58,066 nucleotides of DNA from an uncultured bacterium (GTDB taxonomy: Bacteria > Krumholzibacteriota > Krumholzibacteriia > Krumholzibacteriales > Krumholzibacteriaceae). The stretch covers positions 1-58,066 of the forward strand of contig CAYWGA010000005.1 of NCBI GenBank assembly GCA_964457905.1. Direction: 5' to 3'. Below, piece by piece: positions 1-58,066 of the stretch (position 1 is the first letter of the stretch; each line of letters begins with the position of its first letter). The notes below the pieces were generated by a model. The model had not been told where the DNA came from. It was given only the letters and a program-made list of their open reading frames with translations, and ran no database searches. The translations under genes were made by a program, and so were the position numbers.

Positions 1-31
1 GGGCGAAATCAGTTACAGCGATGAGTCGGTA

Positions 32-1408
32 ATGCCTCAGGGCAAGATGGGCGAACGGATCAAGTCGATCATCAAAACCGTCAATTCAAATGATCCCGAT
101 ATGATACGCCGTTTCATGAACGAGGAATGTACCGGGGACTTCCGGAATTTCGCGCCGATGGAAAGGCACATCGCAGTCTGGCGCAGCGTGTTTATGGAAA
201 CCGGCGGACTGGATTTCCACAGTATCCGAACCTATGTCCCGGAGAGAAAAGAAGAGACCGTCGTGATCCTGAAGGACCGGTACTTCGGAGGCTGGCATGG
301 CCTTGTTATCAGTTTTGAAGACAAAAAGGAATACCTCGCGACAGGAATCCAGTTCACTCCTGCCCGCACACCTTCAAATGTCGAAGAGGGCCCGCTCACA
401 GAGGGTCAGTTTCTTACGCAGGCCGAAGAGTTGATGGATGGCCTGATAGGGCGCGGCATCTTTTCAGGAACTATACTCGTCGCCAGGGGCGACAAGGTCC
501 TTCTTGAACGGGTCGGCGGCGAAGCAAGCAAGAGATTCCATGTGGCAAACAGGATCGACACGAAGTTCAACATCGGCTCGATGAACAAGATGTTCACCTC
601 CACAGCGATCGTCCAGCTCGAGGAAAAGGGAAAACTCTCCTTCGACGATCCGATCAGTAAATACGTCGATGAATCCTGGCTTCCCGGCGAGATCACTTCG
701 AAGGTCACGGTCCACCACCTTCTTACTCATACCTCCGGGCTGGGCAGCTACTTCAACGAGACCTACGTGAATGGCTCGCGCGCACTATGGCGCGACGTCG
801 AAGACTTCAAGCCCCTTGTCAGGGATGATGAGCTGGCGTTTGAACCAGGCGAAGGCTGGCGCTACAGTAATACCGGCATGCTGCTGCTTGGTGTCGTGAT
901 CGAGAGCGTTACCGGCGAGAGCTACTTCGACTACATCCGACAGAATATATATGGAATCGCTGGAATGAAGAACAGTGACAGCTATGAGATGGATTACCCG
1001 GTCGAGAACCTCGCCATCGGATACAGCCCCGCTCCCGGGAGCGAATACGGCTGGCAGAACAATTACTTCAAGCACGTGATCAAGGGCGGCCCGGCAGGCG
1101 GCGGTTTTTCGACTGTAGTAGATCTGCACAGGTTCGCTCTTTCCATGCTGGGCGGCAAGCTCGTTTCAAAGGAATCTCTCGAGATCATGTGGAACGTTCA
1201 GGGCGGTGAGAGCTACGGCTATGGATTCGGTATCGATAAAGGTCCCTGGGGCAAGGTCGTCGGACACAGCGGCGGGTTTGACGGAATAAACGGGAACCTC
1301 GACATATTCGTGGACAAGGGATATATCGTTGCCGTGCTCTCGAACGTCGATAACGGCGCGAGCCCTCTCGCGAACAGGATCAACGAACTGGTCAAGAGAA
1401 TCGAATGA
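32..1408 (+). CDS. Serine hydrolase of the beta-lactamase/penicillin-binding-protein fold (class C-like), possibly 5'-truncated by the window edge
   Basis: 458-aa ORF. SxxK in FNIGSMNKMFTS, YxN in WRYSNTGMLLLG and H-S-G (KTG-equivalent) in VVGHSGGFDG occur in canonical order. The frame stays open from nt 2 to the ATG at 32, so the true N-terminus or signal peptide may lie outside the window. Confidence 0.85.
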   Translation: MPQGKMGERIKSIIKTVNSNDPDMIRRFMNEECTGDFRNFAPMERHIAVWRSVFMETGGLDFHSIRTYVPERKEETVVILKDRYFGGWHGLVISFEDKKEYLATGIQFTPARTPSNVEEGPLTEGQFLTQAEELMDGLIGRGIFSGTILVARGDKVLLERVGGEASKRFHVANRIDTKFNIGSMNKMFTSTAIVQLEEKGKLSFDDPISKYVDESWLPGEITSKVTVHHLLTHTSGLGSYFNETYVNGSRALWRDVEDFKPLVRDDELAFEPGEGWRYSNTGMLLLGVVIESVTGESYFDYIRQNIYGIAGMKNSDSYEMDYPVENLAIGYSPAPGSEYGWQNNYFKHVIKGGPAGGGFSTVVDLHRFALSMLGGKLVSKESLEIMWNVQGGESYGYGFGIDKGPWGKVVGHSGGFDGINGNLDIFVDKGYIVAVLSNVDNGASPLANRINELVKRIE

Positions 1409-1414
1409 AAAAAA

Positions 1415-1444
1415 GGACCGGGGAGGAATCAACCTCCCCGGTCC
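1415..1444. terminator. Hairpin between convergent genes (bidirectional terminator candidate)
   Basis: Perfect 12-bp inverted repeat GGACCGGGGAGG-aatcaa-CCTCCCCGGTCC, directly after the + strand stop (1406-1408). It is preceded by an A-run on the + strand, which gives a U-run for the minus-strand gene ending at 1480. Confidence 0.6.
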
Positions 1445-1479
1445 GTGTGAACTTACCCGGCTCTATGTTTAAAGTGCGA

Positions 1480-2220
1480 TTACTCGCTCAGCTTCCCCTC
1501 ACAGTCCGGACGGAGCTCCTGCAGAGCAGCGTACTGCTCGGGAGTCAGGATGGCCTGAAGCGCCGCGTCGAATTCGGCGCGCAGCACCTCGGCGGCCTCT
1601 TTGGCCTCGTCCAGTGTCATCGTTTCCGCTTTGACCTGATCGTGAAGATCATGTATCCCGCTGCGGAATGTCGCCAGGGCCTCGAGGACGGCAGCTGTCT
1701 GGTCCTCGTCGGCACCTATCTCGACCAGCCAGGCATCCCAGCGGTCGTTGGCGTTACGGTGACCGATCTTCCGGTCCTTTTTGTTCTGACGCATCTGCTG
1801 GAGCAGGTCATACTGCTCGGGAGTGAGAATAAGCTGAAGCTCTGCTTCAAACGCCTCGCGAAGGACAGTTACCTGCTCCCTCGCATCCTCACAGGTCAGC
1901 TCGTCGGCCGCGACCTGATCCTTGATCGCCGCTACACCCTCGCGGAACTCGGTGTAAGCCGCGAGAAGGGCTGCCTTCTGATCCTCATCGAGACCGAGGA
2001 CCTCGGCCAGCCTGTCGATCCTAGTGCCCGGATCGGGGGGCGTATACTCCATCGTCGAATTCAGGACACCGTCAAGCGGGTCCTCTGTCATAAATACTTC
2101 TGTTCCGGGCGTTTCCACTCCGGTCAGATCCGTCTCATCGCTGCAACCGGTGAGTGCCACAGCGGCCATGATGCCCAGTACCATGATAATCCTGGTCATC
2201 GCTCCATGATGAAATTTCAC
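1480..2220 (-). CDS. Periplasmic LTXXQ-motif (Spy/CpxP-family-like) lipoprotein
   Basis: 246 aa with lipoprotein signal ...AAVALTGC|SDE. Two internal helical repeats each carry LTPEQY (LILTPEQYDLLQQMR and AILTPEQYAALQELR), the LTXXQ signature. Composition is E/A/L-rich. Confidence 0.7.
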   Translation of the reverse strand: MKFHHGAMTRIIMVLGIMAAVALTGCSDETDLTGVETPGTEVFMTEDPLDGVLNSTMEYTPPDPGTRIDRLAEVLGLDEDQKAALLAAYTEFREGVAAIKDQVAADELTCEDAREQVTVLREAFEAELQLILTPEQYDLLQQMRQNKKDRKIGHRNANDRWDAWLVEIGADEDQTAAVLEALATFRSGIHDLHDQVKAETMTLDEAKEAAEVLRAEFDAALQAILTPEQYAALQELRPDCEGKLSE

Positions 2221-2444
2221 TTCGATTCTCCTTCCAATGCTCTGTGACTATAGGGGCTACCATCTGATTACTATCGCAATCGATATGCCACCATTCCAGG
2301 ATCAAGGCCGTTGCCGCTAACACATTGGAATTGTGCATGTTACAAGCATGTTGGAAGTGGGTCACGAATGCTGGCACCTGAAAATATGTACCTGCAGGGA
2401 CAGTTTCATCTTTGAGGCTGTACCATTCGGGCCACAACCATGCG

Positions 2445-2475
2445 TTGACAGAAGAAAATGGCGGGAACATATTTA
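2445..2475 (+). promoter_or_regulatory. Sigma70-like promoter candidate for the 757-aa lipoprotein gene
   Basis: TTGACA at 2445-2450, then an A/T-rich -10-like stretch (catatttaaat) 17-19 nt downstream, about 25 nt before the ATG at 2501. Confidence 0.3.
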
Positions 2476-2500
2476 AATTAAGTTCCTTGGGGGGGCCTCA

Positions 2501-4774
2501 ATGCGATCACCGGCAAATCATATCTTAAGGATCAGCCTCGCGGCGATCCTCGCTGTCGCAGCTATCCTGCTGGCCGGTTGTTCCGGTTCGGATGTATTCA
2601 CGGGAGAGATAAAGGAAAACGTCCGCCCCACGCTGGAGCTGACAAATGCCCCTGTCGAGGGGGATACTGCCAGGTATGCCGTTCATTTTTTCTGGATCGG
2701 CGAGGACGAGGACGGCACGGTCGATCATTATGAGCTCTGCATGGTCGAGGGGGACCCGATAGGTTTCGACCCCGCCGACACGGTCGGGGCCTGGGGCCGT
2801 ACGGAGATGACAGACAGTCTTTTCACTGTCACCGCTGACGAATATGACCGCGACGTCGAGATCAACCATAGCCTCTACGCCAAGTTCAAGAAGACACATA
2901 CCTTCTTTATCAGGGCCATCGACGACAGGGGCGCTGCCTCTGAGGTCGTGTACAGGTCGTTTACCGCATACACCCTGGCTCCCTACCTGGTCATTGATTA
3001 CCCCGAAGCGGTCAATCTGGGAATAGGAATCGAGCGGCTGTGCTCGATCACGACATTCAAGTGGTACGGCAGGGATCCGATTGATGCGCCATGGAACTAC
3101 CAGGATGTCGACTCGGTCAGGTATCTCTATGCCTTCTACTCCACCGGTATCATCGAAGCCCTCAACAGAACCCCGGGAGAATTCGAGCATCTGTGGAGCG
3201 ACTGGGCCTGGTATCATGCCGAAGGCGATTCAGGAAAGCAGACGACACTCGGGGATGACGAGCTGCTGGAGACGAACAGGGCATACATCTTTGCCGTACA
3301 GGCGAAAGACGAAGCGGGCGCAGTATCATCGATATTCAGCAAAACGACGAATGTCCGGCACTTCATGCCGATGACGCCTACCGGGCCCGTTCTTAATGTC
3401 ACCGAACCGTACCTCGGGTCGTTTTCCTTCCTCGGTGTCGATTTCAATCCGGCACTGACCAAGGTCCCGCCCGGCTTCGAGATGAACTGGACATGGACGG
3501 GCGATGCGAGCAGCTACGGGGCCGTCATCCAGTCATTCAGGTATGGATGGGATGTCGCCGATCTCAACGACCCCAGGGAATGGGACGTATTTCCGAGCCC
3601 GGCGGAAACTATCGCCAGGCCGAAGATGTATTACTCGGGCATCCATACGCTGTACGTCGAATCGGTCGACAACCTCGGCACCAGGACCCTCGGCACTGTC
3701 GAAGTGACAGTGATACCGGTCGTGATGACGAGGGACCTGCTCTGGGTCGACGACTTCCCCTCGCTCGATTTTGCCCAGATGATATACGCATTCCCGACAG
3801 AGTCCGAGCATGACGAGTTCTGGAGGGACATCTGCCTGAAGGTCGAGGGTTTCAATCCATACAGTGATATCTATGACGTCAAGGACAACGACTACTACAG
3901 GCCTCCGATGGAACTGATCTTCAAATACAAGAATGTGATCTGGTCCTTCTCGAAGGCGACCGATCCGGCGGCAGGGAGCGTATGGAACCGCATTGTCTAT
4001 TGGTCACCGCCGGAAGGCCGGTGGAAGCCGGGCACTGAGGATAACAAGCTCACTGTGAACTACCTCACATACTATCTCGCTTTCGGAGGCCATCTGTGGA
4101 CCGTCGGCGAGGGCCACAGGAGCGCAAGCCTCGCCGCCTGTATTTTGAACAATCGATTCCCGCTCTATATAAAGTGTGAGTGGTTGACGCAAAGCGATGG
4201 CTACTGCCACGACACGTTAGGTGTAAACACCATGGCCTGGCGTGATTTCTGCGTCTCATCCCTCGACAAGGTCGAGGGGCTCTTCCCCAAGACCCATCTG
4301 GGGGTCAGAAACAGCGACTATGACGCGATGAGGCATGCATACCTCGATGATTCCGATCCGCTGATAGCCGGCATGCCGGACCTTCCGCGCAGGCTCGAGC
4401 TCTGGCACAAGTGCACAGACACGGGCATGTTCTTCAATCCATGGGTGCGTGGATTTCTATATGTCGAATTTTACGACCCGGAGTATTTCATGAATTATCT
4501 CGGCAAAGGATCAAAGTCATGCTTCCACCCGATGTACCGCTCCACACCGATGAATACCCGGTCCGTCGTCACTGACGCCACAGTCGCGTTCTGGTATACA
4601 AGGTACGCCGATGTCGTGGCGATGCCGCCCGGCTGCGTCGCCGCCCCGAGCGTGCACCTCGGATTCCCCCTATGGTTCTTCAACCGGGCACAGGCTGACT
4701 CCCTGGCGACTGCGATATTCCATACGTGGCAGCTGCCCCTCGTGGCGGACCAGGTCCAGATGGATATGGATTAA
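2501..4774 (+). CDS. Large lipoprotein of unknown function; its C-terminal half resembles the VDDF module of the giant paralogues
   Basis: 757 aa with a perfect lipobox ILLAGC|SGS. I recognise no catalytic motif. LLWVDDFP ... DIYDV ... YKNVIWSFS ... GGHLWTVGEG occur in the same order as the C-proximal module of GP1-GP6. The stop overlaps the convergent gene's stop by 4 nt. Confidence 0.8.
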   Translation: MRSPANHILRISLAAILAVAAILLAGCSGSDVFTGEIKENVRPTLELTNAPVEGDTARYAVHFFWIGEDEDGTVDHYELCMVEGDPIGFDPADTVGAWGRTEMTDSLFTVTADEYDRDVEINHSLYAKFKKTHTFFIRAIDDRGAASEVVYRSFTAYTLAPYLVIDYPEAVNLGIGIERLCSITTFKWYGRDPIDAPWNYQDVDSVRYLYAFYSTGIIEALNRTPGEFEHLWSDWAWYHAEGDSGKQTTLGDDELLETNRAYIFAVQAKDEAGAVSSIFSKTTNVRHFMPMTPTGPVLNVTEPYLGSFSFLGVDFNPALTKVPPGFEMNWTWTGDASSYGAVIQSFRYGWDVADLNDPREWDVFPSPAETIARPKMYYSGIHTLYVESVDNLGTRTLGTVEVTVIPVVMTRDLLWVDDFPSLDFAQMIYAFPTESEHDEFWRDICLKVEGFNPYSDIYDVKDNDYYRPPMELIFKYKNVIWSFSKATDPAAGSVWNRIVYWSPPEGRWKPGTEDNKLTVNYLTYYLAFGGHLWTVGEGHRSASLAACILNNRFPLYIKCEWLTQSDGYCHDTLGVNTMAWRDFCVSSLDKVEGLFPKTHLGVRNSDYDAMRHAYLDDSDPLIAGMPDLPRRLELWHKCTDTGMFFNPWVRGFLYVEFYDPEYFMNYLGKGSKSCFHPMYRSTPMNTRSVVTDATVAFWYTRYADVVAMPPGCVAAPSVHLGFPLWFFNRAQADSLATAIFHTWQLPLVADQVQMDMD

Positions 4775-5892
4775 ATTTTCACGAAGATCTTCTTTTTGTA
4801 CAGCGGCAGCATGCAGAGATACATCACGATGATAAAGGCGATGGCGAAGGCGAGGGACGCGTTCAGGTCGCCCAGCCAGGAAGTGAAAAGATTGGCATAG
4901 ATCCATGTCTTCAGGGTCACCGCGGCTCCGTCAGCGCCAGTGACCTTTATCGTGTAGAGAAGTCTCGCCGTGATTCCAGCCAGCACGTAGAGCGCGATCG
5001 CGTTCATACCGAAGACTCTCGCCGGTTGTGCCCACCTCTTCCATCCGCGTACGTCGACGACGTAATAGATGATGCCCAGGCAGATTGACGCAAGGCCAGC
5101 CATAAAGAGGGCATATGAGCTGGTCCAGAGGCTCTTGTTGATCGGCAGCCACACGTTCCACAAAACACATGTAGGCACCGCCGCAACACCGACAGCCAGG
5201 AGTCGGGACGTCTTTTCCTGCGGTGTTCTGTCGCTTCGCAGCCAGTGTCCTGCAAGTACACCGAACAGTGTCGTTGAGATTGCGGGAATAGTGCTGACGA
5301 TCCCCTCCGGATCCCACGTCTTTGTCACTCTCCACATATGACCTGTCAGGAACTGGCCGTCCACCCATGCGGCCAGGTTGTTTCCTTTCTCGTACAGTCC
5401 TGCGCCAGCTCCCGGAACAGGTATCCATTCCATTACGGCCCAGTAGAGAAGCAACAAACCGATCGCCCAGGCGAGCTGGCCCTTCCACTTCGAGTTCATA
5501 AAGATCACAGCTGTGATGAGATAGCAGATCGCTATCCTCTGCAGTACGCCGGGTACTCGCAGGGTGGACATCTCAAAATGAGGGAACGCGTTGAGGAAAA
5601 GGCCGAGGCCGAACAGTATAGCCGCGCGGCGGATTATCTTTATGTAGAGGGCTCGCCTGCTGGATTCTGCTTCAACTGCCCTACCGAATGAAAAGGCGAT
5701 CGCCACACCAACGATGAACAGGAAGAACGGGAAGACCGTATCGGCGAATGTCCAGCCGTGCCATGCGGCGTGACGCAGCGGGGCGTATATATGGCTCCAG
5801 CTTCCGGGATTGTTCACCAGGACCATGGAAGCGATGACGAGTCCACGAAAGACGTCCAGAGAGATGAGGCGGGTTGGTCGGTCCCTGTCCAC
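4771..5892 (-). CDS. Integral-membrane acyltransferase, heparan-alpha-glucosaminide N-acetyltransferase-like (DUF5009/DUF1624, COG4299)
   Basis: 373 aa with many hydrophobic segments. The N-terminal signature RLISLDVFRGLVIASMVLVNNPGSW ... HAAWHGWTFADTVFPFFLFIVGVA is typical of this family. Confidence 0.8.
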   Translation of the reverse strand: MDRDRPTRLISLDVFRGLVIASMVLVNNPGSWSHIYAPLRHAAWHGWTFADTVFPFFLFIVGVAIAFSFGRAVEAESSRRALYIKIIRRAAILFGLGLFLNAFPHFEMSTLRVPGVLQRIAICYLITAVIFMNSKWKGQLAWAIGLLLLYWAVMEWIPVPGAGAGLYEKGNNLAAWVDGQFLTGHMWRVTKTWDPEGIVSTIPAISTTLFGVLAGHWLRSDRTPQEKTSRLLAVGVAAVPTCVLWNVWLPINKSLWTSSYALFMAGLASICLGIIYYVVDVRGWKRWAQPARVFGMNAIALYVLAGITARLLYTIKVTGADGAAVTLKTWIYANLFTSWLGDLNASLAFAIAFIIVMYLCMLPLYKKKIFVKI

Positions 5893-5939
5893 GATTTCCC
5901 TTCGATAACGGATGCCGCGTGAAAAGGGCCTGCTTTTTG

Positions 5940-6653
5940 TTACTCTCCCTCACCAAATCCCCACTGCAGCCCCACCGACACTGCCGGCTCCTCCATCTCG
6001 AGATAGTAGCCCGACAGCATCAGCCACTCGGTCGGAAACAACGATACACCGACATGCGAGTTGATTCCATCATAGATGTAGAACGGGCTGACTACCTCAT
6101 AGAACTTCATCGCGACTGTGGCCAGGAGCCAGTTCTCCTCGAAGTCGGGGATATCGGTCGCATATCCGCCGACAAGACTGATCTCGAAGCGTTCTTCGAC
6201 GATATCCAGCGTCTTTACGAGCTGGACAAATGCTGACTGGTCGCTCCCTCCCACCTGCACACTTCCGGTACCGAGGATCAGTCCCGGACGCCATCCGTCC
6301 GGGTCCTGCCCTATCGGCTCCACACGGAGACTCCAGATGATCTCATCCTCCCCGTCCTCCGCTGCCACCGCGTAGCCGATCCCGGCATCCATCCAGGAGA
6401 AGAGCCCGTAGCGGAGGTTGAAAACGGCCCGCTCCTCTTCGCCCTGAGGGATATACATCCCCGAGAGAAAAAGTGTCTTCGGCGGGATCAGGTCGCCGAT
6501 GAACTTTCCCGAACAGGCAGGGCAACCCGGGCCGCATTGCGCATCGGCGGTCCCTGCTGACGCCATAGCGATCAGTATCGACATGAGGATTATCGTTATC
6601 TTGATTCTGATATGCTGCTCCTTTGCCCGCTGGCTGCCCTGTTTACCACACAT
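5940..6653 (-). CDS. Secreted/outer-membrane hypothetical protein with N-terminal CxxxCxxC motif
   Basis: 237-aa ORF 47 nt downstream of, and co-oriented with, the acyltransferase gene. Hydrophobic signal-like segment IKITIILMSILIAMASAGTADA, then QCGPGCPACSG. The rest alternates aromatic, Gly and polar residues (beta-barrel-like). The true start is uncertain. Confidence 0.55.
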   Translation of the reverse strand: MCGKQGSQRAKEQHIRIKITIILMSILIAMASAGTADAQCGPGCPACSGKFIGDLIPPKTLFLSGMYIPQGEEERAVFNLRYGLFSWMDAGIGYAVAAEDGEDEIIWSLRVEPIGQDPDGWRPGLILGTGSVQVGGSDQSAFVQLVKTLDIVEERFEISLVGGYATDIPDFEENWLLATVAMKFYEVVSPFYIYDGINSHVGVSLFPTEWLMLSGYYLEMEEPAVSVGLQWGFGEGE

Positions 6654-6735
6654 GATAATTACTTACTGTTTTTGTAAGTATAGCAGGGTTCAGCTGATTT
6701 TACTAATGCTGCACGCTCTCCCAGCGGGAATTTAC

Positions 6736-6764
6736 TTCATTATCGCCGATATTTTTTGTATAAT
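6736..6764 (+). promoter_or_regulatory. Extended -10 promoter candidate for the beta-helix gene
   Basis: TGTATAAT (TG at 6757-6758, TATAAT at 6759-6764). A weak -35 TTCATT lies 17 nt upstream. AGGAGA Shine-Dalgarno lies before the ATG at 6818. Confidence 0.4.
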
Positions 6765-6817
6765 CGCCATCGGCAATAGAGGGGTTTAAAACCAATTCAA
6801 ATCATTAGGAGACAGGC

Positions 6818-7867
6818 ATGATTCTGCGAGCACTGCTGATTCTTGTTATTACAGTGAGTTCGATCCTTGCCGCTGGCACTGCCAGCGCCGACACCTTCCG
6901 CGTCCCGAGTGTATACGCCGACATCCAGGCCGGCATCGACGCTGCCGCCGCAGGCGACACCGTGCTCGTAGCTCCTGGAACATATACCGGGCCGAACAAC
7001 AAAGAGATCTCCTTCGGCGGAATAAACATGGTCGTCATATCCGAGGCTGGCGCCGAGGCCACGATCATCGACTGTGAAGGATCAGGTATCGCATTCAATA
7101 TCTATGAAGGCGAGGACTCGACATCCGTTATATACGGCTTCACGGTAACTAACGGAAGCGGCGGCAACGGGGGCGGCATAGTGGTCCACCATGCGGCAAC
7201 GACTGTCGAGAACTGCCTCCTTCTTAACAATGTCGCGTCTATGAACGGCGGCGGCATGTATTACGGATACGCGCCTTCAAAGGGCTATATCAGAAACTGC
7301 ATCTTCATTGGAAACTCATGCCCCTTCCGCGGTGGCGGGATCGAGTTCGATGCGGGATACGATCCCTATGTCCCGCCCGTTATCAGCGGCTGCGTATTCT
7401 ACGGCAATGAAGCAAGTACCGGGGCCTCATATGGCGGCGGCGCTATTTACTCCAACGGTTCCAGGGTATTAATCACGGGATGCACAATAACCGGGAATGC
7501 GGGCAATGCGGGTGCGGGCGGGATTCACGCGTACGAATCGCCAGTCACTGTCAGAAACTCGATCATCGCCTTCAATACTGGTGGTGCGGGCATGACCTAC
7601 GCGGACGTGGACCACTGCATCCACTATGGAAATGAGGGAACGGACACCTTCTCTAACGCGTCGCCCGATAATCTCATCGCCGATCCGCTGTTCTGCGACC
7701 GGGCGAGCTGGATTCTGACGCTGTGCAACAATTCCCCCTGTCTCCCCGGCTCTCCCGAGAACCCATGGGGCGAGCACGTTGGAACTTACGGAGCCGGCTG
7801 CGAAGCCTGCGCGTCAGGCACGGAGGAGCGCAGCTGGGGTTCGATCAAGAAAATGCACGAAAGATAG
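6818..7867 (+). CDS. Secreted right-handed parallel beta-helix (pectin-lyase-fold) repeat protein
   Basis: 349 aa with a signal peptide ending TASA|DT. N-terminal YADIQAGIDAAAAGDTVLVAPGTYTG. Repeated N/G-rich coils follow (NGSGGNGGGIVV, NNVASMNGGGMYY, GNSCPFRGGGIEF, GNAGNAGAGGIHA). Confidence 0.8.
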   Translation: MILRALLILVITVSSILAAGTASADTFRVPSVYADIQAGIDAAAAGDTVLVAPGTYTGPNNKEISFGGINMVVISEAGAEATIIDCEGSGIAFNIYEGEDSTSVIYGFTVTNGSGGNGGGIVVHHAATTVENCLLLNNVASMNGGGMYYGYAPSKGYIRNCIFIGNSCPFRGGGIEFDAGYDPYVPPVISGCVFYGNEASTGASYGGGAIYSNGSRVLITGCTITGNAGNAGAGGIHAYESPVTVRNSIIAFNTGGAGMTYADVDHCIHYGNEGTDTFSNASPDNLIADPLFCDRASWILTLCNNSPCLPGSPENPWGEHVGTYGAGCEACASGTEERSWGSIKKMHER

Positions 7868-7924
7868 CAGCGGAGCGCCGGGCGTCCGCCTTGACTACCC
7901 TCCCCTGCGGAGTTATCTTTAAGC

Positions 7925-9724
7925 ATGGACATTCGTTCATACCCTCTCGCCCACCACGTAAAAACGGCGATAGTGCTGGCCGTATTCGCCATTGTGCCCG
8001 CCTGCGCCGAAGAGGACATACCATTCGTTCCAGATAACACAGATACCCCCCTGGAACCGGTCCTGAAATGGACAACCCTGACAACAGCCAGATCACTCAG
8101 ATCGGTATGGGGCTACAGCGACTACAGCGCATACGCCGTCGGCGACGAAGGGATGGCCTTCTACTCGGACGGCAGGGACTGGATACCGATCGATACAGGA
8201 ACGGACGTAGACCTGACCGACATCTGGGGTGACAGAAGCAGAGTGCTTTTTGCTGTCGGAGCTTCAGGAACGATACTGGAATATGACGGCGCCTGGACAA
8301 TCCACTCTACAGAATTTTCTACTGACCTGAACTCTGTCTGGGGCTTTTCCCCCTCTGACGTCTACGCAGCGGGCAACTCCGGGACCATCCTGCATTATGA
8401 CGGAGAACGCTGGGTTTCGATGAACACCGGAGTAATGGTCGATCTCAACGACATATGGGGGAGGTCCGGCGACGACATTTACGCTGCCGGCACGAGCACT
8501 ACCTTTCTCCACTACAACGGACTGAAATGGACCAGGATGCCCTGGCCCCCCTACGTCGGCGAGACCCCGACTTACCACAGCGTCAGAAGCGATTCCGACG
8601 GAAAGGTATTCCTGGCAGGAGGAATGACCGATGGGACCGGCAAACTCTACGTCTGGTCGGGGGGAGAAAATTGGAGGTTTTTCAACAATATCACTACCGG
8701 AACTATTCGTGATCTGTTCATCGACACGAACGACCAGATATACGCCGCGGGAGAGAGTGGAGCGGTCTACGCTATCAGGGACGGAAGACTGTCAATACTG
8801 AGGACCGAAGAACATGTGTCTCTTGAAGGAGTCTGGGCCCGCGGCAGCGAGATCAGGACCGTTGGCTCCCCCGGCATGATCATGAGATTCAACGGCAACG
8901 CATGGATCGAGGAGGCCGGTTTTACAAACGCATCCCTGTATTCGATATTCGGGGCGGGGAAACACGTTTTTGCCGCGGGCGAAAGAGGCGCCTTGCTGCA
9001 CTATGACCGGGAGACATGGGAACTCGATAAAAACACAGCTTCACTCGATCTCTTCGGAGTCTGGGGGCAACGCGACGATGAGATGATAGCCGCGGGTAAG
9101 GCCGGAAAAACACTGGCCTTCGACGGCACGGGGTGGACCGATCTCGGGACACCGCCGATCGACAACCTGCACGATATATGGGGATTCTCCCCGACTGACA
9201 TCTGGGGAGTCGGTTCATACGGCCGGGTCTACCGCTTCGATGGAACCGGCTGGTCCCTCGACGAGGATATATGCCAGGAATGGTTGCTGGGGGTATGGGG
9301 GCCGGAACCTGGAGACATCTTCACCGTCGGACGGGACGGCGGCATCTTCCGCCTCGTTTCAGGCTTCTGGACGATCATGTCGAGTGGTGTCGACTTTACG
9401 CTCAACAATGTCTGGGGCTCTTCCTGCGAAGATGTCTTCGCCGTCGGCATGTACGGCACGATCCTTCATTATGACGGATCAGGGTGGCTCCCCATGGACA
9501 CACCCACGGATGAGATTCTGCACGGTATCTGGGGATTCGCGGCAGATGACGTTTTTGCTGTCGGAGAAAACGGAACGATGCTCAGATACGACGGCGATTC
9601 ATGGAAGATCGAAGAATGCGGCTCCTGTGAACATCTCTATACCATATGGGGAAACATGGACGTCGATATATTCGCCGCTGGTTCTAACGGTACCGTGATT
9701 CATTACGGCTACATCGAAGAATGA
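7925..9724 (+). CDS. Beta-propeller-like repeat protein (about 14 repeats), possible lipoprotein
   Basis: 599 aa with N-terminal hydrophobic segment and Cys (AIVPAC|AEE). About 14 tandem ~40-45-aa repeats fit (D/S/G)(I/V)WG...D(V/I)(Y/F)A(V/A)G..GTILHYDG..W. Confidence 0.8.
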   Translation: MDIRSYPLAHHVKTAIVLAVFAIVPACAEEDIPFVPDNTDTPLEPVLKWTTLTTARSLRSVWGYSDYSAYAVGDEGMAFYSDGRDWIPIDTGTDVDLTDIWGDRSRVLFAVGASGTILEYDGAWTIHSTEFSTDLNSVWGFSPSDVYAAGNSGTILHYDGERWVSMNTGVMVDLNDIWGRSGDDIYAAGTSTTFLHYNGLKWTRMPWPPYVGETPTYHSVRSDSDGKVFLAGGMTDGTGKLYVWSGGENWRFFNNITTGTIRDLFIDTNDQIYAAGESGAVYAIRDGRLSILRTEEHVSLEGVWARGSEIRTVGSPGMIMRFNGNAWIEEAGFTNASLYSIFGAGKHVFAAGERGALLHYDRETWELDKNTASLDLFGVWGQRDDEMIAAGKAGKTLAFDGTGWTDLGTPPIDNLHDIWGFSPTDIWGVGSYGRVYRFDGTGWSLDEDICQEWLLGVWGPEPGDIFTVGRDGGIFRLVSGFWTIMSSGVDFTLNNVWGSSCEDVFAVGMYGTILHYDGSGWLPMDTPTDEILHGIWGFAADDVFAVGENGTMLRYDGDSWKIEECGSCEHLYTIWGNMDVDIFAAGSNGTVIHYGYIEE

Positions 9725-9791
9725 TCCCCGCAGACAAGATTATCCTCTGATTCTTTCTCATATCCGGAGGACCATCCTGTATAATAGGGCC

Positions 9792-11216
9792 ATGAACAAT
9801 ACAGTCAGAGCCCTGCTTAAAGTCCTGTTGATGCTTCTCGCCCTCTGCTGCCTGCTTCCTGCCGCATCAGGCGTCTCTGCCGCGGAGCCGGTGATCGGTG
9901 TCGACATCTCGATGCTCCCCCGGACAGAAGACGGCGGAGGAGTCTTCACCGAGGACGTCGCGCCGGGCGACGCGATGGAGATCCTCGCCGGCCACGGCGT
10001 CGATTTCGTCAGGCTGCGGATATGGCACACACCAGCCGACGGTTACTGCGGACTGGAGAGGACCCTGGCGATGGCCGCTCGCGCGAAGGCGCTGGGCCTC
10101 GGGCTCCTGCTCGATTTTCACTACTCGGACACGTGGGCCGATCCCGGCAAACAGTACAAGCCTGCCGCGTGGGCTGGGCTGTCGACCGCCGAGCTCACCG
10201 ACAGCGTTTACCAGTACACCAGAGATGTCATAACGGCACTTCGCGGCCAGGGAACGCCTCCTGACTGGGTACAGATAGGAAACGAGATCATCTGCGGGAT
10301 GCTCTGGGACACCGGGCGGATCTGCAACCCGTTCGATACTCCCGCCCAGTGGGAAACATTCGCCGGCCTTATCCAGGCGGGGCTCGATGGAGTCAACGAC
10401 GCGCAGGGACCTGGCGATTCGATAACGACGATGATCCACATCGACGATGGAGGAGACAACGGCGCTTCGATCTGGTTCTACGACAATCTCCTCGCGCAGG
10501 GAGTTGACTTCGATCTGATAGGCCTCTCGTTCTACCCCTGGTGGCACGGCACCCTGGACGATCTCTCTTACAACATGAACGACCTCGCTTCGCGCTACGG
10601 GAAGGGGATCGTTGTCGTTGAGACCGCCTACCCGTGGACGCTCGGTTGGAACGACGACACACACAATATCATCGGTCTTGAAAGCCAGCTGCACGCCGGA
10701 TTCCCGGCAACGGTCCAGGGACAGCAGGATTTCCTGAGCGCCCTACTCGATACGATCAGGGCAGTGCCGGACGGCAAGGGACTGGGCCTGTTCTACTGGG
10801 AGCCGGCATACATCGCTGCGCCTTCTGCCGGCTCATCGTGGGAAAACCTCGCGCTTTTCGATTTCGATGGGGAGCTGCTCGCTTCGATTGCGGCCTTCGA
10901 GGACATCATCACAGGGATGCTCGACCTGCCTGTTCCTGACGGTTCGATGCTGCATCAGAACCATCCGAACCCGTTCAACCCCTCGACAACGATCAGGTTC
11001 TGCCTGCCCGAGCGGTGCGCGGTCAGGCTCGAGGTCTTCGATGTATCGGGCCGCCGCACGGCGTGCCTGATAGACGATTTCATGGAAAATGGTCCATACG
11101 CTACCGTATGGACCGGAAAAGACGAGAACGGGACTGCCGCCGCCTCGGGCGTTTACTTCTATACCCTGTCCGCCGGCGAGTTCAGGGAAACACGAAAAAT
11201 GGTACTGCTCAGATAA
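9792..11216 (+). CDS. ganB: Arabinogalactan endo-beta-1,4-galactanase (GH53) with C-terminal FlgD-Ig/T9SS-type sorting domain
   Basis: 474 aa with signal peptide. GH53 signatures are GVDISML, GVDFVRLRIWHTP and DFHYSDTWADPGKQ.KP.AW. The acid/base Glu lies in VQIGNEI and the nucleophile Glu in IVVVETAYPW. CTD: HPNPFNPSTTIRFCLPERCAVRLEVFDVSGR...GVYFYTLSAGEFRETRKMVLLR. Confidence 0.9.
   Translation: MNNTVRALLKVLLMLLALCCLLPAASGVSAAEPVIGVDISMLPRTEDGGGVFTEDVAPGDAMEILAGHGVDFVRLRIWHTPADGYCGLERTLAMAARAKALGLGLLLDFHYSDTWADPGKQYKPAAWAGLSTAELTDSVYQYTRDVITALRGQGTPPDWVQIGNEIICGMLWDTGRICNPFDTPAQWETFAGLIQAGLDGVNDAQGPGDSITTMIHIDDGGDNGASIWFYDNLLAQGVDFDLIGLSFYPWWHGTLDDLSYNMNDLASRYGKGIVVVETAYPWTLGWNDDTHNIIGLESQLHAGFPATVQGQQDFLSALLDTIRAVPDGKGLGLFYWEPAYIAAPSAGSSWENLALFDFDGELLASIAAFEDIITGMLDLPVPDGSMLHQNHPNPFNPSTTIRFCLPERCAVRLEVFDVSGRRTACLIDDFMENGPYATVWTGKDENGTAAASGVYFYTLSAGEFRETRKMVLLR
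10953..11055 (+). repeat. CTD-coding segment forming an inverted repeat with 14420-14525
   Basis: catcagaaccatccgaacccgttcaacccctcgacaacgatcaggttctgcctgcccgagcggtgcgcggtcaggctcgaggtcttcgatgta is highly similar by eye to the reverse complement of 14420-14525. Both encode the shared peptide LPERCAVRLEVFDV. Confidence 0.6.
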
Positions 11217-11293
11217 CACGCCTCCTGTAAATCGTGATTTTCTACTGGGATGTTATTATCGAGAAGGCCACCGTTTCATGAGCCCACACCAGG

Positions 11294-13507
11294 TCAGGGC
11301 AGTCCCAGCCGGTCGAGCAGCTCATCGACCCTCGGATCGCTCGGAAAGTGCATGCAGTCCAATGGAGTCACTCTATGCCAGGGTAAAAAGCTGTCGCGCT
11401 CCTCAATGGATTTTTTTATCCACTCGAAGGCCTGATCCACCTCTCCACGGGCCAGGTGGATGTTTACAAAGCACATCGGCTGTATGTATTCACTGTCTGC
11501 CCTTTTCTTCAGGCTGTCGAAAAGGCGCTCGGCGACCTCCCTGTCCCCGAACCGATGATGAGCCATAGCAACGCTGGCGACATTCAGGGGAACGCCGCCG
11601 GAAAGCTCCAGCGATCTGTCGGCCTCGGCAATAGCTTCCTTGAACATCGATTTCGCCAGATACACCTCGGCAAGGTGATGGCGTGCGAACCAGTCGTTTG
11701 GCTCGATCACGAGCCATTTCTGAAACTCTTCGATCGCCTCGTCGTACAGGCGTGCCTGCCAGAGCCTGTGCGCGAGAGATGTATTGCATATGCCGGATAA
11801 CGGATCGAGCTCCCGCGCTTTTCTGGCCTGGATGACGGCCTCGTCGTACCGCCTCATGAGATTCAGGTAGAAAGAATAATAGACGCGGGTGTAGGAGGAA
11901 TCCGGAGACAGTTCGATGGCTCTCTTGAATTCTCTCTCCGCGGCCTCCCAGTCCCAGTCATAGAAGGCATGAACGGCTGCCAGCGACGCATGGGCCTCGC
12001 CAAGGGTGTCGTCTATCTCGATGGCCCTCGCGGCAGCCTCCCGTGCCCTGGGGTACGTGTGCCGCGGCGGCAGATTCCCCCAGAAAGAACTCCACCAGTA
12101 ACTGTCAGCCATGCCGGCATAGGCCAGGGCATAGTCTGGATCCTTTTCGATAGCCTTCTCGAAACACTCGATGCTTCTCACAAACCCGTCCGGCGTCAAC
12201 TTGTTCCAGTAGTAGATGCCCTTCAGATAGAGGTTGTACGCTTCGAGATCCTCGGTGTAGCGCTTTACTATCGTCTCTTTCTGCTTTCCGATCAGCTCCA
12301 CCTTCAGCTGCCCGACGATAGCGGCAGTGATCTCATCCTGAATCGCAAATATGTCATCCATCTCCCTGTCGTATCGCTCCGACCACAGGTGATAGCCATC
12401 GGCGATATTGATAAGCTGGGCCGTAATGCGCAGCCTGCTGCCCGCCTTTCGGACACTCCCCTCGAGGACGGTGCTCACATCGAGCTTTTTACCGATCTCT
12501 CTTATGTCCGTTTCCACTCCCCGGAATGTAAAGGCAGAGGTGCGCGCGGCGACATGCAGTCCTTTCAACTTTGTCAGCGCATTGATCAGCTCCTCGGCGA
12601 GGCCGTCCCCGAAGTACTCGTTCTCCGGATCCTGACTCATATTGACAAACGGCAGCACAGCGATGGAGGGAGCAGGCTCGCTTTTCGAAACATTTTCTCC
12701 ATCGATTGATTCCAGATCCGACAGGAGATCGCCCGCCTGCCCGTAACGCTCGCCGGGATTCTTTGCCAGAGCTTTTTCCACCAGCCGTTCCAGCTCAAAC
12801 GGAATCTCCGGGCGAAGATCTCTTATCGACTGTGGCGGATCATTCAGAATGGAATAGATCACTGCCTGATCGTAGTCGCCCCTGAAGGGCAGCCGGCCGG
12901 TGAGCATCTCGTACAGCACTACGCCGAGGGACCACAGGTCGGTAGCGGGAGTGCTCTCACTACCTTGTGTCTGCTCCGGCGACATGTACGCGGCTGTGCC
13001 CACCGTCGTGTCGATCTTTGTGAGCCTCGTCTGCCCCGCCAGCCTGGCCAGGCCGAAGTCCAGTATCTTTACCTGGTCATCTGCTGTAACGAGGATATTT
13101 GCGGGCTTGATGTCTCTGTGTATTATGCCCTTCCCGTGGGCCTTGACCAGGCCCCGGGCTATGCACCCGGCAATGCCGATGGATTCTTCGAGGGTCAACG
13201 GCCCGCGCTCGATCTTTTTCTTCAGCGTTTCGCCTTCATAGCAGCTCATGCAGATGAATATCCGGCCCTCTTCGGTTTCGTTGATCTCATGTATGGTGCA
13301 GATGTTCGGGTGATCGAGAGCGGAGACCGACCGGGCCTCCTGGATAAAACGTTTCTTCGCCTCGGGATCACGCGTCAACTCGGGCGGGAGGAATTTGAGC
13401 GCCACGATACGTTTGAGTTTCGTATCCTCCGCCTTGTAGACTACGCCCATGCCGCCCTCGCCGAGCTTCTCGAGGATCCTGTAATGTGAGATGGTTCTGC
13501 CGATCAT
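11294..13507 (-). CDS. Ser/Thr protein kinase with TolB-N-like middle domain and C-terminal TPR repeats
   Basis: 737 aa. Gly-rich loop GEGGMGVVYKA, VALKFL Lys, catalytic loop HRDIKPANILV, then DFGLA and YMSPEQ. The middle region SIAVLPFVNMSQDPENEYFGDGLAEELI matches the fold seen in kinase/TPR regulators. The C-terminus has multiple TPR-like A/Y/W-rich repeats. Confidence 0.9.
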   Translation of the reverse strand: MIGRTISHYRILEKLGEGGMGVVYKAEDTKLKRIVALKFLPPELTRDPEAKKRFIQEARSVSALDHPNICTIHEINETEEGRIFICMSCYEGETLKKKIERGPLTLEESIGIAGCIARGLVKAHGKGIIHRDIKPANILVTADDQVKILDFGLARLAGQTRLTKIDTTVGTAAYMSPEQTQGSESTPATDLWSLGVVLYEMLTGRLPFRGDYDQAVIYSILNDPPQSIRDLRPEIPFELERLVEKALAKNPGERYGQAGDLLSDLESIDGENVSKSEPAPSIAVLPFVNMSQDPENEYFGDGLAEELINALTKLKGLHVAARTSAFTFRGVETDIREIGKKLDVSTVLEGSVRKAGSRLRITAQLINIADGYHLWSERYDREMDDIFAIQDEITAAIVGQLKVELIGKQKETIVKRYTEDLEAYNLYLKGIYYWNKLTPDGFVRSIECFEKAIEKDPDYALAYAGMADSYWWSSFWGNLPPRHTYPRAREAAARAIEIDDTLGEAHASLAAVHAFYDWDWEAAEREFKRAIELSPDSSYTRVYYSFYLNLMRRYDEAVIQARKARELDPLSGICNTSLAHRLWQARLYDEAIEEFQKWLVIEPNDWFARHHLAEVYLAKSMFKEAIAEADRSLELSGGVPLNVASVAMAHHRFGDREVAERLFDSLKKRADSEYIQPMCFVNIHLARGEVDQAFEWIKKSIEERDSFLPWHRVTPLDCMHFPSDPRVDELLDRLGLP

Positions 13508-13589
13508 AGCGGGTAAATTTTATCACGCGAATATTTGATTTAATAGTAGAAACTGGCGGGGCCCGCCCTCAAAACAGAAGCGGCGTCTG

Positions 13590-14222
13590 CTACTGGCACT
13601 CGTGCTGGTAGTGCTCGCCGAGAAATGAGAAATCGCTGAGGTTGCACCAGTCGTCGTCATTGTAGTCGGTGCATGGATCGTACTCGGGATCACCGAGCCG
13701 ATGGTTATACGACTGCCCAAAATAGCTCAAATCGGAGAGGTTGACGAAGCCGTCGGCGTTGATGTCGGGGCTGACTATCACGATGTCGAGACACAGCGGC
13801 CCCGTACAGGATTCATTCAGGATCACCCCACGATAGGCCACATAGATCCCACCTTCCAAGATACAGCCGCCGGCCGCTATCTGGCCCGAGAATGTAGTCC
13901 GGCCGAGGGAGTCAGTCGGTGCATCGGCGACAAATCCCCCCGGGCAGAGGTGCATCGTCTGCGACACGTCACATGCGTCTATCCAAAAATCGGTAACCGG
14001 AATCCCTGGTACGCCTCCCTCGCAGTCTCTCCAGATAACCTCGATATAGTCACTGTTGCCACCGCAGCCGTTGCGGATGGGCTCGAAGTTTCCGCATGGG
14101 CAGACGGAGATTCGAAGGGAGCAGGTTATATATGCTTCAGGCGCGCAGGGACACATATCTCCGGCAGAACCAGCTGCAGAAAGAACCGATAACAGAACTG
14201 TCGCGATCACGAGGAGCCTCAT
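13590..14222 (-). CDS. Small secreted Cys-rich protein with C-terminal double dockerin-type Ca-binding loops (paralogue A)
   Basis: 210 aa with signal peptide and GGAGG-like SD. DINADGFVNLSDLSYF and DYNDDDWCNLSDFSF fit the D-x-N-x-D-G-x-x-N-x-x-D dockerin loop. Many Cys are conserved with paralogues B and C. It ends HYQHECQ. Confidence 0.8.
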   Translation of the reverse strand: MRLLVIATVLLSVLSAAGSAGDMCPCAPEAYITCSLRISVCPCGNFEPIRNGCGGNSDYIEVIWRDCEGGVPGIPVTDFWIDACDVSQTMHLCPGGFVADAPTDSLGRTTFSGQIAAGGCILEGGIYVAYRGVILNESCTGPLCLDIVIVSPDINADGFVNLSDLSYFGQSYNHRLGDPEYDPCTDYNDDDWCNLSDFSFLGEHYQHECQ

Positions 14223-14259
14223 GCTTCATCCTCCATTCCAGGGGCACCCTATTATTATA

Positions 14260-16650
14260 TCATCTCAACAGGATCATCTTCTTCGATATCGTCTTCTTGC
14301 CTGCGGTCAGGCGGTAGAAGTAGACGCCCGAGGCGGCAACGCTGCCGTTGAGGTCTGTTCCTTTCCATTCGGCAGTGTGTGAACCTTTATCTATGGACTC
14401 ATCTATAAGCGATGCGATACACCGGCCCGCTACATCGAAGACCTCGAGCCTCACTGCGCACCGTTCGGGCAGGTAGAAGCTGATCGTTGTCGACGGATTT
14501 AACGGGTTCGGGTGGTTCTGGTAGAGCGTCAGAGCCAGTGCAGGCATGGAGATCGGGTCCGTCTCGAAGAGCACACGACTGCCGTCTTCATCTATGACCT
14601 CAACGCGGTAGATATATTCCTCGCCGGGCCGGGCATCCGTGTCGATATGCTGATAGGTTCCTTCGCTTTTTTGCTCAGTTGTGCTGGAGAGCTGCACAAA
14701 CGTGCCGCCGCCCGCTAAACTTCTGAATACCGAGAACCGCGGGTCATCCTCCTCCTGCGAGGTCGCAACACTCCATGTCAATGTTACCTTGCCCTCCCTC
14801 ACACTGCTGCTGAACGACTGCAGCTCGGTCCCGATCTCGTGCCATGGCGCGATGATAACGAAATCGCTGCAATTGAGAGAGCTGTCGACCGCGCAGAGCC
14901 TGTAGAAGAACTCATCCCCGGGGTTCCAGGCATAGTGCGTGAAATGATTCTCCAGGACCAGCTCACCAAACGGATACCCGGGAGGATCACTTACAGGTGG
15001 AAAATCTATCGTCTCGCTCCACTCAAGGACGTAAAAATAGATGTCCTCTTCAGGATGCTGGTCCCACTCGAGGTACATGGCAAGATCTACGGGATACCCC
15101 GTGAATCCAACAGGCGCGGCGGGTGGAAGATCCATCCCGGACTTGTGCCATTCGGGGCAGGTGTCATAGTTGTAAGTAGTCCCCCCGGCGGTCCGCACGG
15201 CCTGGATATAGAATACTGAAAAATCGCGGTCGCTGGTCATCGGGAATTCGCACACATACTCGAGAGAACCGTCGGCAATGACGACAGCTGCTACTTCAAA
15301 GCCTCCCGTCCATCCGGCGCTCCAGAGTATTTCATAGCTCGTCACCGGTTCGGGGATGTCCAAACGGTCCAGAAGAGAACGCGTGAACTCCGCACGGACC
15401 GTATTGCCGATCAGCTCGAAAGCGATATCTCTTGGAGGCAATACGACAAGCCGAGAATCATGGGTGTTGTTGGTCTCATTAGATTCGTCGACGTCATCAT
15501 ACGGATCGACATGCAGCCGGAATCTCCCGTAGGAACCGAACGTGTGGTTCAGGAGAGATCCGATGGCGAGATCGAACTGCACCACAGCGGTCCCGCCGGA
15601 CACAAGCCCCGCGAAGACCTGATAACCGAGATCGGTCCTCCCCAGAAAGGCTCCATGCTCGGTCAGTTCATCGTAATAAAGCTGAACGCGGGATGGCGCG
15701 GCGGGGCACACCCCGGCATTCCGGATCGTACATGAAACGATGATCGAGTCTACGCACCCCGCGATAGTATCGATATGTGCCGATTCCAGGACCATCAGGT
15801 CCGCAAAGCTCGAAGTGATCGCAAACGTCTCCAGAAAACTCCACATGTTTCCGGCCATATCGGATATTCGGAAGCCCCTGAAGATCTTGTCCGGATAGCA
15901 CCCGAAAGGCTCGGCAAATACAAGCACCACCGTCGTATCGCCAGGCAGCAGATCGGCTGACACGGGATAGATGGAATCTGCCTCGACATACCTGCTATAG
16001 ACGAGGTAATTACCGATGTCCTCTGCCGATTCAGCGGTCACTTCCTCGGTGAAGGTGACCTCGAGGGTCATTGGGTCGATAACGAGAAGTTCTTCTACCC
16101 CCGGGGGTGTGACATCGTCGGTGCAGAAATTAATGCATACGTTAGAGACAGGTTCGGCAACCTCAAACCGGCTCTCCCCGTACCCCAGGCAGTTATAGAT
16201 GTTAAATGACAGCCTGTCCCAATGTACTACAGTGCTCTCATCAGGATAGAGCTGGACCATACCCGGCTCCTCGCTTGTCAGCAGTACGGTATGGCGCAGG
16301 GCCCATACCCAGTCGGTCTGGCATTCTTCAAAATATACATCCATGCCGTTCTGCGGGGTGCCGTTTATGCCCATAACAATTGCTTCATTGTAGACCAGGT
16401 AGGCGGGAATCACGATATCAGGATACAGGATCTGAAAAGTCATCAATGTCATCCCGTTCTCTCCGGGCCTCGCCCACAGATAGACATCGATGGGGTAGTA
16501 ATCCGCGGTCCCATAGGTGCAGTGCTCGGTGTGAGTCGAGTCGACATAGAGGCCGAACTGAGGCGACTGCTGAGCCTGCGCCGGGTTCAGGGCGCACATG
16601 ACCGCGAACGCCAGAAGCGTAAGGGTCCTGCTCATCTTTTTCCCCTCCAT
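14260..16650 (-). CDS. Multi-domain Ig-like/CARDB/FN3-like surface protein with FlgD-Ig/T9SS-type CTD
   Basis: The ORF track gives 844 aa starting at 16794, but that extension overlaps the upstream gene. I prefer the start at MEGKKMSRTLTLLAFAVMCALNPAQA (16650, AGAGGTG upstream; alternative 16635). Ig-like segment DVTPPGVEELLVIDPMTLEVTFTEEV. CARDB-like VSCTIRNAGVCPAAPSRVQLYY. FN3-like PPAAPVGFTGYP...LEWDQ. CTD: HPNPLNPSTTISFYLPERCAVRLEVFDVAGR...KKMILLR. Confidence 0.8.
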   Translation of the reverse strand: MEGKKMSRTLTLLAFAVMCALNPAQAQQSPQFGLYVDSTHTEHCTYGTADYYPIDVYLWARPGENGMTLMTFQILYPDIVIPAYLVYNEAIVMGINGTPQNGMDVYFEECQTDWVWALRHTVLLTSEEPGMVQLYPDESTVVHWDRLSFNIYNCLGYGESRFEVAEPVSNVCINFCTDDVTPPGVEELLVIDPMTLEVTFTEEVTAESAEDIGNYLVYSRYVEADSIYPVSADLLPGDTTVVLVFAEPFGCYPDKIFRGFRISDMAGNMWSFLETFAITSSFADLMVLESAHIDTIAGCVDSIIVSCTIRNAGVCPAAPSRVQLYYDELTEHGAFLGRTDLGYQVFAGLVSGGTAVVQFDLAIGSLLNHTFGSYGRFRLHVDPYDDVDESNETNNTHDSRLVVLPPRDIAFELIGNTVRAEFTRSLLDRLDIPEPVTSYEILWSAGWTGGFEVAAVVIADGSLEYVCEFPMTSDRDFSVFYIQAVRTAGGTTYNYDTCPEWHKSGMDLPPAAPVGFTGYPVDLAMYLEWDQHPEEDIYFYVLEWSETIDFPPVSDPPGYPFGELVLENHFTHYAWNPGDEFFYRLCAVDSSLNCSDFVIIAPWHEIGTELQSFSSSVREGKVTLTWSVATSQEEDDPRFSVFRSLAGGGTFVQLSSTTEQKSEGTYQHIDTDARPGEEYIYRVEVIDEDGSRVLFETDPISMPALALTLYQNHPNPLNPSTTISFYLPERCAVRLEVFDVAGRCIASLIDESIDKGSHTAEWKGTDLNGSVAASGVYFYRLTAGKKTISKKMILLR
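14420..14525 (-). repeat. CTD-coding segment, inverted-repeat partner of 10953-11055
   Basis: The reverse complement reads ctctaccagaaccacccgaacccgttaaatccgtcgacaacgatcagcttctacctgcccgaacggtgcgcagtgaggctcgaggtcttcgatgta, closely matching the GH53 CTD-coding DNA. Confidence 0.6.
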
Positions 16651-16663
16651 CGGACACCTCTTC

Positions 16664-17308
16664 TCAGAAACACTCATGCTGGTAGTGCTGGCCCAAATAT
16701 GCGAAGTCACCCAGATCGCACGATCCATCATCGTTATAGTCGCAACATGTGTTGAACGCGGCGTCTCCCTCCTGCGTGTTGTACGCTTCGGCAAACATGC
16801 TCAGATCGGAGAGATTTACGAAGCCGTCGGCATTGATGTCGGGGCTGACGATCACGACATCCGCGCAGATCGGAGTCGTGCACTGAGGCCACTCAAAAAA
16901 TGTCATCCCCTGGCAGGAGATATAGATACCACCTTCCGGTATACAGCCGCCGGCCGATATCCGGGTCGAGAATGTCGTCCTGCCGTCCGAATCGGTCAAC
17001 TCGTCAGCAACAAAGTGCGACACACAGACAGACAGCTCGTGCTCGGCAAGGCAGGCATTCATCCAGTAGTCGGTCCATGGGATATTGGCGATCCCGTTTC
17101 CTGCATAGTCCCTGACAAAGACCTCGATGTAATCGTCCTCTCCTCCGCAGCCGTTCCTGATGTGTTCGAAATCCCCTTTCGGGCAGCAGGAGACCCTCAT
17201 GCCGGTACAGCTGACATTGACTTCACATCTGCAGCCGTCAAGGTGCTGTGCTGATCCTGCCACCGGGAAAATCAGTATCAGCAATAACACGATTATCAGA
17301 GCTTTCAT
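16664..17308 (-). CDS. Small secreted Cys-rich dockerin-tailed protein (paralogue B)
   Basis: 214 aa. Signal MKALIIVLLLILIFPVAGSA with AGGAGG SD. DINADGFVNLSDLSMF and DYNDDGSCDLGDFAYL loops. It shares FVADELTDSDGRTTFS..ISAGGCIPEGGIYI with paralogues A and C and ends HYQHECF. Confidence 0.8.
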   Translation of the reverse strand: MKALIIVLLLILIFPVAGSAQHLDGCRCEVNVSCTGMRVSCCPKGDFEHIRNGCGGEDDYIEVFVRDYAGNGIANIPWTDYWMNACLAEHELSVCVSHFVADELTDSDGRTTFSTRISAGGCIPEGGIYISCQGMTFFEWPQCTTPICADVVIVSPDINADGFVNLSDLSMFAEAYNTQEGDAAFNTCCDYNDDGSCDLGDFAYLGQHYQHECF

Positions 17309-17345
17309 GGTCCCTCCTTGCGCAAATATGCCTCCGTTCCATTCA

Positions 17346-17984
17346 TCAGAAACACTGGTGCTGGTAGTGCTCCCCCATGAACGAAAAGTCGCTCAGGTTG
17401 CACCATCCGTCATCGTTATAGTCGCAGCAGGTGTTGTAACCGGCGTCACCCTCCTGCTTGTTGTACGACTCGCCGAAGAAGCTCAGGTCGGAGAGGTTGA
17501 CGAAACTGTCGGCGTTGATGTCGGGGCTGACTATGACGACATCGAGACAAATCGGCTCAACCTGGGCCTCGTCAATGATCGTATAGCCCTGGCACGCGAT
17601 ATAGATGCCTCCCTCTGGGATGCATCCGCCGGCCGAGATGCGTCCGGAGAAGGTCGTGCGGCCGTTGACATCGGTCAGCGAATCAGCCACGAAGTGCTGG
17701 ACGCATATGCCGAGGGAGTATTCCACCTGGCAGGCATCCGTCCAGTAGTCGGTCCAGGGGATGCTCTCGATCCCATACCCTCCGCAGTCCCTGATATAGA
17801 CCTCGATGTAGTCGTTCCCGGTCCCGCAGCCGTCCTTGATATACTCGAAATCCCCTCTCGGACAGACCGAGACACGCATGCCGGAACAGCTGACAGCCGC
17901 CGTACTCTCGCAGGGGAACTGCCCAGACGCCGCGACCGGAAGGATCAGTATCATCAGAACCGCTGCTGCCACAATTGCTCTCAT
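17346..17984 (-). CDS. Small secreted Cys-rich dockerin-tailed protein (paralogue C)
   Basis: The ORF track starts at 18017. I prefer M12 (17984; MRAIVAAAVLMILILPVAASG) because GGAGG lies just upstream. DINADSFVNLSDLSFF and DYNDDGWCNLSDFSFM loops. It ends HYQHQCF. Confidence 0.8.
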   Translation of the reverse strand: MRAIVAAAVLMILILPVAASGQFPCESTAAVSCSGMRVSVCPRGDFEYIKDGCGTGNDYIEVYIRDCGGYGIESIPWTDYWTDACQVEYSLGICVQHFVADSLTDVNGRTTFSGRISAGGCIPEGGIYIACQGYTIIDEAQVEPICLDVVIVSPDINADSFVNLSDLSFFGESYNKQEGDAGYNTCCDYNDDGWCNLSDFSFMGEHYQHQCF

Positions 17985-18013
17985 GCCTCTGCCTCCGTTT
18001 ATAAAACAGGTTG

Positions 18014-21000
18014 TCATCGCAGCATCACCATCTTCAGCGTCCGCTCGTAGTCGCTCGCTTCCATCCTGCAGAAGTAGATCCCGCTGGCTATAGAACTGCC
18101 CCTGTCGTTCGTTCCATCCCAGACAGCTTCGTATGTTCCCGCATCGAGGATCTCGTCGACGAGGACCCGCACAAGCCTGCCGGAGACATCATATACACGC
18201 ATCGAGACGTGTCCCTTCTCCTTCAGGCTGTACTTCAGTCTCGTAACCGGGTTGAACGGATTGGGGAAGTTCTGCGAGAGAGCCGTCGCCTTTGGCAGCT
18301 CAGCATCCATCGGCACGTACCAGAGGGTATTCCCGCAAAAGTTCATAAAATTACGGAAGAATTCATTTCTCGGCAGGCCATAAGCACTGGCGTTGCGGAT
18401 ATATTGGAAGCTGTGCCCGACCCATACGGTCCGTAGCGACTGACTGGCGTTGTTCAGCTGATCGGTGCAGATGCCGGCGTAGTACGAGAGATCGTTGTGG
18501 GCAGGGTATGCAAGCGCGTACTCCCCTGGACCCGTCGTCTCGAGAACATCGAAATTGTTAATGTAGGGACATCCTCCGAAGGCAAAATATGACAGTCCGC
18601 CAAAGGGGCTGTATCCGCCAACTCCCGTGATCATAGGCGAAACGATCCCTCCCTTGTTGACGCCGCCTGTCATCTCGAGGTAGCTGCCACTCGCCAGGGT
18701 GACGCCGCAGATCGTGCTGACGAGCTCGAGCGCGACTGCAGTCTGGGAGGTGGCAAGATCGGAGGCGGCATGGTCCCCCATCATCAGCAGGCCGACTTTG
18801 TGCTCGGAAACATTCATCCAGTCGATGAGGAGCTGCGCGTCGTTGCTCTTGTCCGAATTCTCTGTGCCCTCGCTGACGGTGCACGAATTCAGGTCCCCTG
18901 AATCAAACAACACTATTTCATAGGCGATGCAGAATATCGAAGAGGCGTCGGTCACCGAAGTATATGCGCCGATTCCGTTGCTCAGGGCCGATGATGGTCC
19001 GTTGACGTCGTACCTGTCGGGGATCTCATCAGTTCCCCACAGCATGTCCCAGAAGGTATAGTCGAAATAGGTCTGCACAGTGCCGTCGAAAGTACCGCGC
19101 CCATCGTAGTCATCGACATAGAGAAGGGCGGGAACAATCCTCAGTGTCGGCAGGCAGGTGAATTCGAGCAGCCTGCTCGTTCCGAAGAACGGGCTCGGCG
19201 GCATCGACTCGGCGTTAGCCGGATATGTGCCGCTGCTTCCGGCCTGCGAGTACGCCTTAAAGTAGTACTCGATCATGTAGCCGCGTGTGAAAAGAGAGTC
19301 GTTGAGGTCGATGCAGTATGCGTTCAGAGCGATGACGCCAGCCGACGAATGGGCCGGCTCGCAGAGCAGCGCCGTCCAGTCGCCGTCGTCGCTGACGTAG
19401 CTTCCGTAGTCGCCTTCGAGCTGAGGGCCGAAGAGGTCCGGTTTCGGATAGCTGGTGTTGCCGATATATGTAACGTTGACGTGGCAGTAGACCCTCGCTT
19501 CTCCCGTCGCCAGTGTGTCGAGGCCACCGGCCATCGGCGCCGCGACCCTTACTACTGCGGAATCACCCGGATCGATCCTGGTGAACTCGTTCCCCGGAGC
19601 GACATCGACCGCCATATCGGCACGGCATATCTCCTCCATCGGATCCGTGCTGGCATACACTTCCTGGGGGAAGGTGTCCTGGAAAAGCTCTGCCCGCCTG
19701 ACATTCCAGGCCGGGCCTCCGGTGCCGAATCTCAGGATCCTCACGTCGTCATACCAAGGCGCCGGAGTGTGCTCTTCACAGTCTCCGTATGTTCCATACC
19801 ACGCACCGCACATATCGATCACGCCGAGCGCCACCTGTATCGAATCAGAGGTAACGAGAGCGCTGATATCTTCGGTTGCGGTTATCCAGGCCCTGGAGGG
19901 TTCGTATGGGACCCAGATACCTTCCGTCCTCCATTTCCCGGGGCAGCTGCCTCCAAGGTTCCTTATCCTCCAGGTCCTGAAAACGAGGTTGTTGACAGGC
20001 AGGTCGACGTATGCGTTGTATTTCAGGTAAATGCCCCCGAGAATCGAGAGATCCCCCGGCGCTATAGTCAGTTCCTGCGATCCGTCATGCATGGCGGAAT
20101 ATCGAGTGAGATCTATCGGAGGAGAGACGATCATCTCGTCCTGGCAGGGATTCTCGACACCGCCCGTACCGGTGCAGAAAGGAGTATCGTAGAGGCCGGG
20201 GTAGTCCTCGCTCGGAAAGGAAGAGCCGTTGAAGAACATGATGAGAGAACTGCTATTGAATCCGCAGGGATCCCTGCTCTCAAGGCCGGCGGCAAGGCCA
20301 CCATAAGCACCGTATGCATAATTTACGCATGCTGTCCACCAGCCGCATTCCGACTCGCCGACAGAGTAGTTCTCGAAGTCCTCGTAATCGATTATTCGTT
20401 CGTTGTCCCATATGGTGATGCTGTCGATCATGCAGGCGCCATCCGTGTCGATATAGCCGTCCTCGTCTGACCAGGCGCCATCTGACTGGAACCGGAACCT
20501 CAGCTTTGTGCCCCACTTAATTGAAAACAATTCGTGGGAGACAACGGTATCAACAACGCCACTGTATGTATCCAGGACCTCCCAGTCGCAATAGCGACAA
20601 CACCAGTAGCAGCAGGCCACATCGGTCGAATATTCGAAGGTGACCAGATCGCGGCCGCTCTCTGTATCGCAGGCGAGGCGGTACGACACGTTGATGGTGT
20701 CTCCCGGATCATGGGGGATAGCGGCCGAGAAAAACTCGTCCCAGTCATTGCCGTACCCCGGCGCTGCAGCCCAGTTGCATGTGAAAAGACTGGGGCCGGA
20801 ATTTGGACGCACCCCACACCAGACAGACTTCGTTCCTTCCAGTGGAACGAGGCGGCCCCAGGAGCCTCCGCCCAGGCCGGCAAAATCGTCAACATGAAAG
20901 AAGGTGTCAGGAGCAACGGTATTGTCGACCTGCGTCCAGCCCTGCCAGTCGGCCGTTTCAAAGTCGTACCAGACGACCCGGTAGGTGTCGGCCGCTGCTG

Positions 21001-21169
21001 CAGGCGCGAGGCTCATCATCGCCTCGTACCCTGGGATGTCGAGATCGACCTCCCCGTAGTCCGGCCTGTAGAATATCGGCCGCTGCGTTTTCTTATCCTT
21101 CGCCTCCAGGCTCGAAAAGCCCGTGAATACGAGGATTACCGCGAGAGCTGCCAGCACTGCGCGTTTCAT
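18014..21169 (-). CDS. Giant secreted paralogue GP1 (unknown function) with FlgD-Ig/T9SS-type CTD
   Basis: 1055-aa ORF from 21181. The second ATG (21169, MKRAVLAALAVILVF) follows GGAGGGGGAG. Modules shared with GP2-GP6 include VVWYDFE..DWQGWT, FFHVDDFAGLGGG, LEGTKSVWCG, HTPAPWYDNV, RIDPGDSAVVRVAAP..GGLDTL, YCIDLNDSLFTRGYMIEYYFKAY, LLYVDDYDGRGTFDG and SDKSNDAQLLIDWMN. CTD: NFPNPFNPVTRLKYSLKEKGHVSMRVYDVSGRLVRVLVDE...KMVMLR. Confidence 0.85.
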   Translation of the reverse strand: MKRAVLAALAVILVFTGFSSLEAKDKKTQRPIFYRPDYGEVDLDIPGYEAMMSLAPAAAADTYRVVWYDFETADWQGWTQVDNTVAPDTFFHVDDFAGLGGGSWGRLVPLEGTKSVWCGVRPNSGPSLFTCNWAAAPGYGNDWDEFFSAAIPHDPGDTINVSYRLACDTESGRDLVTFEYSTDVACCYWCCRYCDWEVLDTYSGVVDTVVSHELFSIKWGTKLRFRFQSDGAWSDEDGYIDTDGACMIDSITIWDNERIIDYEDFENYSVGESECGWWTACVNYAYGAYGGLAAGLESRDPCGFNSSSLIMFFNGSSFPSEDYPGLYDTPFCTGTGGVENPCQDEMIVSPPIDLTRYSAMHDGSQELTIAPGDLSILGGIYLKYNAYVDLPVNNLVFRTWRIRNLGGSCPGKWRTEGIWVPYEPSRAWITATEDISALVTSDSIQVALGVIDMCGAWYGTYGDCEEHTPAPWYDDVRILRFGTGGPAWNVRRAELFQDTFPQEVYASTDPMEEICRADMAVDVAPGNEFTRIDPGDSAVVRVAAPMAGGLDTLATGEARVYCHVNVTYIGNTSYPKPDLFGPQLEGDYGSYVSDDGDWTALLCEPAHSSAGVIALNAYCIDLNDSLFTRGYMIEYYFKAYSQAGSSGTYPANAESMPPSPFFGTSRLLEFTCLPTLRIVPALLYVDDYDGRGTFDGTVQTYFDYTFWDMLWGTDEIPDRYDVNGPSSALSNGIGAYTSVTDASSIFCIAYEIVLFDSGDLNSCTVSEGTENSDKSNDAQLLIDWMNVSEHKVGLLMMGDHAASDLATSQTAVALELVSTICGVTLASGSYLEMTGGVNKGGIVSPMITGVGGYSPFGGLSYFAFGGCPYINNFDVLETTGPGEYALAYPAHNDLSYYAGICTDQLNNASQSLRTVWVGHSFQYIRNASAYGLPRNEFFRNFMNFCGNTLWYVPMDAELPKATALSQNFPNPFNPVTRLKYSLKEKGHVSMRVYDVSGRLVRVLVDEILDAGTYEAVWDGTNDRGSSIASGIYFCRMEASDYERTLKMVMLR

Positions 21170-21197
21170 CTCCCCCTCCATTTCCTTTTGTCGGTCG
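21071..21197 (-). repeat. Near-identical copy of the 5' leader plus signal-peptide coding DNA (partner 24241-24367)
   Basis: By eye, about five mismatches in ~127 nt against 24241-24367. The segment spans the SD, both ATGs and the codons for MEGEMKRAVLAALAVILVF.GFSSLEAKDKKTQRPIF. Confidence 0.85.
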
Positions 21198-21231
21198 GCT
21201 TGTCCTGTTTCTTTCTATATTCGTATCGTCT

Positions 21232-24200
21232 TTATCTCAACATCACCATCTTCAATGTTCTCTCGTAGTCAGTCGCCTCCATGCGGCAGAAGTAGATCCC
21301 GCTGGCAGTCGCGCGGCCCTCGTTGTTCGTGCCGTCCCAGACCGCCTCGTACAACCCGGCCTCGCGGACCTCGTCGACGAGCACGCGGACCAGCCTGCCG
21401 GAAACATCATAGACACGCAGTTTGACGTGCCCCTTCTCCTTCAGCGCGAACTTCACCCTCGTGACTGGATTGAACGGGTTGGGGAAGTTGTCCGAGAGGC
21501 TGGTCGCCTTAGGCGTTTCTGTATCGCACCTGTCCTGACTGACGCCGTTTTCAAAAAACACCAATACATTATGGAAGAAGCTGTACCTTGCCGGGGAATG
21601 GTAATTATCGGTGTTTCGGATGTACTGGAGGCTGTGCCCGACCCAGACGGTCCTGAGGTCCTGGCTGGCGTTGTTAAGCTGGTCTGTTGAGATGCCTGCA
21701 TAATACTGGAGACCGTCAAAGTCAGGATATGAAAGCGCGTACTGCCCAGGGCCGGTCGTCTCCAGGACATCGAAGTCATTGACATAGGGACATCCACCAG
21801 CCACGAAATACGACAGATTATCGAACGGGCCACCCGTAACTCCCGTTAGCAGAGGCGACGCGACACCACCACCGCTGAAACCACCCGTCATCTCGAAGTA
21901 GCTGCCTGTCGACAGGGTGACCCCTGAGATCGTTCTGACCAGTTCGAGAGCGACGGCCGTCTCGGAGCCGGCAAGGTCGGAGGCGATCTCGTCCCCCATC
22001 ACGAGCAGGCCGACCTTGTGCTCAGATACGTTCATCCAGTCGATGAGGAGCTGTGCATCGTTGCTCTTGTCCGAATAATCCCTTCCCTCGCTGATTGTGC
22101 AGCTGTTCAGGTTCCCCGAGTCGAATATGACATTTTCGTATGCCGTACAGAAGATCGACGAAGCATCGGTCACCGAGGTATATGCGCCAATGCCATTGCT
22201 CAGCGCCGAGGAAGGGGCATTGACGTCATACCTGTCGGGTATGTCATTAATCGTAGGAATGTTACACTCGTACGACCAATCCCAATAGAGCTGCGCGACT
22301 CCATTGAAGGTACCCCGTCCATCGAAATCGTCGACGTACAGTATGCTGGGAACCGTCCGCAATGTCGGCAGGCATGTGAATTCGAGAAGATTGCTCGTCC
22401 AGGAATGGTAAGGAAGCGGCATCGTTTCGGCATTAGCCGGGTATGTAGTGCTGTTTCCATCAAGGTCGTAAGCTTTAAAATAGTATTCGATCATGTACCC
22501 GCGTGTGAACAGGGAGTCATTCAGATCGATGCAGTACGTGTTCGACACGTCATACCCTTCGGGATATTGGGCCTGATCGCACAAAAGCACCGTCCAGTCA
22601 CCGTCATCGCTTTCATACCTGCCGTAGCTTCCCTCCAGCTGGGGCCCGAAGAGATCGGGCTTGCCGTCCAGACCTAGAAAAGTGACGTTTACGTGGCAGT
22701 AGACCTTCTCCTCTCCCGTAACAAGCGTATCGAGTCCCCCGGAGGAAGGAGCAGCCACCCTGATCACGGCCGAATCACCCGGATCTATGCGATCGTAATC
22801 GTCGTACGCAGCAATATCCATCGCCATATCCGCCCGGCAGAATTCCTCCATCGGGTTGGAGCTTGCCTCTACTTCCTGCGGAAATGTGTCCTGAAATAGT
22901 TTGCCACGGTCGGCATGCCACTGAGGGCCGACGGTCGAATGCCTGTAAAGACGGACGTTGTCGAACCAGGGCGACGGTGTGTGGCTGGAGCAATCGTATA
23001 TAAACCATGGATAACAAAGGTCGATAACTGAAAGGATTACCTGCAGCGAGTCCCCCTGGACGAAGTCCGAGATAGAGACATCCGTTTCGATATATTCTGC
23101 TTCATCGCCATAGTACAGGACTCCCCGATCCTCCCACTGCCCCGGGCAGCCGTTCACGATGTTCCGTGTCTTCCACATGTAGAAGACACCATTGAAGTTG
23201 GGAAGATCTCGATATACTGAGAACCTCAGGCGATAACCACCGAGCCCTGACAGTTCCCCGGATGGAATCTCCTGGTCTTGCGTTTTGTCGCAATTGCCGC
23301 TGTATCGATTCAGATCAATGATGGGTGAGGAAACAGATTCGTTCTGACAATACCCCTCTTCAACGTCACAAAGCGGCGTTACCGGAAGGCCGGGGTAATC
23401 CGTGCTCATCCAGGTAGAACCTTCAAAGAAGACTATCTGGGAGGATAAATTCCAGTTGCAGGGGTCCCGGTCTGACAGATTTGTCGCAATACCCGAAAAC
23501 ATTCCATATCCGTCTGTGCCGGGACGGCAGTGCCAGAAATCAGTGTCATGGTCGCCGGCATCCGCATCCTCAAAATCCTCGAAGTCTATCAGGCCGTTCT
23601 CGTCGGAAACGGTGATACTGTCGATAATACATGCTCCATCGGTATCAAGGCGGCCGTCCGAGTCGGAGACCGCATGGTCCGAATGGAAATGGAAGCGCAG
23701 TTTTGTCGCGGCCGCGGTGCTGATCATTGCATGTGTTGCCACCGTATCAAGTCGACCGCTAATAGAGGCGACCCACTCCCACTGTCCCCCGGAAAAATAC
23801 TCGACATATACATTATCACGGTCCGGCTCCGAGTCGAATACGCCATGATATGTAAGTGTCAGCTGCCCGGTGAATGTAAACGGCTCAGATATCAGATCCT
23901 GGTCCCATCTGTTTCCATAGCCGGGAGGCGAGGCCCACGAGCAGACATAGAAATCATCTCCCGGTCTCACTCCGCACCAGACAGACTTGGTTCCCTCTAT
24001 CGGAACAAGGCGGCCAAAATCGCCGCCTCCAAGACCGGCAAAATCGTCTATGTGGAAAAAAGTGTCGGGCTGTGCTGTGTTGTCGCTTCTCGTCCACCCC
24101 TGCCAGTCCATATGATCGAAGTCATACCAGACCACGCAATAGGTATCGACGGCTGCGACAGCCGCTGCCGGTGCGAGGTCCATCATCGACCCGCCGCACT

Positions 24201-24339
24201 CCGGGGGATCGATATATGTTTCCTCGTAATTCGGCCTGGAGAATATCGGCCTCTGTGTTTTCTTATCCTTCGCCTCGAGGCTCGAAAAGCCCGCGAATAC
24301 GAGGATCACCGCGAGAGCTGCCAGCACTGCGCGTTTCAT
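21232..24339 (-). CDS. Giant secreted paralogue GP2 with FlgD-Ig/T9SS-type CTD
   Basis: 1039-aa ORF from 24351, preferred start 24339 as for GP1. Same module order. The N-terminal module is very close to GP3 (VDTYCVVWYDFDHMDWQGWT ... GRLVPIEGTKSVWCGVRPGDDFYVCSW). Confidence 0.85.
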   Translation of the reverse strand: MKRAVLAALAVILVFAGFSSLEAKDKKTQRPIFSRPNYEETYIDPPECGGSMMDLAPAAAVAAVDTYCVVWYDFDHMDWQGWTRSDNTAQPDTFFHIDDFAGLGGGDFGRLVPIEGTKSVWCGVRPGDDFYVCSWASPPGYGNRWDQDLISEPFTFTGQLTLTYHGVFDSEPDRDNVYVEYFSGGQWEWVASISGRLDTVATHAMISTAAATKLRFHFHSDHAVSDSDGRLDTDGACIIDSITVSDENGLIDFEDFEDADAGDHDTDFWHCRPGTDGYGMFSGIATNLSDRDPCNWNLSSQIVFFEGSTWMSTDYPGLPVTPLCDVEEGYCQNESVSSPIIDLNRYSGNCDKTQDQEIPSGELSGLGGYRLRFSVYRDLPNFNGVFYMWKTRNIVNGCPGQWEDRGVLYYGDEAEYIETDVSISDFVQGDSLQVILSVIDLCYPWFIYDCSSHTPSPWFDNVRLYRHSTVGPQWHADRGKLFQDTFPQEVEASSNPMEEFCRADMAMDIAAYDDYDRIDPGDSAVIRVAAPSSGGLDTLVTGEEKVYCHVNVTFLGLDGKPDLFGPQLEGSYGRYESDDGDWTVLLCDQAQYPEGYDVSNTYCIDLNDSLFTRGYMIEYYFKAYDLDGNSTTYPANAETMPLPYHSWTSNLLEFTCLPTLRTVPSILYVDDFDGRGTFNGVAQLYWDWSYECNIPTINDIPDRYDVNAPSSALSNGIGAYTSVTDASSIFCTAYENVIFDSGNLNSCTISEGRDYSDKSNDAQLLIDWMNVSEHKVGLLVMGDEIASDLAGSETAVALELVRTISGVTLSTGSYFEMTGGFSGGGVASPLLTGVTGGPFDNLSYFVAGGCPYVNDFDVLETTGPGQYALSYPDFDGLQYYAGISTDQLNNASQDLRTVWVGHSLQYIRNTDNYHSPARYSFFHNVLVFFENGVSQDRCDTETPKATSLSDNFPNPFNPVTRVKFALKEKGHVKLRVYDVSGRLVRVLVDEVREAGLYEAVWDGTNNEGRATASGIYFCRMEATDYERTLKMVMLR
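21284..21490 (-). repeat. CTD-coding DNA nearly identical to 24484-24690
   Basis: A perfectly identical run cggcagaagtagatcccgctggcagtcgcgcggccctcgttgttcgtgccgtcccagaccgcctcgtac is followed by further near-identical sequence. By eye, about ten mismatches over ~205 nt. Confidence 0.85.
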
Positions 24340-24367
24340 CTCCCCCTCCATTTCCTTTTGTCGGTCG
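24241..24367 (-). repeat. Leader plus signal-peptide repeat, partner of 21071-21197
   Basis: See 21071-21197. The two genes diverge strongly just downstream of this block. Confidence 0.85.
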
Positions 24368-24431
24368 TCTTGCCTGGTTCCTTTCTCAAATATTCACCCT
24401 GCCAGCCGGTATGCCGGCGGGTTCCGGCAAT

Positions 24432-26195
24432 CTATCTCAGCAGGACCATCTTGAGGGTCCGTTCGTAATCATTCGCCTCCATCCGGCAGAAGTAGATCCC
24501 GCTGGCAGTCGCGCGGCCCTCGTTGTTCGTGCCGTCCCAGACCGCCTCGTACGACCCGGCCTCGCGGACCTCGTCGACGAGCACGCGGACCAGCCTGCCG
24601 GAGATATCATAGACACGCAGCCTGACGTGCCCCTTCTCCTTCAGTGCGAATTTCACCCTCGTTACGGGATTGAACGGGTTGGGGAAATTCTGCAGCAGTC
24701 CCATCGCCGCCGGCGGCGTGCGGTCGTCCGTAGGAGGCAAGTACCCGCTCCCGTTTACACGCTGCGCATAGATCCCATTACTGGTCCCATCGAATGCGTA
24801 ATTATTGTACCAGGTGAAGATCGCTCCCCCTGTGCCGTCCGGAAGTATCCTTTGTCCCCGGGGATAGTACTCATCGGGGAAATCGCAGAGGGTCAGGCCG
24901 CCTTCCTGCCACAGAACCTCTCCATTACCGGTTACGCGTTGAGCGTAAACAGATTCGATATCAATCCCGAACGCAAGAGGTCCGGAGGCACTGTAAGAGT
25001 AAGGCGCCGGCCATCCGGTCGGCCACGCGACTATCGCTCCACCGAAACCGTCCGGCGCTATCTCCGGGGGCATGTTATCCCAATAGATTCCGCTCTCTCT
25101 TATCGATATCCCGCCGGCAGGCCAAAGCGAATCTCCCCCGGCCGAGAGATGCTGGACATAGATAGCCATCCTGTGCGTAACGGCGTCTCTCGTGTCGCAC
25201 CAGGCATAGAACGCACCGCCCGCACCATCGGGCGCAACGCTCGCCCATAGCTGAATATTCTGCTCAGTGCACACCGGAATGCCGTCGACCGGCCATACAG
25301 GGAGACCGTCTGGATCGATACGCTGGGAATAGATGTCTCGATCTGGATATTCAAGCAGATTTTCCCAAACACACGTCACGCCTCCTGCTCCGTCCGCCAC
25401 AGCATCGTGATCGTTCTGATCCCCGGCGGCATCGCATACCGGCACTCCACCCGATGACCATAGAAGGGTGCTGTCAGCAGCGATTCTCTGGGCGTAGATG
25501 TCGATTTCACCGCCGCGCAGGTCGGCCCAGACCGCAATCGCGCCGCCAGTTTCATCAGTTACCGCTATAGCCTCTTCCTGGTCTCCCGTTTCGGTACATA
25601 CGTCGATCCCGTCGGCAGGCCAGAGAAGAGCCCCTGTCGTATCGATACACTGAGCGAATATATCCTTGTCGCCGTTCCTGTCATCGTGCCATACGATGAT
25701 AGCTTCACCATCACAATCCACAACGCTTATCCGGGGGTAGAACCAGTGGGAGGTGTTCGCTTCAGTGCAGACAGCGATGCCGTTCGCGGCCCAGAGCGGA
25801 TTGCCCCCGGGGCTTATGCGCTGAGCGTAGATGTGGGATATGCCGGTCCTGAAGTCCGCCCAGACGATGATCGCCCCGTTTGCGCCGTCAGAGACTACCT
25901 GTGGCCGGAGTTGTCCTGAAGGAGCGGTACACACAGGAACGCCTCCCGCAGCCCAGAGAGGAATCCCGTCGCTGCCGAGCCTCTGAGCGTAGATGTCCGG
26001 ACTGTCAGTCAGGTTATAGTATGTCTGCCAGACGATTATCGATCCGCCCGCCCCGTCCGATATGATCTCGGGGTTATACTCATCGCCAGTGACCGTCGCC
26101 ACCGGAACACCGTTTTCCTGCCACTGGGCCTGAGCGCCGCAGAACGGGATCACGAGAAACAGGATCGTCCATAGAGAGATTTGTCTCATCAACAC
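24432..26195 (-). CDS. Secreted 8-repeat (propeller-like) protein with FlgD-Ig/T9SS-type CTD, inserted inside the giant-paralogue array
   Basis: 587 aa, apparently GTG-initiated, with signal peptide ...FCGAQA|QW. Eight ~50-aa repeats fit G.P(L/V)W...G(I/V).VC.......v.(S/P)DG.GGAI(I/V)VW.D.R....DIYAQR(I/V). The CTD is almost identical to that of GP2 and GP3. Confidence 0.85.
   Translation of the reverse strand: MLMRQISLWTILFLVIPFCGAQAQWQENGVPVATVTGDEYNPEIISDGAGGSIIVWQTYYNLTDSPDIYAQRLGSDGIPLWAAGGVPVCTAPSGQLRPQVVSDGANGAIIVWADFRTGISHIYAQRISPGGNPLWAANGIAVCTEANTSHWFYPRISVVDCDGEAIIVWHDDRNGDKDIFAQCIDTTGALLWPADGIDVCTETGDQEEAIAVTDETGGAIAVWADLRGGEIDIYAQRIAADSTLLWSSGGVPVCDAAGDQNDHDAVADGAGGVTCVWENLLEYPDRDIYSQRIDPDGLPVWPVDGIPVCTEQNIQLWASVAPDGAGGAFYAWCDTRDAVTHRMAIYVQHLSAGGDSLWPAGGISIRESGIYWDNMPPEIAPDGFGGAIVAWPTGWPAPYSYSASGPLAFGIDIESVYAQRVTGNGEVLWQEGGLTLCDFPDEYYPRGQRILPDGTGGAIFTWYNNYAFDGTSNGIYAQRVNGSGYLPPTDDRTPPAAMGLLQNFPNPFNPVTRVKFALKEKGHVRLRVYDISGRLVRVLVDEVREAGSYEAVWDGTNNEGRATASGIYFCRMEANDYERTLKMVLLR
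24484..24690 (-). repeat. CTD-coding repeat, partner of 21284-21490
   Basis: Same sequence as in GP2, although the upstream passenger domains are unrelated. Confidence 0.85.
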
Positions 26196-26207
26196 ATACT
26201 CTTTCTG

Positions 26208-29200
26208 CTATCTCAGCATAACCATCTTCAATGTTCTCTCGTAGTCGGCCGCCTCCATCCGGCAGAAGTAGATCCCGCTCGCCGTGGCGCGGCCCTCGTT
26301 ATTTGTGCCGTCCCAGACCGCCTCGTATGAGCCGGCCTCACGGATCTCATCGACGAGCACGCGAACCAGCCGGCCGGAGACATCGTAGACACGCAGCTTG
26401 ACGCGTCCCTTCTCCTTCAGCGCGAACTTCACCCTCGTTACCGGATTGAACGGGTTGGGGAAGTTGTCCGAAAGGCTCGTCACCTTCGGGATCTCTGTGC
26501 CGGTAATATCACCGCTGCCACCCGTCATAAACAGATTGTAAACCTGTCTGAGAAACATGTTTCGTGCGGGGATTCCGTCTCCCGCGTTGCGGAACGCCAT
26601 AAGGCTGTGCCCGACCCACATGGTCTTGATTATCTGTCCGGCGTCGTTCAGCTGATCCGTGAAGATGCCGGCGTAATATTCGGTGCTGTTGTAATCGGGA
26701 TACTGCAGCGCGTACTGCCCGGGGCCATTAGCTTCAAGTACGTCGAACTCGCTGATAAGCGGACAGCCTCCGTCCGCGTAATATGTAAGACCATCGAAGG
26801 GTCCCCCGGCGACACCTGTGATGAGAGGGATCACCATTCCTCCATCGGAATCGCCGCCTGTCAGATCATAATAACTGTAGTGTTCAAGCGTCACGCCACA
26901 AAGCGTGCTCATAAATTCCGCGGCTATCGCGGAAGCTGACAATGAGAGATCATACGCCACCCGGTCACCCATGACGAGAAGCCCCGCGTAGTGCTCGCTG
27001 TTCCTCATCCAGTCCACGAAGAGCTTCGCATCGTTCGACTTGTCTGAGTTCTCGGTCCCTTCAGTTATCGTCAAAGAATACAGGTCGCCGGAATCGTGTA
27101 TCACAGTAAAGTAAGCCGTGCAGAAAATAGACGACGCGTCCGTGGCCGAGACATAGGCCCCTATCCCGTTGCTTACCCCGGAAGTCGGCCCGTTTGTGTC
27201 ATACCTGTCAGGCAGAGATACACCGGCAGGGTTCACAGCCTTGAGCGTGGGATCCATGTACGTCTGAACGAGGCCGTCGAATGTCCCCCTGTTGTGAAAG
27301 TCGTCGCAATACAGCACCCCAGGGACCTCTCTCAGGGTCGGCAGACAGGTGAACTCGTAGTGGTCACCGGCAGGCTCTTCCGCGTTGTGCGGATATGTCG
27401 TGGCGACGCCGTCCATGCCGTACGCCTTGAAGTAGTACTCGACCATGTAACCGCGGGTAAAGAGCGAGTCGTTCAGGTCGATAGCGTATTTGTCAGGAGC
27501 GATGTTGCCGGCCGAGGTCTCCGCGGGGTCACAGAGGAAGATATCCCATCCGCCGCCATCTGTGCTCAGCCAGGTACCGTATGTCCCCTCGAGCTGGGGG
27601 CCGGTCAGATCGGGTTTTCCGTCAGGTCCGAGAAAATGGACATTGCAGTGGAAATGGACCATTGCCTCGCCGGTCGGAAGAGTGTCAAGCTCGCCGCCGT
27701 ACCAGCCACCGACCGTTACAACCGCGGAATCGCCGGGATCGATCGTGGAGAACTCGTCGCCCGGAGAGATATCATTGGCCATATCGGCACGGCAAAAGCT
27801 CTCCATCTCGCCGTCATCCTGCGGGAAGGTATCCTGGAAAAGGTCGAGATTGCGGACGCTCCACTGAGGGCCGGCCGTCGAGTACCTGTATACACGCACA
27901 TTGTCGAAATACGGTGCCGGTGTATGCTCCGCGCAATCTCCGTACGTGCCGTACCAGTCGTCGCACAAATCGAATACAGTGAGTCTGCATTGCATCTGGT
28001 CAGAGGAGATCAGGTCGGAGACATCATGGCTCATCTGTATGTACTCCCTGTCGCCCCCGTAGTACACCGACGTACGCTTCCGCCATTGCGTCGGGCAGCC
28101 GTCGACCATATTCATGACGGCCCAGTTGTAGAAGACGAGATTGGACAGAGGCAGATCGCGGTAGACCGTAAACCTGTACAACACGCCGCCGAGTTCCGGA
28201 AGCTTGCCCGCGGGGATATCCAGGTCCTGCACCTCGTCGCAGCTCCCGCTGTATCTTGTCATGTCGATTACCGGCGATACGACCGTTATATCCTGGCACG
28301 GCGGCAGATAATAGCTACCTCCGGCGCAGAATGGAGTTACGGGCATACCCGGATAGTCGTCGCTCATCCAGGGAGAGCCGAGAAAGAAGACTATCTGGCT
28401 CCTCATGTTAGACCCGCAGGGATCCTTGTCCTGCAGGTTGGCAGCGAGGCCTGTGTAGGTTCCGAATGGGTCGACGCCGGTGCGGCAGTGCCAGAAATCG
28501 GTGTCGTGGCCACCGACCGCAGCCGATTCGAAATCTTCGAAATCGATCAAGCCGTTGATGTCAGCGACCGTGATGCTGTCGATGATGCAGGCCCCGTCGG
28601 TATCGAAAAGTCCGTCATGATCGGACCACGATCCGTCAGAGATAAAATGGAACCGCAGCTTGGTCGCTGCGAGTGGCAGCGGAAGCATGTGAATCGCAAC
28701 CGTGTCCAGCGCGCCGTCGACCGACATTATCTCGGTCCAGTCTTCGCCAGCACAATACTCGACATATGTTTTGTCCCAATCATCCTCCGAATCGAACACT
28801 CCGTGATATGAGAAGGTCAGCAGGCCAGTAAACGAGAACGAATCGGTCGTCAGGACCTGGTCCCAGCTGTTCCCGTAGCCGGGTGCGCTCTGCCAGGTAC
28901 ACATGTAGAAATCGTCGCCGGGCCGCACTCCGCACCAGGCCGACTTCGTTCCTTCTATAGGCAGGAGCCTTCCGAAATCGCCACCCCCGAGACCTGCGAA
29001 ATCGTCGACATGGAAGAAGGTGTCGATCTGAGCCGTTTCATCTATTATGGACCAGCCCTGCAAGTCCATATGCTCGAAGTCGTACCAGACAATGCAGTAC
29101 GTATCGACCGCGGCGGCGGCCGGCGCCATACCCATCGATTCAAGAAGGGCCTCCCCCTCCGCCCTGAGTTCATCGGGGACACTCACGACCGGACGCAGAC

Positions 29201-29300
29201 CCTTGGTATCTTCTTCTTTGGGACGTGCCTGGACGGCATCAGGCACAAACACTGTCGCGACGAGAATCACCGCAAGCGCGATGAACAGCGAGGATTTCAT
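26208..29300 (-). CDS. Giant secreted paralogue GP3 with FlgD-Ig/T9SS-type CTD
   Basis: 1030 aa. Signal MKSSLFIALAVILVATVFVPDAVQA with AAGGAGAG SD. Same module order. CTD: NFPNPFNPVTRVKFALKEKGRVKLRVYDVSGRLVRVLVDEIREAG...KMVMLR. Confidence 0.85.
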   Translation of the reverse strand: MKSSLFIALAVILVATVFVPDAVQARPKEEDTKGLRPVVSVPDELRAEGEALLESMGMAPAAAAVDTYCIVWYDFEHMDLQGWSIIDETAQIDTFFHVDDFAGLGGGDFGRLLPIEGTKSAWCGVRPGDDFYMCTWQSAPGYGNSWDQVLTTDSFSFTGLLTFSYHGVFDSEDDWDKTYVEYCAGEDWTEIMSVDGALDTVAIHMLPLPLAATKLRFHFISDGSWSDHDGLFDTDGACIIDSITVADINGLIDFEDFESAAVGGHDTDFWHCRTGVDPFGTYTGLAANLQDKDPCGSNMRSQIVFFLGSPWMSDDYPGMPVTPFCAGGSYYLPPCQDITVVSPVIDMTRYSGSCDEVQDLDIPAGKLPELGGVLYRFTVYRDLPLSNLVFYNWAVMNMVDGCPTQWRKRTSVYYGGDREYIQMSHDVSDLISSDQMQCRLTVFDLCDDWYGTYGDCAEHTPAPYFDNVRVYRYSTAGPQWSVRNLDLFQDTFPQDDGEMESFCRADMANDISPGDEFSTIDPGDSAVVTVGGWYGGELDTLPTGEAMVHFHCNVHFLGPDGKPDLTGPQLEGTYGTWLSTDGGGWDIFLCDPAETSAGNIAPDKYAIDLNDSLFTRGYMVEYYFKAYGMDGVATTYPHNAEEPAGDHYEFTCLPTLREVPGVLYCDDFHNRGTFDGLVQTYMDPTLKAVNPAGVSLPDRYDTNGPTSGVSNGIGAYVSATDASSIFCTAYFTVIHDSGDLYSLTITEGTENSDKSNDAKLFVDWMRNSEHYAGLLVMGDRVAYDLSLSASAIAAEFMSTLCGVTLEHYSYYDLTGGDSDGGMVIPLITGVAGGPFDGLTYYADGGCPLISEFDVLEANGPGQYALQYPDYNSTEYYAGIFTDQLNDAGQIIKTMWVGHSLMAFRNAGDGIPARNMFLRQVYNLFMTGGSGDITGTEIPKVTSLSDNFPNPFNPVTRVKFALKEKGRVKLRVYDVSGRLVRVLVDEIREAGSYEAVWDGTNNEGRATASGIYFCRMEAADYERTLKMVMLR

Positions 29301-29315
29301 CCTTCTCTCCTTACA

Positions 29316-32300
29316 TCACCTCAACAGGACCATCTTGAGTGTGCGCTCGTAATCTGGCGCCTCCATACGACAAAAGTATATTCCGCTTGCGGTCGCTCGG
29401 CCGCGGTCATTCGCGCCGTCCCATACAACTTCGTACGCTCCTGCTTCACGGACCTCGTCGATGAGAATGCGGACGAGCCTGCCTGAGACATCATATATGC
29501 GTATCGACACGTGGCCCTTCTTCGCCAGGCCGAATTTCACCCTCGTCGACGGGTTGAACGGGTTGGGGAAGTTGTCGGCCAGCGACGTCACGGCGGGGAT
29601 CTCCGCCGGAGTCGCCCCCCAGGGCGCCCTCTCGAAAAACTGTGTGGCCATGTAGACAAGAGAGGTCCTTTCCGGCCATGGATAGACGCCTGTCATGCTT
29701 TTCAGGCTGTGACCGATCCATACGGTCCTCAACGGCTGGCTGGCATTGTTGAGCTGGTATGTGTAAATCCCCGCATAACGCTCCAGGCTGTTGTAGTCGG
29801 GATACTTGAGGCCGTATTCCCCCGGCCCTGTCGCCTCGAGGACATCGAAATCCTTCACAAACGGGCATCCGCCGGAGAGGTGGTACTCCAGACCGTCGAA
29901 CGGCCCGTTGGCAACGCCGGTGACCAGAGGATTAAACACTCCTCCTCCTTCGTGGCCGCCGGTCAAATCGAAATAGCTGTTGTCCACGAGAGTGACCCCG
30001 CAGAGGATACTCATAAGATGGAGAGCGCTGGCCGCCGCCGAGTTCGACAGGTCGTAGGCCACCTGGTCGCCCATCACGAGCAGGCTGACATCATGCTCCG
30101 AGTCATCCATCCAGTCGATGAGCAGCCCGGCATCGTTCGATTTGTCTGAATGTTCAGTTCCCTCAGACATAGTAACCGAGTTGAGGTCGCCGGAATCGAA
30201 GATCACCATCTCGTAGGCCGTGCAGAAGATCGAAGAAGCATCGTTCACATTCGTATATGCTCCGACTCCATTGCTCACGCCCGACGAAGGACCGTTGACG
30301 TCATAACGGTCGGGTGGTATCTCGGTCACCCCGGGGTTGATACAGGAGGCGTTGAGATTGAAGGGCAGCTCCCAGTATGTCTCCACCGTACCCTCAAAGG
30401 TCCCGCGGTTGTGATAGTCGTCGACAAACAGGGCCCCGGGGACCTCTCTCAGGGTCGGCAGACAGGTAAACTCGAAATGTTTACCGCCCGCCGCCTCGGC
30501 GCTGGCAGGGCATGTCGACGAGTTGCCGAACAGATCGTAGGCCTTGAAGTAGTATTCGATCATGTATCCGCGGGTGAACAGTGAATCGTTCAGGTCGATG
30601 CAGTACTTGTCCGGCGCAATATTGCCGGCAGAAGTGGCGGCCGGCTGGCAGAGAAAGACGTCCCAGCCGTTCATGTCGGTCTGCGCCCAGTCGCCGTAAT
30701 TGCCTTCGAGCTGGGCCCCGGTGAGATCGGGTTTTCCGTCTGGACCGAGGAAGACGACGTCGCAATGGAAGTAGACCCTCGCCTCTCCGGTACCCAGCGT
30801 ATCCAGTCCGCCTGCGAGTGGAGCGGCGCAGCTGACGACTGCCGAGTCACCCGGGTCGATACGGCCGAACTCATCACCGGGGGCGAGGTCGTTTGCCATG
30901 TCTGCCCGGCAGAACTCTTCCATCGGATCCTGGCTGCCGCTGACCTCCTGCGGGAATGTATCCTGGAACAGGTCGAAGTTCCTGACTGACCAGGCCGGGC
31001 TCCCCGATCCGCACCGGTATACGCGGACATTGTCGTACCACGGTGAGGGCGTATGTTCAGCGCAGTCTCCGTACGTTCCATACCATGCGTCGCACATGTC
31101 GACTACGCCGAGGCGGATCTGCAGAGTGTCGGCGCTTATGTATCTACTGATATCATGAGGGTAGCTTTCCCATTCTTTGCTGCCCCAGTAGTAATAGATT
31201 ATCTCGTTGCCCCTCCATAGGCCGGGGCAGCCATCCTCTATTAACCTGACATTCCATCCCTTGAATACGAGATTGCTCAGGGGAATATCGACGTAGGTAT
31301 CGAAACGCAGGTAGGTCGTAGTCAATCCCGGCAGCTCACCGGGGGGAATAGCGGCATCCTGAACGTGATCGCGTCCCGTGCTGAAACTGGTCAGGTCGAT
31401 CAGCGGGGAAAGGATATCCTCATTCTGGCACGGAGCCTCATGTCCGCCTCCGCCGGTGCAGAACGGCGTCTCGTAAAGACCGGGGTAATCCTCGCTAGGA
31501 TGGGGCGAACCGTGAAAGAAAGTGATCACCGTGCTGAAGTTGCTCCGGCAGGGATCGAGGTCCTCAAGGCCGGCGGAGAGTCCCGAGTAGATACCAAATC
31601 CATCCACCGCATATGCTCTCCAGAACACCAGGTCGGTCTCGCCGACATCGTACATTTCGAAATCCTCGTCGTCGATCAATCCACCTGTGTCTGAAACCGT
31701 CACATTATCGATGATGCACGCACCATCCGTATCGTGAAGGCCGTCATGGTCCGACCAGGCGCCGTCTGACATGAAGTGGAAGAATAGCTTTGTGCAGACC
31801 CCCGCAGTGAGAACCGTATGATACATCGTCGTATCGATGACTCCATCGAAAGTCTCCAGCACGGTCCTGCTGTTGAAGTCGTCATAACCCACCTCGACAT
31901 AATCGTACGGAGCTTCTGTATCGCAGACGAGGTCATATGTCCAACCGACAGGACCCAAAGGATGAACAACGGCCATCAATGTCTGATCCCAGCCGTTCCC
32001 GTAACCGGGAGCGGACGCCCAGCTGCAGGTATATAGGTCGTTGACGCCCCTTATGCCGCACCACATCGATTTTGTGCCCTCTATCGGGACGAGGCGGCCG
32101 AAGGAGCCGCCGCCAAGACCGGCGAAATCATCGACGTGGAAGAAGGTGCCTTTCTGCGCCGTATTGTCGGACTGGGTCCATCCCTGCCAGTCCTGATGAT
32201 CGAAATCGTACCAGACAACACAGTAGGTATCGACCGCGGCTGCCATAAGGTTGGCCTGCGGCGGTGAACACCCGCTTTCCGGTAACGTTTCATCGGCAAC

Positions 32301-32408
32301 CGGCTGATAGAAGCGGGGCTGCTCCTCCTTCTTCTCCCTGGCAGAAGCAACTGTCTGTATCGAGATTACGAGCAGGACGATGAGCATAGCTGCCAGCATG
32401 CGCCTCAT
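29316..32408 (-). CDS. Giant secreted paralogue GP4 with FlgD-Ig/T9SS-type CTD
   Basis: 1052-aa ORF from 32474. I prefer M23 (32408; MRRMLAAMLIVLLVISIQTVASA) because AAGGAGAGTCCG precedes it, as it does for GP5. Same module order. Confidence 0.85.
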   Translation of the reverse strand: MRRMLAAMLIVLLVISIQTVASAREKKEEQPRFYQPVADETLPESGCSPPQANLMAAAVDTYCVVWYDFDHQDWQGWTQSDNTAQKGTFFHVDDFAGLGGGSFGRLVPIEGTKSMWCGIRGVNDLYTCSWASAPGYGNGWDQTLMAVVHPLGPVGWTYDLVCDTEAPYDYVEVGYDDFNSRTVLETFDGVIDTTMYHTVLTAGVCTKLFFHFMSDGAWSDHDGLHDTDGACIIDNVTVSDTGGLIDDEDFEMYDVGETDLVFWRAYAVDGFGIYSGLSAGLEDLDPCRSNFSTVITFFHGSPHPSEDYPGLYETPFCTGGGGHEAPCQNEDILSPLIDLTSFSTGRDHVQDAAIPPGELPGLTTTYLRFDTYVDIPLSNLVFKGWNVRLIEDGCPGLWRGNEIIYYYWGSKEWESYPHDISRYISADTLQIRLGVVDMCDAWYGTYGDCAEHTPSPWYDNVRVYRCGSGSPAWSVRNFDLFQDTFPQEVSGSQDPMEEFCRADMANDLAPGDEFGRIDPGDSAVVSCAAPLAGGLDTLGTGEARVYFHCDVVFLGPDGKPDLTGAQLEGNYGDWAQTDMNGWDVFLCQPAATSAGNIAPDKYCIDLNDSLFTRGYMIEYYFKAYDLFGNSSTCPASAEAAGGKHFEFTCLPTLREVPGALFVDDYHNRGTFEGTVETYWELPFNLNASCINPGVTEIPPDRYDVNGPSSGVSNGVGAYTNVNDASSIFCTAYEMVIFDSGDLNSVTMSEGTEHSDKSNDAGLLIDWMDDSEHDVSLLVMGDQVAYDLSNSAAASALHLMSILCGVTLVDNSYFDLTGGHEGGGVFNPLVTGVANGPFDGLEYHLSGGCPFVKDFDVLEATGPGEYGLKYPDYNSLERYAGIYTYQLNNASQPLRTVWIGHSLKSMTGVYPWPERTSLVYMATQFFERAPWGATPAEIPAVTSLADNFPNPFNPSTRVKFGLAKKGHVSIRIYDVSGRLVRILIDEVREAGAYEVVWDGANDRGRATASGIYFCRMEAPDYERTLKMVLLR

Positions 32409-32476
32409 CGGACTCTCCTTTCCCCTCGGTCTATGTGACCGGGTTGAGGGTATCTCCCGTTCAGCCCATTTCATAT

Positions 32477-35400
32477 CTATCTGAGCAGGACCATCTTCAC
32501 GGTTCGCTGATATTCATCCGCCTCCATCCGGCAGAAGTATATTCCGCTCGCTGTCGCGCTGCCTCGATCGTTAGCGCCGTCCCATACAACTTCGTACGCT
32601 CCTGCTTCACGGACCTCGTCGACCAGTACCCGGACGAGCCTCCCCGATACGTCATAGACTCGCATCGAGACGTGCCCCTTCTGTTTCAGGCTGAACGAGA
32701 CCCGCGTCACGGGATTGAATGGGTTGGGGTATATTCCGGCCAGGGCGGTGACCGCGGGAACCTTATCGTCTGTAATATCCGCACTGAACCCGGGGCCGTG
32801 GAAGATGCCCCTCCAGGCCGCATTGAGGAATTCGTTTCTGGCCAGTGTGCCAAGACTTCTGTCTCTTATCCGCATGAAGCTGAATCCGTACCACTGGGTA
32901 TTTACCTGGCGCCCAAGGGAATTCTCGCCCTCGGCCCATACTCCCGCCAGATATTGCTGCCCGTCATATTCAGGATAGGCGAGGCTGGGGATCTCGATCC
33001 CGGTCGTTTCAAAGACATCGAAATGATCGATTACCGGACAACCTCCGTTAATGTAAAAATTGTCGCCGATAAAAGGCCCGGTGGGTAATCCGGTTATGTA
33101 AGGATTGACCACCCCTCCTCCGTCATATCCTCCCGTAAGTTCATTATAACTTGGCGAAACCAGCGATATTCCGAACCAGTCGCTGAGCAGGGCCTGCCCG
33201 TCTGCGTACCTGGAGATGTCAGACGCTGCATTGTCTCCCATCACCATCAGACCATGCCTGCCGCCCCACGGAAGAGTATCGAGATAATCCAGGAGGAATC
33301 CGATGTCGTTACTTTTGTCTCCCATGCTTTCCCCGGAGACAAGGGTTCCATCGGACAAATCTCCCGAATCCCACATTATCTCGGAGTAGAATGTGTGAAA
33401 ATGCGCCAGCCGGGCCCTGCTGCCGAGCCCGTTGCCGGCCATCGCCGAAGGCTGGTTGATATCATACCTGTCGGGCCAGTCATGGTAGGTCGCGAGAACA
33501 GACGTGATCGTATTATCGTAGTACGTCTGCACGGTCCCCTTCCAGGTTCCCCTGCCGTCGAAATCATCCACGTAAAGCATACTGGGTACGACACGGCCGG
33601 AAGGCAGGCATTCGAATTCGAACATGTATCCCGTTTCGTGCCAGTCATAATATGACGCAGGGGCAGCCTCGGCATAAGTCGGCAGAGTCGTACTGACCCC
33701 GTCGAGATCGAAGGCTTTGAAGTAGTACTCGATGAAATACCCGCGTGTGAAGAGAGAGTCGTTCAGGTCGATGCAATATTTATCCGGTGCAATAGCCCCT
33801 GATGAGTTGCGGGCAGGCTCGCAGAGCAGCACGGTCCAGTCACCGTCGTCACTTGCGTAGGATCCATAATTACCCTCGAGCTGCGGGCCGAAGAGGTCGG
33901 GCTTCCCGTCGTAGGCGAGGAAACGGGTGTTGCAGTGGAAATAGACCCTCGCCTCGCCGGTGCCGAGGGTATCGAGCCCGCCTGTGTTCGGCGCCCAGCA
34001 GCTGACGACCACCGAGTCGCCGGGAACGATGCCGGGATAAGACGGAGGGCTGATGTCGGCAGCCATATCGGCACGCACATAGCTCTCGATATCATCGGTC
34101 GATGGGAAATTGTCCTGGAATAAGTCCGCTCCCTGGTACGACCACTGGGGGCCGACGGTCGAATACCTCTGGATCCTGACATTGTCGAACCACGGAGCCG
34201 ACGTATGCTCCTCGCAGTCGCCGTATATCCCGTACCACAGATAGCACATGTCGACGACGCCCAGGGCGACCTGGATCTCATTGGACTCGACCATGCCGCT
34301 GATGTCGTGCTCGAGCCAGTGATAGAGCCCGTCCTCGCCGTAGTACTTGATCAGCGGCTCCGACTGCCACTGCTGCGGGCATCCATCGACGATGCTCCTA
34401 ACCTTCCATGTGTGGAAGACGAGGTTCTCGATCGGATTGTCGAGGTAGACCTGGTAGATCAGCTTGTACCCGCCCAGATCATCGAGCTCCCCGGGCGGTA
34501 TGGCTGTATCCTGTGTCTCATCGCAGCTGGAACTGTACCCGTTCAGGTCGATGACGTACGATACGACCATCTCATCCTGGCACGGCGCGTTTATCCCCCC
34601 GCTCCCCGTGCAGAAGGGGGTGGGGAACAATCCCGGCCCGGGGGGTTCAACCCACCATATGTGATTGAAAAAGATGATCTGCGTCGCGAAGTCATCGTTG
34701 CAGGGGTCCCTGTCCACGAGGTTGTTTGCCAGGCCGCTATTGATGCCATACCCGTCTCCGGCATTTGCATACCAGATCCCCTCTTCAGTCTCCCCGATCC
34801 CGGCAGTTTCGAAATCCTCGAAATCTATCAGCCCGTTCTCGTCGCTTATGGTAATGCTGTCGACAACGAACGCACCGTCAAAATCCCTCACTCCATCCTG
34901 GTCCGAGATAGATCCGTCAGACCAAAAATGGAATCCCAATTTGCAGGCTGCCGAGGCCGAAAACAGCTGGTGAGTCGCGACCCCGGATTCCCTGCCGTGA
35001 TGACGGGTTATTTCCGTCTCCTGGTAAGCCGGGGCATGTATCACGCTTATGTAGTCGCTTCTCGGCTCTGTATCAACAGAGTACTTGTACGACCAGGTCA
35101 CTATCCCGGTGTGTGGTATGACCCAGGAACCGAGGCTCTGGTCCCAGTTATTCCCGTACCCCGGTGCCGTCCCCCAGGAGCAGAGATAGGTATCCGTACC
35201 GGGGCGGACGCCGCACCACATCGACTTCGTCCCCTCGAGCGGGACGAGCATACCGTGAGTGCCGCCTCCGAGACCGGAAAAGTCATCCACATGGAAGTAA
35301 GTTCCTGCCTGGGCGGTATTGTCGACGCTCGTCCAGCCCTGCCAGCTCATCGCCTCGAAATCGAACCAGACGATACAGTAGGTGTCGACCGCGGCGATCG

Positions 35401-35560
35401 TGTTCGCTCGCATATCAAATCCGTCAATGCCTGAAACATCTTCCCTGATGACCGGCTTGTAGAAGCGTGGCTTTTCCTGTTGTTTTTCCTCTGCCGGTGC
35501 GGGAGTCCCTATTGCGCTAGCAAGAACTGCCGCGAGAACAAAGAACACAACGCGTCTCAT
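32477..35560 (-). CDS. Giant secreted paralogue GP5 with FlgD-Ig/T9SS-type CTD
   Basis: 1027 aa. Signal MRRVVFFVLAAVLASAIGTPAPA with GGAAGGAGAGTCCG leader. The central core is almost identical in protein sequence to GP6. Confidence 0.85.
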   Translation of the reverse strand: MRRVVFFVLAAVLASAIGTPAPAEEKQQEKPRFYKPVIREDVSGIDGFDMRANTIAAVDTYCIVWFDFEAMSWQGWTSVDNTAQAGTYFHVDDFSGLGGGTHGMLVPLEGTKSMWCGVRPGTDTYLCSWGTAPGYGNNWDQSLGSWVIPHTGIVTWSYKYSVDTEPRSDYISVIHAPAYQETEITRHHGRESGVATHQLFSASAACKLGFHFWSDGSISDQDGVRDFDGAFVVDSITISDENGLIDFEDFETAGIGETEEGIWYANAGDGYGINSGLANNLVDRDPCNDDFATQIIFFNHIWWVEPPGPGLFPTPFCTGSGGINAPCQDEMVVSYVIDLNGYSSSCDETQDTAIPPGELDDLGGYKLIYQVYLDNPIENLVFHTWKVRSIVDGCPQQWQSEPLIKYYGEDGLYHWLEHDISGMVESNEIQVALGVVDMCYLWYGIYGDCEEHTSAPWFDNVRIQRYSTVGPQWSYQGADLFQDNFPSTDDIESYVRADMAADISPPSYPGIVPGDSVVVSCWAPNTGGLDTLGTGEARVYFHCNTRFLAYDGKPDLFGPQLEGNYGSYASDDGDWTVLLCEPARNSSGAIAPDKYCIDLNDSLFTRGYFIEYYFKAFDLDGVSTTLPTYAEAAPASYYDWHETGYMFEFECLPSGRVVPSMLYVDDFDGRGTWKGTVQTYYDNTITSVLATYHDWPDRYDINQPSAMAGNGLGSRARLAHFHTFYSEIMWDSGDLSDGTLVSGESMGDKSNDIGFLLDYLDTLPWGGRHGLMVMGDNAASDISRYADGQALLSDWFGISLVSPSYNELTGGYDGGGVVNPYITGLPTGPFIGDNFYINGGCPVIDHFDVFETTGIEIPSLAYPEYDGQQYLAGVWAEGENSLGRQVNTQWYGFSFMRIRDRSLGTLARNEFLNAAWRGIFHGPGFSADITDDKVPAVTALAGIYPNPFNPVTRVSFSLKQKGHVSMRVYDVSGRLVRVLVDEVREAGAYEVVWDGANDRGSATASGIYFCRMEADEYQRTVKMVLLR

Positions 35561-35578
35561 CGGACTCTCCTTCCTTAT

Positions 35579-38500
35579 CTATCTGAGCAGGACCATCTTC
35601 ACGGTCCGCTGGTATTCATCCGCCTCCATCCGGCAGAAATAAATCCCGCTCGCCGTCGAATGCCCGTTTTTGTTCTTTCCGTCCCATACAGCACCGTATG
35701 TACCGGCATCCCTCGTTTCGTCGACCAGCACCCGCACGAGCCTTCCCGCAACGTCGTAAATACGCAAGGATACTTGGGATTTATGAGAAAGGCTGAACGT
35801 GATCCTCGTTACCGGATTGAACGGATTTGGGTAGTTGCCCGCCAGGGCCATGACCGCGGGAATCTCGTCACCGGTTATATCGGGCGAAGCTCCAAAACCA
35901 TGGAACCAGAGTCTCCCACAGGCATTCAGAAACTCGTTTCTCGTCCGAAAGCCGCTTATTCCATTCCTGATCCTCATGAAGCTGAATCCGATCCATTCTG
36001 TCTTGACTCCAGTACCGGTAGCATTGTCGTGTTCGGAGAAGACCGCGGCAGAGGCGGTGCTGTCGCCATATTCGGAGTAATCCAGGACACTGAAGCCATT
36101 TCCGACCGGCCGAAGGACATCGAAGTCGGCCATCAGGGGGCACCCTCCAGACAGATAGAATTCTTGTCCCTCAAGCGGTGTTCCTGGAACTCCCGTCACA
36201 AGAGGACTGGTAATCCCTCCGCCATTTGCTCCACCCGTCATTTCAAAGAAACTCGAGTGTGCCAGGGAAGTACCGCACCAGTCTTCCATCAGGTACAGCC
36301 CGTCGCTGTATCGCGAGAGATCGGAGGCAACGTTGTCTCCCAGCACAAGGAGGCCATGCCTGTTATATGTGAGCAGATCGAGCCAGGCGATGAGGAAAGT
36401 GATATCATCGCTTTTATCCTGTCCGTTGAACGCCGAGATGATCGTCCCCTCAGCCAGGTCCCCGCAGTCCCAGTAAACCATTCCATAGGCAAACTTGAAG
36501 GGTATGGGACGTGCCCGACTCCCGAGGCTGTTCCCCGCCATCGCGGAGGGCTGGTTTACGTCGTAGCGGTCTGGGATCTCCATGGCCGTCGAGGCGATCG
36601 CAGCGAAAGTTGGATCCATATATGTCTGCACCAGCCCTTTGGGCGTGCCGCGCCCATCGAAATCATCGACATATAGAGTGGATGAAATGATTCTCAAGGT
36701 CGGCAGGCAGGTGAACTCAAAGAAGTACCGTTCAGGACAGCATGATGGAGGCGGCCACGTCGGAGGCAGAGTAGTGCTGATGCCGTCGAGATCGTAAGCC
36801 TTGAAGTAGTACTCGATCATGTATCCGCGAGTGAAGAGGGAGTCGTTCAGGTCGATGCAATATTTGTCCGGGGCAATGGCACCGAATGATGTCCGCGCTG
36901 GTTCGCAGAGAAGTACGGTCCAGTCGCCGTCGTCGCTTGCGTAGGAACCATAGTTACCCTCGAGCTGCGGGCCGAAGAGGTCGGGCTTACCGTCAAGGCC
37001 GTAGAAACGAGTGTTACAGTGGAAGTAGACTCGAGCCTCACCAGTGCCGAGTGTATCGAGACCGCCGGCGTTCGGCGCCCAGCATGATACAACGACAGAA
37101 TCCCCCGGAACAATGCCAGGATAAGACGGAGAACTGATATCGGCAGCCATATCGGCACGCACATAACTTTCCATCTCATCGGTCGAGGGGAAGTTGTCCT
37201 GGAAGAGGTCGGCTCCCTGGTATGCCCACTGCGGGCCGACAACAGAGTAGCGGCTCACCTTGACGTTGTCGAACCAGGGCGCCGGCGTATGCTCGGCGCA
37301 GTCGCCGTATATCCCGTACCAGGCCGAACACATGTCGATGACACCGAGGGCGACCTGTATCGAGTCCCCGGTGACAAAACTGCTGATGTCGTGCTCAAAA
37401 CGGTACCAGAGTCCGTCGTCGCCGTAGTAGCGGACCACCGGATCCTCGAGCCAGGGCTGAGGGCAGCCGTCCTCGATGTTTCGGACCTTCCAGGTATGGA
37501 AGACGAGGTTCTTGACTGGATTGTCAAGGTAAGCGGTGTAGCTGAGCATATACCCGCCCATGTCATCCAGCTGAGCGGGCGGAATATCCGAATCCTGGTG
37601 CTCGTCACAGCCGGCACTGTACCTGCCGAGTGCAATTACCGGCGATATGACCATCTCGTCCTGGCATGGTTCGTTGAGGCCCATCTGCCCCGTGCAGAAG
37701 GGCGTGTCAAAGAGCCCGGGGTATATGTTGCTTTGATAAGGCGAACCTGTGAAGAAGGTGATGATCGTTGCGAAGTTATTTGCGCAGGGATCGAGATCCA
37801 CGAGATTGTTCTCCAGCTCGGAATACGCGCCGTAAGCGTACCCTGTCTTGTCGTACCACCGCCCGTATGGAGCCGTGCCGGCGGCGAACGACTCGAAGTC
37901 CTCGTAATCGAAAACGCTCCCGTCATAGACTATGGTGATACTGTCGATGATGACGGCGCCGTCGGTGTCTATCAGGCCGTCCTCATCGGAGACCGCAGCG
38001 TCGGAGGTGAACCGGAAGAAATAATACGCCCCCCATTCGGTCGAATACGGCTTTTCTATAACATGAGTAGCGACCGTGTCGACAACACCGGAATAAGTCG
38101 CCCAGATTTCTCCATCCCCATTAAACCAGCCTACCGTTACGATATCTTTTCCCTCTTCTGTATCGCAGACGAGGTGGTAGCTGATTTCCACGAGGGTATC
38201 GGGGCCCCAGGCCATCAACGACTGCTCCCAGTCGTTCCCGTACCCGTAGGTGCCCGGGGGCCAGTTGCAGAGTGCGGGGTAGTTTTCCGGCCTTGCCCCT
38301 ATCCAGACCGAATTCGATCCCTCGAGCGGGACGAGGCGGCCATGAGAGCCCCCGCCGAGTCCGGCGAAGTCTTCGACTGTGGCGAAGTTACCGGCCTGAA
38401 CTGTATTGTCGACCTGTGTCCAGCCCTGCCAGTTCATCTGCTCGAAGTCATATGATGCAATGCAGTAGGTGTCGACCGCGGCGATGACATTCGCCCTTGG

Positions 38501-38671
38501 GTCAAATCCGACGATGTCGGACACGTCCTCCCTGACCACCGGTTTGTAGAATCTCGGCTTGGCGACGATTTTGTCTTTTCCTTGTGATACTGAACCGACG
38601 GTGAGGATAAAAAGAACCACGAGCAGGACAAACCCCGCCGCGGCAGCGACTTTCATACCCGAGTTTTGCAT
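35579..38671 (-). CDS. Giant secreted paralogue GP6 (first gene of the array) with FlgD-Ig/T9SS-type CTD
   Basis: 1030 aa with GAGGGGGAG before the ATG at 38671 (alternative ATG at 38656). Signal ...FILTVGSVSQG. Same module order. Confidence 0.85.
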   Translation of the reverse strand: MQNSGMKVAAAAGFVLLVVLFILTVGSVSQGKDKIVAKPRFYKPVVREDVSDIVGFDPRANVIAAVDTYCIASYDFEQMNWQGWTQVDNTVQAGNFATVEDFAGLGGGSHGRLVPLEGSNSVWIGARPENYPALCNWPPGTYGYGNDWEQSLMAWGPDTLVEISYHLVCDTEEGKDIVTVGWFNGDGEIWATYSGVVDTVATHVIEKPYSTEWGAYYFFRFTSDAAVSDEDGLIDTDGAVIIDSITIVYDGSVFDYEDFESFAAGTAPYGRWYDKTGYAYGAYSELENNLVDLDPCANNFATIITFFTGSPYQSNIYPGLFDTPFCTGQMGLNEPCQDEMVISPVIALGRYSAGCDEHQDSDIPPAQLDDMGGYMLSYTAYLDNPVKNLVFHTWKVRNIEDGCPQPWLEDPVVRYYGDDGLWYRFEHDISSFVTGDSIQVALGVIDMCSAWYGIYGDCAEHTPAPWFDNVKVSRYSVVGPQWAYQGADLFQDNFPSTDEMESYVRADMAADISSPSYPGIVPGDSVVVSCWAPNAGGLDTLGTGEARVYFHCNTRFYGLDGKPDLFGPQLEGNYGSYASDDGDWTVLLCEPARTSFGAIAPDKYCIDLNDSLFTRGYMIEYYFKAYDLDGISTTLPPTWPPPSCCPERYFFEFTCLPTLRIISSTLYVDDFDGRGTPKGLVQTYMDPTFAAIASTAMEIPDRYDVNQPSAMAGNSLGSRARPIPFKFAYGMVYWDCGDLAEGTIISAFNGQDKSDDITFLIAWLDLLTYNRHGLLVLGDNVASDLSRYSDGLYLMEDWCGTSLAHSSFFEMTGGANGGGITSPLVTGVPGTPLEGQEFYLSGGCPLMADFDVLRPVGNGFSVLDYSEYGDSTASAAVFSEHDNATGTGVKTEWIGFSFMRIRNGISGFRTRNEFLNACGRLWFHGFGASPDITGDEIPAVMALAGNYPNPFNPVTRITFSLSHKSQVSLRIYDVAGRLVRVLVDETRDAGTYGAVWDGKNKNGHSTASGIYFCRMEADEYQRTVKMVLLR

Positions 38672-38947
38672 CTCTCCCCCTCAGAATGCGTCCCGGCAGT
38701 ACGGTGCCCTCCCCCCGAAGGCCGCACGCGTGGCGCCGGTATTGCGTTGCGCTGGTCGGCTGGTATCGGGCAGAGCGGGTATCTCCGCCGGCGACGCAGA
38801 GGATCGATGTCAGATGCAGGAGTATTGCCTCAGGGCAGGGGGGTCAGTATCGACACAGGCAGGTTATAGAGAGTCGGATCGGTGGAGCCTCCCCTGTGCC
38901 GTAGCGCCCTTGCGGCCTCCGACACTAATTATCGAACCACCATAATG

Positions 38948-38976
38948 TTTATATCATAAATTCATATATTTTTCAA
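38948..38976 (-). promoter_or_regulatory. Sigma70-like promoter candidate for the giant-paralogue array
   Basis: The minus strand reads TTGAAA (38976-38971), a 17-nt spacer, then TATAAA (38953-38948). It sits in a short AT-rich island in otherwise GC-rich DNA and would give a ~270-nt leader before GP6. Confidence 0.4.
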
Positions 38977-39092
38977 TGAGTTTCACCATTGCAAAGTTGT
39001 CCTTTCTAATAAGGTATTTCAATCAGGAATCGTTTTCATCCTCGCCTTTTTGCCCTGTTTTGGCCATACTCCCTGCTCACACGCCTTTAACC

Positions 39093-39122
39093 TTGACAAT
39101 AGCCCGCGCGAAGCCCTTTATT
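39093..39122 (+). promoter_or_regulatory. Sigma70-like promoter candidate for the DUF4912/GH57 operon
   Basis: TTGACA at 39093-39098, then TTTATT 18 nt downstream. GAAGGAGGA SD lies before the ATG at 39153. Confidence 0.35.
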
Positions 39123-39152
39123 GATTGAACTAACCGCGAAGGAGGAATAGCC

Positions 39153-40352
39153 ATGAATAAGAATGAATTGCGAGAAATGACGAAAAAGGACCTCCTCGCG
39201 CTCGCGAAGAAGAAGAGGATCTCGGTATCCGAATCAATGCTCAAGGCCGATATCGTAGACAAGGTATTCGGCGGGCTCTCCAAGGGCACGGGGAAGACCA
39301 GGACCAAAGTTAAATCGAAGACAGTAACAAAGCCCAAACCCAAGGCGAAAGTCAAAGCTAAAGCCAAAACAAAGCCGAAGGCTAAAGCGAGACCGAAGGT
39401 AATAACGAAAGCGAAGGTCAAGACAAAGGCTAAAGCCAAGGCCGCGGTGAAACACGCTCCCGCCGCGCCTAAGGAGTGGGCCAACGGCCGCACCATCAGG
39501 CAGAAGGCTGTCGCCGGGAAATACGAGCGTCACGCCGGCCCCGTCTCGATGCCGCCGGTCGAGTCTATGGAGATCCCCGCCGACTACGGGGTGACACGCA
39601 TTGTCGCGATGGCGAAGGATCCGGCCTGGCTATTCACATACTGGGAGATTACAGCCGAGCGTTTCATGGAGCTCGAGAAGAAATTCAAGAATGACTGGAC
39701 GAAGTGCACTATGGCGCTGAGGACATACGACCGCGCCGCAAAAAGTCACTCCGACATGAACATAAGCTACGAGGCCCGTGCGTATTACGTCAACGTCACC
39801 CCCGGGGGCCGCTACCAGATCGCTATCGGGGTCATCACTCCCGCCGGGAAGTTCGTCACGATAGCCGAGTCGGCGATAATCGAAACGCCTAGCGGGCGGA
39901 TGAGCGACCGCGTCGACGAGAAGTGGGTCATCCCCGACGATGTATACGACCGTGTCTTCGCCGCATCCGGCGGGTACGAGGTCGTCGCAGGCGGCGGCTC
40001 AGCCGAGATGCGAAAGATGCTCGAGGCGAGGCTCGAGGAGCAGCTCTCCTCCGAGGGCGTCTCCAGCTTCGGCAGCGGCGAACTGATGCCCGAGCAGAAG
40101 GAGCGCGGGTTCAGACTCCGCGTCGCGACAGAATTGATACTCTACGGCGCCACCGAGCCGGACGCGAAGGTCACGATACAGGGCAAGCAGGTCAAGCTGC
40201 GCGGCGACGGGACCTTCACGGCGAGATTCGCCCTTCCAGACGGGACGATCGAGATACCGGTCACCGCCGTTTCGGGTGACAAGGTCGAGGAGCGCACGAT
40301 AGATACCGACGTTAAAAAGAAATCGAACGAGAAAGCGCCGGTCGTAAAATGA
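39153..40352 (+). CDS. DUF4912-family protein with Rho-N/SAP-like N-terminal helix pair and lysine-rich linker
   Basis: 399 aa. N-terminus NELREMTKKDLLALAKKKRISVSESMLKADIVDKV. A K/A/P/T low-complexity tract follows. DUF4912-like YGVTRIVAMAKDPAWLFTYWEIT. The stop overlaps the next start (ATGA). Confidence 0.75.
   Translation: MNKNELREMTKKDLLALAKKKRISVSESMLKADIVDKVFGGLSKGTGKTRTKVKSKTVTKPKPKAKVKAKAKTKPKAKARPKVITKAKVKTKAKAKAAVKHAPAAPKEWANGRTIRQKAVAGKYERHAGPVSMPPVESMEIPADYGVTRIVAMAKDPAWLFTYWEITAERFMELEKKFKNDWTKCTMALRTYDRAAKSHSDMNISYEARAYYVNVTPGGRYQIAIGVITPAGKFVTIAESAIIETPSGRMSDRVDEKWVIPDDVYDRVFAASGGYEVVAGGGSAEMRKMLEARLEEQLSSEGVSSFGSGELMPEQKERGFRLRVATELILYGATEPDAKVTIQGKQVKLRGDGTFTARFALPDGTIEIPVTAVSGDKVEERTIDTDVKKKSNEKAPVVK
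39294..39452 (+). repeat. Low-complexity lysine-rich coding repeat (KxKxK tract)
   Basis: Encodes GKTRTKVKSKTVTKPKPKAKVKAKAKTKPKAKARPKVITKAKVKTKAKAKAAVK. The DNA is AAG/AAA/GCN-rich imperfect repeats. Confidence 0.8.
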
Positions 40353-41934
40353 AGAATGACAGCAAGGGTTACCTGGCGCTCGTCCTCCACGCCCACCTCC
40401 CCTACGTGAGGCATCCCGAGTACGATGACTTCCTCGAGGAGGACTGGTTCTACGAGGCGATAACGGAGACGTACATCCCGCTCATCGAGATGTTCAACAG
40501 GTTCGAGGAGGAGGGCATCGACTATCGTATAACGATGTCGCTCACTCCCTCCCTTCTCTCGATGATGGCCGACCCTCTCCTTCAGTACCGCTACCTGCGG
40601 CACCTGAACAGGTTGATCGACCTCGCGGGCCGCGAGATAGAGCGGACCCGCTGGATGCCCGAGTTCCATGAGCTCGCACTGATGTACCACTGGAAGTTCA
40701 CCCGCGCCAGGCAGGTATTCCTCGAGAGGTATGACAGCAACCTGATCACCGCCTTCAAGCACCATCAGGACACGGGAAAGCTCGAGATCATCACCTGCGG
40801 CGCGACGCATGGCTTCCTGCCCCTGATGCCGAACGAGAAGGCGGCGCAGGCGCAGATAACGATCGCCGCCGACCATTACGAGAAGCATCTCGGGCGCAGG
40901 CCGCGCGGGATCTGGCTCGCCGAGTGCGGGTACAGGCCGGGCGTCGACAAGCTGCTCAAGAACGCCGGCATCAAGTATTTCTTCACCGATACGCACGGAA
41001 TACTCTACGGCACGCCGCGCCCCAAGCACGGTGTCTTCGCCCCCGTCTACTGCCCCGACACCGGTGTGGCCGCATTCGGCCGCGACCGTGATTCGTCGAA
41101 GCAGGTCTGGAGCGCCAAGGAAGGATATCCCGGCGATTTCTACTACCGGGACTTCTACCGCGATATCGGATTCGACCTCGACTATGACTACATACGCCCC
41201 TTCCTCCATTCGGACGGGAACAGGATCCACACGGGGATCAAGTACCACCGGATCACCGGCAAGGGAGACGAGAAAGAGGCCTACAGGCCCTCGATCGCCA
41301 GAGAGAAAGCCGCCGAACACGCGGGGAACTTCATGTTCAACCGCGAGAGGCAGGCTGAGCACCTCTTCGGGCTGCTCGGGCAGAAGCCTGTCATCGTGTC
41401 GCCGTATGACGCCGAGCTCTTCGGCCACTGGTGGTACGAGGGGCCGGACTGGATCGAGTTCCTCCTGCGGAAGATCCACTACGACCAGGACACCATCGAG
41501 ATGATAACGCCGTCCGAGTATCTCGAGCGTCACCCGTTGCAGCAGGTCGTCCAGCCGTCGATGTCTTCGTGGGGTTACAAGGGGTACAACGAGGTCTGGC
41601 TCGAGGGATCGAACGACTGGATATACCCCCATCTTCACATGATGGCGGACCGCATGGCCGAACTGGCCGGCCGCTATCCGGACGCCGACGGGCTGCTGCG
41701 AAGAGCCCTTAATCAGGCCGCTCGCGAGCTTCTTCTTGCACAGAGCAGTGACTGGGCGTTTATAATGAAGACCGGAACGATGGTCGAATACGCTCACAAG
41801 AGGACGAAGGACCATACTGGTCGCTTCGACCGTCTCTATAATGATATACTCGCCTCGAGGATAAACGAGAAATGGCTAGGTGAGGTCGAGAACAGGGACA
41901 ACATATTCCCGGACATCGACTACCGCGTTTATGC

Positions 41935-41938
<4 letters not shown>
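40349..41938 (+). CDS. GH57 1,4-alpha-glucan branching enzyme-type protein (GH57 N-domain plus DUF1957)
   Basis: 529 aa. GYLALVLHAHLPYVRHPEYDDFLEEDWFYEAITETYIPL, then WLAECGY (nucleophile Glu region) and YDAELFGHWWYEG (acid/base Asp region), as in Thermus/Thermococcus-type GH57 branching enzymes. Confidence 0.85.
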
Positions 41939-46468
<4,530 letters not shown>

Positions 46469-46475
46469 TCCGGTG

Positions 46476-47396
46476 TCAGCGGCCGGGAAACATCTTCTTG
46501 AGCCCTCCGAAGGAGGTCTCCTCGATACCGGTCGGGTCGGCGTACCAGCCGGAGAGCATCGTGGTGAGCCACCACATCGCCTTCCCCTTCTGCTCGCAGC
46601 TCTCATACGAAGTGTGCGCCGTATCGTTCCCGTACCACTCCGGATGCTCGGAAGGCACATCTGCCCCGTTGTACTCGTAAGTCTCATGCTCCCAGGAACC
46701 GGATATGGTGTTGTACCACCAGGCGTCGAGGTCGGCGAAATCGTAGAGCACCTTCTCGTTCGTTATACAGAATGCCCTTATCCGCTCGTTCAGCATATAC
46801 CTGTTATATCCGTTAGCGCCCGTCACCTGAGCGTTCCCAGTCGAGTAGACGAATGTCACCCGGGGGGACTCGATCTCCAGCACCGACATCGAATCGAGAT
46901 AGGCATCGACGAATGCCGTGTCCGCTGTCTCCAGTTCCTGGCAGAAGACGAACATCGATATATTGATCGACGGATTGCCGTTCAGAACAGCTCGCGTCTC
47001 GTTCATCCCCGCTTCGGAGGCCCAGAAAAGGTCGGGAGTGATATAGGTCGCTGATGTCTGGCCGTTAAAGATGCAGAGCGCCCCGGGGACTACGGGCAGG
47101 ACGTTGTTCTCGTAAACGTAGGCGAGAGTTGGAAGGTTACCTTCGACGATACGGAGCCCCTCCGGTATCTGCATCCCGTGGGATGTGTGCCCGTAATGCA
47201 CCTTTATCTTCGTTTGTGCCGAGTCGATCCAGGCGGCGGGTATCCTCGAGAGGTCGGTGCAGGTATGCTCTATCACCAGCGGACCCACTCCCTCCCATGC
47301 ATGGGAGGGAGCCGGTGCCGCTGTCAAAACAGCGAGCAGCAGCGCAAAGGCTGCTGCTCCAGCCGTAGCTTTATGTCCTTCACGGAGTCCTGTCAT
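46476..47396 (-). CDS. Secreted hypothetical protein, paralogue of 47439-48614 without the CTD
   Basis: 306 aa with signal ending PSHA|WEG. Shares HTCTDLSRIPA..ID, HYGHTSHGMQI, NPSINISMFVFC.ELE, VTFVYSTGNAQVTG..GYNR, KVLYDFADLDAWWYN and HTSYESCE.K..AMWWL with the next gene. Confidence 0.75.
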   Translation of the reverse strand: MTGLREGHKATAGAAAFALLLAVLTAAPAPSHAWEGVGPLVIEHTCTDLSRIPAAWIDSAQTKIKVHYGHTSHGMQIPEGLRIVEGNLPTLAYVYENNVLPVVPGALCIFNGQTSATYITPDLFWASEAGMNETRAVLNGNPSINISMFVFCQELETADTAFVDAYLDSMSVLEIESPRVTFVYSTGNAQVTGANGYNRYMLNERIRAFCITNEKVLYDFADLDAWWYNTISGSWEHETYEYNGADVPSEHPEWYGNDTAHTSYESCEQKGKAMWWLTTMLSGWYADPTGIEETSFGGLKKMFPGR

Positions 47397-47416
47397 AGGA
47401 GTAAACCTCTGTCCTG

Positions 47417-47447
47417 ATTATACTCCATTTTCCGGCTACTATCTCAA
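47417..47447 (-). promoter_or_regulatory. Weak promoter candidate for the 306-aa gene
   Basis: The minus strand reads TTGAGA (47447-47442), a 19-nt spacer, then TATAAT (47422-47417). The spacer is longer than optimal. Confidence 0.25.
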
Positions 47448-48614
47448 AAGGATCATCTTTTTCGTATCCCTGAGCCCGTTAGCCGTTATCGAATAGAAAT
47501 ATACGCCACTTGCGACTGAACGTCCGGAGGCGTCCTTTCCGTTCCAGTTCACTTCATGTCTTGCCGCGGGAAGCGTTTCATCCACGAGCGTTTTCACGAA
47601 TCTTCCCGCCGCGTCGAATACGTCGAGCTTCGCGCGGCCGGCCGCCTCGAGCTCGAACGCAATCATCGTCGACGGGTTGAACGGGTTGGGAAAGTTCTGG
47701 TCGAGAATACTGACAGCTGAAGGCAGCGGCAGATCTCCCGATCCGGTCGCCGGTGAAGATGACCAGCCGGTCAGCGTCGCTGTCAGCCACCACATCGCGT
47801 TCGTCTTGTTCTCGCAACTCTCGTACGACGTATGCGAAGAGTCATTACCGACCCACTGCGGATGCTCGCAAGGAACGGCCGTCCCCTCGTAATCGTATGT
47901 CGCCTGCTCCCATTCGCTTGTAGAGGAGTTGTACCACCAAGCGTCGAGATCGGCAAAATCGTAGAGCACCTTGTTGTTCGCCGAGCAGTACTCTCTGATC
48001 CGCTCATTGAGCTGGAACCTGTTGTATCCCTGGCTGCCGGTTACCTGCGCATTTCCTGTGGTATACACAAAGGTCACACCGGGGAACTCGGCCTCCAGCA
48101 TGGTCATGGCGGCGAGATAACCGTCGATATAATCCGTGCTCGCATTCTCCAGCTCTCCGCAAAAGACGAACATCGATATATTGATCGACGGATTGTTGTT
48201 CAGCACTGATCGCGTATCGTCCAACCCTTCTGGCGTCGCCCAGTACATCCCGGGCATTATGTAAGTCGCCGAAGTCATTCCGTTGAAGATGTTGAACGCC
48301 TCCGGCTTTGTCGGAAGAACGCTGTTCTCGTACTCGTAGTCGAGCTCCGGGTACGCACTCTCCAGGATGGAGAGTCCCACGGAGATCTGCATGCCGTGAG
48401 AGGTATGGGCGAAGTGCATCCTCTTCGTCTCCTTCACCAGGTCGATATGTTCAGCGGGTATCCTTGAAAGGTCAGTGCAGATATGATTTATAACCAGCGG
48501 TTCGCTGCCGTCCCACGCCCGGGCCGGTGACGCCACTGCTGACAGTAAAAGACAAAGCAGTACTGCCGAAGCTGTCCACCATGTGGATGCTCGTCCTGCA
48601 TAGGAATTTAACAT
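47439..48614 (-). CDS. Secreted hypothetical protein (same family as 46476-47396) with FlgD-Ig/T9SS-type CTD
   Basis: 391 aa with signal ending PARA|WDG. CTD: NFPNPFNPSTMIAFELEAAGRAKLDVFDAAGRFVKTLVDE...GVYFYSITANGLRDTKKMILLR. Confidence 0.8.
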   Translation of the reverse strand: MLNSYAGRASTWWTASAVLLCLLLSAVASPARAWDGSEPLVINHICTDLSRIPAEHIDLVKETKRMHFAHTSHGMQISVGLSILESAYPELDYEYENSVLPTKPEAFNIFNGMTSATYIMPGMYWATPEGLDDTRSVLNNNPSINISMFVFCGELENASTDYIDGYLAAMTMLEAEFPGVTFVYTTGNAQVTGSQGYNRFQLNERIREYCSANNKVLYDFADLDAWWYNSSTSEWEQATYDYEGTAVPCEHPQWVGNDSSHTSYESCENKTNAMWWLTATLTGWSSSPATGSGDLPLPSAVSILDQNFPNPFNPSTMIAFELEAAGRAKLDVFDAAGRFVKTLVDETLPAARHEVNWNGKDASGRSVASGVYFYSITANGLRDTKKMILLR

Positions 48615-48623
48615 CTGTGTTCA

Positions 48624-49406
48624 CTACTCTCTGTTTCCTTCCGCTGTTCCCTCGATTACATCGACGATCCTGCGGCAGAAAATTGGGGCTGCCATTTTCG
48701 CAAATTCCTCGTTCGGGTGGGAGTTCGTCGGGCTCCTGGCGAATTCCTCCTTGAGGTAGAGCCCTCCATCGGTTTCAAGCTCGAAAAAATCCCAGGTGAA
48801 GATGTTGTCTCCCGGCTCATCCCACTCGCCGGTGACCCACTCGGAGAATTCCCTCGCCCTCGCGGCCTCGCCTTCGTTCGTCCTTCCCTCTACGAGGGCG
48901 GCGGCCGTCCACACGATAAACTTCGTGCCGGGGAACTCACGCATCTTCGACTTGAGCGCCTCGTACTGGAGACGATAGTTCTCGAGCCGCTTCTCACTCG
49001 ATGCAGCATCGGGAGCCCCGGTGTCGGGGAGTACGCCGCTTACGGGGAAGCAGTGCTTCCACACGATTACATCGTACTTTTCCGTCAGCATCTCGAGTGT
49101 CGGTTCATCCTTGAACGCCCCGGGGCCGGCATTCTCTACCCAGATATTCCAGTAATCGAACGGGTAGTTGTTCCAGCCGTAGGGTGACTCCTTCGGGAAC
49201 GCGATCTCACTGATCTCGTACCTCGTTCCGTTCTCACGATTGTGCTGCCTGAAACACCCCTTTACCCCTCCATCCCAGACCGCTTTACCGGTGCTGTGAT
49301 GGAGAAAGGCGATCCTGACACGCTCACCGCTTCCGCCGGAACCGCAACTGGTGACGGCTGCCAGGGAGGCGGCAAGGAAACAGAACAGTCTCTTGATCGA
49401 GTTCAC
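48624..49406 (-). CDS. Lipoprotein, weakly SGNH-hydrolase-like
   Basis: 260 aa, GTG start preceded by GAAGGAGGGG. Lipobox AAVTSC|GSG. IAFLHHSTGKAVW (block I-like Ser), VIVWKHCFP, FIVWTAAALV, and NSHPNEEFAKMAA (block V-like His). Confidence 0.6.
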   Translation of the reverse strand: MNSIKRLFCFLAASLAAVTSCGSGGSGERVRIAFLHHSTGKAVWDGGVKGCFRQHNRENGTRYEISEIAFPKESPYGWNNYPFDYWNIWVENAGPGAFKDEPTLEMLTEKYDVIVWKHCFPVSGVLPDTGAPDAASSEKRLENYRLQYEALKSKMREFPGTKFIVWTAAALVEGRTNEGEAARAREFSEWVTGEWDEPGDNIFTWDFFELETDGGLYLKEEFARSPTNSHPNEEFAKMAAPIFCRRIVDVIEGTAEGNRE

Positions 49407-49484
49407 TGGACCCCTCCTTCGAGGCGATTAAATCAAATGACCAAGCAATATAATGCAATAATCAGGGGAAATAAATAAGAAATG

Positions 49485-50426
49485 TTATTCTTTGGTGGCC
49501 AGAAACTGCGCGAGCCGGGTAATATGCCCTTCATTTGTCCCACAGCAGCCGCCGAGGAGCTTTATGCCGTATTCTGTCCTCAAAGAGGCCATCGCGCCGG
49601 CCCATCTGACCGGGTCGTCGGTGTCGATCTCGGCCCGGCCCTCGAGCTCGTCGGGGGAGAGGAGCGACGCGTTAGCCTGAAGACCGACGAGACGTCCCGA
49701 GTCAACAAGAGGAGCGTTGCGGTCACGACCGAGGGCCCGAGCGAAGTTAGCCGGATGTATGCAGTTACACATGTGGAAGACGGGCGGATTGCAACCGGAA
49801 TCGTCGATTTGCCCGACCGCTTCCTCCAGGAATGTGCCGTCAAGAAGCCTGCCGTTTTCCCTGATAACATAGCTCATCACGAGATCCGCACCCGCGTCCG
49901 AGGCAGCCATGGCGATTCCGGCCGCCTCCTCGATAGAAGGCAGGGTCGACGCGAGGATAAACCCGGCCCCTCCTTTCAGGAGCGCTTCGACCTGGGGGGC
50001 GTGGTACCGCCTCGCCTCGTTGCGGGGCAGCGCCTCGTCCGGCTGGTAGGCGTCCCCCCTGCTCCCGATCAGCCCGCCGATGAATATCCTGTCGGCCATA
50101 CCGGGATATTCCGACGCGATCTCCCTCATGAACTCAACGCATGAAATGTTCACGAGGCCAAGGTCGAGACCCGCCCTCCCGCACCCTTCGGCTCCCGCCT
50201 TCCACGTCGGCGCGAGCACCATGATCGGGAGGCCATATTCGGCCGCGACATCGATGTATGAGCGGTAGATCGTCCTGAGCTCCTCCCTGCCCGATTCCTC
50301 CAGGACGAGGGGGGCAGCGAGGATATGTCTGTCGAGGGGCCCGCCGCTTCTGCGGAGCCGTTCGATCACGGCACCTTCGGCGAGGATCGCCCTTTCCTCC
50401 ATCACTGCCTGTCCGAGCTCTCTCAT
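49485..50426 (-). CDS. Homocysteine S-methyltransferase family protein (MmuM/MetH N-domain-like)
   Basis: 313 aa with a C-terminal zinc-ligand motif LLGGCCGTNEGHI and an additional Cys in FHMCNCIHP. TIM-barrel-like pattern. The start overlaps the MATE stop by 4 nt. Confidence 0.8.
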   Translation of the reverse strand: MRELGQAVMEERAILAEGAVIERLRRSGGPLDRHILAAPLVLEESGREELRTIYRSYIDVAAEYGLPIMVLAPTWKAGAEGCGRAGLDLGLVNISCVEFMREIASEYPGMADRIFIGGLIGSRGDAYQPDEALPRNEARRYHAPQVEALLKGGAGFILASTLPSIEEAAGIAMAASDAGADLVMSYVIRENGRLLDGTFLEEAVGQIDDSGCNPPVFHMCNCIHPANFARALGRDRNAPLVDSGRLVGLQANASLLSPDELEGRAEIDTDDPVRWAGAMASLRTEYGIKLLGGCCGTNEGHITRLAQFLATKE

Positions 50427-51799
50427 CCGCTCTCCTCAATATGTACAAGGATATATCTTACCACGAACCAGGCCAGGACCCCCGAAACGACATACGAGAT
50501 GCCCACGCCGGCGAAAAGCCCCTTCAGGCCGGCAACCCTCATCCCCGCCCAGGCCAGGGGAATGGCCAGCAGGAAGGTCTGGCCCGCGGCTAGTATGGCA
50601 GCATGTATCGGCCTGTGAAGCACGTTCAGTACGAACGATAATATCACGAAGATCCCGAACATGCAGTATGTTGCCGCCACCGTCCTCGTGTAGAGGACTA
50701 TCGTCGCGATGACCTCCGGATCGCCGCTGAAGATCGCCGCGATCGGGCGGGCGAACAAAGCGAGCAGGGCGAACATCCCGATACCCCAGAAAAAGGAGAA
50801 CCTGTTGCTCAGCGAGATCCCTTTCCTTACCCTGTCGAGCTTCCCCGCTCCCCAGTTCTGGCCAACGAAGGGGCTGAGGACACTCGAAAGAGCGAAGACG
50901 ACGGCCAGGGCGAAGAACTCGATCTTGGTCGCCACTCCGAACCCGGCTACCGCCTTCGGGCCGGTCTTCGCGATCATGCTCGTTATCACACCGACGCCGA
51001 TCGGAATAATGATCCTCGTCGCGGCTGCCGGCAGCCCGATGTAGAGGATCTTCTTCCATGATTCGAGCACGTCGGCGAAGGGCACACGTTCGAATGTGAG
51101 CATCTTCATCCTGAAGTGGACTATATAGAAGGAAAGGGAGAAGGTGATCATTCGCGTAAAGACGGTGGCCACCGCCGCCCCAGCCAGGCCGAGGCGGGGG
51201 AAGGGGCCGATCCCGAAGATCAGGAGGGGATCGAGGATGATATTGGCGAAAACCGCCGTCAGCATTATAAGGGCGGGGGTCTTCGTGTCCCCGTTGGCGC
51301 GGATCGCGTTATTGCTGACCATCGGAAAGAAGACGAAGAAGAGGCCGGCGAACCATATCCCCATGTAGGTCTTCACCATCGGCAATATCGTCATGTCGGC
51401 GCCGAGGGCGCGGAACACGGGGTCCATCGTGAGATACCCGGCTGCTACGAAAACGACAACGGCCATCAGCGCCAGGCTCAGGCTGTCGGTCGTGAGGCGT
51501 CGCACGGCGTGGGAATCACCCCTGCCGATCGCCCTCGAGATTACCGTAGAGGCCCCTATGCCGATCCCCATGGTGAACCTGATGATCACGAGGACCACGG
51601 GGAAGGTGAAGCTCAGGGCGGCCAGCTCGGTCGTGCCGAGCCTGCCGACGAAGAATGTGTCGGTCAGGTTGAAGGCGACCATACCGACGATTCCAGCCAC
51701 CATGGGCACGGTCAGCCTCGTCAGGGTCTTCCCGACCGGGCCTTCTGTCAGTACGGCCTTCCAGCGACCTTTTTCGGATTCAGATGTCTCTTCTGACAT
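50423..51799 (-). CDS. MATE-family efflux transporter
   Basis: 458 aa with about 12 hydrophobic segments. N-terminus LTRLTVPMVAGIVGMVAFNLTDTFFVGRLGTTELAALSF is typical of MATE (NorM/DinF-like) proteins. Confidence 0.85.
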   Translation of the reverse strand: MSEETSESEKGRWKAVLTEGPVGKTLTRLTVPMVAGIVGMVAFNLTDTFFVGRLGTTELAALSFTFPVVLVIIRFTMGIGIGASTVISRAIGRGDSHAVRRLTTDSLSLALMAVVVFVAAGYLTMDPVFRALGADMTILPMVKTYMGIWFAGLFFVFFPMVSNNAIRANGDTKTPALIMLTAVFANIILDPLLIFGIGPFPRLGLAGAAVATVFTRMITFSLSFYIVHFRMKMLTFERVPFADVLESWKKILYIGLPAAATRIIIPIGVGVITSMIAKTGPKAVAGFGVATKIEFFALAVVFALSSVLSPFVGQNWGAGKLDRVRKGISLSNRFSFFWGIGMFALLALFARPIAAIFSGDPEVIATIVLYTRTVAATYCMFGIFVILSFVLNVLHRPIHAAILAAGQTFLLAIPLAWAGMRVAGLKGLFAGVGISYVVSGVLAWFVVRYILVHIEESG

Positions 51800-51922
51800 A
51801 TGCCCCTTTTCTCCATTTTCGGGGTTGTTTCATTTCGGGCCGGAGTTTATTATATTATTCCTCGTAGAGAGGCAGTTAGTTTAATTTTCGATGGGCCAGG
51901 ACCTTTAACAGAGGTGAATCGA

Positions 51923-53035
51923 ATGATCATTGGCATTCCGAAGGAAATAAAGAAGGACGAGCACCGAGTTTCTCTGCTCCCCGTTGGCGCGGAGATCCTC
52001 ACCAAGAAGAAGCACACAGTTCTCGTTGAGAAGGGCGCAGGCCTCGGCAGCGGAATCAGCGACGCCGAGTACCGTGCCGCTGGCGCGCGGATCCTCCGCT
52101 CCGCCGACGAGATCTGGAAAAAAGCCGACATGATCATCAAGGTCAAGGAGCCCCAGCCGATCGAGATCAAGAGGTCGCGCAAAGAGCAGATCATCTTCAC
52201 ATACTTCCATTACGCTGCGAACAAGCCCCTCACCATGGGCATGCTCAAGAGCGGCGCGATCTGTATAGCTTACGAGACGATGGTCGGAGCCGACGGCACC
52301 CTTCCTCTGCTCACCCCGATGAGCGAGGTCGCCGGCCGCATGGCGATCCAGGAAGGCGCCAAGTATCTCGAGAAGCCGATGGGCGGACTCGGGATCCTGC
52401 TCGGCGGAGTCCCCGGTGTCGAGCCCGCTCACGTGACGATCATCGGCGGCGGAGTTGTCGGCACGCACGCGGCGAAGATGGCTGCCGGCCTCGGCGCCAA
52501 CGTGACGATCCTTGACATCGACCTCGAGCGTCTGCGCTACCTCGACGACGTTCTTCCCGCCAACGTGACGACACTGATGTCGAACCCGGCGAACATCCGC
52601 TCGGAGATCGCGAAGGCCGACCTCGTAGTAGGCGCGGTCCTGATCCCCGGCGCGAAGGCTCCGAAGCTCGTCACCCGCAGGATGCTCAAGCTGATGAAGC
52701 AGGGCTCCGTTATCGTCGACGTCGCAGTCGACCAGGGCGGCTGCATCGAGACTATCGAGCCGACGACGCACTCGAAGCCGATCTACGAAGTAGACGGCGT
52801 CATCCATTACGCCGTGGCGAACATGCCCGGTGCGGTCTCGCGCACATCGACCTACGCGCTGACCAACGCGACCTTCCCCTACGCCCTCGAGATCGCGAAC
52901 AAGGGCTGGGTCAGGGCCGCCAAGAACGACTGGACGATCTGGACGGGCATTAACACGCTTCGCGGAGTAATCACCGACGCCGCCGTGGCAAAAGCCTTCA
53001 AGATGAAGTACACGGCGCTCGAAGACGTTATATAG
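51923..53035 (+). CDS. ald: Alanine dehydrogenase
   Basis: The ORF track starts at 51800. I prefer [20 protein letters not shown] at 51923, with GAGGTGA upstream. NAD fold [22 protein letters not shown] and C-terminal [11 protein letters not shown]. Confidence 0.95.
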
Positions 53036-53065
53036 ATCTGTCATTGGAGACGGCGGACAGAAGAA

Positions 53066-53094
53066 GACCCCCGGTGCAACGCCGGGGGTTTTTT
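53066..53094 (+). terminator. Rho-independent terminator of ald
   Basis: ACCCCCGG-tgcaacg-CCGGGGGT followed by a T-run (tttttttat). Confidence 0.8.
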
Positions 53095-53101
53095 TATGGG
53101 C

Positions 53102-53133
53102 AAAAAGAAGCCCCCGGCCTGGGACCGGGGGCT
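53102..53133 (-). terminator. Rho-independent terminator for a minus-strand transcript
   Basis: The minus strand reads AGCCCCCGG-tcccagg-CCGGGGGCT followed by TCTTTTTG. It sits back-to-back with the ald terminator. Confidence 0.75.
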
Positions 53134-53298
53134 GTATGATCATCGGCGGATTTGTGGGTGCAGGGCTAGCCTTGCGGCACGCCTCATGCGCCGCCGAATC
53201 TCAAGGTCATAACGCCGGCCGATGGCGCACACTTCATCAATTCACCACACTCGCCGCGGCTGGGGCTGACCGACTCTGGAGCCTTACGACTCCGAAGT
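53102..53298 (-). ncRNA. Candidate ~200-nt small RNA or long pdxJ 3' UTR, class unknown
   Basis: Bounded by a TTGACA-N17-TATCTT promoter-like element (53333-53305) and the strong terminator at 53133-53102. Contains local hairpins (CGACU-UCGG-AGUCG, GCC-GCAA-GGC, GCGCC...GGCGC). No convincing ORF. Confidence 0.25.
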
Positions 53299-53304
53299 CG
53301 AAGC

Positions 53305-53333
53305 AAGATAATGAAAGGTCCGGCTCGTGTCAA
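53305..53333 (-). promoter_or_regulatory. Promoter-like element embedded in the pdxJ-proximal hairpin
   Basis: The minus strand reads TTGACA (53333-53328, in the hairpin loop), a 17-nt spacer, then TATCTT (53310-53305). Confidence 0.3.
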
Positions 53334-53345
53334 CACGGCCGGACC
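53317..53345 (-). terminator. Hairpin about 30 nt downstream of pdxJ (terminator candidate, possibly bidirectional)
   Basis: GGTCCGGC(t)CGTG-tcaa-CACG-GCCGGACC. It is followed by TTTCATTATCTT on the minus strand and by ATTTAATTTATT on the plus strand. Confidence 0.5.
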
Positions 53346-53373
53346 ATTTAATTTATTAAATCGATTTTTTTTC

Positions 53374-54093
53374 TTACCTGACCATCAGCGCGACCATCTC
53401 CTGCACCGCCTGCTCGACTCCGACGAAGACCGCGCGCGCGATGATGCTGTGCCCGATGTTGAGCTCTTCTATCTCCTCGATGAGCACGATCGGGTGGACG
53501 TTGTGATAGGTGAGTCCATGGCCGGCGTGCACGTTCAGGCCGTACCTCTTCCCCGCCGTCGCTCCGTCCTCGACCGCCCGAAGCGTATCGCCGGGGCCCC
53601 GCCTCGAAGCGTTGGCATACTCGCCCGTGTGTATCTCTATCGCGTCGAACCCGAGCTTCGCCGCTTCCTTTATCTGGGCCTGGTCGGGTCCGATGAAGGC
53701 GGCTGTCCTGATGCCCCCGTCCTTCAGCGCCTTGACCGTCGACGCGTATCTTTCGCTCTCCCTCAGGAGATTGAGGCCACCCTCGGTCGTTACTTCCTCT
53801 CGCCTCTCCGGCACGAGGGTGACCGAGTCGGGGCTCATCGCCAGAGCGATCTCCTGCATCTCTGGGGTCGCGGCCATCTCGAGGTTGACCTTTGTCTGCG
53901 CCATCTCGCATATCAGCCTCGCGTCACGGTTCTGTATGTGGCGCCTGTCCTCACGAAGGTGAAAGGTCACCTGGTCCGCCCCTCCCATCTCGGAAAGCAT
54001 CGCCGCCGTGACGGGATCTGGTTCGGTCGTCTTCCTCGCCTCGCGAAGTGTGGCGACATGGTCTATGTTCACACCGAGTCTCAACCTGTTCAC
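53374..54093 (-). CDS. pdxJ: Pyridoxine 5'-phosphate synthase
   Basis: 239 aa. RLGVNIDHVATLREARKTTEPDPV, VTFHLREDRRHIQNRD and IEIHTGEYA match the PdxJ TIM-barrel signatures. Confidence 0.95.
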   Translation of the reverse strand: MNRLRLGVNIDHVATLREARKTTEPDPVTAAMLSEMGGADQVTFHLREDRRHIQNRDARLICEMAQTKVNLEMAATPEMQEIALAMSPDSVTLVPERREEVTTEGGLNLLRESERYASTVKALKDGGIRTAAFIGPDQAQIKEAAKLGFDAIEIHTGEYANASRRGPGDTLRAVEDGATAGKRYGLNVHAGHGLTYHNVHPIVLIEEIEELNIGHSIIARAVFVGVEQAVQEMVALMVR

Positions 54094-54122
54094 TCCTGAC
54101 CTCCCTTGTGCCCGGGGACCGT

Positions 54123-55304
54123 TCAGTTCCCCATCATCTCGGTTATTCTGACTATTCTTACGCCTTCTCTCTCGGCTTCCTCACCGAGCCACCGGAGATG
54201 TTCAGCGTTTCCCTTCCTTATATGCATTATAGCCGTCACGCTGCCGCTGCGCGAGGCGATTGAAAGCGCCTTCCGCATATTCTCCCTGACATCGTCACCT
54301 TTGTTGTCGAGGAAGATGTCGTTCCGCAGCGTCTTGACTCCCGCCTTTTCGGCTGCCTGAAAGACGACCGATTTTGACGATGTATAACTGTCGACGAAGA
54401 AGAGCTTCTTTCTGCGGCATACCTTCATCACCGATTCCATCACGCGCATGTCGGCTGTCGCCTTCGAGCCCATATGGTTGTTCATCCCGATCGCACCCGG
54501 CGTCGCTTCCAGGGCCTTCTCGACAATCTTCTCTATCTCACGGCCGCTCATCGCCGTACGGACGAGCGGTATATCGCCCTGGTCGTTGCCGTCCTTCTCT
54601 GGTTCCATCGGCAGGTGGCAGATGACATCCTTGCCCGCCTCCCTCGCCTGGCGGCAGATCTTCTCTGAATGCTCCAGCCCCGGGATGACCGAGACAGTGA
54701 ACGGGACCTCGAGGGCGAGGAATTCCCTGACGCGCCTGTTGTTGAAATATCCGAAGTCATCGACGATCACGGTGATCGACGGACCGGTCGGCCTGTCCGA
54801 TTCCTTCGGAGGCTTGCGGCCCATCCTGAAGACGCACCTGTGGGTGATCGTGCGCCTCGTCCCGACCTCCATCTCGATAACGCGGCCGCCCTTCTTCTCG
54901 ACGCACTTTCTGACGCGGCCGCCTTCCGAGCTGACCGCCCTGGTGATCGCCGTGTTGAGCTGAAGGAGAGAGTGCCCTGAGGGCAGGTCCCCCTTGACCA
55001 TCGATACGGGGCCGGGCTGGCCCGGTTCGTCGGCGGTCGAGAGAGAGATCGACTTCGCCGGTATCCCGGTCTCTGTCGCGCTTTCCTTTATACCTTCGCC
55101 CAGGCCGGATTGCACCTCGGCGTAATACCTGTCGAATCCGAGATCGAGGAGGAACACCTTTCCGCGGGGAGTATCGACATACTTGACGAGGGCAAAGAAT
55201 ACGATCGCCACAACTGCGAGAATTGCCGCTACCCGGCCGAGGCCGGCGCCGGCGCCCGACTTCTTCTTCGCTGCCTTCTTCTTTTTTGTCTTCCTGCCTG
55301 CCAT
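54123..55304 (-). CDS. Divergent polysaccharide deacetylase family protein (YibQ-like), membrane-anchored
   Basis: 393 aa with a K-rich N-terminus and one TM segment. ITVIVDDFGYFNNRRVREFLALEVPFTVSVIPG and GMNNHMGSKAT are typical of the YibQ/DUF610 family. Confidence 0.75.
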   Translation of the reverse strand: MAGRKTKKKKAAKKKSGAGAGLGRVAAILAVVAIVFFALVKYVDTPRGKVFLLDLGFDRYYAEVQSGLGEGIKESATETGIPAKSISLSTADEPGQPGPVSMVKGDLPSGHSLLQLNTAITRAVSSEGGRVRKCVEKKGGRVIEMEVGTRRTITHRCVFRMGRKPPKESDRPTGPSITVIVDDFGYFNNRRVREFLALEVPFTVSVIPGLEHSEKICRQAREAGKDVICHLPMEPEKDGNDQGDIPLVRTAMSGREIEKIVEKALEATPGAIGMNNHMGSKATADMRVMESVMKVCRRKKLFFVDSYTSSKSVVFQAAEKAGVKTLRNDIFLDNKGDDVRENMRKALSIASRSGSVTAIMHIRKGNAEHLRWLGEEAEREGVRIVRITEMMGN

Positions 55305-55467
55305 GTCGCCCCGTGGTAAAGGTTCGAGGCGGTCTCGCGCAGACGCGCGCCGCCAGAGGCAGGAGTACTATATGCGCGAGGGGTGTTCTATGTCAAGAAA
55401 CGGGGGGATTTTCAATCACTCTTCTGTTTCTTCAGCTCTTCCTGGTGGATCGCATTAGATACTTCGG

Positions 55468-55496
55468 TTGATATCTCATGGCTCTTCGATTAATCT
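55468..55496 (+). promoter_or_regulatory. Promoter candidate placing the transcription start at or next to the ATG (leaderless mRNA candidate)
   Basis: TTGATA (55468-55473), a 17-nt spacer, then TAATCT (55491-55496). The ATG is at 55503 and there is no SD in the 6 intervening nt. Confidence 0.3.
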
Positions 55497-55502
55497 GGCG
55501 GC

Positions 55503-57194
55503 ATGAAAAAGGAGCACCCGCTCAATCTTGAATTCTGGCTGCCCTTCGGGCTGCTTGCGGCAGCCTTGATCCTATACTGGCCGGCCCTGAAAGTCTTTTT
55601 CAGCCTGGATGACCTGAGGTTTCTTCTCAGGGCTGCGGGCCTGGAAGAATCTCCCCCCGGCTTGAGGCGACTCCTCTCCGTTCAACTATACTTCAGGGGT
55701 GCATGGGTGCTCTTCGGAACCAGGGCACACCAGTATCACCTGGTCACGATCTTTCTGCATGCCGCGAACGCGTGGCTGGTCTACAGGATCTCGTTGAGAT
55801 TGAAATTAACGCAGTTCGCTGGCGTCGCGGCATCCACACTGTTCCTTGTGTCAACGGCAGCATTTCTTCCCCTGCACTGGATCAGCGGTATACAGGAAGT
55901 GTCGATGACCTTCTTCGCACTGCTGGCAGCCTGGTTCTACCTCGGCAGTGGCAAGCCGTCCATGGTCCTAGCTCTCGCTGCGGCGTCCCTCGCTCTGCTC
56001 TGCAAGGAGGCATCGCTTCTCCTCCTTCCCTGTCTCTCATTCACCATTCCCGCTCCAAAATACAGACGGCTGATCCTCGGGATCGGCGGACTGCTGCTGG
56101 GAACCGGTTTTCTCTTACTTTCCGGAAGCCTCGAACCGCGGCCACAGGGTGATCCATATGAGACGGTCTTCGGGATCAACATCCTGTGGAATCTTCTTAC
56201 TTACAACGCATGGCTCATTCGACCCTGGGACTATTTCCCTGACCGCATCCCCCAGTACCAGACTGGACTCGCTCTCTGGGGCTTGATACTGCCCCTCGTC
56301 CTGGCAATCATCGCCTGGCGGTACCCGAGGGCAAGAAAATCACTCGGGAAGGCCTCCCTGCTCTTCTTCGTACTTGCATTACCCGTTCTGGGGCTGGTGC
56401 GTCACAGTTACCTGTACTATCTCTACCTGCCGCTTGTCCCATTCTGGATTCTGACTGGAGTGGCGCTGGGCAGAATATCAAGAGAGAGACTCGCTTTGTC
56501 GATTCTGATAATTGCCGTTGTCCTCTCTGTCGCCTCAGGAGCACTTCACCGCAGGGCGGAGATAAAAGATGGCGTGCCCCTCGATCCAATCCTTCGCTAT
56601 GCATCCATAGCGCGAAGGGGTGTTTCCGCTCTTGGAAATTCCGGGCAGGTCCCTAATGGAAAGATCCTGTTCGTCAGATCGTTCGAAGGCGAGTCGATCG
56701 ACCTTGCAAAGGGCCTGGACGGCAGGACAGGCACCGAACATAGAAAGGTCCACCTTTTCAAGGTCGCGCTGCTTGACGGTGATGCCCTGGAACTTTTCTT
56801 CCCGCGGATCGAATCCGTTTATTTTGAGGGACCTTCAGGAGCTGTTTCCAACTGGCCCGAAATGTACATATACGGCACATACGGGGTAGCAGAAGTCATC
56901 TATCTGGGATTCGGGGAAGATGGGCGAAAGAAATTCGTTTCTGACCTGATTACAGTAAAAATGTATGAGAGGGCAGATAGAGAAGTGGACATATTGTTGT
57001 CGCTCAAAATCGACAGCCCCGAACTATTGCTCCTGAAGGGACAAGTCGCACTATTGCGGGGGGATACGCCACAGTTTCAGCTCGTTCTAAAGAATCTTAA
57101 GAAACTGTTGAACAATGACGCCTTTAAAGATGAAGCTGACAAAGCGTTATCTGAACTTCGGAAACTTTCGGGATCTTATCTTCAATCCGACTGA
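55503..57194 (+). CDS. GT-C-fold membrane glycosyltransferase-like protein (PMT/ArnT/TMTC-like) with soluble C-terminal helical domain
   Basis: 563 aa with at least 10 hydrophobic segments. The first-loop acidic motif FFSLDDLRFL and HQYHLVTIFLHAANAWLVYRI resemble the GT39/TMTC family. The C-terminal ~200 aa are hydrophilic. Confidence 0.6.
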   Translation: MKKEHPLNLEFWLPFGLLAAALILYWPALKVFFSLDDLRFLLRAAGLEESPPGLRRLLSVQLYFRGAWVLFGTRAHQYHLVTIFLHAANAWLVYRISLRLKLTQFAGVAASTLFLVSTAAFLPLHWISGIQEVSMTFFALLAAWFYLGSGKPSMVLALAAASLALLCKEASLLLLPCLSFTIPAPKYRRLILGIGGLLLGTGFLLLSGSLEPRPQGDPYETVFGINILWNLLTYNAWLIRPWDYFPDRIPQYQTGLALWGLILPLVLAIIAWRYPRARKSLGKASLLFFVLALPVLGLVRHSYLYYLYLPLVPFWILTGVALGRISRERLALSILIIAVVLSVASGALHRRAEIKDGVPLDPILRYASIARRGVSALGNSGQVPNGKILFVRSFEGESIDLAKGLDGRTGTEHRKVHLFKVALLDGDALELFFPRIESVYFEGPSGAVSNWPEMYIYGTYGVAEVIYLGFGEDGRKKFVSDLITVKMYERADREVDILLSLKIDSPELLLLKGQVALLRGDTPQFQLVLKNLKKLLNNDAFKDEADKALSELRKLSGSYLQSD

Positions 57195-57214
57195 TTGTCA
57201 TCTCACCAGCATCG

Positions 57215-57778
57215 TCACAGACCGTGATCGTAGATCGCCCTGAGGACCCACTTCGAGGCGTCGCTCTCATCGGGCGCTACGACGATAGTCGCATAGGCCC
57301 TTCCGAAACCTGAGGACCAGACCGTTCCGTCATTGCTGAACTGGACGCGGATGTGATAGCTCCTCATCGTCGCCCTGCAGCCTTCGCATGTCAGGCCGTT
57401 TATCTCCGGATGATCGTCCCAGTTCCCGCTCCCTGTGATAGAGAGAGTCAGCCCGGACTGGTTCTCGAAGATCCACCTGGTCGAGGCGATATCCTCGTCC
57501 CTGAGGAAGAACTTGCTTTCCCCGACATCTACATCGTCGGGAGCGAGCTCGAAGAAATACTCTGAATGGAGGAAATCCTCATATCTCGTCATCACATCTG
57601 CAAGACCCGGGTTTTCATAGCACAGCGCGAGGGCCTGCACCACTTCGTCTTCGGTCGTCATCTCGGGCCATGTCGTGGGAGGTGGCTCCTTGATCGGTTT
57701 GACCGCCTCGTCGAGGCAGGACGGAAGGAACGCGAGCGCCGCAAGCAGCGCGAATATTATCAATGATCTTCTAAACAT
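57215..57778 (-). CDS. Small lipoprotein of unknown function
   Basis: The ORF track starts at 57832. I prefer MFRRSLIIFALLAALAFLPSC|LDE at 57778, with AGGAGG upstream. It is paralogous to the truncated gene at the window edge. Confidence 0.7.
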   Translation of the reverse strand: MFRRSLIIFALLAALAFLPSCLDEAVKPIKEPPPTTWPEMTTEDEVVQALALCYENPGLADVMTRYEDFLHSEYFFELAPDDVDVGESKFFLRDEDIASTRWIFENQSGLTLSITGSGNWDDHPEINGLTCEGCRATMRSYHIRVQFSNDGTVWSSGFGRAYATIVVAPDESDASKWVLRAIYDHGL

Positions 57779-57792
57779 GTCCCCTCCTGATA

Positions 57793-58066
57793 TCAATTCG
57801 ATATGACGTCGTACATTGCCCTTATGACCCACTTCGATGAGTCAGCCTCATCGGGAGCGACGATGATGATCACTGAGGCTCTTCCCGCGGTACTCTGAAA
57901 GATCGTGTCCTCATCGCCGAACTGGGCCCTGATGCGATATTCCCGGGTCGATTCCCAGCAGTCAACGCAGGGTTCCCCTTCGATCTCATTGTACGGGTTC
58001 CACGTCCCCGTCTCGGCAATGATCAGCTCGAGGAGTGACTCCGCTTCAAACATCCGTTCGGTCGTG
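57793..58066 (-). CDS. 3' part of a paralogous gene truncated by the window edge
   Basis: The frame is open to nt 58066. ...IIAETGTWNPYNEIEGEPCVDCWESTREYRIRAQF...IIIVAPDEADSSKWVIRAMYD aligns with ...ITGSGNWDDHPEINGLTCEGCRATMRSYHIRVQF...TIVVAPDESDASKWVLRAIYD of the neighbour. Confidence 0.7.
   Translation of the reverse strand, partial: TTERMFEAESLLELIIAETGTWNPYNEIEGEPCVDCWESTREYRIRAQFGDEDTIFQSTAGRASVIIIVAPDEADSSKWVIRAMYDVISN

Follow-up and report, generated by a model that had tools for sequence, protein, structure and literature searches.

Dockerin-tailed proteins and a cohesin-fold module encoded side by side suggest a non-cellulosomal surface assembly in Krumholzibacteriota

A candidate plug-and-socket assembly

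Four genes running from position 17984 to position 13590 on the minus strand would form a minimal non-cellulosomal cohesin-dockerin set, in which three small secreted proteins (DocC, DocB and DocA) have dockerin tails and an anchored protein encoded among them has a cohesin-fold module (Table 1). On balance, the locus probably encodes a non-cellulosomal plug-and-socket assembly on the cell surface, a reading that builds on domain identities, folds, phylum-wide gene adjacency and tight gene packing, all established computationally. An earlier note on this DNA had put forward a non-cellulosomal cohesin/dockerin-like surface assembly as a hypothesis, which gains support from the dockerin and cohesin-fold identities and from the gene linkage. 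The locus lies in the window, i.e. the whole 58-kb stretch of DNA that was analysed, and its host is an uncultured marine-sediment bacterium of the Krumholzibacteriota.

The Doc proteins would act as Sec-exported adaptors of an 'X-module-dockerin'-like type, in which a Cys-rich, Ig-like head precedes a dockerin tail with two Ca-binding loops. We infer that the tails plug into cohesin-fold modules in a Ca-dependent manner. The sockets would be the local module (hereafter the P domain) and probably also stand-alone modules from another part of the genome, at the Doc-cohesin-PorU-like locus that is canonical for the phylum. A pathway resembling the T9SS would export the protein that displays the Ig-like heads and fix it to the outer membrane, next to the six giant surface proteins, which the same string of genes encodes. 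The Doc proteins would also cross the outer membrane, where their heads presumably meet ligands; they have a Sec signal and no T9SS-type C-terminal sorting domain (CTD), which counts against this explanation.

Table 1. Features of the Doc locus and its surroundings (positions in the window)
Feature	Position	Strand	Description
Six CTD paralogues of 1027-1055 aa ('giants'), plus a CTD protein of 587 aa	18014..38671	-	context
DocC	17346..17984	-	212 aa; signal peptide, Cys-rich Ig-like sandwich, dockerin
DocC dockerin module	17349..17540	-	residues ~149-212; Ca loops DINADSFVNLSD and DYNDDGWCNLSD
DocB	16664..17308	-	214 aa; signal peptide, Cys-rich Ig-like sandwich, dockerin
DocB dockerin module	16667..16858	-	residues ~151-214; Pfam Dockerin_1 25.2 bits, above gathering score
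Putative anchoring protein	14260..16650	-	796 aa (ATG 16650) or, more probably, 791 aa (ATG 16635)
Cohesin-fold module (P domain)	16066..16575	-	residues ~26-195 of the 796-aa form; AF2 match to solved cohesins
CARDB domain of anchoring protein	15460..15804	-	residues 283-397
T9SS type A C-terminal sorting domain (Por_Secre_tail / FlgD_ig) of anchoring protein	14272..14511	-	
DocA	13590..14222	-	210 aa; signal peptide, Cys-rich Ig-like sandwich, dockerin
DocA dockerin module	13593..13784	-	residues ~147-210
Terminator-like GC hairpin	13555..13567	-	GGCGGGCCCCGCC; 23 nt past the DocA stop codon

Gene organization and the Doc family

The three paralogous open reading frames of about 210 codons that the earlier note described were found where it had placed them, all on the minus strand. 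They are co-directional with, and directly downstream of, the six large surface-protein paralogues, which bear T9SS-type CTDs, with the 587-aa protein interposed, and they flank a CTD protein, namely the 791/796-aa CARDB and CTD protein between DocB and DocA. Intergenic gaps from DocC to DocA, the final gene of the tandem string, measure 13-37 nt, and every gene of the string has a GGAGG-type Shine-Dalgarno sequence, such as the GGAGG just 5' of the DocC start (ATG 17984); the genes are presumably co-transcribed. The hairpin behind DocA is a consensus match only, and such matches in the region are as numerous as expected by chance.

Pairwise identities among the Doc proteins span 54-65% (DocB-DocC 65%, DocA-DocC 59%, DocA-DocB 54-55%). 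Each begins with a signal peptide of the typical Sec type (MKALIIVLLLILIFPVAGSA|Q and similar), and in the AF2 model of DocB, the paralogue used for modelling, a helix at residues 2-18 is followed by a low-confidence stretch at residues 15-20. After the signal peptide, 14-16 Cys were counted in each protein, in line with the more than ten noted before. The motifs read earlier from the sequences are present and invariant in all three proteins, i.e. the Cys-rich CP.G.FE.I..GCG...DYIEV..RD, the following FVAD..TD..GRTTFS..I.AGGC..EGGIY, the loop motifs PDINAD(G/S)FVNLSDLS.F and DYNDD..C.L.DF, and the C-terminal HYQH.C. The pattern is far beyond chance: about 104 full-length homologues with the same architecture of about 214 aa exist in public data.

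The Doc tails are dockerins

A dockerin was taken to consist of two tandem F-hand repeats of about 22 residues, each a 12-residue Ca loop followed by a helix, with D or N at loop positions 1, 3, 5 and 9 and D at position 12. Both Ca loops of the Doc proteins (DINADGFVNLSD and DYNDDGSCDLGD in DocB; DocA and DocC have counterparts) have the canonical D-x-N-x-D-x(6)-D spacing, D1, D5 and D12 are invariant or nearly so in both loops across 34 Doc family members, and in the DocB model helices at residues 166-175 and 199-207 come after the loops. The proposed search with the Pfam profile PF00404 (Dockerin_1, gathering threshold 22.9 bits) recovered DocB, while DocC (17.1 bits) and DocA (14.5 bits) scored below the cut-off. 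At E<=0.01, Dockerin_1 was matched by 14 of the 34 family members, and no other family was matched by any member. The Doc family profile matched solved dockerins among PDB sequences (2y3n_B, E 6.8e-7), and the dockerin part of the DocB model (pLDDT 88.9) superposes on 2y3n_B with a TMt of 0.81 and an rmsd of 1.1 Å over 57 columns. By loop spacing, family profile and fold, and despite the two Pfam scores below the cut-off, which count against the reading, the Doc tails are true dockerins, as had been proposed from the loop motifs. The family has additional conserved CC...HYQHxC residues that are absent from canonical dockerins. This dockerin subtype also turns up in another Krumholzibacteriia metagenome-assembled genome, attached to a C1 peptidase with a CTD, and so behaves as a portable module.

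A cryptic cohesin-fold module on the putative anchoring protein

The protein encoded between DocB and DocA, for which ATG 16635 is favoured as the start by the position of the Shine-Dalgarno sequence, consists of a signal peptide, the P domain, a beta-rich middle part with one CARDB domain, and a T9SS-type CTD. The latter scores 29.1 bits with Por_Secre_tail PF18962 (cut-off 27) and 37.3 bits with TIGR04183 (cut-off 23), and by this sequence evidence the protein is a predicted T9SS type A cargo.

No cohesin had been recognisable by eye, and sequence profiles did not reveal one either: the Pfam family Cohesin (PF00963) was unmatched at E<=1 by the anchoring protein and 36 members of its P-domain family, and at E<=0.01 in seven long relatives, while a profile of the P-domain family gave only chance-level matches to PDB sequences. 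The suggested cohesin check thus failed at the level of the PF00963 profile, whereas a Foldseek search of the PDB for the cohesin fold, a nine-stranded beta jelly roll, with the AF2 model of the P domain (pLDDT 87.2, pTM 0.83) succeeded. Cohesins make up at least seven of the eight best matches (E 2e-5 to 6e-5, probability 1.00), led by 6kgc_A (E 2.4e-5, TMt 0.68) and including 4dh2, 5lxv, 2xdh, 1anu, 4n2o and 2zf9, and the top 50 are mostly cohesins of types I, II and III as well as non-cellulosomal ones (E 2e-3 or better, TMt 0.5-0.68). The similarity is moderate, with TM-scores of 0.5-0.68 and about 10% identity, and the list also contains other beta-sandwiches (integrin alpha-V, pilin BcpA and CLIPPER). 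The 14260-16650 protein had been among the candidate partners named beforehand, and its N-terminal module of about 160 aa is of the cohesin type by predicted fold. The structural models therefore support a predicted cohesin-type partner within the Doc locus that is invisible to sequence models. The P-domain family is unannotated in Pfam and NCBIfam, comprises at least 1104 representative clusters, and occurs in two or three copies per chain in long CTD proteins rich in Big_5, an arrangement reminiscent of scaffoldins.

Gene linkage and alternative explanations

Across Krumholzibacteriota genomes, 31 Doc loci were informative, each with 1.2 kb or more of sequence on the 3' side. In 22 of these, one to six P-domain family genes lie directly 3' of the Doc gene on the same strand, and never upstream of it; in the window, the P-domain gene sits between DocB and DocA. 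The adjacency persists at Doc identities down to about 45%, and the cohesin-linked context of Doc genes looks ancestral in the midpoint-rooted Doc tree. In about 19 related loci, the Doc-cohesin genes are accompanied by a PorU-like C25 peptidase gene, usually next after the cohesin-fold genes, whose product scores 176.6 bits with NF033707, below the cut-off of 420. The dockerin-like tail could nonetheless be a Ca-stabilised structural or EF-hand-like module without a cohesin partner, with P-domain genes co-located for other reasons, e.g. because both serve the PorU-like peptidase pathway as substrates or accessories. The nine informative loci that lack a cohesin-fold neighbour would fit this, as would a derived Doc clade whose genes are linked to those of an ECF sigma/anti-sigma pair instead and whose Ca loop 1 is lengthened by a 5-residue insertion, and the CC...HYQHxC residues foreign to canonical dockerins; many non-cellulosomal dockerin-like modules are reportedly without a known partner. 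We nevertheless judge this quite improbable, as directional same-strand adjacency at such wide divergence is not easily accounted for unless the proteins interact, and Doc tail and P domain match, in fold, the two partners of an established binding pair. Across the phylum, a C25 peptidase lies beside small secreted beta-sandwich proteins that are encoded in tandem and share a conserved tag at the extreme C-terminus, which might also recall gingipain-processed type V pili. In that case the small proteins would be subunits of a fibre- or pilus-like polymer with the cohesin-fold proteins, and its assembly or processing would rely on the PorU-like peptidase instead of classical docking of dockerin into cohesin. 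This would be pure analogy, however, and is very improbable indeed: lipoprotein signals are absent, FimA/Mfa pilins do not occur in the Foldseek lists, and the P domain of the window forms part of a CTD protein and carries no such C-terminal tag.

The giants themselves could be the partners, with the tails binding modules inside them and the small proteins decorating or cross-linking them as adaptors or caps. The order of giants followed by Doc genes is kept throughout the four-genome subclade, which comprises the window and loci of its three closest genomes (L005, L006 and L013) and in which the giants are 57-66% identical, and the three Doc paralogues of the window form a well-supported clade of their own with those of L005, L006 and L013 (100/96). 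In L006 and L013, where orthologous Doc genes follow the giants, a cohesin-fold gene was not found within 10 kb and the neighbourhood encodes no other candidate partner. The suggestion that the giants bind the dockerins fared poorly, however, as they have no profile-level similarity to the P domain or the dockerin: profile-profile comparison with the P-domain family gave a probability of 0.4%, and Pfam and PDB profile searches found only the C-terminal sorting domain, weak chance-level matches aside. Beyond the subclade, moreover, the Doc family occurs without giants nearby, and binding to the giants seems unlikely overall, although some link between giants and Doc proteins stays alive given the gene order conserved in the three related genomes. 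For the favoured plug-and-socket assembly, it follows from L006 and L013 and from the nine loci without a cohesin-fold gene that the local P domain cannot be the sole partner, and three dockerins face one local socket in the window. A more speculative extension, which we regard as rather unlikely, is that the P domain is the socket of a new surface-assembly system in Krumholzibacteriota, and possibly also in related FCB candidate phyla. Its adaptors would lock on in the periplasm and cross a T9SS-like translocon together with their CTD partner, and a PorU-like peptidase would fix the complex; in the subclade, this system would have been recruited for the giants, the three anciently diverged Doc proteins providing three heads for one socket type.

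Comparison with known systems

Among the closest parallels are the type II X-module-dockerin (XDoc) and anchoring-cohesin systems, such as Clostridium thermocellum CipA XDoc-SdbA/ScaC and A. cellulolyticus ScaA-ScaB (PDB 2b59, 4wi0, 4u3s, 5g5d and 4fl4). As in these dyads, an Ig-like beta-sandwich directly precedes a Ca-binding dockerin of two repeats, and the partner would be a cohesin-fold module on a protein anchored at the cell surface. The best Foldseek matches of the whole DocB model are likewise type II XDoc dyads (4wi0_B, 2b59_B and 5g5d_B), with an rmsd of 13-14 Å and a TMq of about 0.3, so that the inter-domain geometry is not superposable. Whereas XDoc forms the C-terminus of a scaffoldin, the Doc dyad is a free-standing mature protein of 190 aa, its head is Cys-rich and without sequence homology to X-modules, and, in a diderm, a T9SS-type CTD takes the place of the SLH or sortase attachment of clostridial cellulosomes. 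A cellulosome was rejected, as the 58-kb window holds a single cohesin-fold module and, unlike in clostridial cellulosomes, no dockerin-bearing enzymes; its only dockerins are those of DocA, DocB and DocC, and the GH53 enzyme at 9792-11216 has a CTD and no dockerin.

In lacking any cellulosome sign, the locus resembles the non-cellulosomal cohesin of Archaeoglobus fulgidus (2xdh) and the cohesin-like module of C. perfringens (2jh2), both among the P-domain fold matches, but such modules are recognisable by Pfam or sequence, whereas the P-domain family is not. The Ruminococcus flavefaciens system is Gram-positive, sortase-attached and cellulosomal, and has no sequence similarity to the window proteins, but its ScaE type III cohesin, which takes the CttA XDoc, is likewise a single-cohesin anchor for XDoc-type adaptors, its autonomous cohesin shows that stand-alone cohesin proteins exist, and 2zf9 and 4n2o from this species are both among the P-domain fold matches. 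In the Cloacimonadota, a scaffoldin-like protein with cohesins and a CTD anchor, along with enzymes bearing dockerins, has been inferred for 'Ca. Stygibacter' (Williams et al., 2021; PMC8542988). There, the cohesins are in tandem and recognisable by InterPro and the dockerins are on GH18, GH57, S8 and C25 enzymes (PMC8542988), whereas the window has a single cryptic cohesin-fold module and small, non-enzymatic dockerin carriers; in both cases, an FCB-related candidate phylum combines a cohesin-type module on a T9SS-type CTD protein with dockerins on Sec-exported partners (PMC8542988).

Three secreted Cys-rich proteins beside the giants

The earlier note described three genes for small Cys-rich paralogues, here termed DocA, DocB and DocC (their homologues being the Doc family), and the open reading frames (ORFs) match its coordinates exactly, all on the minus strand. 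Identity is 65% for DocB vs. DocC, 54% for DocB vs. DocA, 55% for DocA vs. DocB and 59% for DocA vs. DocC, with 109 invariant columns in the alignment of all three. A signal peptide and more than ten Cys had been claimed for each; the signal peptides are typical Sec ones, the mature parts contain 14-16 Cys, and all three proteins carry the quoted motifs, namely CP.G.FE.I..GCG...DYIEV..RD and FVAD..TD..GRTTFS..I.AGGC..EGGIY in the head, and PDINAD(G/S)FVNLSDLS.F, DYNDD..C.L.DF and the terminal HYQH.C in the tail.

The gene layout agrees with the description of the Doc genes as co-directional with, and directly downstream of, six huge surface proteins (the giants; 1027-1055 aa, 51-63% identical to the first), each of which ends in a FlgD_ig/Por_Secre_tail sorting domain of the T9SS type (CTD). 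A 587-aa protein with such a tail is interposed among the giants, and the CTD protein said to be flanked by the Doc genes is a 791/796-aa protein with CARDB and a sorting domain. Intergenic gaps in the Doc/CARDB gene set are 13-37 nt, and a GGAGG-type ribosome-binding site precedes every start codon. The CARDB gene has two in-frame ATGs, at 16650 and 16635, five codons (15 nt) apart, and since a GGAGGGG between them lies at Shine-Dalgarno distance from the second, the protein more likely begins there (MSRTLTLLAF..., 791 aa). A GC hairpin lies 3' of DocA, the number of such matches in the region being at chance level. A search for transcription evidence returned sequencing runs containing the window sequence that were DNA only, from marine sediment.

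Features of the window and of related loci
Feature	Location	Strand	Remarks
Acyltransferase gene	window 4771-5892
Variable region	window ~5940-13590		~7.6 kb
Beta-helix protein	window 6818-7867	+	349 aa
GH53 protein	window 9792-11216		CTD, no dockerin
GC hairpin	window 13567-13555		3' of DocA
DocA	window 13590-14222	-	210 aa
DocA dockerin module	window 13593-13784
CARDB/CTD protein	window 14260-16650	-	791 or 796 aa by start
Cohesin-fold module	window 16066-16575	-	N-terminal in CARDB/CTD protein
DocB	window 16664-17308	-	214 aa
DocB dockerin module	window 16667-16858
DocC	window 17346-17984	-	212 aa
DocC dockerin module	window 17349-17540
Giants and 587-aa protein	within window 18014-38671	-
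Peptidase_C25 + FlgD_ig protein	L003 12947-16948
Region compared with variable region	L006 10643-12182
Region compared with variable region	L013 10547-12847
C1-peptidase/dockerin protein	L042 3169-6909	+	1247 aa
Derived Doc clade locus	L001 10001-12097
Further derived Doc clade loci	L015, L020, L024, L025, L026, L035, L038

Dockerin identity of the tails

Sequence profiles and a structure model of DocB identify the Doc tails as dockerins. In the proposed check with the PF00404 profile on the locus proteins, DocB scored 25.2 bits, above the gathering score of 22.9, so that the expected significant match was obtained for DocB, whereas DocC (17.1) and DocA (14.5) fell below this score. Dockerin_1 is the sole Pfam family matched by the Doc proteins, it matches 14 of 34 aligned family members at E<=0.01 (other families none), and DocB gives a weak NCBIfam match to dockerin_GC (20.1 bits vs. 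a cut-off of 29). About 104 full-length homologues share the ~214-aa build, those named being Candidatus Krumholzibacteriota. The family profile matches the solved structure 2y3n_B (E 6.8e-7) and several X-module-dockerin chains (E 7e-5 to 9e-3), and both 12-residue loops, DINADGFVNLSD and DYNDDGSCDLGD, have canonical Ca-ligand spacing, with D1 and D12 of each loop (nearly) invariant across the family.

With a 34-sequence alignment as input, AlphaFold2 models DocB confidently (mean pLDDT 88.9, pTM 0.79), and the dockerin part of this model superposes on 2y3n_B with a TM of 0.81 and an rmsd of 1.1 Å. In a Foldseek search of the PDB, the whole chain best matches type-II X-module-dockerin (XDoc) dyads (4wi0_B, 4u3s_B, 2b59_B, 5g5d_B and 4fl4 chains), while an Ig-like sandwich akin to invasin/FdeC/filamin domains makes up the N-terminal ~130 residues; Doc proteins are thus modelled as free-standing "Ig-like head + dockerin" dyads. 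The inter-domain geometry is not superposable on the XDoc structures (rmsd 13-14 Å), and the predicted likeness is one of architecture rather than of established homology in the head.

A CC just ahead of the second Ca loop and the extreme C-terminal H-Y-Q-H-x-C are (nearly) invariant across the family and foreign to canonical dockerins; a possible role is as a disulfide staple or metal site. Another Krumholzibacteriia MAG has the dockerin subtype …SYNK..GD..YN.CCDFN.D…SDFAFFGEHYQH within a protein of C1-peptidase/beta-helix/CTD build, so that the dockerin behaves as a portable module. In the Krumholzibacteriia protein at locus L042, a papain-type C1 peptidase occurs together with a beta-helix, an internal CC...HYQH dockerin and a tail of the T9SS type, so that the phylum does have an enzyme cargo with a Doc-type dockerin.

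A cohesin-fold module in the neighbouring protein

Small secreted proteins adjoining the Doc homologue of L003, a locus of a Krumholzibacteriota MAG, align with the N-terminus of the CARDB/CTD protein (29% identity over 124 residues, E 3e-16). An iterative search of the window and 43 related loci gave one window match, at residues ~26-185 of this protein, and dozens in the loci. None of 36 members of this family matches Pfam, an NCBIfam scan left the proteins without any match, and the family profile finds chance-level matches only among PDB sequences and Pfam. The AlphaFold2 model of the module is confident (pLDDT 87.2, pTM 0.83), and its Foldseek matches in the PDB are almost all cohesins, among them CaCohA2 (6kgc_A, E 2.4e-5, TMt 0.68), the cohesins of OlpC (4dh2) and ScaC (5lxv), 1anu, a non-cellulosomal cohesin from an archaeon (2xdh), an autonomous cohesin (4n2o) and ScaE cohesin of type III (2zf9), all of these at probability 1.00. 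A minority of matches are to integrin alpha-V, BcpA pilin and a CLIPPER domain, and because of these other beta-sandwiches and the moderate TM-scores we speak of a "cohesin-fold module" and not of an established member of the cohesin family.

Of the cohesin/dockerin-like surface assembly put forward in the earlier note, the dockerin tails and, by predicted structure, a local cohesin-fold module are supported. Pfam Cohesin matched none of the six giants or the 587-aa, CARDB, GH53, beta-propeller, beta-helix and kinase proteins. A search of 1.84 billion representatives with the module profile gives at least 1104 proteins at E<=1e-3. Some of these have 1000-2500 aa and join 2-3 module copies to several Big_5 repeats and a tail of the T9SS type, a scaffoldin-like build; in the seven long relatives scanned, Pfam Cohesin had no match at E<=0.01.

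Gene neighbourhood across Krumholzibacteriota

Scanning one genome per species yielded 39 Doc loci, nearly all in Krumholzibacteriota MAGs. Where at least 1.2 kb of sequence was present downstream of the Doc gene(s) (31 loci), 1-6 tandem cohesin-fold genes follow directly on the same strand in 22 loci and precede in none; their spacing ranges from slightly overlapping genes to gaps of ~800 bp. In ~19 loci, L003 among them, a ~1300-aa protein with Peptidase_C25 and a FlgD_ig tail comes after the array. This protein is PorU-like, at 176.6 bits against NF033707 and so short of the cut-off of 420, and SpoIID and GH3 genes come after it in 13-14 loci. Stand-alone cohesin-fold proteins are built from a signal peptide and the module and end in the extreme C-terminal tag TEE[SA]SWGAIK[SG][LM][FY], while in the window and in L005, the locus most closely related to it, the module occurs as a fusion with a long CARDB/CTD protein rather than standing alone. 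No Pfam or NCBIfam model covers the tag and no relevant literature was found; it may serve the lineage as a sorting or attachment signal of its own. The right-handed beta-helix protein of the window (Pfam Beta_helix) has ...GTEERSWGSIKKMHER at its C-terminal end, and this is the tag with which 60 stand-alone cohesin-fold ORFs of related loci terminate.

A derived Doc clade (14 rows, support 98/96) has an ECF sigma/anti-sigma pair in place of cohesin-fold genes and a five-residue insertion in Ca loop 1 (D-L-T-G-A-S-G-K-P-D-G); here, 1-3 tandem Doc copies are followed by the ECF sigma factor and a zinc-ribbon anti-sigma protein. The Doc protein of L017, a 1521-bp contig labelled Desulfuromonadales with a downstream cohesin-fold gene, is identical to that of L018, from an unlabelled MAG, and the label is probably a binning error.

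In L006 and L013, which with L005 are closest to the window's Doc genes, a homologue of the window's acyltransferase gene comes almost immediately after the Doc gene. The window has ~7.6 kb extra between them (Ser/Thr kinase-TPR, GH53-CTD, beta-propeller, tagged beta-helix and a 237-aa ORF), besides DocB, the cohesin-bearing protein and DocA, and this region is thus variable.

Proposed assembly and alternatives

We consider it reasonably probable that the Doc dockerin tails bind cohesin-fold modules in a non-cellulosomal surface assembly, a reading built on computational observations of domain identities, both folds, phylum-wide directional adjacency and tight gene packing. DocC, DocB and DocA would be exported by Sec, and their tails would bind, with Ca, the module of the 791-aa protein and probably also stand-alone modules encoded elsewhere. 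The 791-aa protein would itself be exported and fixed to the outer membrane via its T9SS-type tail, so that the Cys-rich Ig-like heads would be displayed, towards a putative ligand, beside the giants from the same, presumably co-transcribed, gene string. The CTD-less Doc proteins would perhaps cross the outer membrane by piggyback on a CTD-bearing partner.

The giants, which the earlier note listed among the candidate partners, are unlikely to be what the tails bind. The conserved order of giants and then Doc speaks for them: the three window paralogues and the Doc genes of L005, L006 and L013 form one clade (support 100/96), and in all three loci the Doc gene(s) lie directly downstream of giant homologues (57-66% identical). 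No cohesin-fold gene lies within 10 kb in L006 or L013, and the MAGs behind these two also have a canonical Doc-cohesin-PorU-like locus (L011 and L010, respectively). However, profile-profile comparison of the giants gives 0.4% probability against the cohesin-fold family and 2% against the Doc family, and Pfam and PDB profile searches find only the sorting domain apart from weak chance-level matches (in PDB sequences, the CTD/FlgD region). A dockerin-like tail without a partner, serving as a Ca-stabilised element, is a slightly poorer candidate still, and a pilus-like polymer is very improbable. A cellulosome is ruled out, with no dockerin-bearing enzymes within the window. Every window paralogue has its own orthologue among the L005, L006 and L013 genes, and the Doc triplication is therefore old, which rules out recent duplication.

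Comparison with known systems

The locus reveals a large cohesin-fold family missed by current sequence models and paired phylum-wide with a very conserved free-standing Ig-dockerin protein, and in the window the predicted socket is joined, next to the giants, to a surface anchor of the T9SS type, a diderm anchor. If the proposed binding is true, it would provide a testable model of modular cell-surface building in uncultured diderm sediment bacteria and a new orthogonal cohesin-dockerin pair, and would raise the concrete question of which route across the outer membrane is open to partners that lack a sorting domain. A literature search found no paper linking Krumholzibacteriota with dockerin or type IX secretion.

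Cohesin-dockerin pairs are classic high-affinity protein "snap fasteners" with widespread use in synthetic biology, and to our knowledge are known almost solely from Gram-positive cellulosomes. Three known systems come closest: type-II XDoc-cohesin anchoring in clostridial cellulosomes, the non-cellulosomal cohesin/dockerin modules reportedly described by Peer and colleagues in 2009, and a cohesin scaffoldin with a CTD anchor whose presence in Cloacimonadota has been inferred (PMC8542988). The present system differs from these in that the cohesin-fold family is invisible to current sequence models, that the dockerin is carried by a small, free-standing Ig-dockerin protein of high conservation, and that, in the window's subclade, giant surface proteins in an array are linked with the Doc/cohesin-fold system.

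Follow-up and report, generated by a model that had tools for sequence, protein, structure and literature searches.

What six large, secreted paralogues might do for the bacterium that encodes them is the question raised by this locus, which lies in a 58,066-nucleotide stretch of DNA (the window, taken as a whole) from an uncultured member of the Krumholzibacteriota. The sequence-only reading had described six co-directional minus-strand genes (GP1-GP6), and the ORF map recovered all of them, but a seventh gene, lying in the 1.8 kb that separate GP2 from GP3, had been overlooked. From the first gene of the array to the last GP gene, the features are:

35579..38671, minus strand: GP6, 1030 aa, first gene of the array, subgroup GP5/6 (ORF and alignment)
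32477..35560, minus strand: GP5, 1027 aa (ORF and alignment)
29316..32474, minus strand: GP4, ORF of 1052 aa
26208..29300, minus strand: GP3, 1030 aa, the copy used for the AF2 models
24432..26195, minus strand: seventh gene, 587-aa secreted repeat protein (translation and CTD matches)
21232..24351, minus strand: GP2, 1039 aa (ORF and alignment)
18014..21181, minus strand: GP1, 1055 aa, last GP gene of the array

The ORFs of GP1-GP6 (1027-1055 aa) share one common layout, sum to 18.7 kb of the 20.7-kb span and encode proteins with pairwise identities of 49-63%, several hundred columns of their alignment being invariant, far above chance. The paralogues split into two subgroups, GP1-4 versus GP5-6; GP5 and GP6 are 61% identical, their third-codon identity is elevated (62%) in the second jelly roll and the Ig-like domain, and a GP6-like gene also opens the arrays in loci L003 and L007. 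The first 35 residues of GP2 are those of GP1 bar one substitution (T20A), the CTDs of GP2 and GP3 reach 78% third-codon identity, and GP1 alone carries a Cys-rich insertion (VACCYWCCRYC), within jelly roll 1. The true start of GP4 is probably the internal Met at residue 23, near 32408, because the signal peptide begins there, giving a protein of ~1030 aa; the collection's gene call for this copy (P0039) has 1030 aa. The motifs quoted earlier were found in the alignment (VDTY..WYDFE, FFHVDDF.GLGGG, EHTPAPW.DNVR, IDPGDSAV/GIVPGDSVV, IDLNDSLFTRGY.IEYYFKA, EF.CLP, PDRYD, GLLVMGD and GGCP), as was DKSND, the DKSDD variant being restricted to GP6. The seventh protein contains about eight repeat units (DGAGGAIIVW..DIYAQRI) with internal DNA repeats (D16) and is probably a beta-propeller, its TIGR04275 score being 41 bits, under the cut-off of 85. 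At the DNA level its CTD shares 86% identity with the GP2 CTD, and in locus L043 homologues of this protein adjoin a GP homologue.

The export and architecture of the GPs are well supported. Reading by eye, a signal-peptide-like N-terminal segment was found in 6/6 GPs, and the proposed FlgD-Ig/T9SS-type CTD scored in every copy above the curated cut-offs of TIGR04183 (25-33 bits; cut-off 23) and PF13860 (32-38 bits; cut-off 27). In GP3 this domain is:

26211..26465, minus strand: T9SS type A / FlgD-Ig-like CTD, residues 946-1030

An equivalent CTD terminates every GP and the 587-aa protein, and at the DNA level it forms repeat family D1 (7 copies).

The view that the family could not be named also held: Pfam and NCBIfam matched the CTD only, even at E<=10 over 47 members, and profiles of 6 and of 52 members, run against PDB sequences, matched FlgD alone. 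No HEXXH occurs in GP1-GP6, in line with the earlier failure to discern a peptidase or glycosidase signature, and no high-confidence full-length match to InhA/M6 peptidases, C25 or a CBM-enzyme fusion, the outcome named beforehand as contrary to the proposal, was obtained. The Pfam CBM and MAM families did not match the GPs even at E<=10, nor did Pfam PF08532 and PF02449. NF052323, a 'T9SS-dependent M6-like inactivated metalloprotease', matched the CTD only (26-32 bits; cut-off 600). The GPs are an uncharacterised, lineage-specific family of a familiar kind, predicted T9SS cargo.

The AF2 half models of GP3 (pLDDT 93, pTM 0.85; and pLDDT 92, pTM 0.91) divide the passenger into the following parts:

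28551..29129, minus strand: jelly roll 1, residues 58-250 (AF2 pLDDT 93), the distal 'head'
27876..28550, minus strand: jelly roll 2, residues 251-475, ending DCxEHTPAPWFDNVR
27366..27875, minus strand: Ig-like beta sandwich, residues 476-645 (AF2)
26490..27365, minus strand: flavodoxin/GATase1-like alpha/beta domain and small beta sandwich, residues 646-937

The MAM/ConA-like impression given by the N-terminal region was borne out by these two jelly rolls, whose Foldseek neighbours are reelin repeats, CBM22 tandems, the MAM of meprin, a chondroitinase CBM and InhA2 accessory domains, all of them non-catalytic binding modules. Jelly roll 1 (neighbours CBM22, reelin and MAM) has the fewest family-wide conserved residues, with only G82, W83, G117, G124 and G236 nearly invariant among 52 diverse members; jelly roll 2 keeps H459, D466 and several Cys almost without exception, and no relationship between the two jelly rolls was detected by hhalign. 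The Ig-like domain, which carries LFQD, RADMA.D, PGDS and IDLNDSLFTRGY, is the most conserved domain of the passenger (mean paralogue identity 66%). The C-proximal module described from sequence is present, but its flavodoxin/GATase1-like fold had gone unnoticed: strands and helices alternate in the alpha/beta domain (DSSP), which together with the small sandwich carries LYVDD, PDRYD, DKSND, LLVMGD, GGCP and FDV. The best, weak Foldseek match of this part is the GH42 structure 5xb7 (291 columns, E 9e-5, TMq 0.29, rmsd 7.7), and it probably concerns the non-catalytic domains B and C, an assignment that is our own and not given by the Foldseek output. In the base formed by the Ig-like domain, the alpha/beta domain and the small sandwich, residues kept down to roughly 30% identity include LFQD, RaD.A.D, pGDs, DLnD, E..LP, DRyD, D283 and FDv; about a dozen Asp/Glu/Arg are conserved, several of them at the C-terminal ends of parallel strands.

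A profile of the C-terminal half found this 460-aa base in 614 cluster representatives, at variable offsets. In outliers it is fused to LVIVD, SBBP, Kelch or BNR propellers or to PMP repeats; none of the 16 outliers scanned had a recognisable enzyme domain fused to it, and the CTD directly follows the base in 13 of them, while Kelch, PMP or LVIVD domains intervene in the other three. Full-length relatives are restricted to Krumholzibacteriota MAGs (two contigs are in a bin labelled Patescibacteria), in which there are four to nine or more copies per genome, often in arrays of 2-4. The gene order of the array is kept in two related MAGs, and solo copies have unrelated gene neighbours. Synonymous sites among the paralogues are near saturation with protein identity still at 49-63%, and the closest relative of each GP is in another metagenome (63-84%) and not within the window; the copies are therefore old and individually held under purifying selection.

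Taken together, these observations favour, with a probability of about 0.5, GPs that are exported by a T9SS, anchored at the surface and act in binding, with a conserved base carrying heads that have diversified. Each GP would be synthesised with a Sec signal peptide, and the ~85-aa CTD would be recognised by the T9SS for passage across the outer membrane, on the model of the type A CTD cargo of Bacteroidota, after which the protein would probably be anchored at the cell surface. The two CBM/MAM-type jelly rolls, with their putative Ca sites, would form the distal, diversifying head, and the 460-residue base would sit beside the anchor as a stiff pedestal that might oligomerise and might bind metal. 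Outside the cell the heads may attach to glycans, particles, other cells or similar ligands, so that six copies would provide one cell with a panel of binding specificities. A binding-type role gains support because the base is elsewhere fused only to other binding-type heads, and it is compatible with the adhesion, substrate capture or scaffolding suggested in the sequence-only reading.

It is unlikely, in our view, that the base is instead a new catalytic module (a carboxylate-based glycoside hydrolase, lyase, esterase or metal-dependent hydrolase) for which jelly rolls and propellers help to bind the substrate, as CBMs do in CBM-enzyme fusions. It is indeed the base and not the head that stays constant across the family, and the acidic and Arg residues of the base D15, D32, D50, D133, D136, E175, D224, R225, D227, D283 and D379 are at least 94% conserved across 109 diverse representatives, and several conserved residues of the alpha/beta domain map to helix N-caps or to the C-termini of strands. 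The C-terminal ends of parallel strands are where active residues are found in alpha/beta enzymes and MIDAS-type sites, and BNR/Kelch propellers and CBM-like jelly rolls are frequent companions of carbohydrate-active enzymes. However, where conserved Asp residues cluster in beta-rich extracellular proteins, they usually serve as structural Ca sites; the alpha/beta domain has no invariant His or Ser (GP alignment and the 109 representatives), and the GGCP Cys is conserved in only about 70-90%. Pfam, NCBIfam and PDB sequence searches, family profiles included, gave no match to enzymes; a TIM barrel or other catalytic core is absent from both AF2 half models, Foldseek returned no enzyme core, and its best match probably points to GH42 domains that are not catalytic. 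Besides, the GH53 and GH57 genes within the window, which would suit an enzyme, are outside the GP transcription unit, and the neighbours of solo copies are unrelated.

Still more doubtful is that the GPs are subunits of an outer coat, S-layer-like or fibrillar, comparable to the S-layer that Tannerella builds from the T9SS-exported TfsA/TfsB. In such a coat the GATase1-like domain would supply lattice or oligomer contacts, and the paralogues would either replace one another or assemble together. These large, CTD-encoding genes exist in several copies, take up a sizeable share of the genome in an apparent operon, and encode a strongly conserved interior with a variable exposed head; moreover, the base is GH42-like at the fold level, and the middle domain B of GH42 is a trimer interface. 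Six old paralogues, each with a closer relative in other metagenomes, nevertheless suggest distinct functions, and propeller- or PMP-headed members are easier to reconcile with displayed binding domains than with a uniform lattice.

The earlier description of the array was sound but missed the dockerin genes downstream. Past GP1, the co-directional run goes on with a CTD-bearing CARDB protein and three small paralogues that each carry a dockerin. The features on the two flanks are:

38672..39152: divergent intergenic region upstream of GP6, 481 nt (ORF map)
17346..18017, minus strand: Cys-rich secreted protein, small (223-aa ORF), dockerin at the C-terminus
16664..17308, minus strand: second small dockerin-bearing paralogue, 214 aa (PF00404, E 1.8e-5)
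14260..16794, minus strand: CARDB-domain protein with a T9SS CTD (PF07705, PF18962, PF13860)
13590..14222, minus strand: third small dockerin-bearing paralogue, 210 aa, closing the co-directional run
13555-13567: terminator-like hairpin after the third dockerin gene

The 481-nt region is the probable promoter region of the array, its lone sigma-70-like match (38957-38928, minus strand) being weak and non-significant. The dockerin of the 223-aa protein matches PDB 2y3n_B (E 1.6e-5), and this protein is a probable operon partner of the array: the first ATG of its ORF overlaps the GP1 stop codon, and its homologues directly follow the last GP gene in loci L001, L003 and L007. DNA repeat families D8, D15 and D17 occur at the second dockerin gene. 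The CARDB ORF spans up to 844 aa, its true start probably lying further downstream, and in L001 a homologue comes after the dockerin genes. That the GPs are docking scaffolds for these small proteins, in a cohesin-dockerin-like arrangement outside the classical cellulosome producers, is improbable and the least likely of the readings considered here: the adjacency just described, its recurrence in the three loci, a dockerin-like gene adjoining a 38%-identical GP homologue in L043 and the occurrence of cohesin and dockerin domains in T9SS cargo of related phyla (P0305, P0347) are outweighed by the lack of any cohesin match in the GPs and family members (PF00963) or among the top 50 Foldseek matches of either half, by the signal peptides without CTD of the small proteins, which put their route to the surface in doubt, and by the lack of a nearby dockerin gene for most family members elsewhere.

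Compared with known systems, InhA/M6 metallopeptidases and NF052323 (1043 aa) resemble the GPs in overall size and in the T9SS CTD at the end, and the GP jelly rolls have InhA2 accessory domains (4yu5/4yu6) among their structural neighbours, but the GPs have neither HEXXH nor, in their models, a metzincin or thermolysin-like catalytic fold. Structurally, the alpha/beta domain and small sandwich come closest to GH42 beta-galactosidase / alpha-L-arabinopyranosidase (5xb7). In this enzyme, domain B is a GATase1-like trimerisation domain and domain C a beta sandwich, both non-catalytic, and GH42 enzymes and GPs alike do not have the Cys-His-Glu triad that marks true class I amidotransferases; the TIM-barrel catalytic domain A of GH42 has no counterpart in the GPs, and the likeness does not go beyond the fold (10% identity, TMq 0.29). 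Two consecutive jelly rolls are also found in CBM22-1-CBM22-2 of Xyn10C (4xup), meprin MAM (7uae) and reelin (6a48), with Foldseek E values of 1e-8 to 1e-5, and the D-rich loop of the GP jelly rolls (SDG.WSD.DG..DTDG) is putatively Ca-binding; in contrast to those tandems, the GPs are outside their sequence families and differ in domain orientation (rmsd about 20-25 over both domains). With regard to Bacteroidota T9SS cargo, in RgpB and PPAD of Porphyromonas gingivalis an Ig-like domain precedes the CTD, and the GP Ig-like domain matches the IgSF domain of PPAD (130 columns, rmsd 4.0, Foldseek), but in the GPs it is internal and not CTD-adjacent, and their passenger lacks a catalytic domain. 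Their CTD is of the FlgD_ig-like type that is common in FCB-group phyla other than Bacteroidota, and their host belongs to the Krumholzibacteriota, in which a T9SS is presumed. The general plan is nonetheless that of type A cargo such as RgpB and PPAD, in which a Sec signal peptide and a modular passenger are likewise followed by a C-terminal ~80-aa beta-sandwich sorting domain.

The six paralogues of the tandem array, GP1 to GP6, occur as long minus-strand ORFs at precisely the coordinates that a sequence-only reading of this DNA had assigned to them, and every motif quoted in that reading was recovered in a MAFFT alignment of the six proteins. The genes given by the ORF listing are:

18014-21181, minus strand: GP1, 1055 aa
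21232-24351, minus strand: GP2, 1039 aa
26208-29300, minus strand: GP3, 1030 aa
29316-32474, minus strand: GP4, 1052 aa
32477-35560, minus strand: GP5, 1027 aa
35579-38671, minus strand: GP6, 1030 aa

The array has a footprint of ~19 kb in the window, with adjacent genes spaced by 2-80 nt, and the encoded proteins share 49-63% pairwise identity, with several hundred invariant columns and two subgroups (GP1-4 vs GP5-6). The GP4 signal peptide starts at Met23 of the ORF, so the real length of this protein is about 1030 aa, in agreement with the gene call for GP4 in a public collection (P0039, 1030 aa), and the stretch MKWAEREIPSTRSHRPRGKESP, corresponding to the first 22 codons of the ORF (32409-32474, minus strand) ahead of the signal peptide, is probably not translated. 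Besides, jelly roll 1 of GP1 carries a Cys-rich insertion of 10 residues, DVACCYWCCRYCDW (residues ~188-198, window about 20590-20620), which holds two CxxC motifs and is missing in the other five copies.

Regarding export, a Sec signal peptide with a basic n-region, a hydrophobic core and an AxA-like site was read by eye from the translations (cleavage, for example, between SSLEA and KD or between AVQA and RP), and a T9SS type A CTD, the C-terminal sorting domain of ~80 residues, is present in all six GPs. The CTD was recognized by TIGR04183 (25.2-33.5 bits, cut-off 23) and by FlgD_ig PF13860 (32-38.5 bits, cut-off 27) in every copy, while PF18962 exceeded its cut-off of 27 in GP5 and GP6 only. 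No T9SS components were found within the window, and a literature search returned no paper tying Krumholzibacteria to a T9SS.

Pfam and NCBIfam searches recognized only the last ~85 residues of the six GPs (PF13860 and TIGR04183), and PDB sequences searched with 6-member and 52-member profiles returned FlgD alone, aligned to the CTD, leaving about 880 residues per GP invisible to the three resources. No recurrent match was obtained when the passengers of 47 members were compared one by one with Pfam at E<=10, and we found no paper describing the GP family. Regular expressions for HEXXH, HXXEH, GxSxG, GDSL and DxDxDG had no conserved occurrence in the GPs, HEXXH being found in 0/6.

The passenger was modelled on GP3, built as two halves from an 84-sequence alignment (residues 58-480, pLDDT 93.2, pTM 0.85; residues 476-945, pLDDT 92.1, pTM 0.91). 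The N-terminal half is predicted to form two all-beta jelly rolls, whose Foldseek neighbours (E 1e-8 to 1e-5) were reelin repeats, the tandem CBM22 pair of Xyn10C and meprin MAM, in addition to InhA2 accessory domains, beta-galactosidase sandwich domains and a chondroitinase CBM. Since the rmsd over both jelly rolls is large, the single folds match and the two-domain arrangement does not; moreover, an hhalign test for internal duplication indicated no relationship between jelly rolls 1 and 2 (probability 0.3%). The C-terminal half is modelled as an Ig-like sandwich, an alternating beta-alpha domain and a small beta sandwich, together referred to here as the base, the jelly rolls being the head. 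Over 130 columns (rmsd 4.0) the Ig-like sandwich aligns structurally with an IgSF domain, that of PPAD, itself a T9SS cargo, and the sole significant neighbour of the alpha/beta domain plus the small sandwich is the GH42 arabinopyranosidase 5xb7, a weak match (291 columns, E 9e-5, TMq 0.29, rmsd 7.7) that, because of the known GH42 architecture, we infer to fall on the non-catalytic GATase1-like domain B and sandwich domain C. A Foldseek comparison of the C-terminal half with viral structures (BFVD) returned nothing interpretable. Taken together, these results provide good support for the six GPs as genuine genes encoding exported proteins with a T9SS-type CTD and a passenger of binding-type folds.

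Several named families were considered and rejected. Neither half model of GP3 shows a TIM barrel or a fold of the metzincin or caspase-like type. For M6/InhA metallopeptidases, HEXXH or HXXEH was in a conserved position in none of the six GPs, and NF052323 ("T9SS-dependent M6-like inactivated metalloprotease"), which is of similar length, aligned to the CTD alone, scoring about 30 bits where the cut-off is 600. Gingipain/C25 peptidases gave no PF01364 match, the alpha/beta domain has no invariant His, and the top 50 Foldseek matches include neither a gingipain nor PorU; the caspase/C25 reading of GGCP has neither a partner His nor a structural match. A GH42 enzyme is likewise rejected, with no PF02449 match and no (beta/alpha)8 barrel in either model (DSSP), as is a class I glutamine amidotransferase-like protein (including DJ-1/PfpI and PepE), with neither His nor Ser conserved in 109 diverse representatives; the lone conserved Cys (GGCP, 70-90%) lies between two beta strands and not in a strand-helix elbow, as an amidotransferase nucleophile would. 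The reading of DKSND as the GxND block of an SGNH hydrolase lacks both a GDS nucleophile block and a DxxH block. Membership in MAM (PF00629) or CBM families of Pfam found no match at E<=10 in 47 members, so the likeness is at fold level only, and cohesin was absent both from Pfam matches (PF00963) and from the top 50 Foldseek matches of either half. The sequence-only reading had reported no family that could be named, no HEXXH and no residue arrangement of a known peptidase or glycosidase, and all three statements hold, given that the database searches match the CTD alone, the motif is in 0/6 GPs and the M6, C25 and GH42 readings all fail.

A search with the GP3 passenger retrieved at least 679 clusters at 90% identity. 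Among the best 120 clusters listed, almost all were ~1030 aa long, those with a name were called "hypothetical" or "T9SS type A sorting domain-containing", and every one of these came from a Candidatus Krumholzibacteriota MAG. With one genome per species, full-length relatives were found only in Krumholzibacteriota MAGs and on two contigs in a Patescibacteria-labelled bin. Several MAGs carry at least 4-9 copies, and tandem arrays of 2-4 copies are common (loci L003, L004, L007, L012, L019 and L030 of other assemblies). A profile of the C-terminal half searched against 1.84 billion representatives retrieved 614 proteins at E<=1e-3 (representatives at 50% clustering), 162 of them at E<=1e-30, and the offset of the base varied widely across proteins of 550-1641 aa, some of the short ones being fragments. 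In 16 outliers, one of which is labelled Latescibacteria (P0208), a Pfam scan detected the base fused to LVIVD, SBBP, Kelch or BNR propellers or to Chlamydia-PMP repeats; the CTD directly follows the base in 13 of them, and Kelch, PMP or LVIVD domains follow it in the other three. A search outward from the BNR-fused outlier P0247 was swamped by the widespread BNR propeller and revealed little on the base. With the base fused to such varied binding-type domains, the family consists of a constant base and interchangeable binding-type heads. Weak conservation of jelly roll 1 and an Ig domain that is the most conserved part of the passenger fit this composition: when 52 members with identities as low as about 30% are aligned, invariant residues are nearly absent from jelly roll 1 but numerous in jelly roll 2 and in the Ig and alpha/beta domains, while in the six window copies the values are 66% for the Ig domain, 54% for jelly roll 1, 50% for jelly roll 2 and 43% for the terminal sandwich.

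In an alternative reading, the base hides a cryptic enzyme. Twelve charged positions are conserved at >=93% in the 109 diverse representatives (D15, R30, D32, D50, D133, D136, E175, D224, R225, D227, D283 and D379, numbered on the C-terminal-half profile), along with hydrophobic and Gly positions. In the DSSP assignment of the alpha/beta domain, several of these charged residues fall at a helix N-cap or where a parallel strand ends on its C-terminal side, and LYVDD, FDSGD and LLVMGD of the window copies do likewise. Structural calcium sites are the usual explanation for such residues in extracellular proteins, and the acidic/Arg set may represent these or possibly a site for metal-dependent binding or for catalysis. 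This placement is the main reason why the cryptic enzyme keeps some weight; we nevertheless consider it unlikely, since the base has no conserved His or Ser across the 109 representatives, with the GGCP Cys reaching 70-90% only, and the Pfam scan detected an enzyme domain in 0/16 outliers. We infer instead that the heads work as ligand-binding modules on the cell surface and that the base serves as a rigid pedestal, which may oligomerise or bind metal; the cautious interpretation in the sequence-only reading is supported. Further and less likely rivals to this proposal are an S-layer-like coat built by the GPs and a GP scaffold for the dockerin proteins described below, and some of the rivals are not mutually exclusive with the binding-protein reading.

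The age of the array was approached through third-codon identity at codons for identical amino acids, which is 36-56% in nearly all combinations of domain and pair, a range that we take, as judged without a computed baseline, to be near saturation in sequence of 57% GC. Synonymous identity is raised in three patches, namely the 5' ends of GP1 and GP2 (84%; 21080-21181 vs 24250-24351), whose first 35 residues differ solely by T20A, the CTDs of GP2 and GP3 (78%; 21232-21522 vs 26208-26498), and the jelly roll 2 plus Ig region of GP5 and GP6 (62%). These patches suggest local gene conversion, which would keep the secretion signals homogeneous. Additionally, each GP has a relative in another metagenome (63-84% identity) that is closer than any window paralogue (at most 63%), and gene order is kept in L003 and L007, with a GP6-like gene first and a dockerin gene after the last GP. 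Given the near-saturated sites, the closer relatives elsewhere and the kept order, the array is ancient and each of its copies has been maintained, which fits functional divergence better than recent amplification.

Other features within and around the array are:

11294-13507, minus strand: Ser/Thr protein kinase that also has FlgO-like and TPR regions, located shortly after the downstream end of the GP/dockerin run
13555-13567, minus strand: GC-rich hairpin GGCGGGCCCCGCC with a T-rich tail, 23 nt past the last dockerin gene
13590-14222, minus strand: dockerin paralogue 3, small Cys-rich secreted protein
14260-16794, minus strand: CARDB-domain protein with a T9SS CTD, interleaved with the dockerin genes
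16664-17308, minus strand: dockerin paralogue 2, small Cys-rich secreted protein
17346-18017, minus strand: dockerin paralogue 1, ORF overlapping the GP1 stop codon
24432-26195, minus strand: seventh gene, a 587-aa secreted repeat protein embedded in the array and absent from the sequence-only reading
39153-44460, plus strand: DUF4912, GH57 branching enzyme and GH57/DUF3536, a divergent cluster of glycogen-type metabolism upstream of GP6
47439-48614, minus strand: unrelated 391-aa protein with a C-terminal FlgD_ig/T9SS-type CTD like that of the GPs

The 587-aa protein has about eight "DGAGGAIIVW...DIYAQRI" repeats and a weak match to the beta-propeller repeat TIGR04275, and is probably a beta-propeller. 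Its CTD is the same as that of the GPs, with DNA 86% identical to the GP2 CTD, and its homologues are in L055, in L057 and in L043, where a more distant GP homologue is adjoined by both such a homologue and a dockerin-like gene. The window encodes at least nine CTD-bearing proteins. The CARDB ORF starts with TTG far upstream of a plausible signal peptide, so its true start is probably internal; L001 has a homologue at the equivalent place. Kinase homologues are located near GP genes in L027, L029 and L032. The DUF4912-GH57-GH57/DUF3536 cluster is a unit separate from the array, syntenic beside a GP gene in five related MAGs (L007, L014, L019, L022 and L028), and solo family members elsewhere (L078, L079) have unrelated housekeeping genes as neighbours. 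Consensus scans for promoters and terminators yielded no more matches than shuffled sequence did, and two sites only are suggestive: a weak -35/-10 match upstream of GP6 and the hairpin GGCGGGCCCCGCC, a putative terminator that would close a ~25-kb transcription unit beginning upstream of GP6.

The three small Cys-rich paralogues downstream of GP1 on the same strand end in a type-I-like dockerin (PF00404; PDB 2y3n_B at E 1.6e-5) and are without a CTD, and no cohesin partner for them was found within the window. A role of the GPs as a scaffold for these co-encoded proteins, indicated by the overlap with the GP1 stop codon and by the recurrence of a dockerin gene after the last GP in L001, L003 and L007, is only a lead, because none of these small proteins has a CTD and cohesin is missing from the Pfam matches and the top 50 Foldseek matches of the GPs.

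Overall, there is good support for the GPs as members of an unnamed family with an expansion in a single candidate phylum. Krumholzibacteriota are uncultured and, to our knowledge, their cell surface is uncharacterised. A family definition that combines the two jelly rolls with the conserved base (Ig/GATase1-like/sandwich), in most cases beside a T9SS-type CTD, would clear a block of "hypothetical protein" annotations, provide a new Pfam domain model for the base, and point to concrete candidates for attachment or substrate capture by these bacteria. A bolder proposal, which we regard as quite improbable, is that the base is an unrecognised functional module of FCB-group surface proteins, acting either as a carboxylate- or metal-dependent catalytic or MIDAS-type adhesion site atop the alpha/beta sheet or as an oligomerising pedestal that receives the dockerin proteins; if either form were true, an unnamed family would supply Krumholzibacteriota with a modular surface apparatus resembling a cellulosome. 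The importance of the GPs would rise if the acidic cluster were a catalytic or metal-dependent adhesion site, and for now they are a well-documented orphan family and not a new principle. In sequence, the GPs share with T9SS type A cargo the signal peptide and the sorting CTD. Modular surface proteins that form a T9SS cargo family are familiar in kind; in detail, the conserved three-domain base, spread over 614 cluster representatives, is uncatalogued, and it occurs in old tandem arrays.
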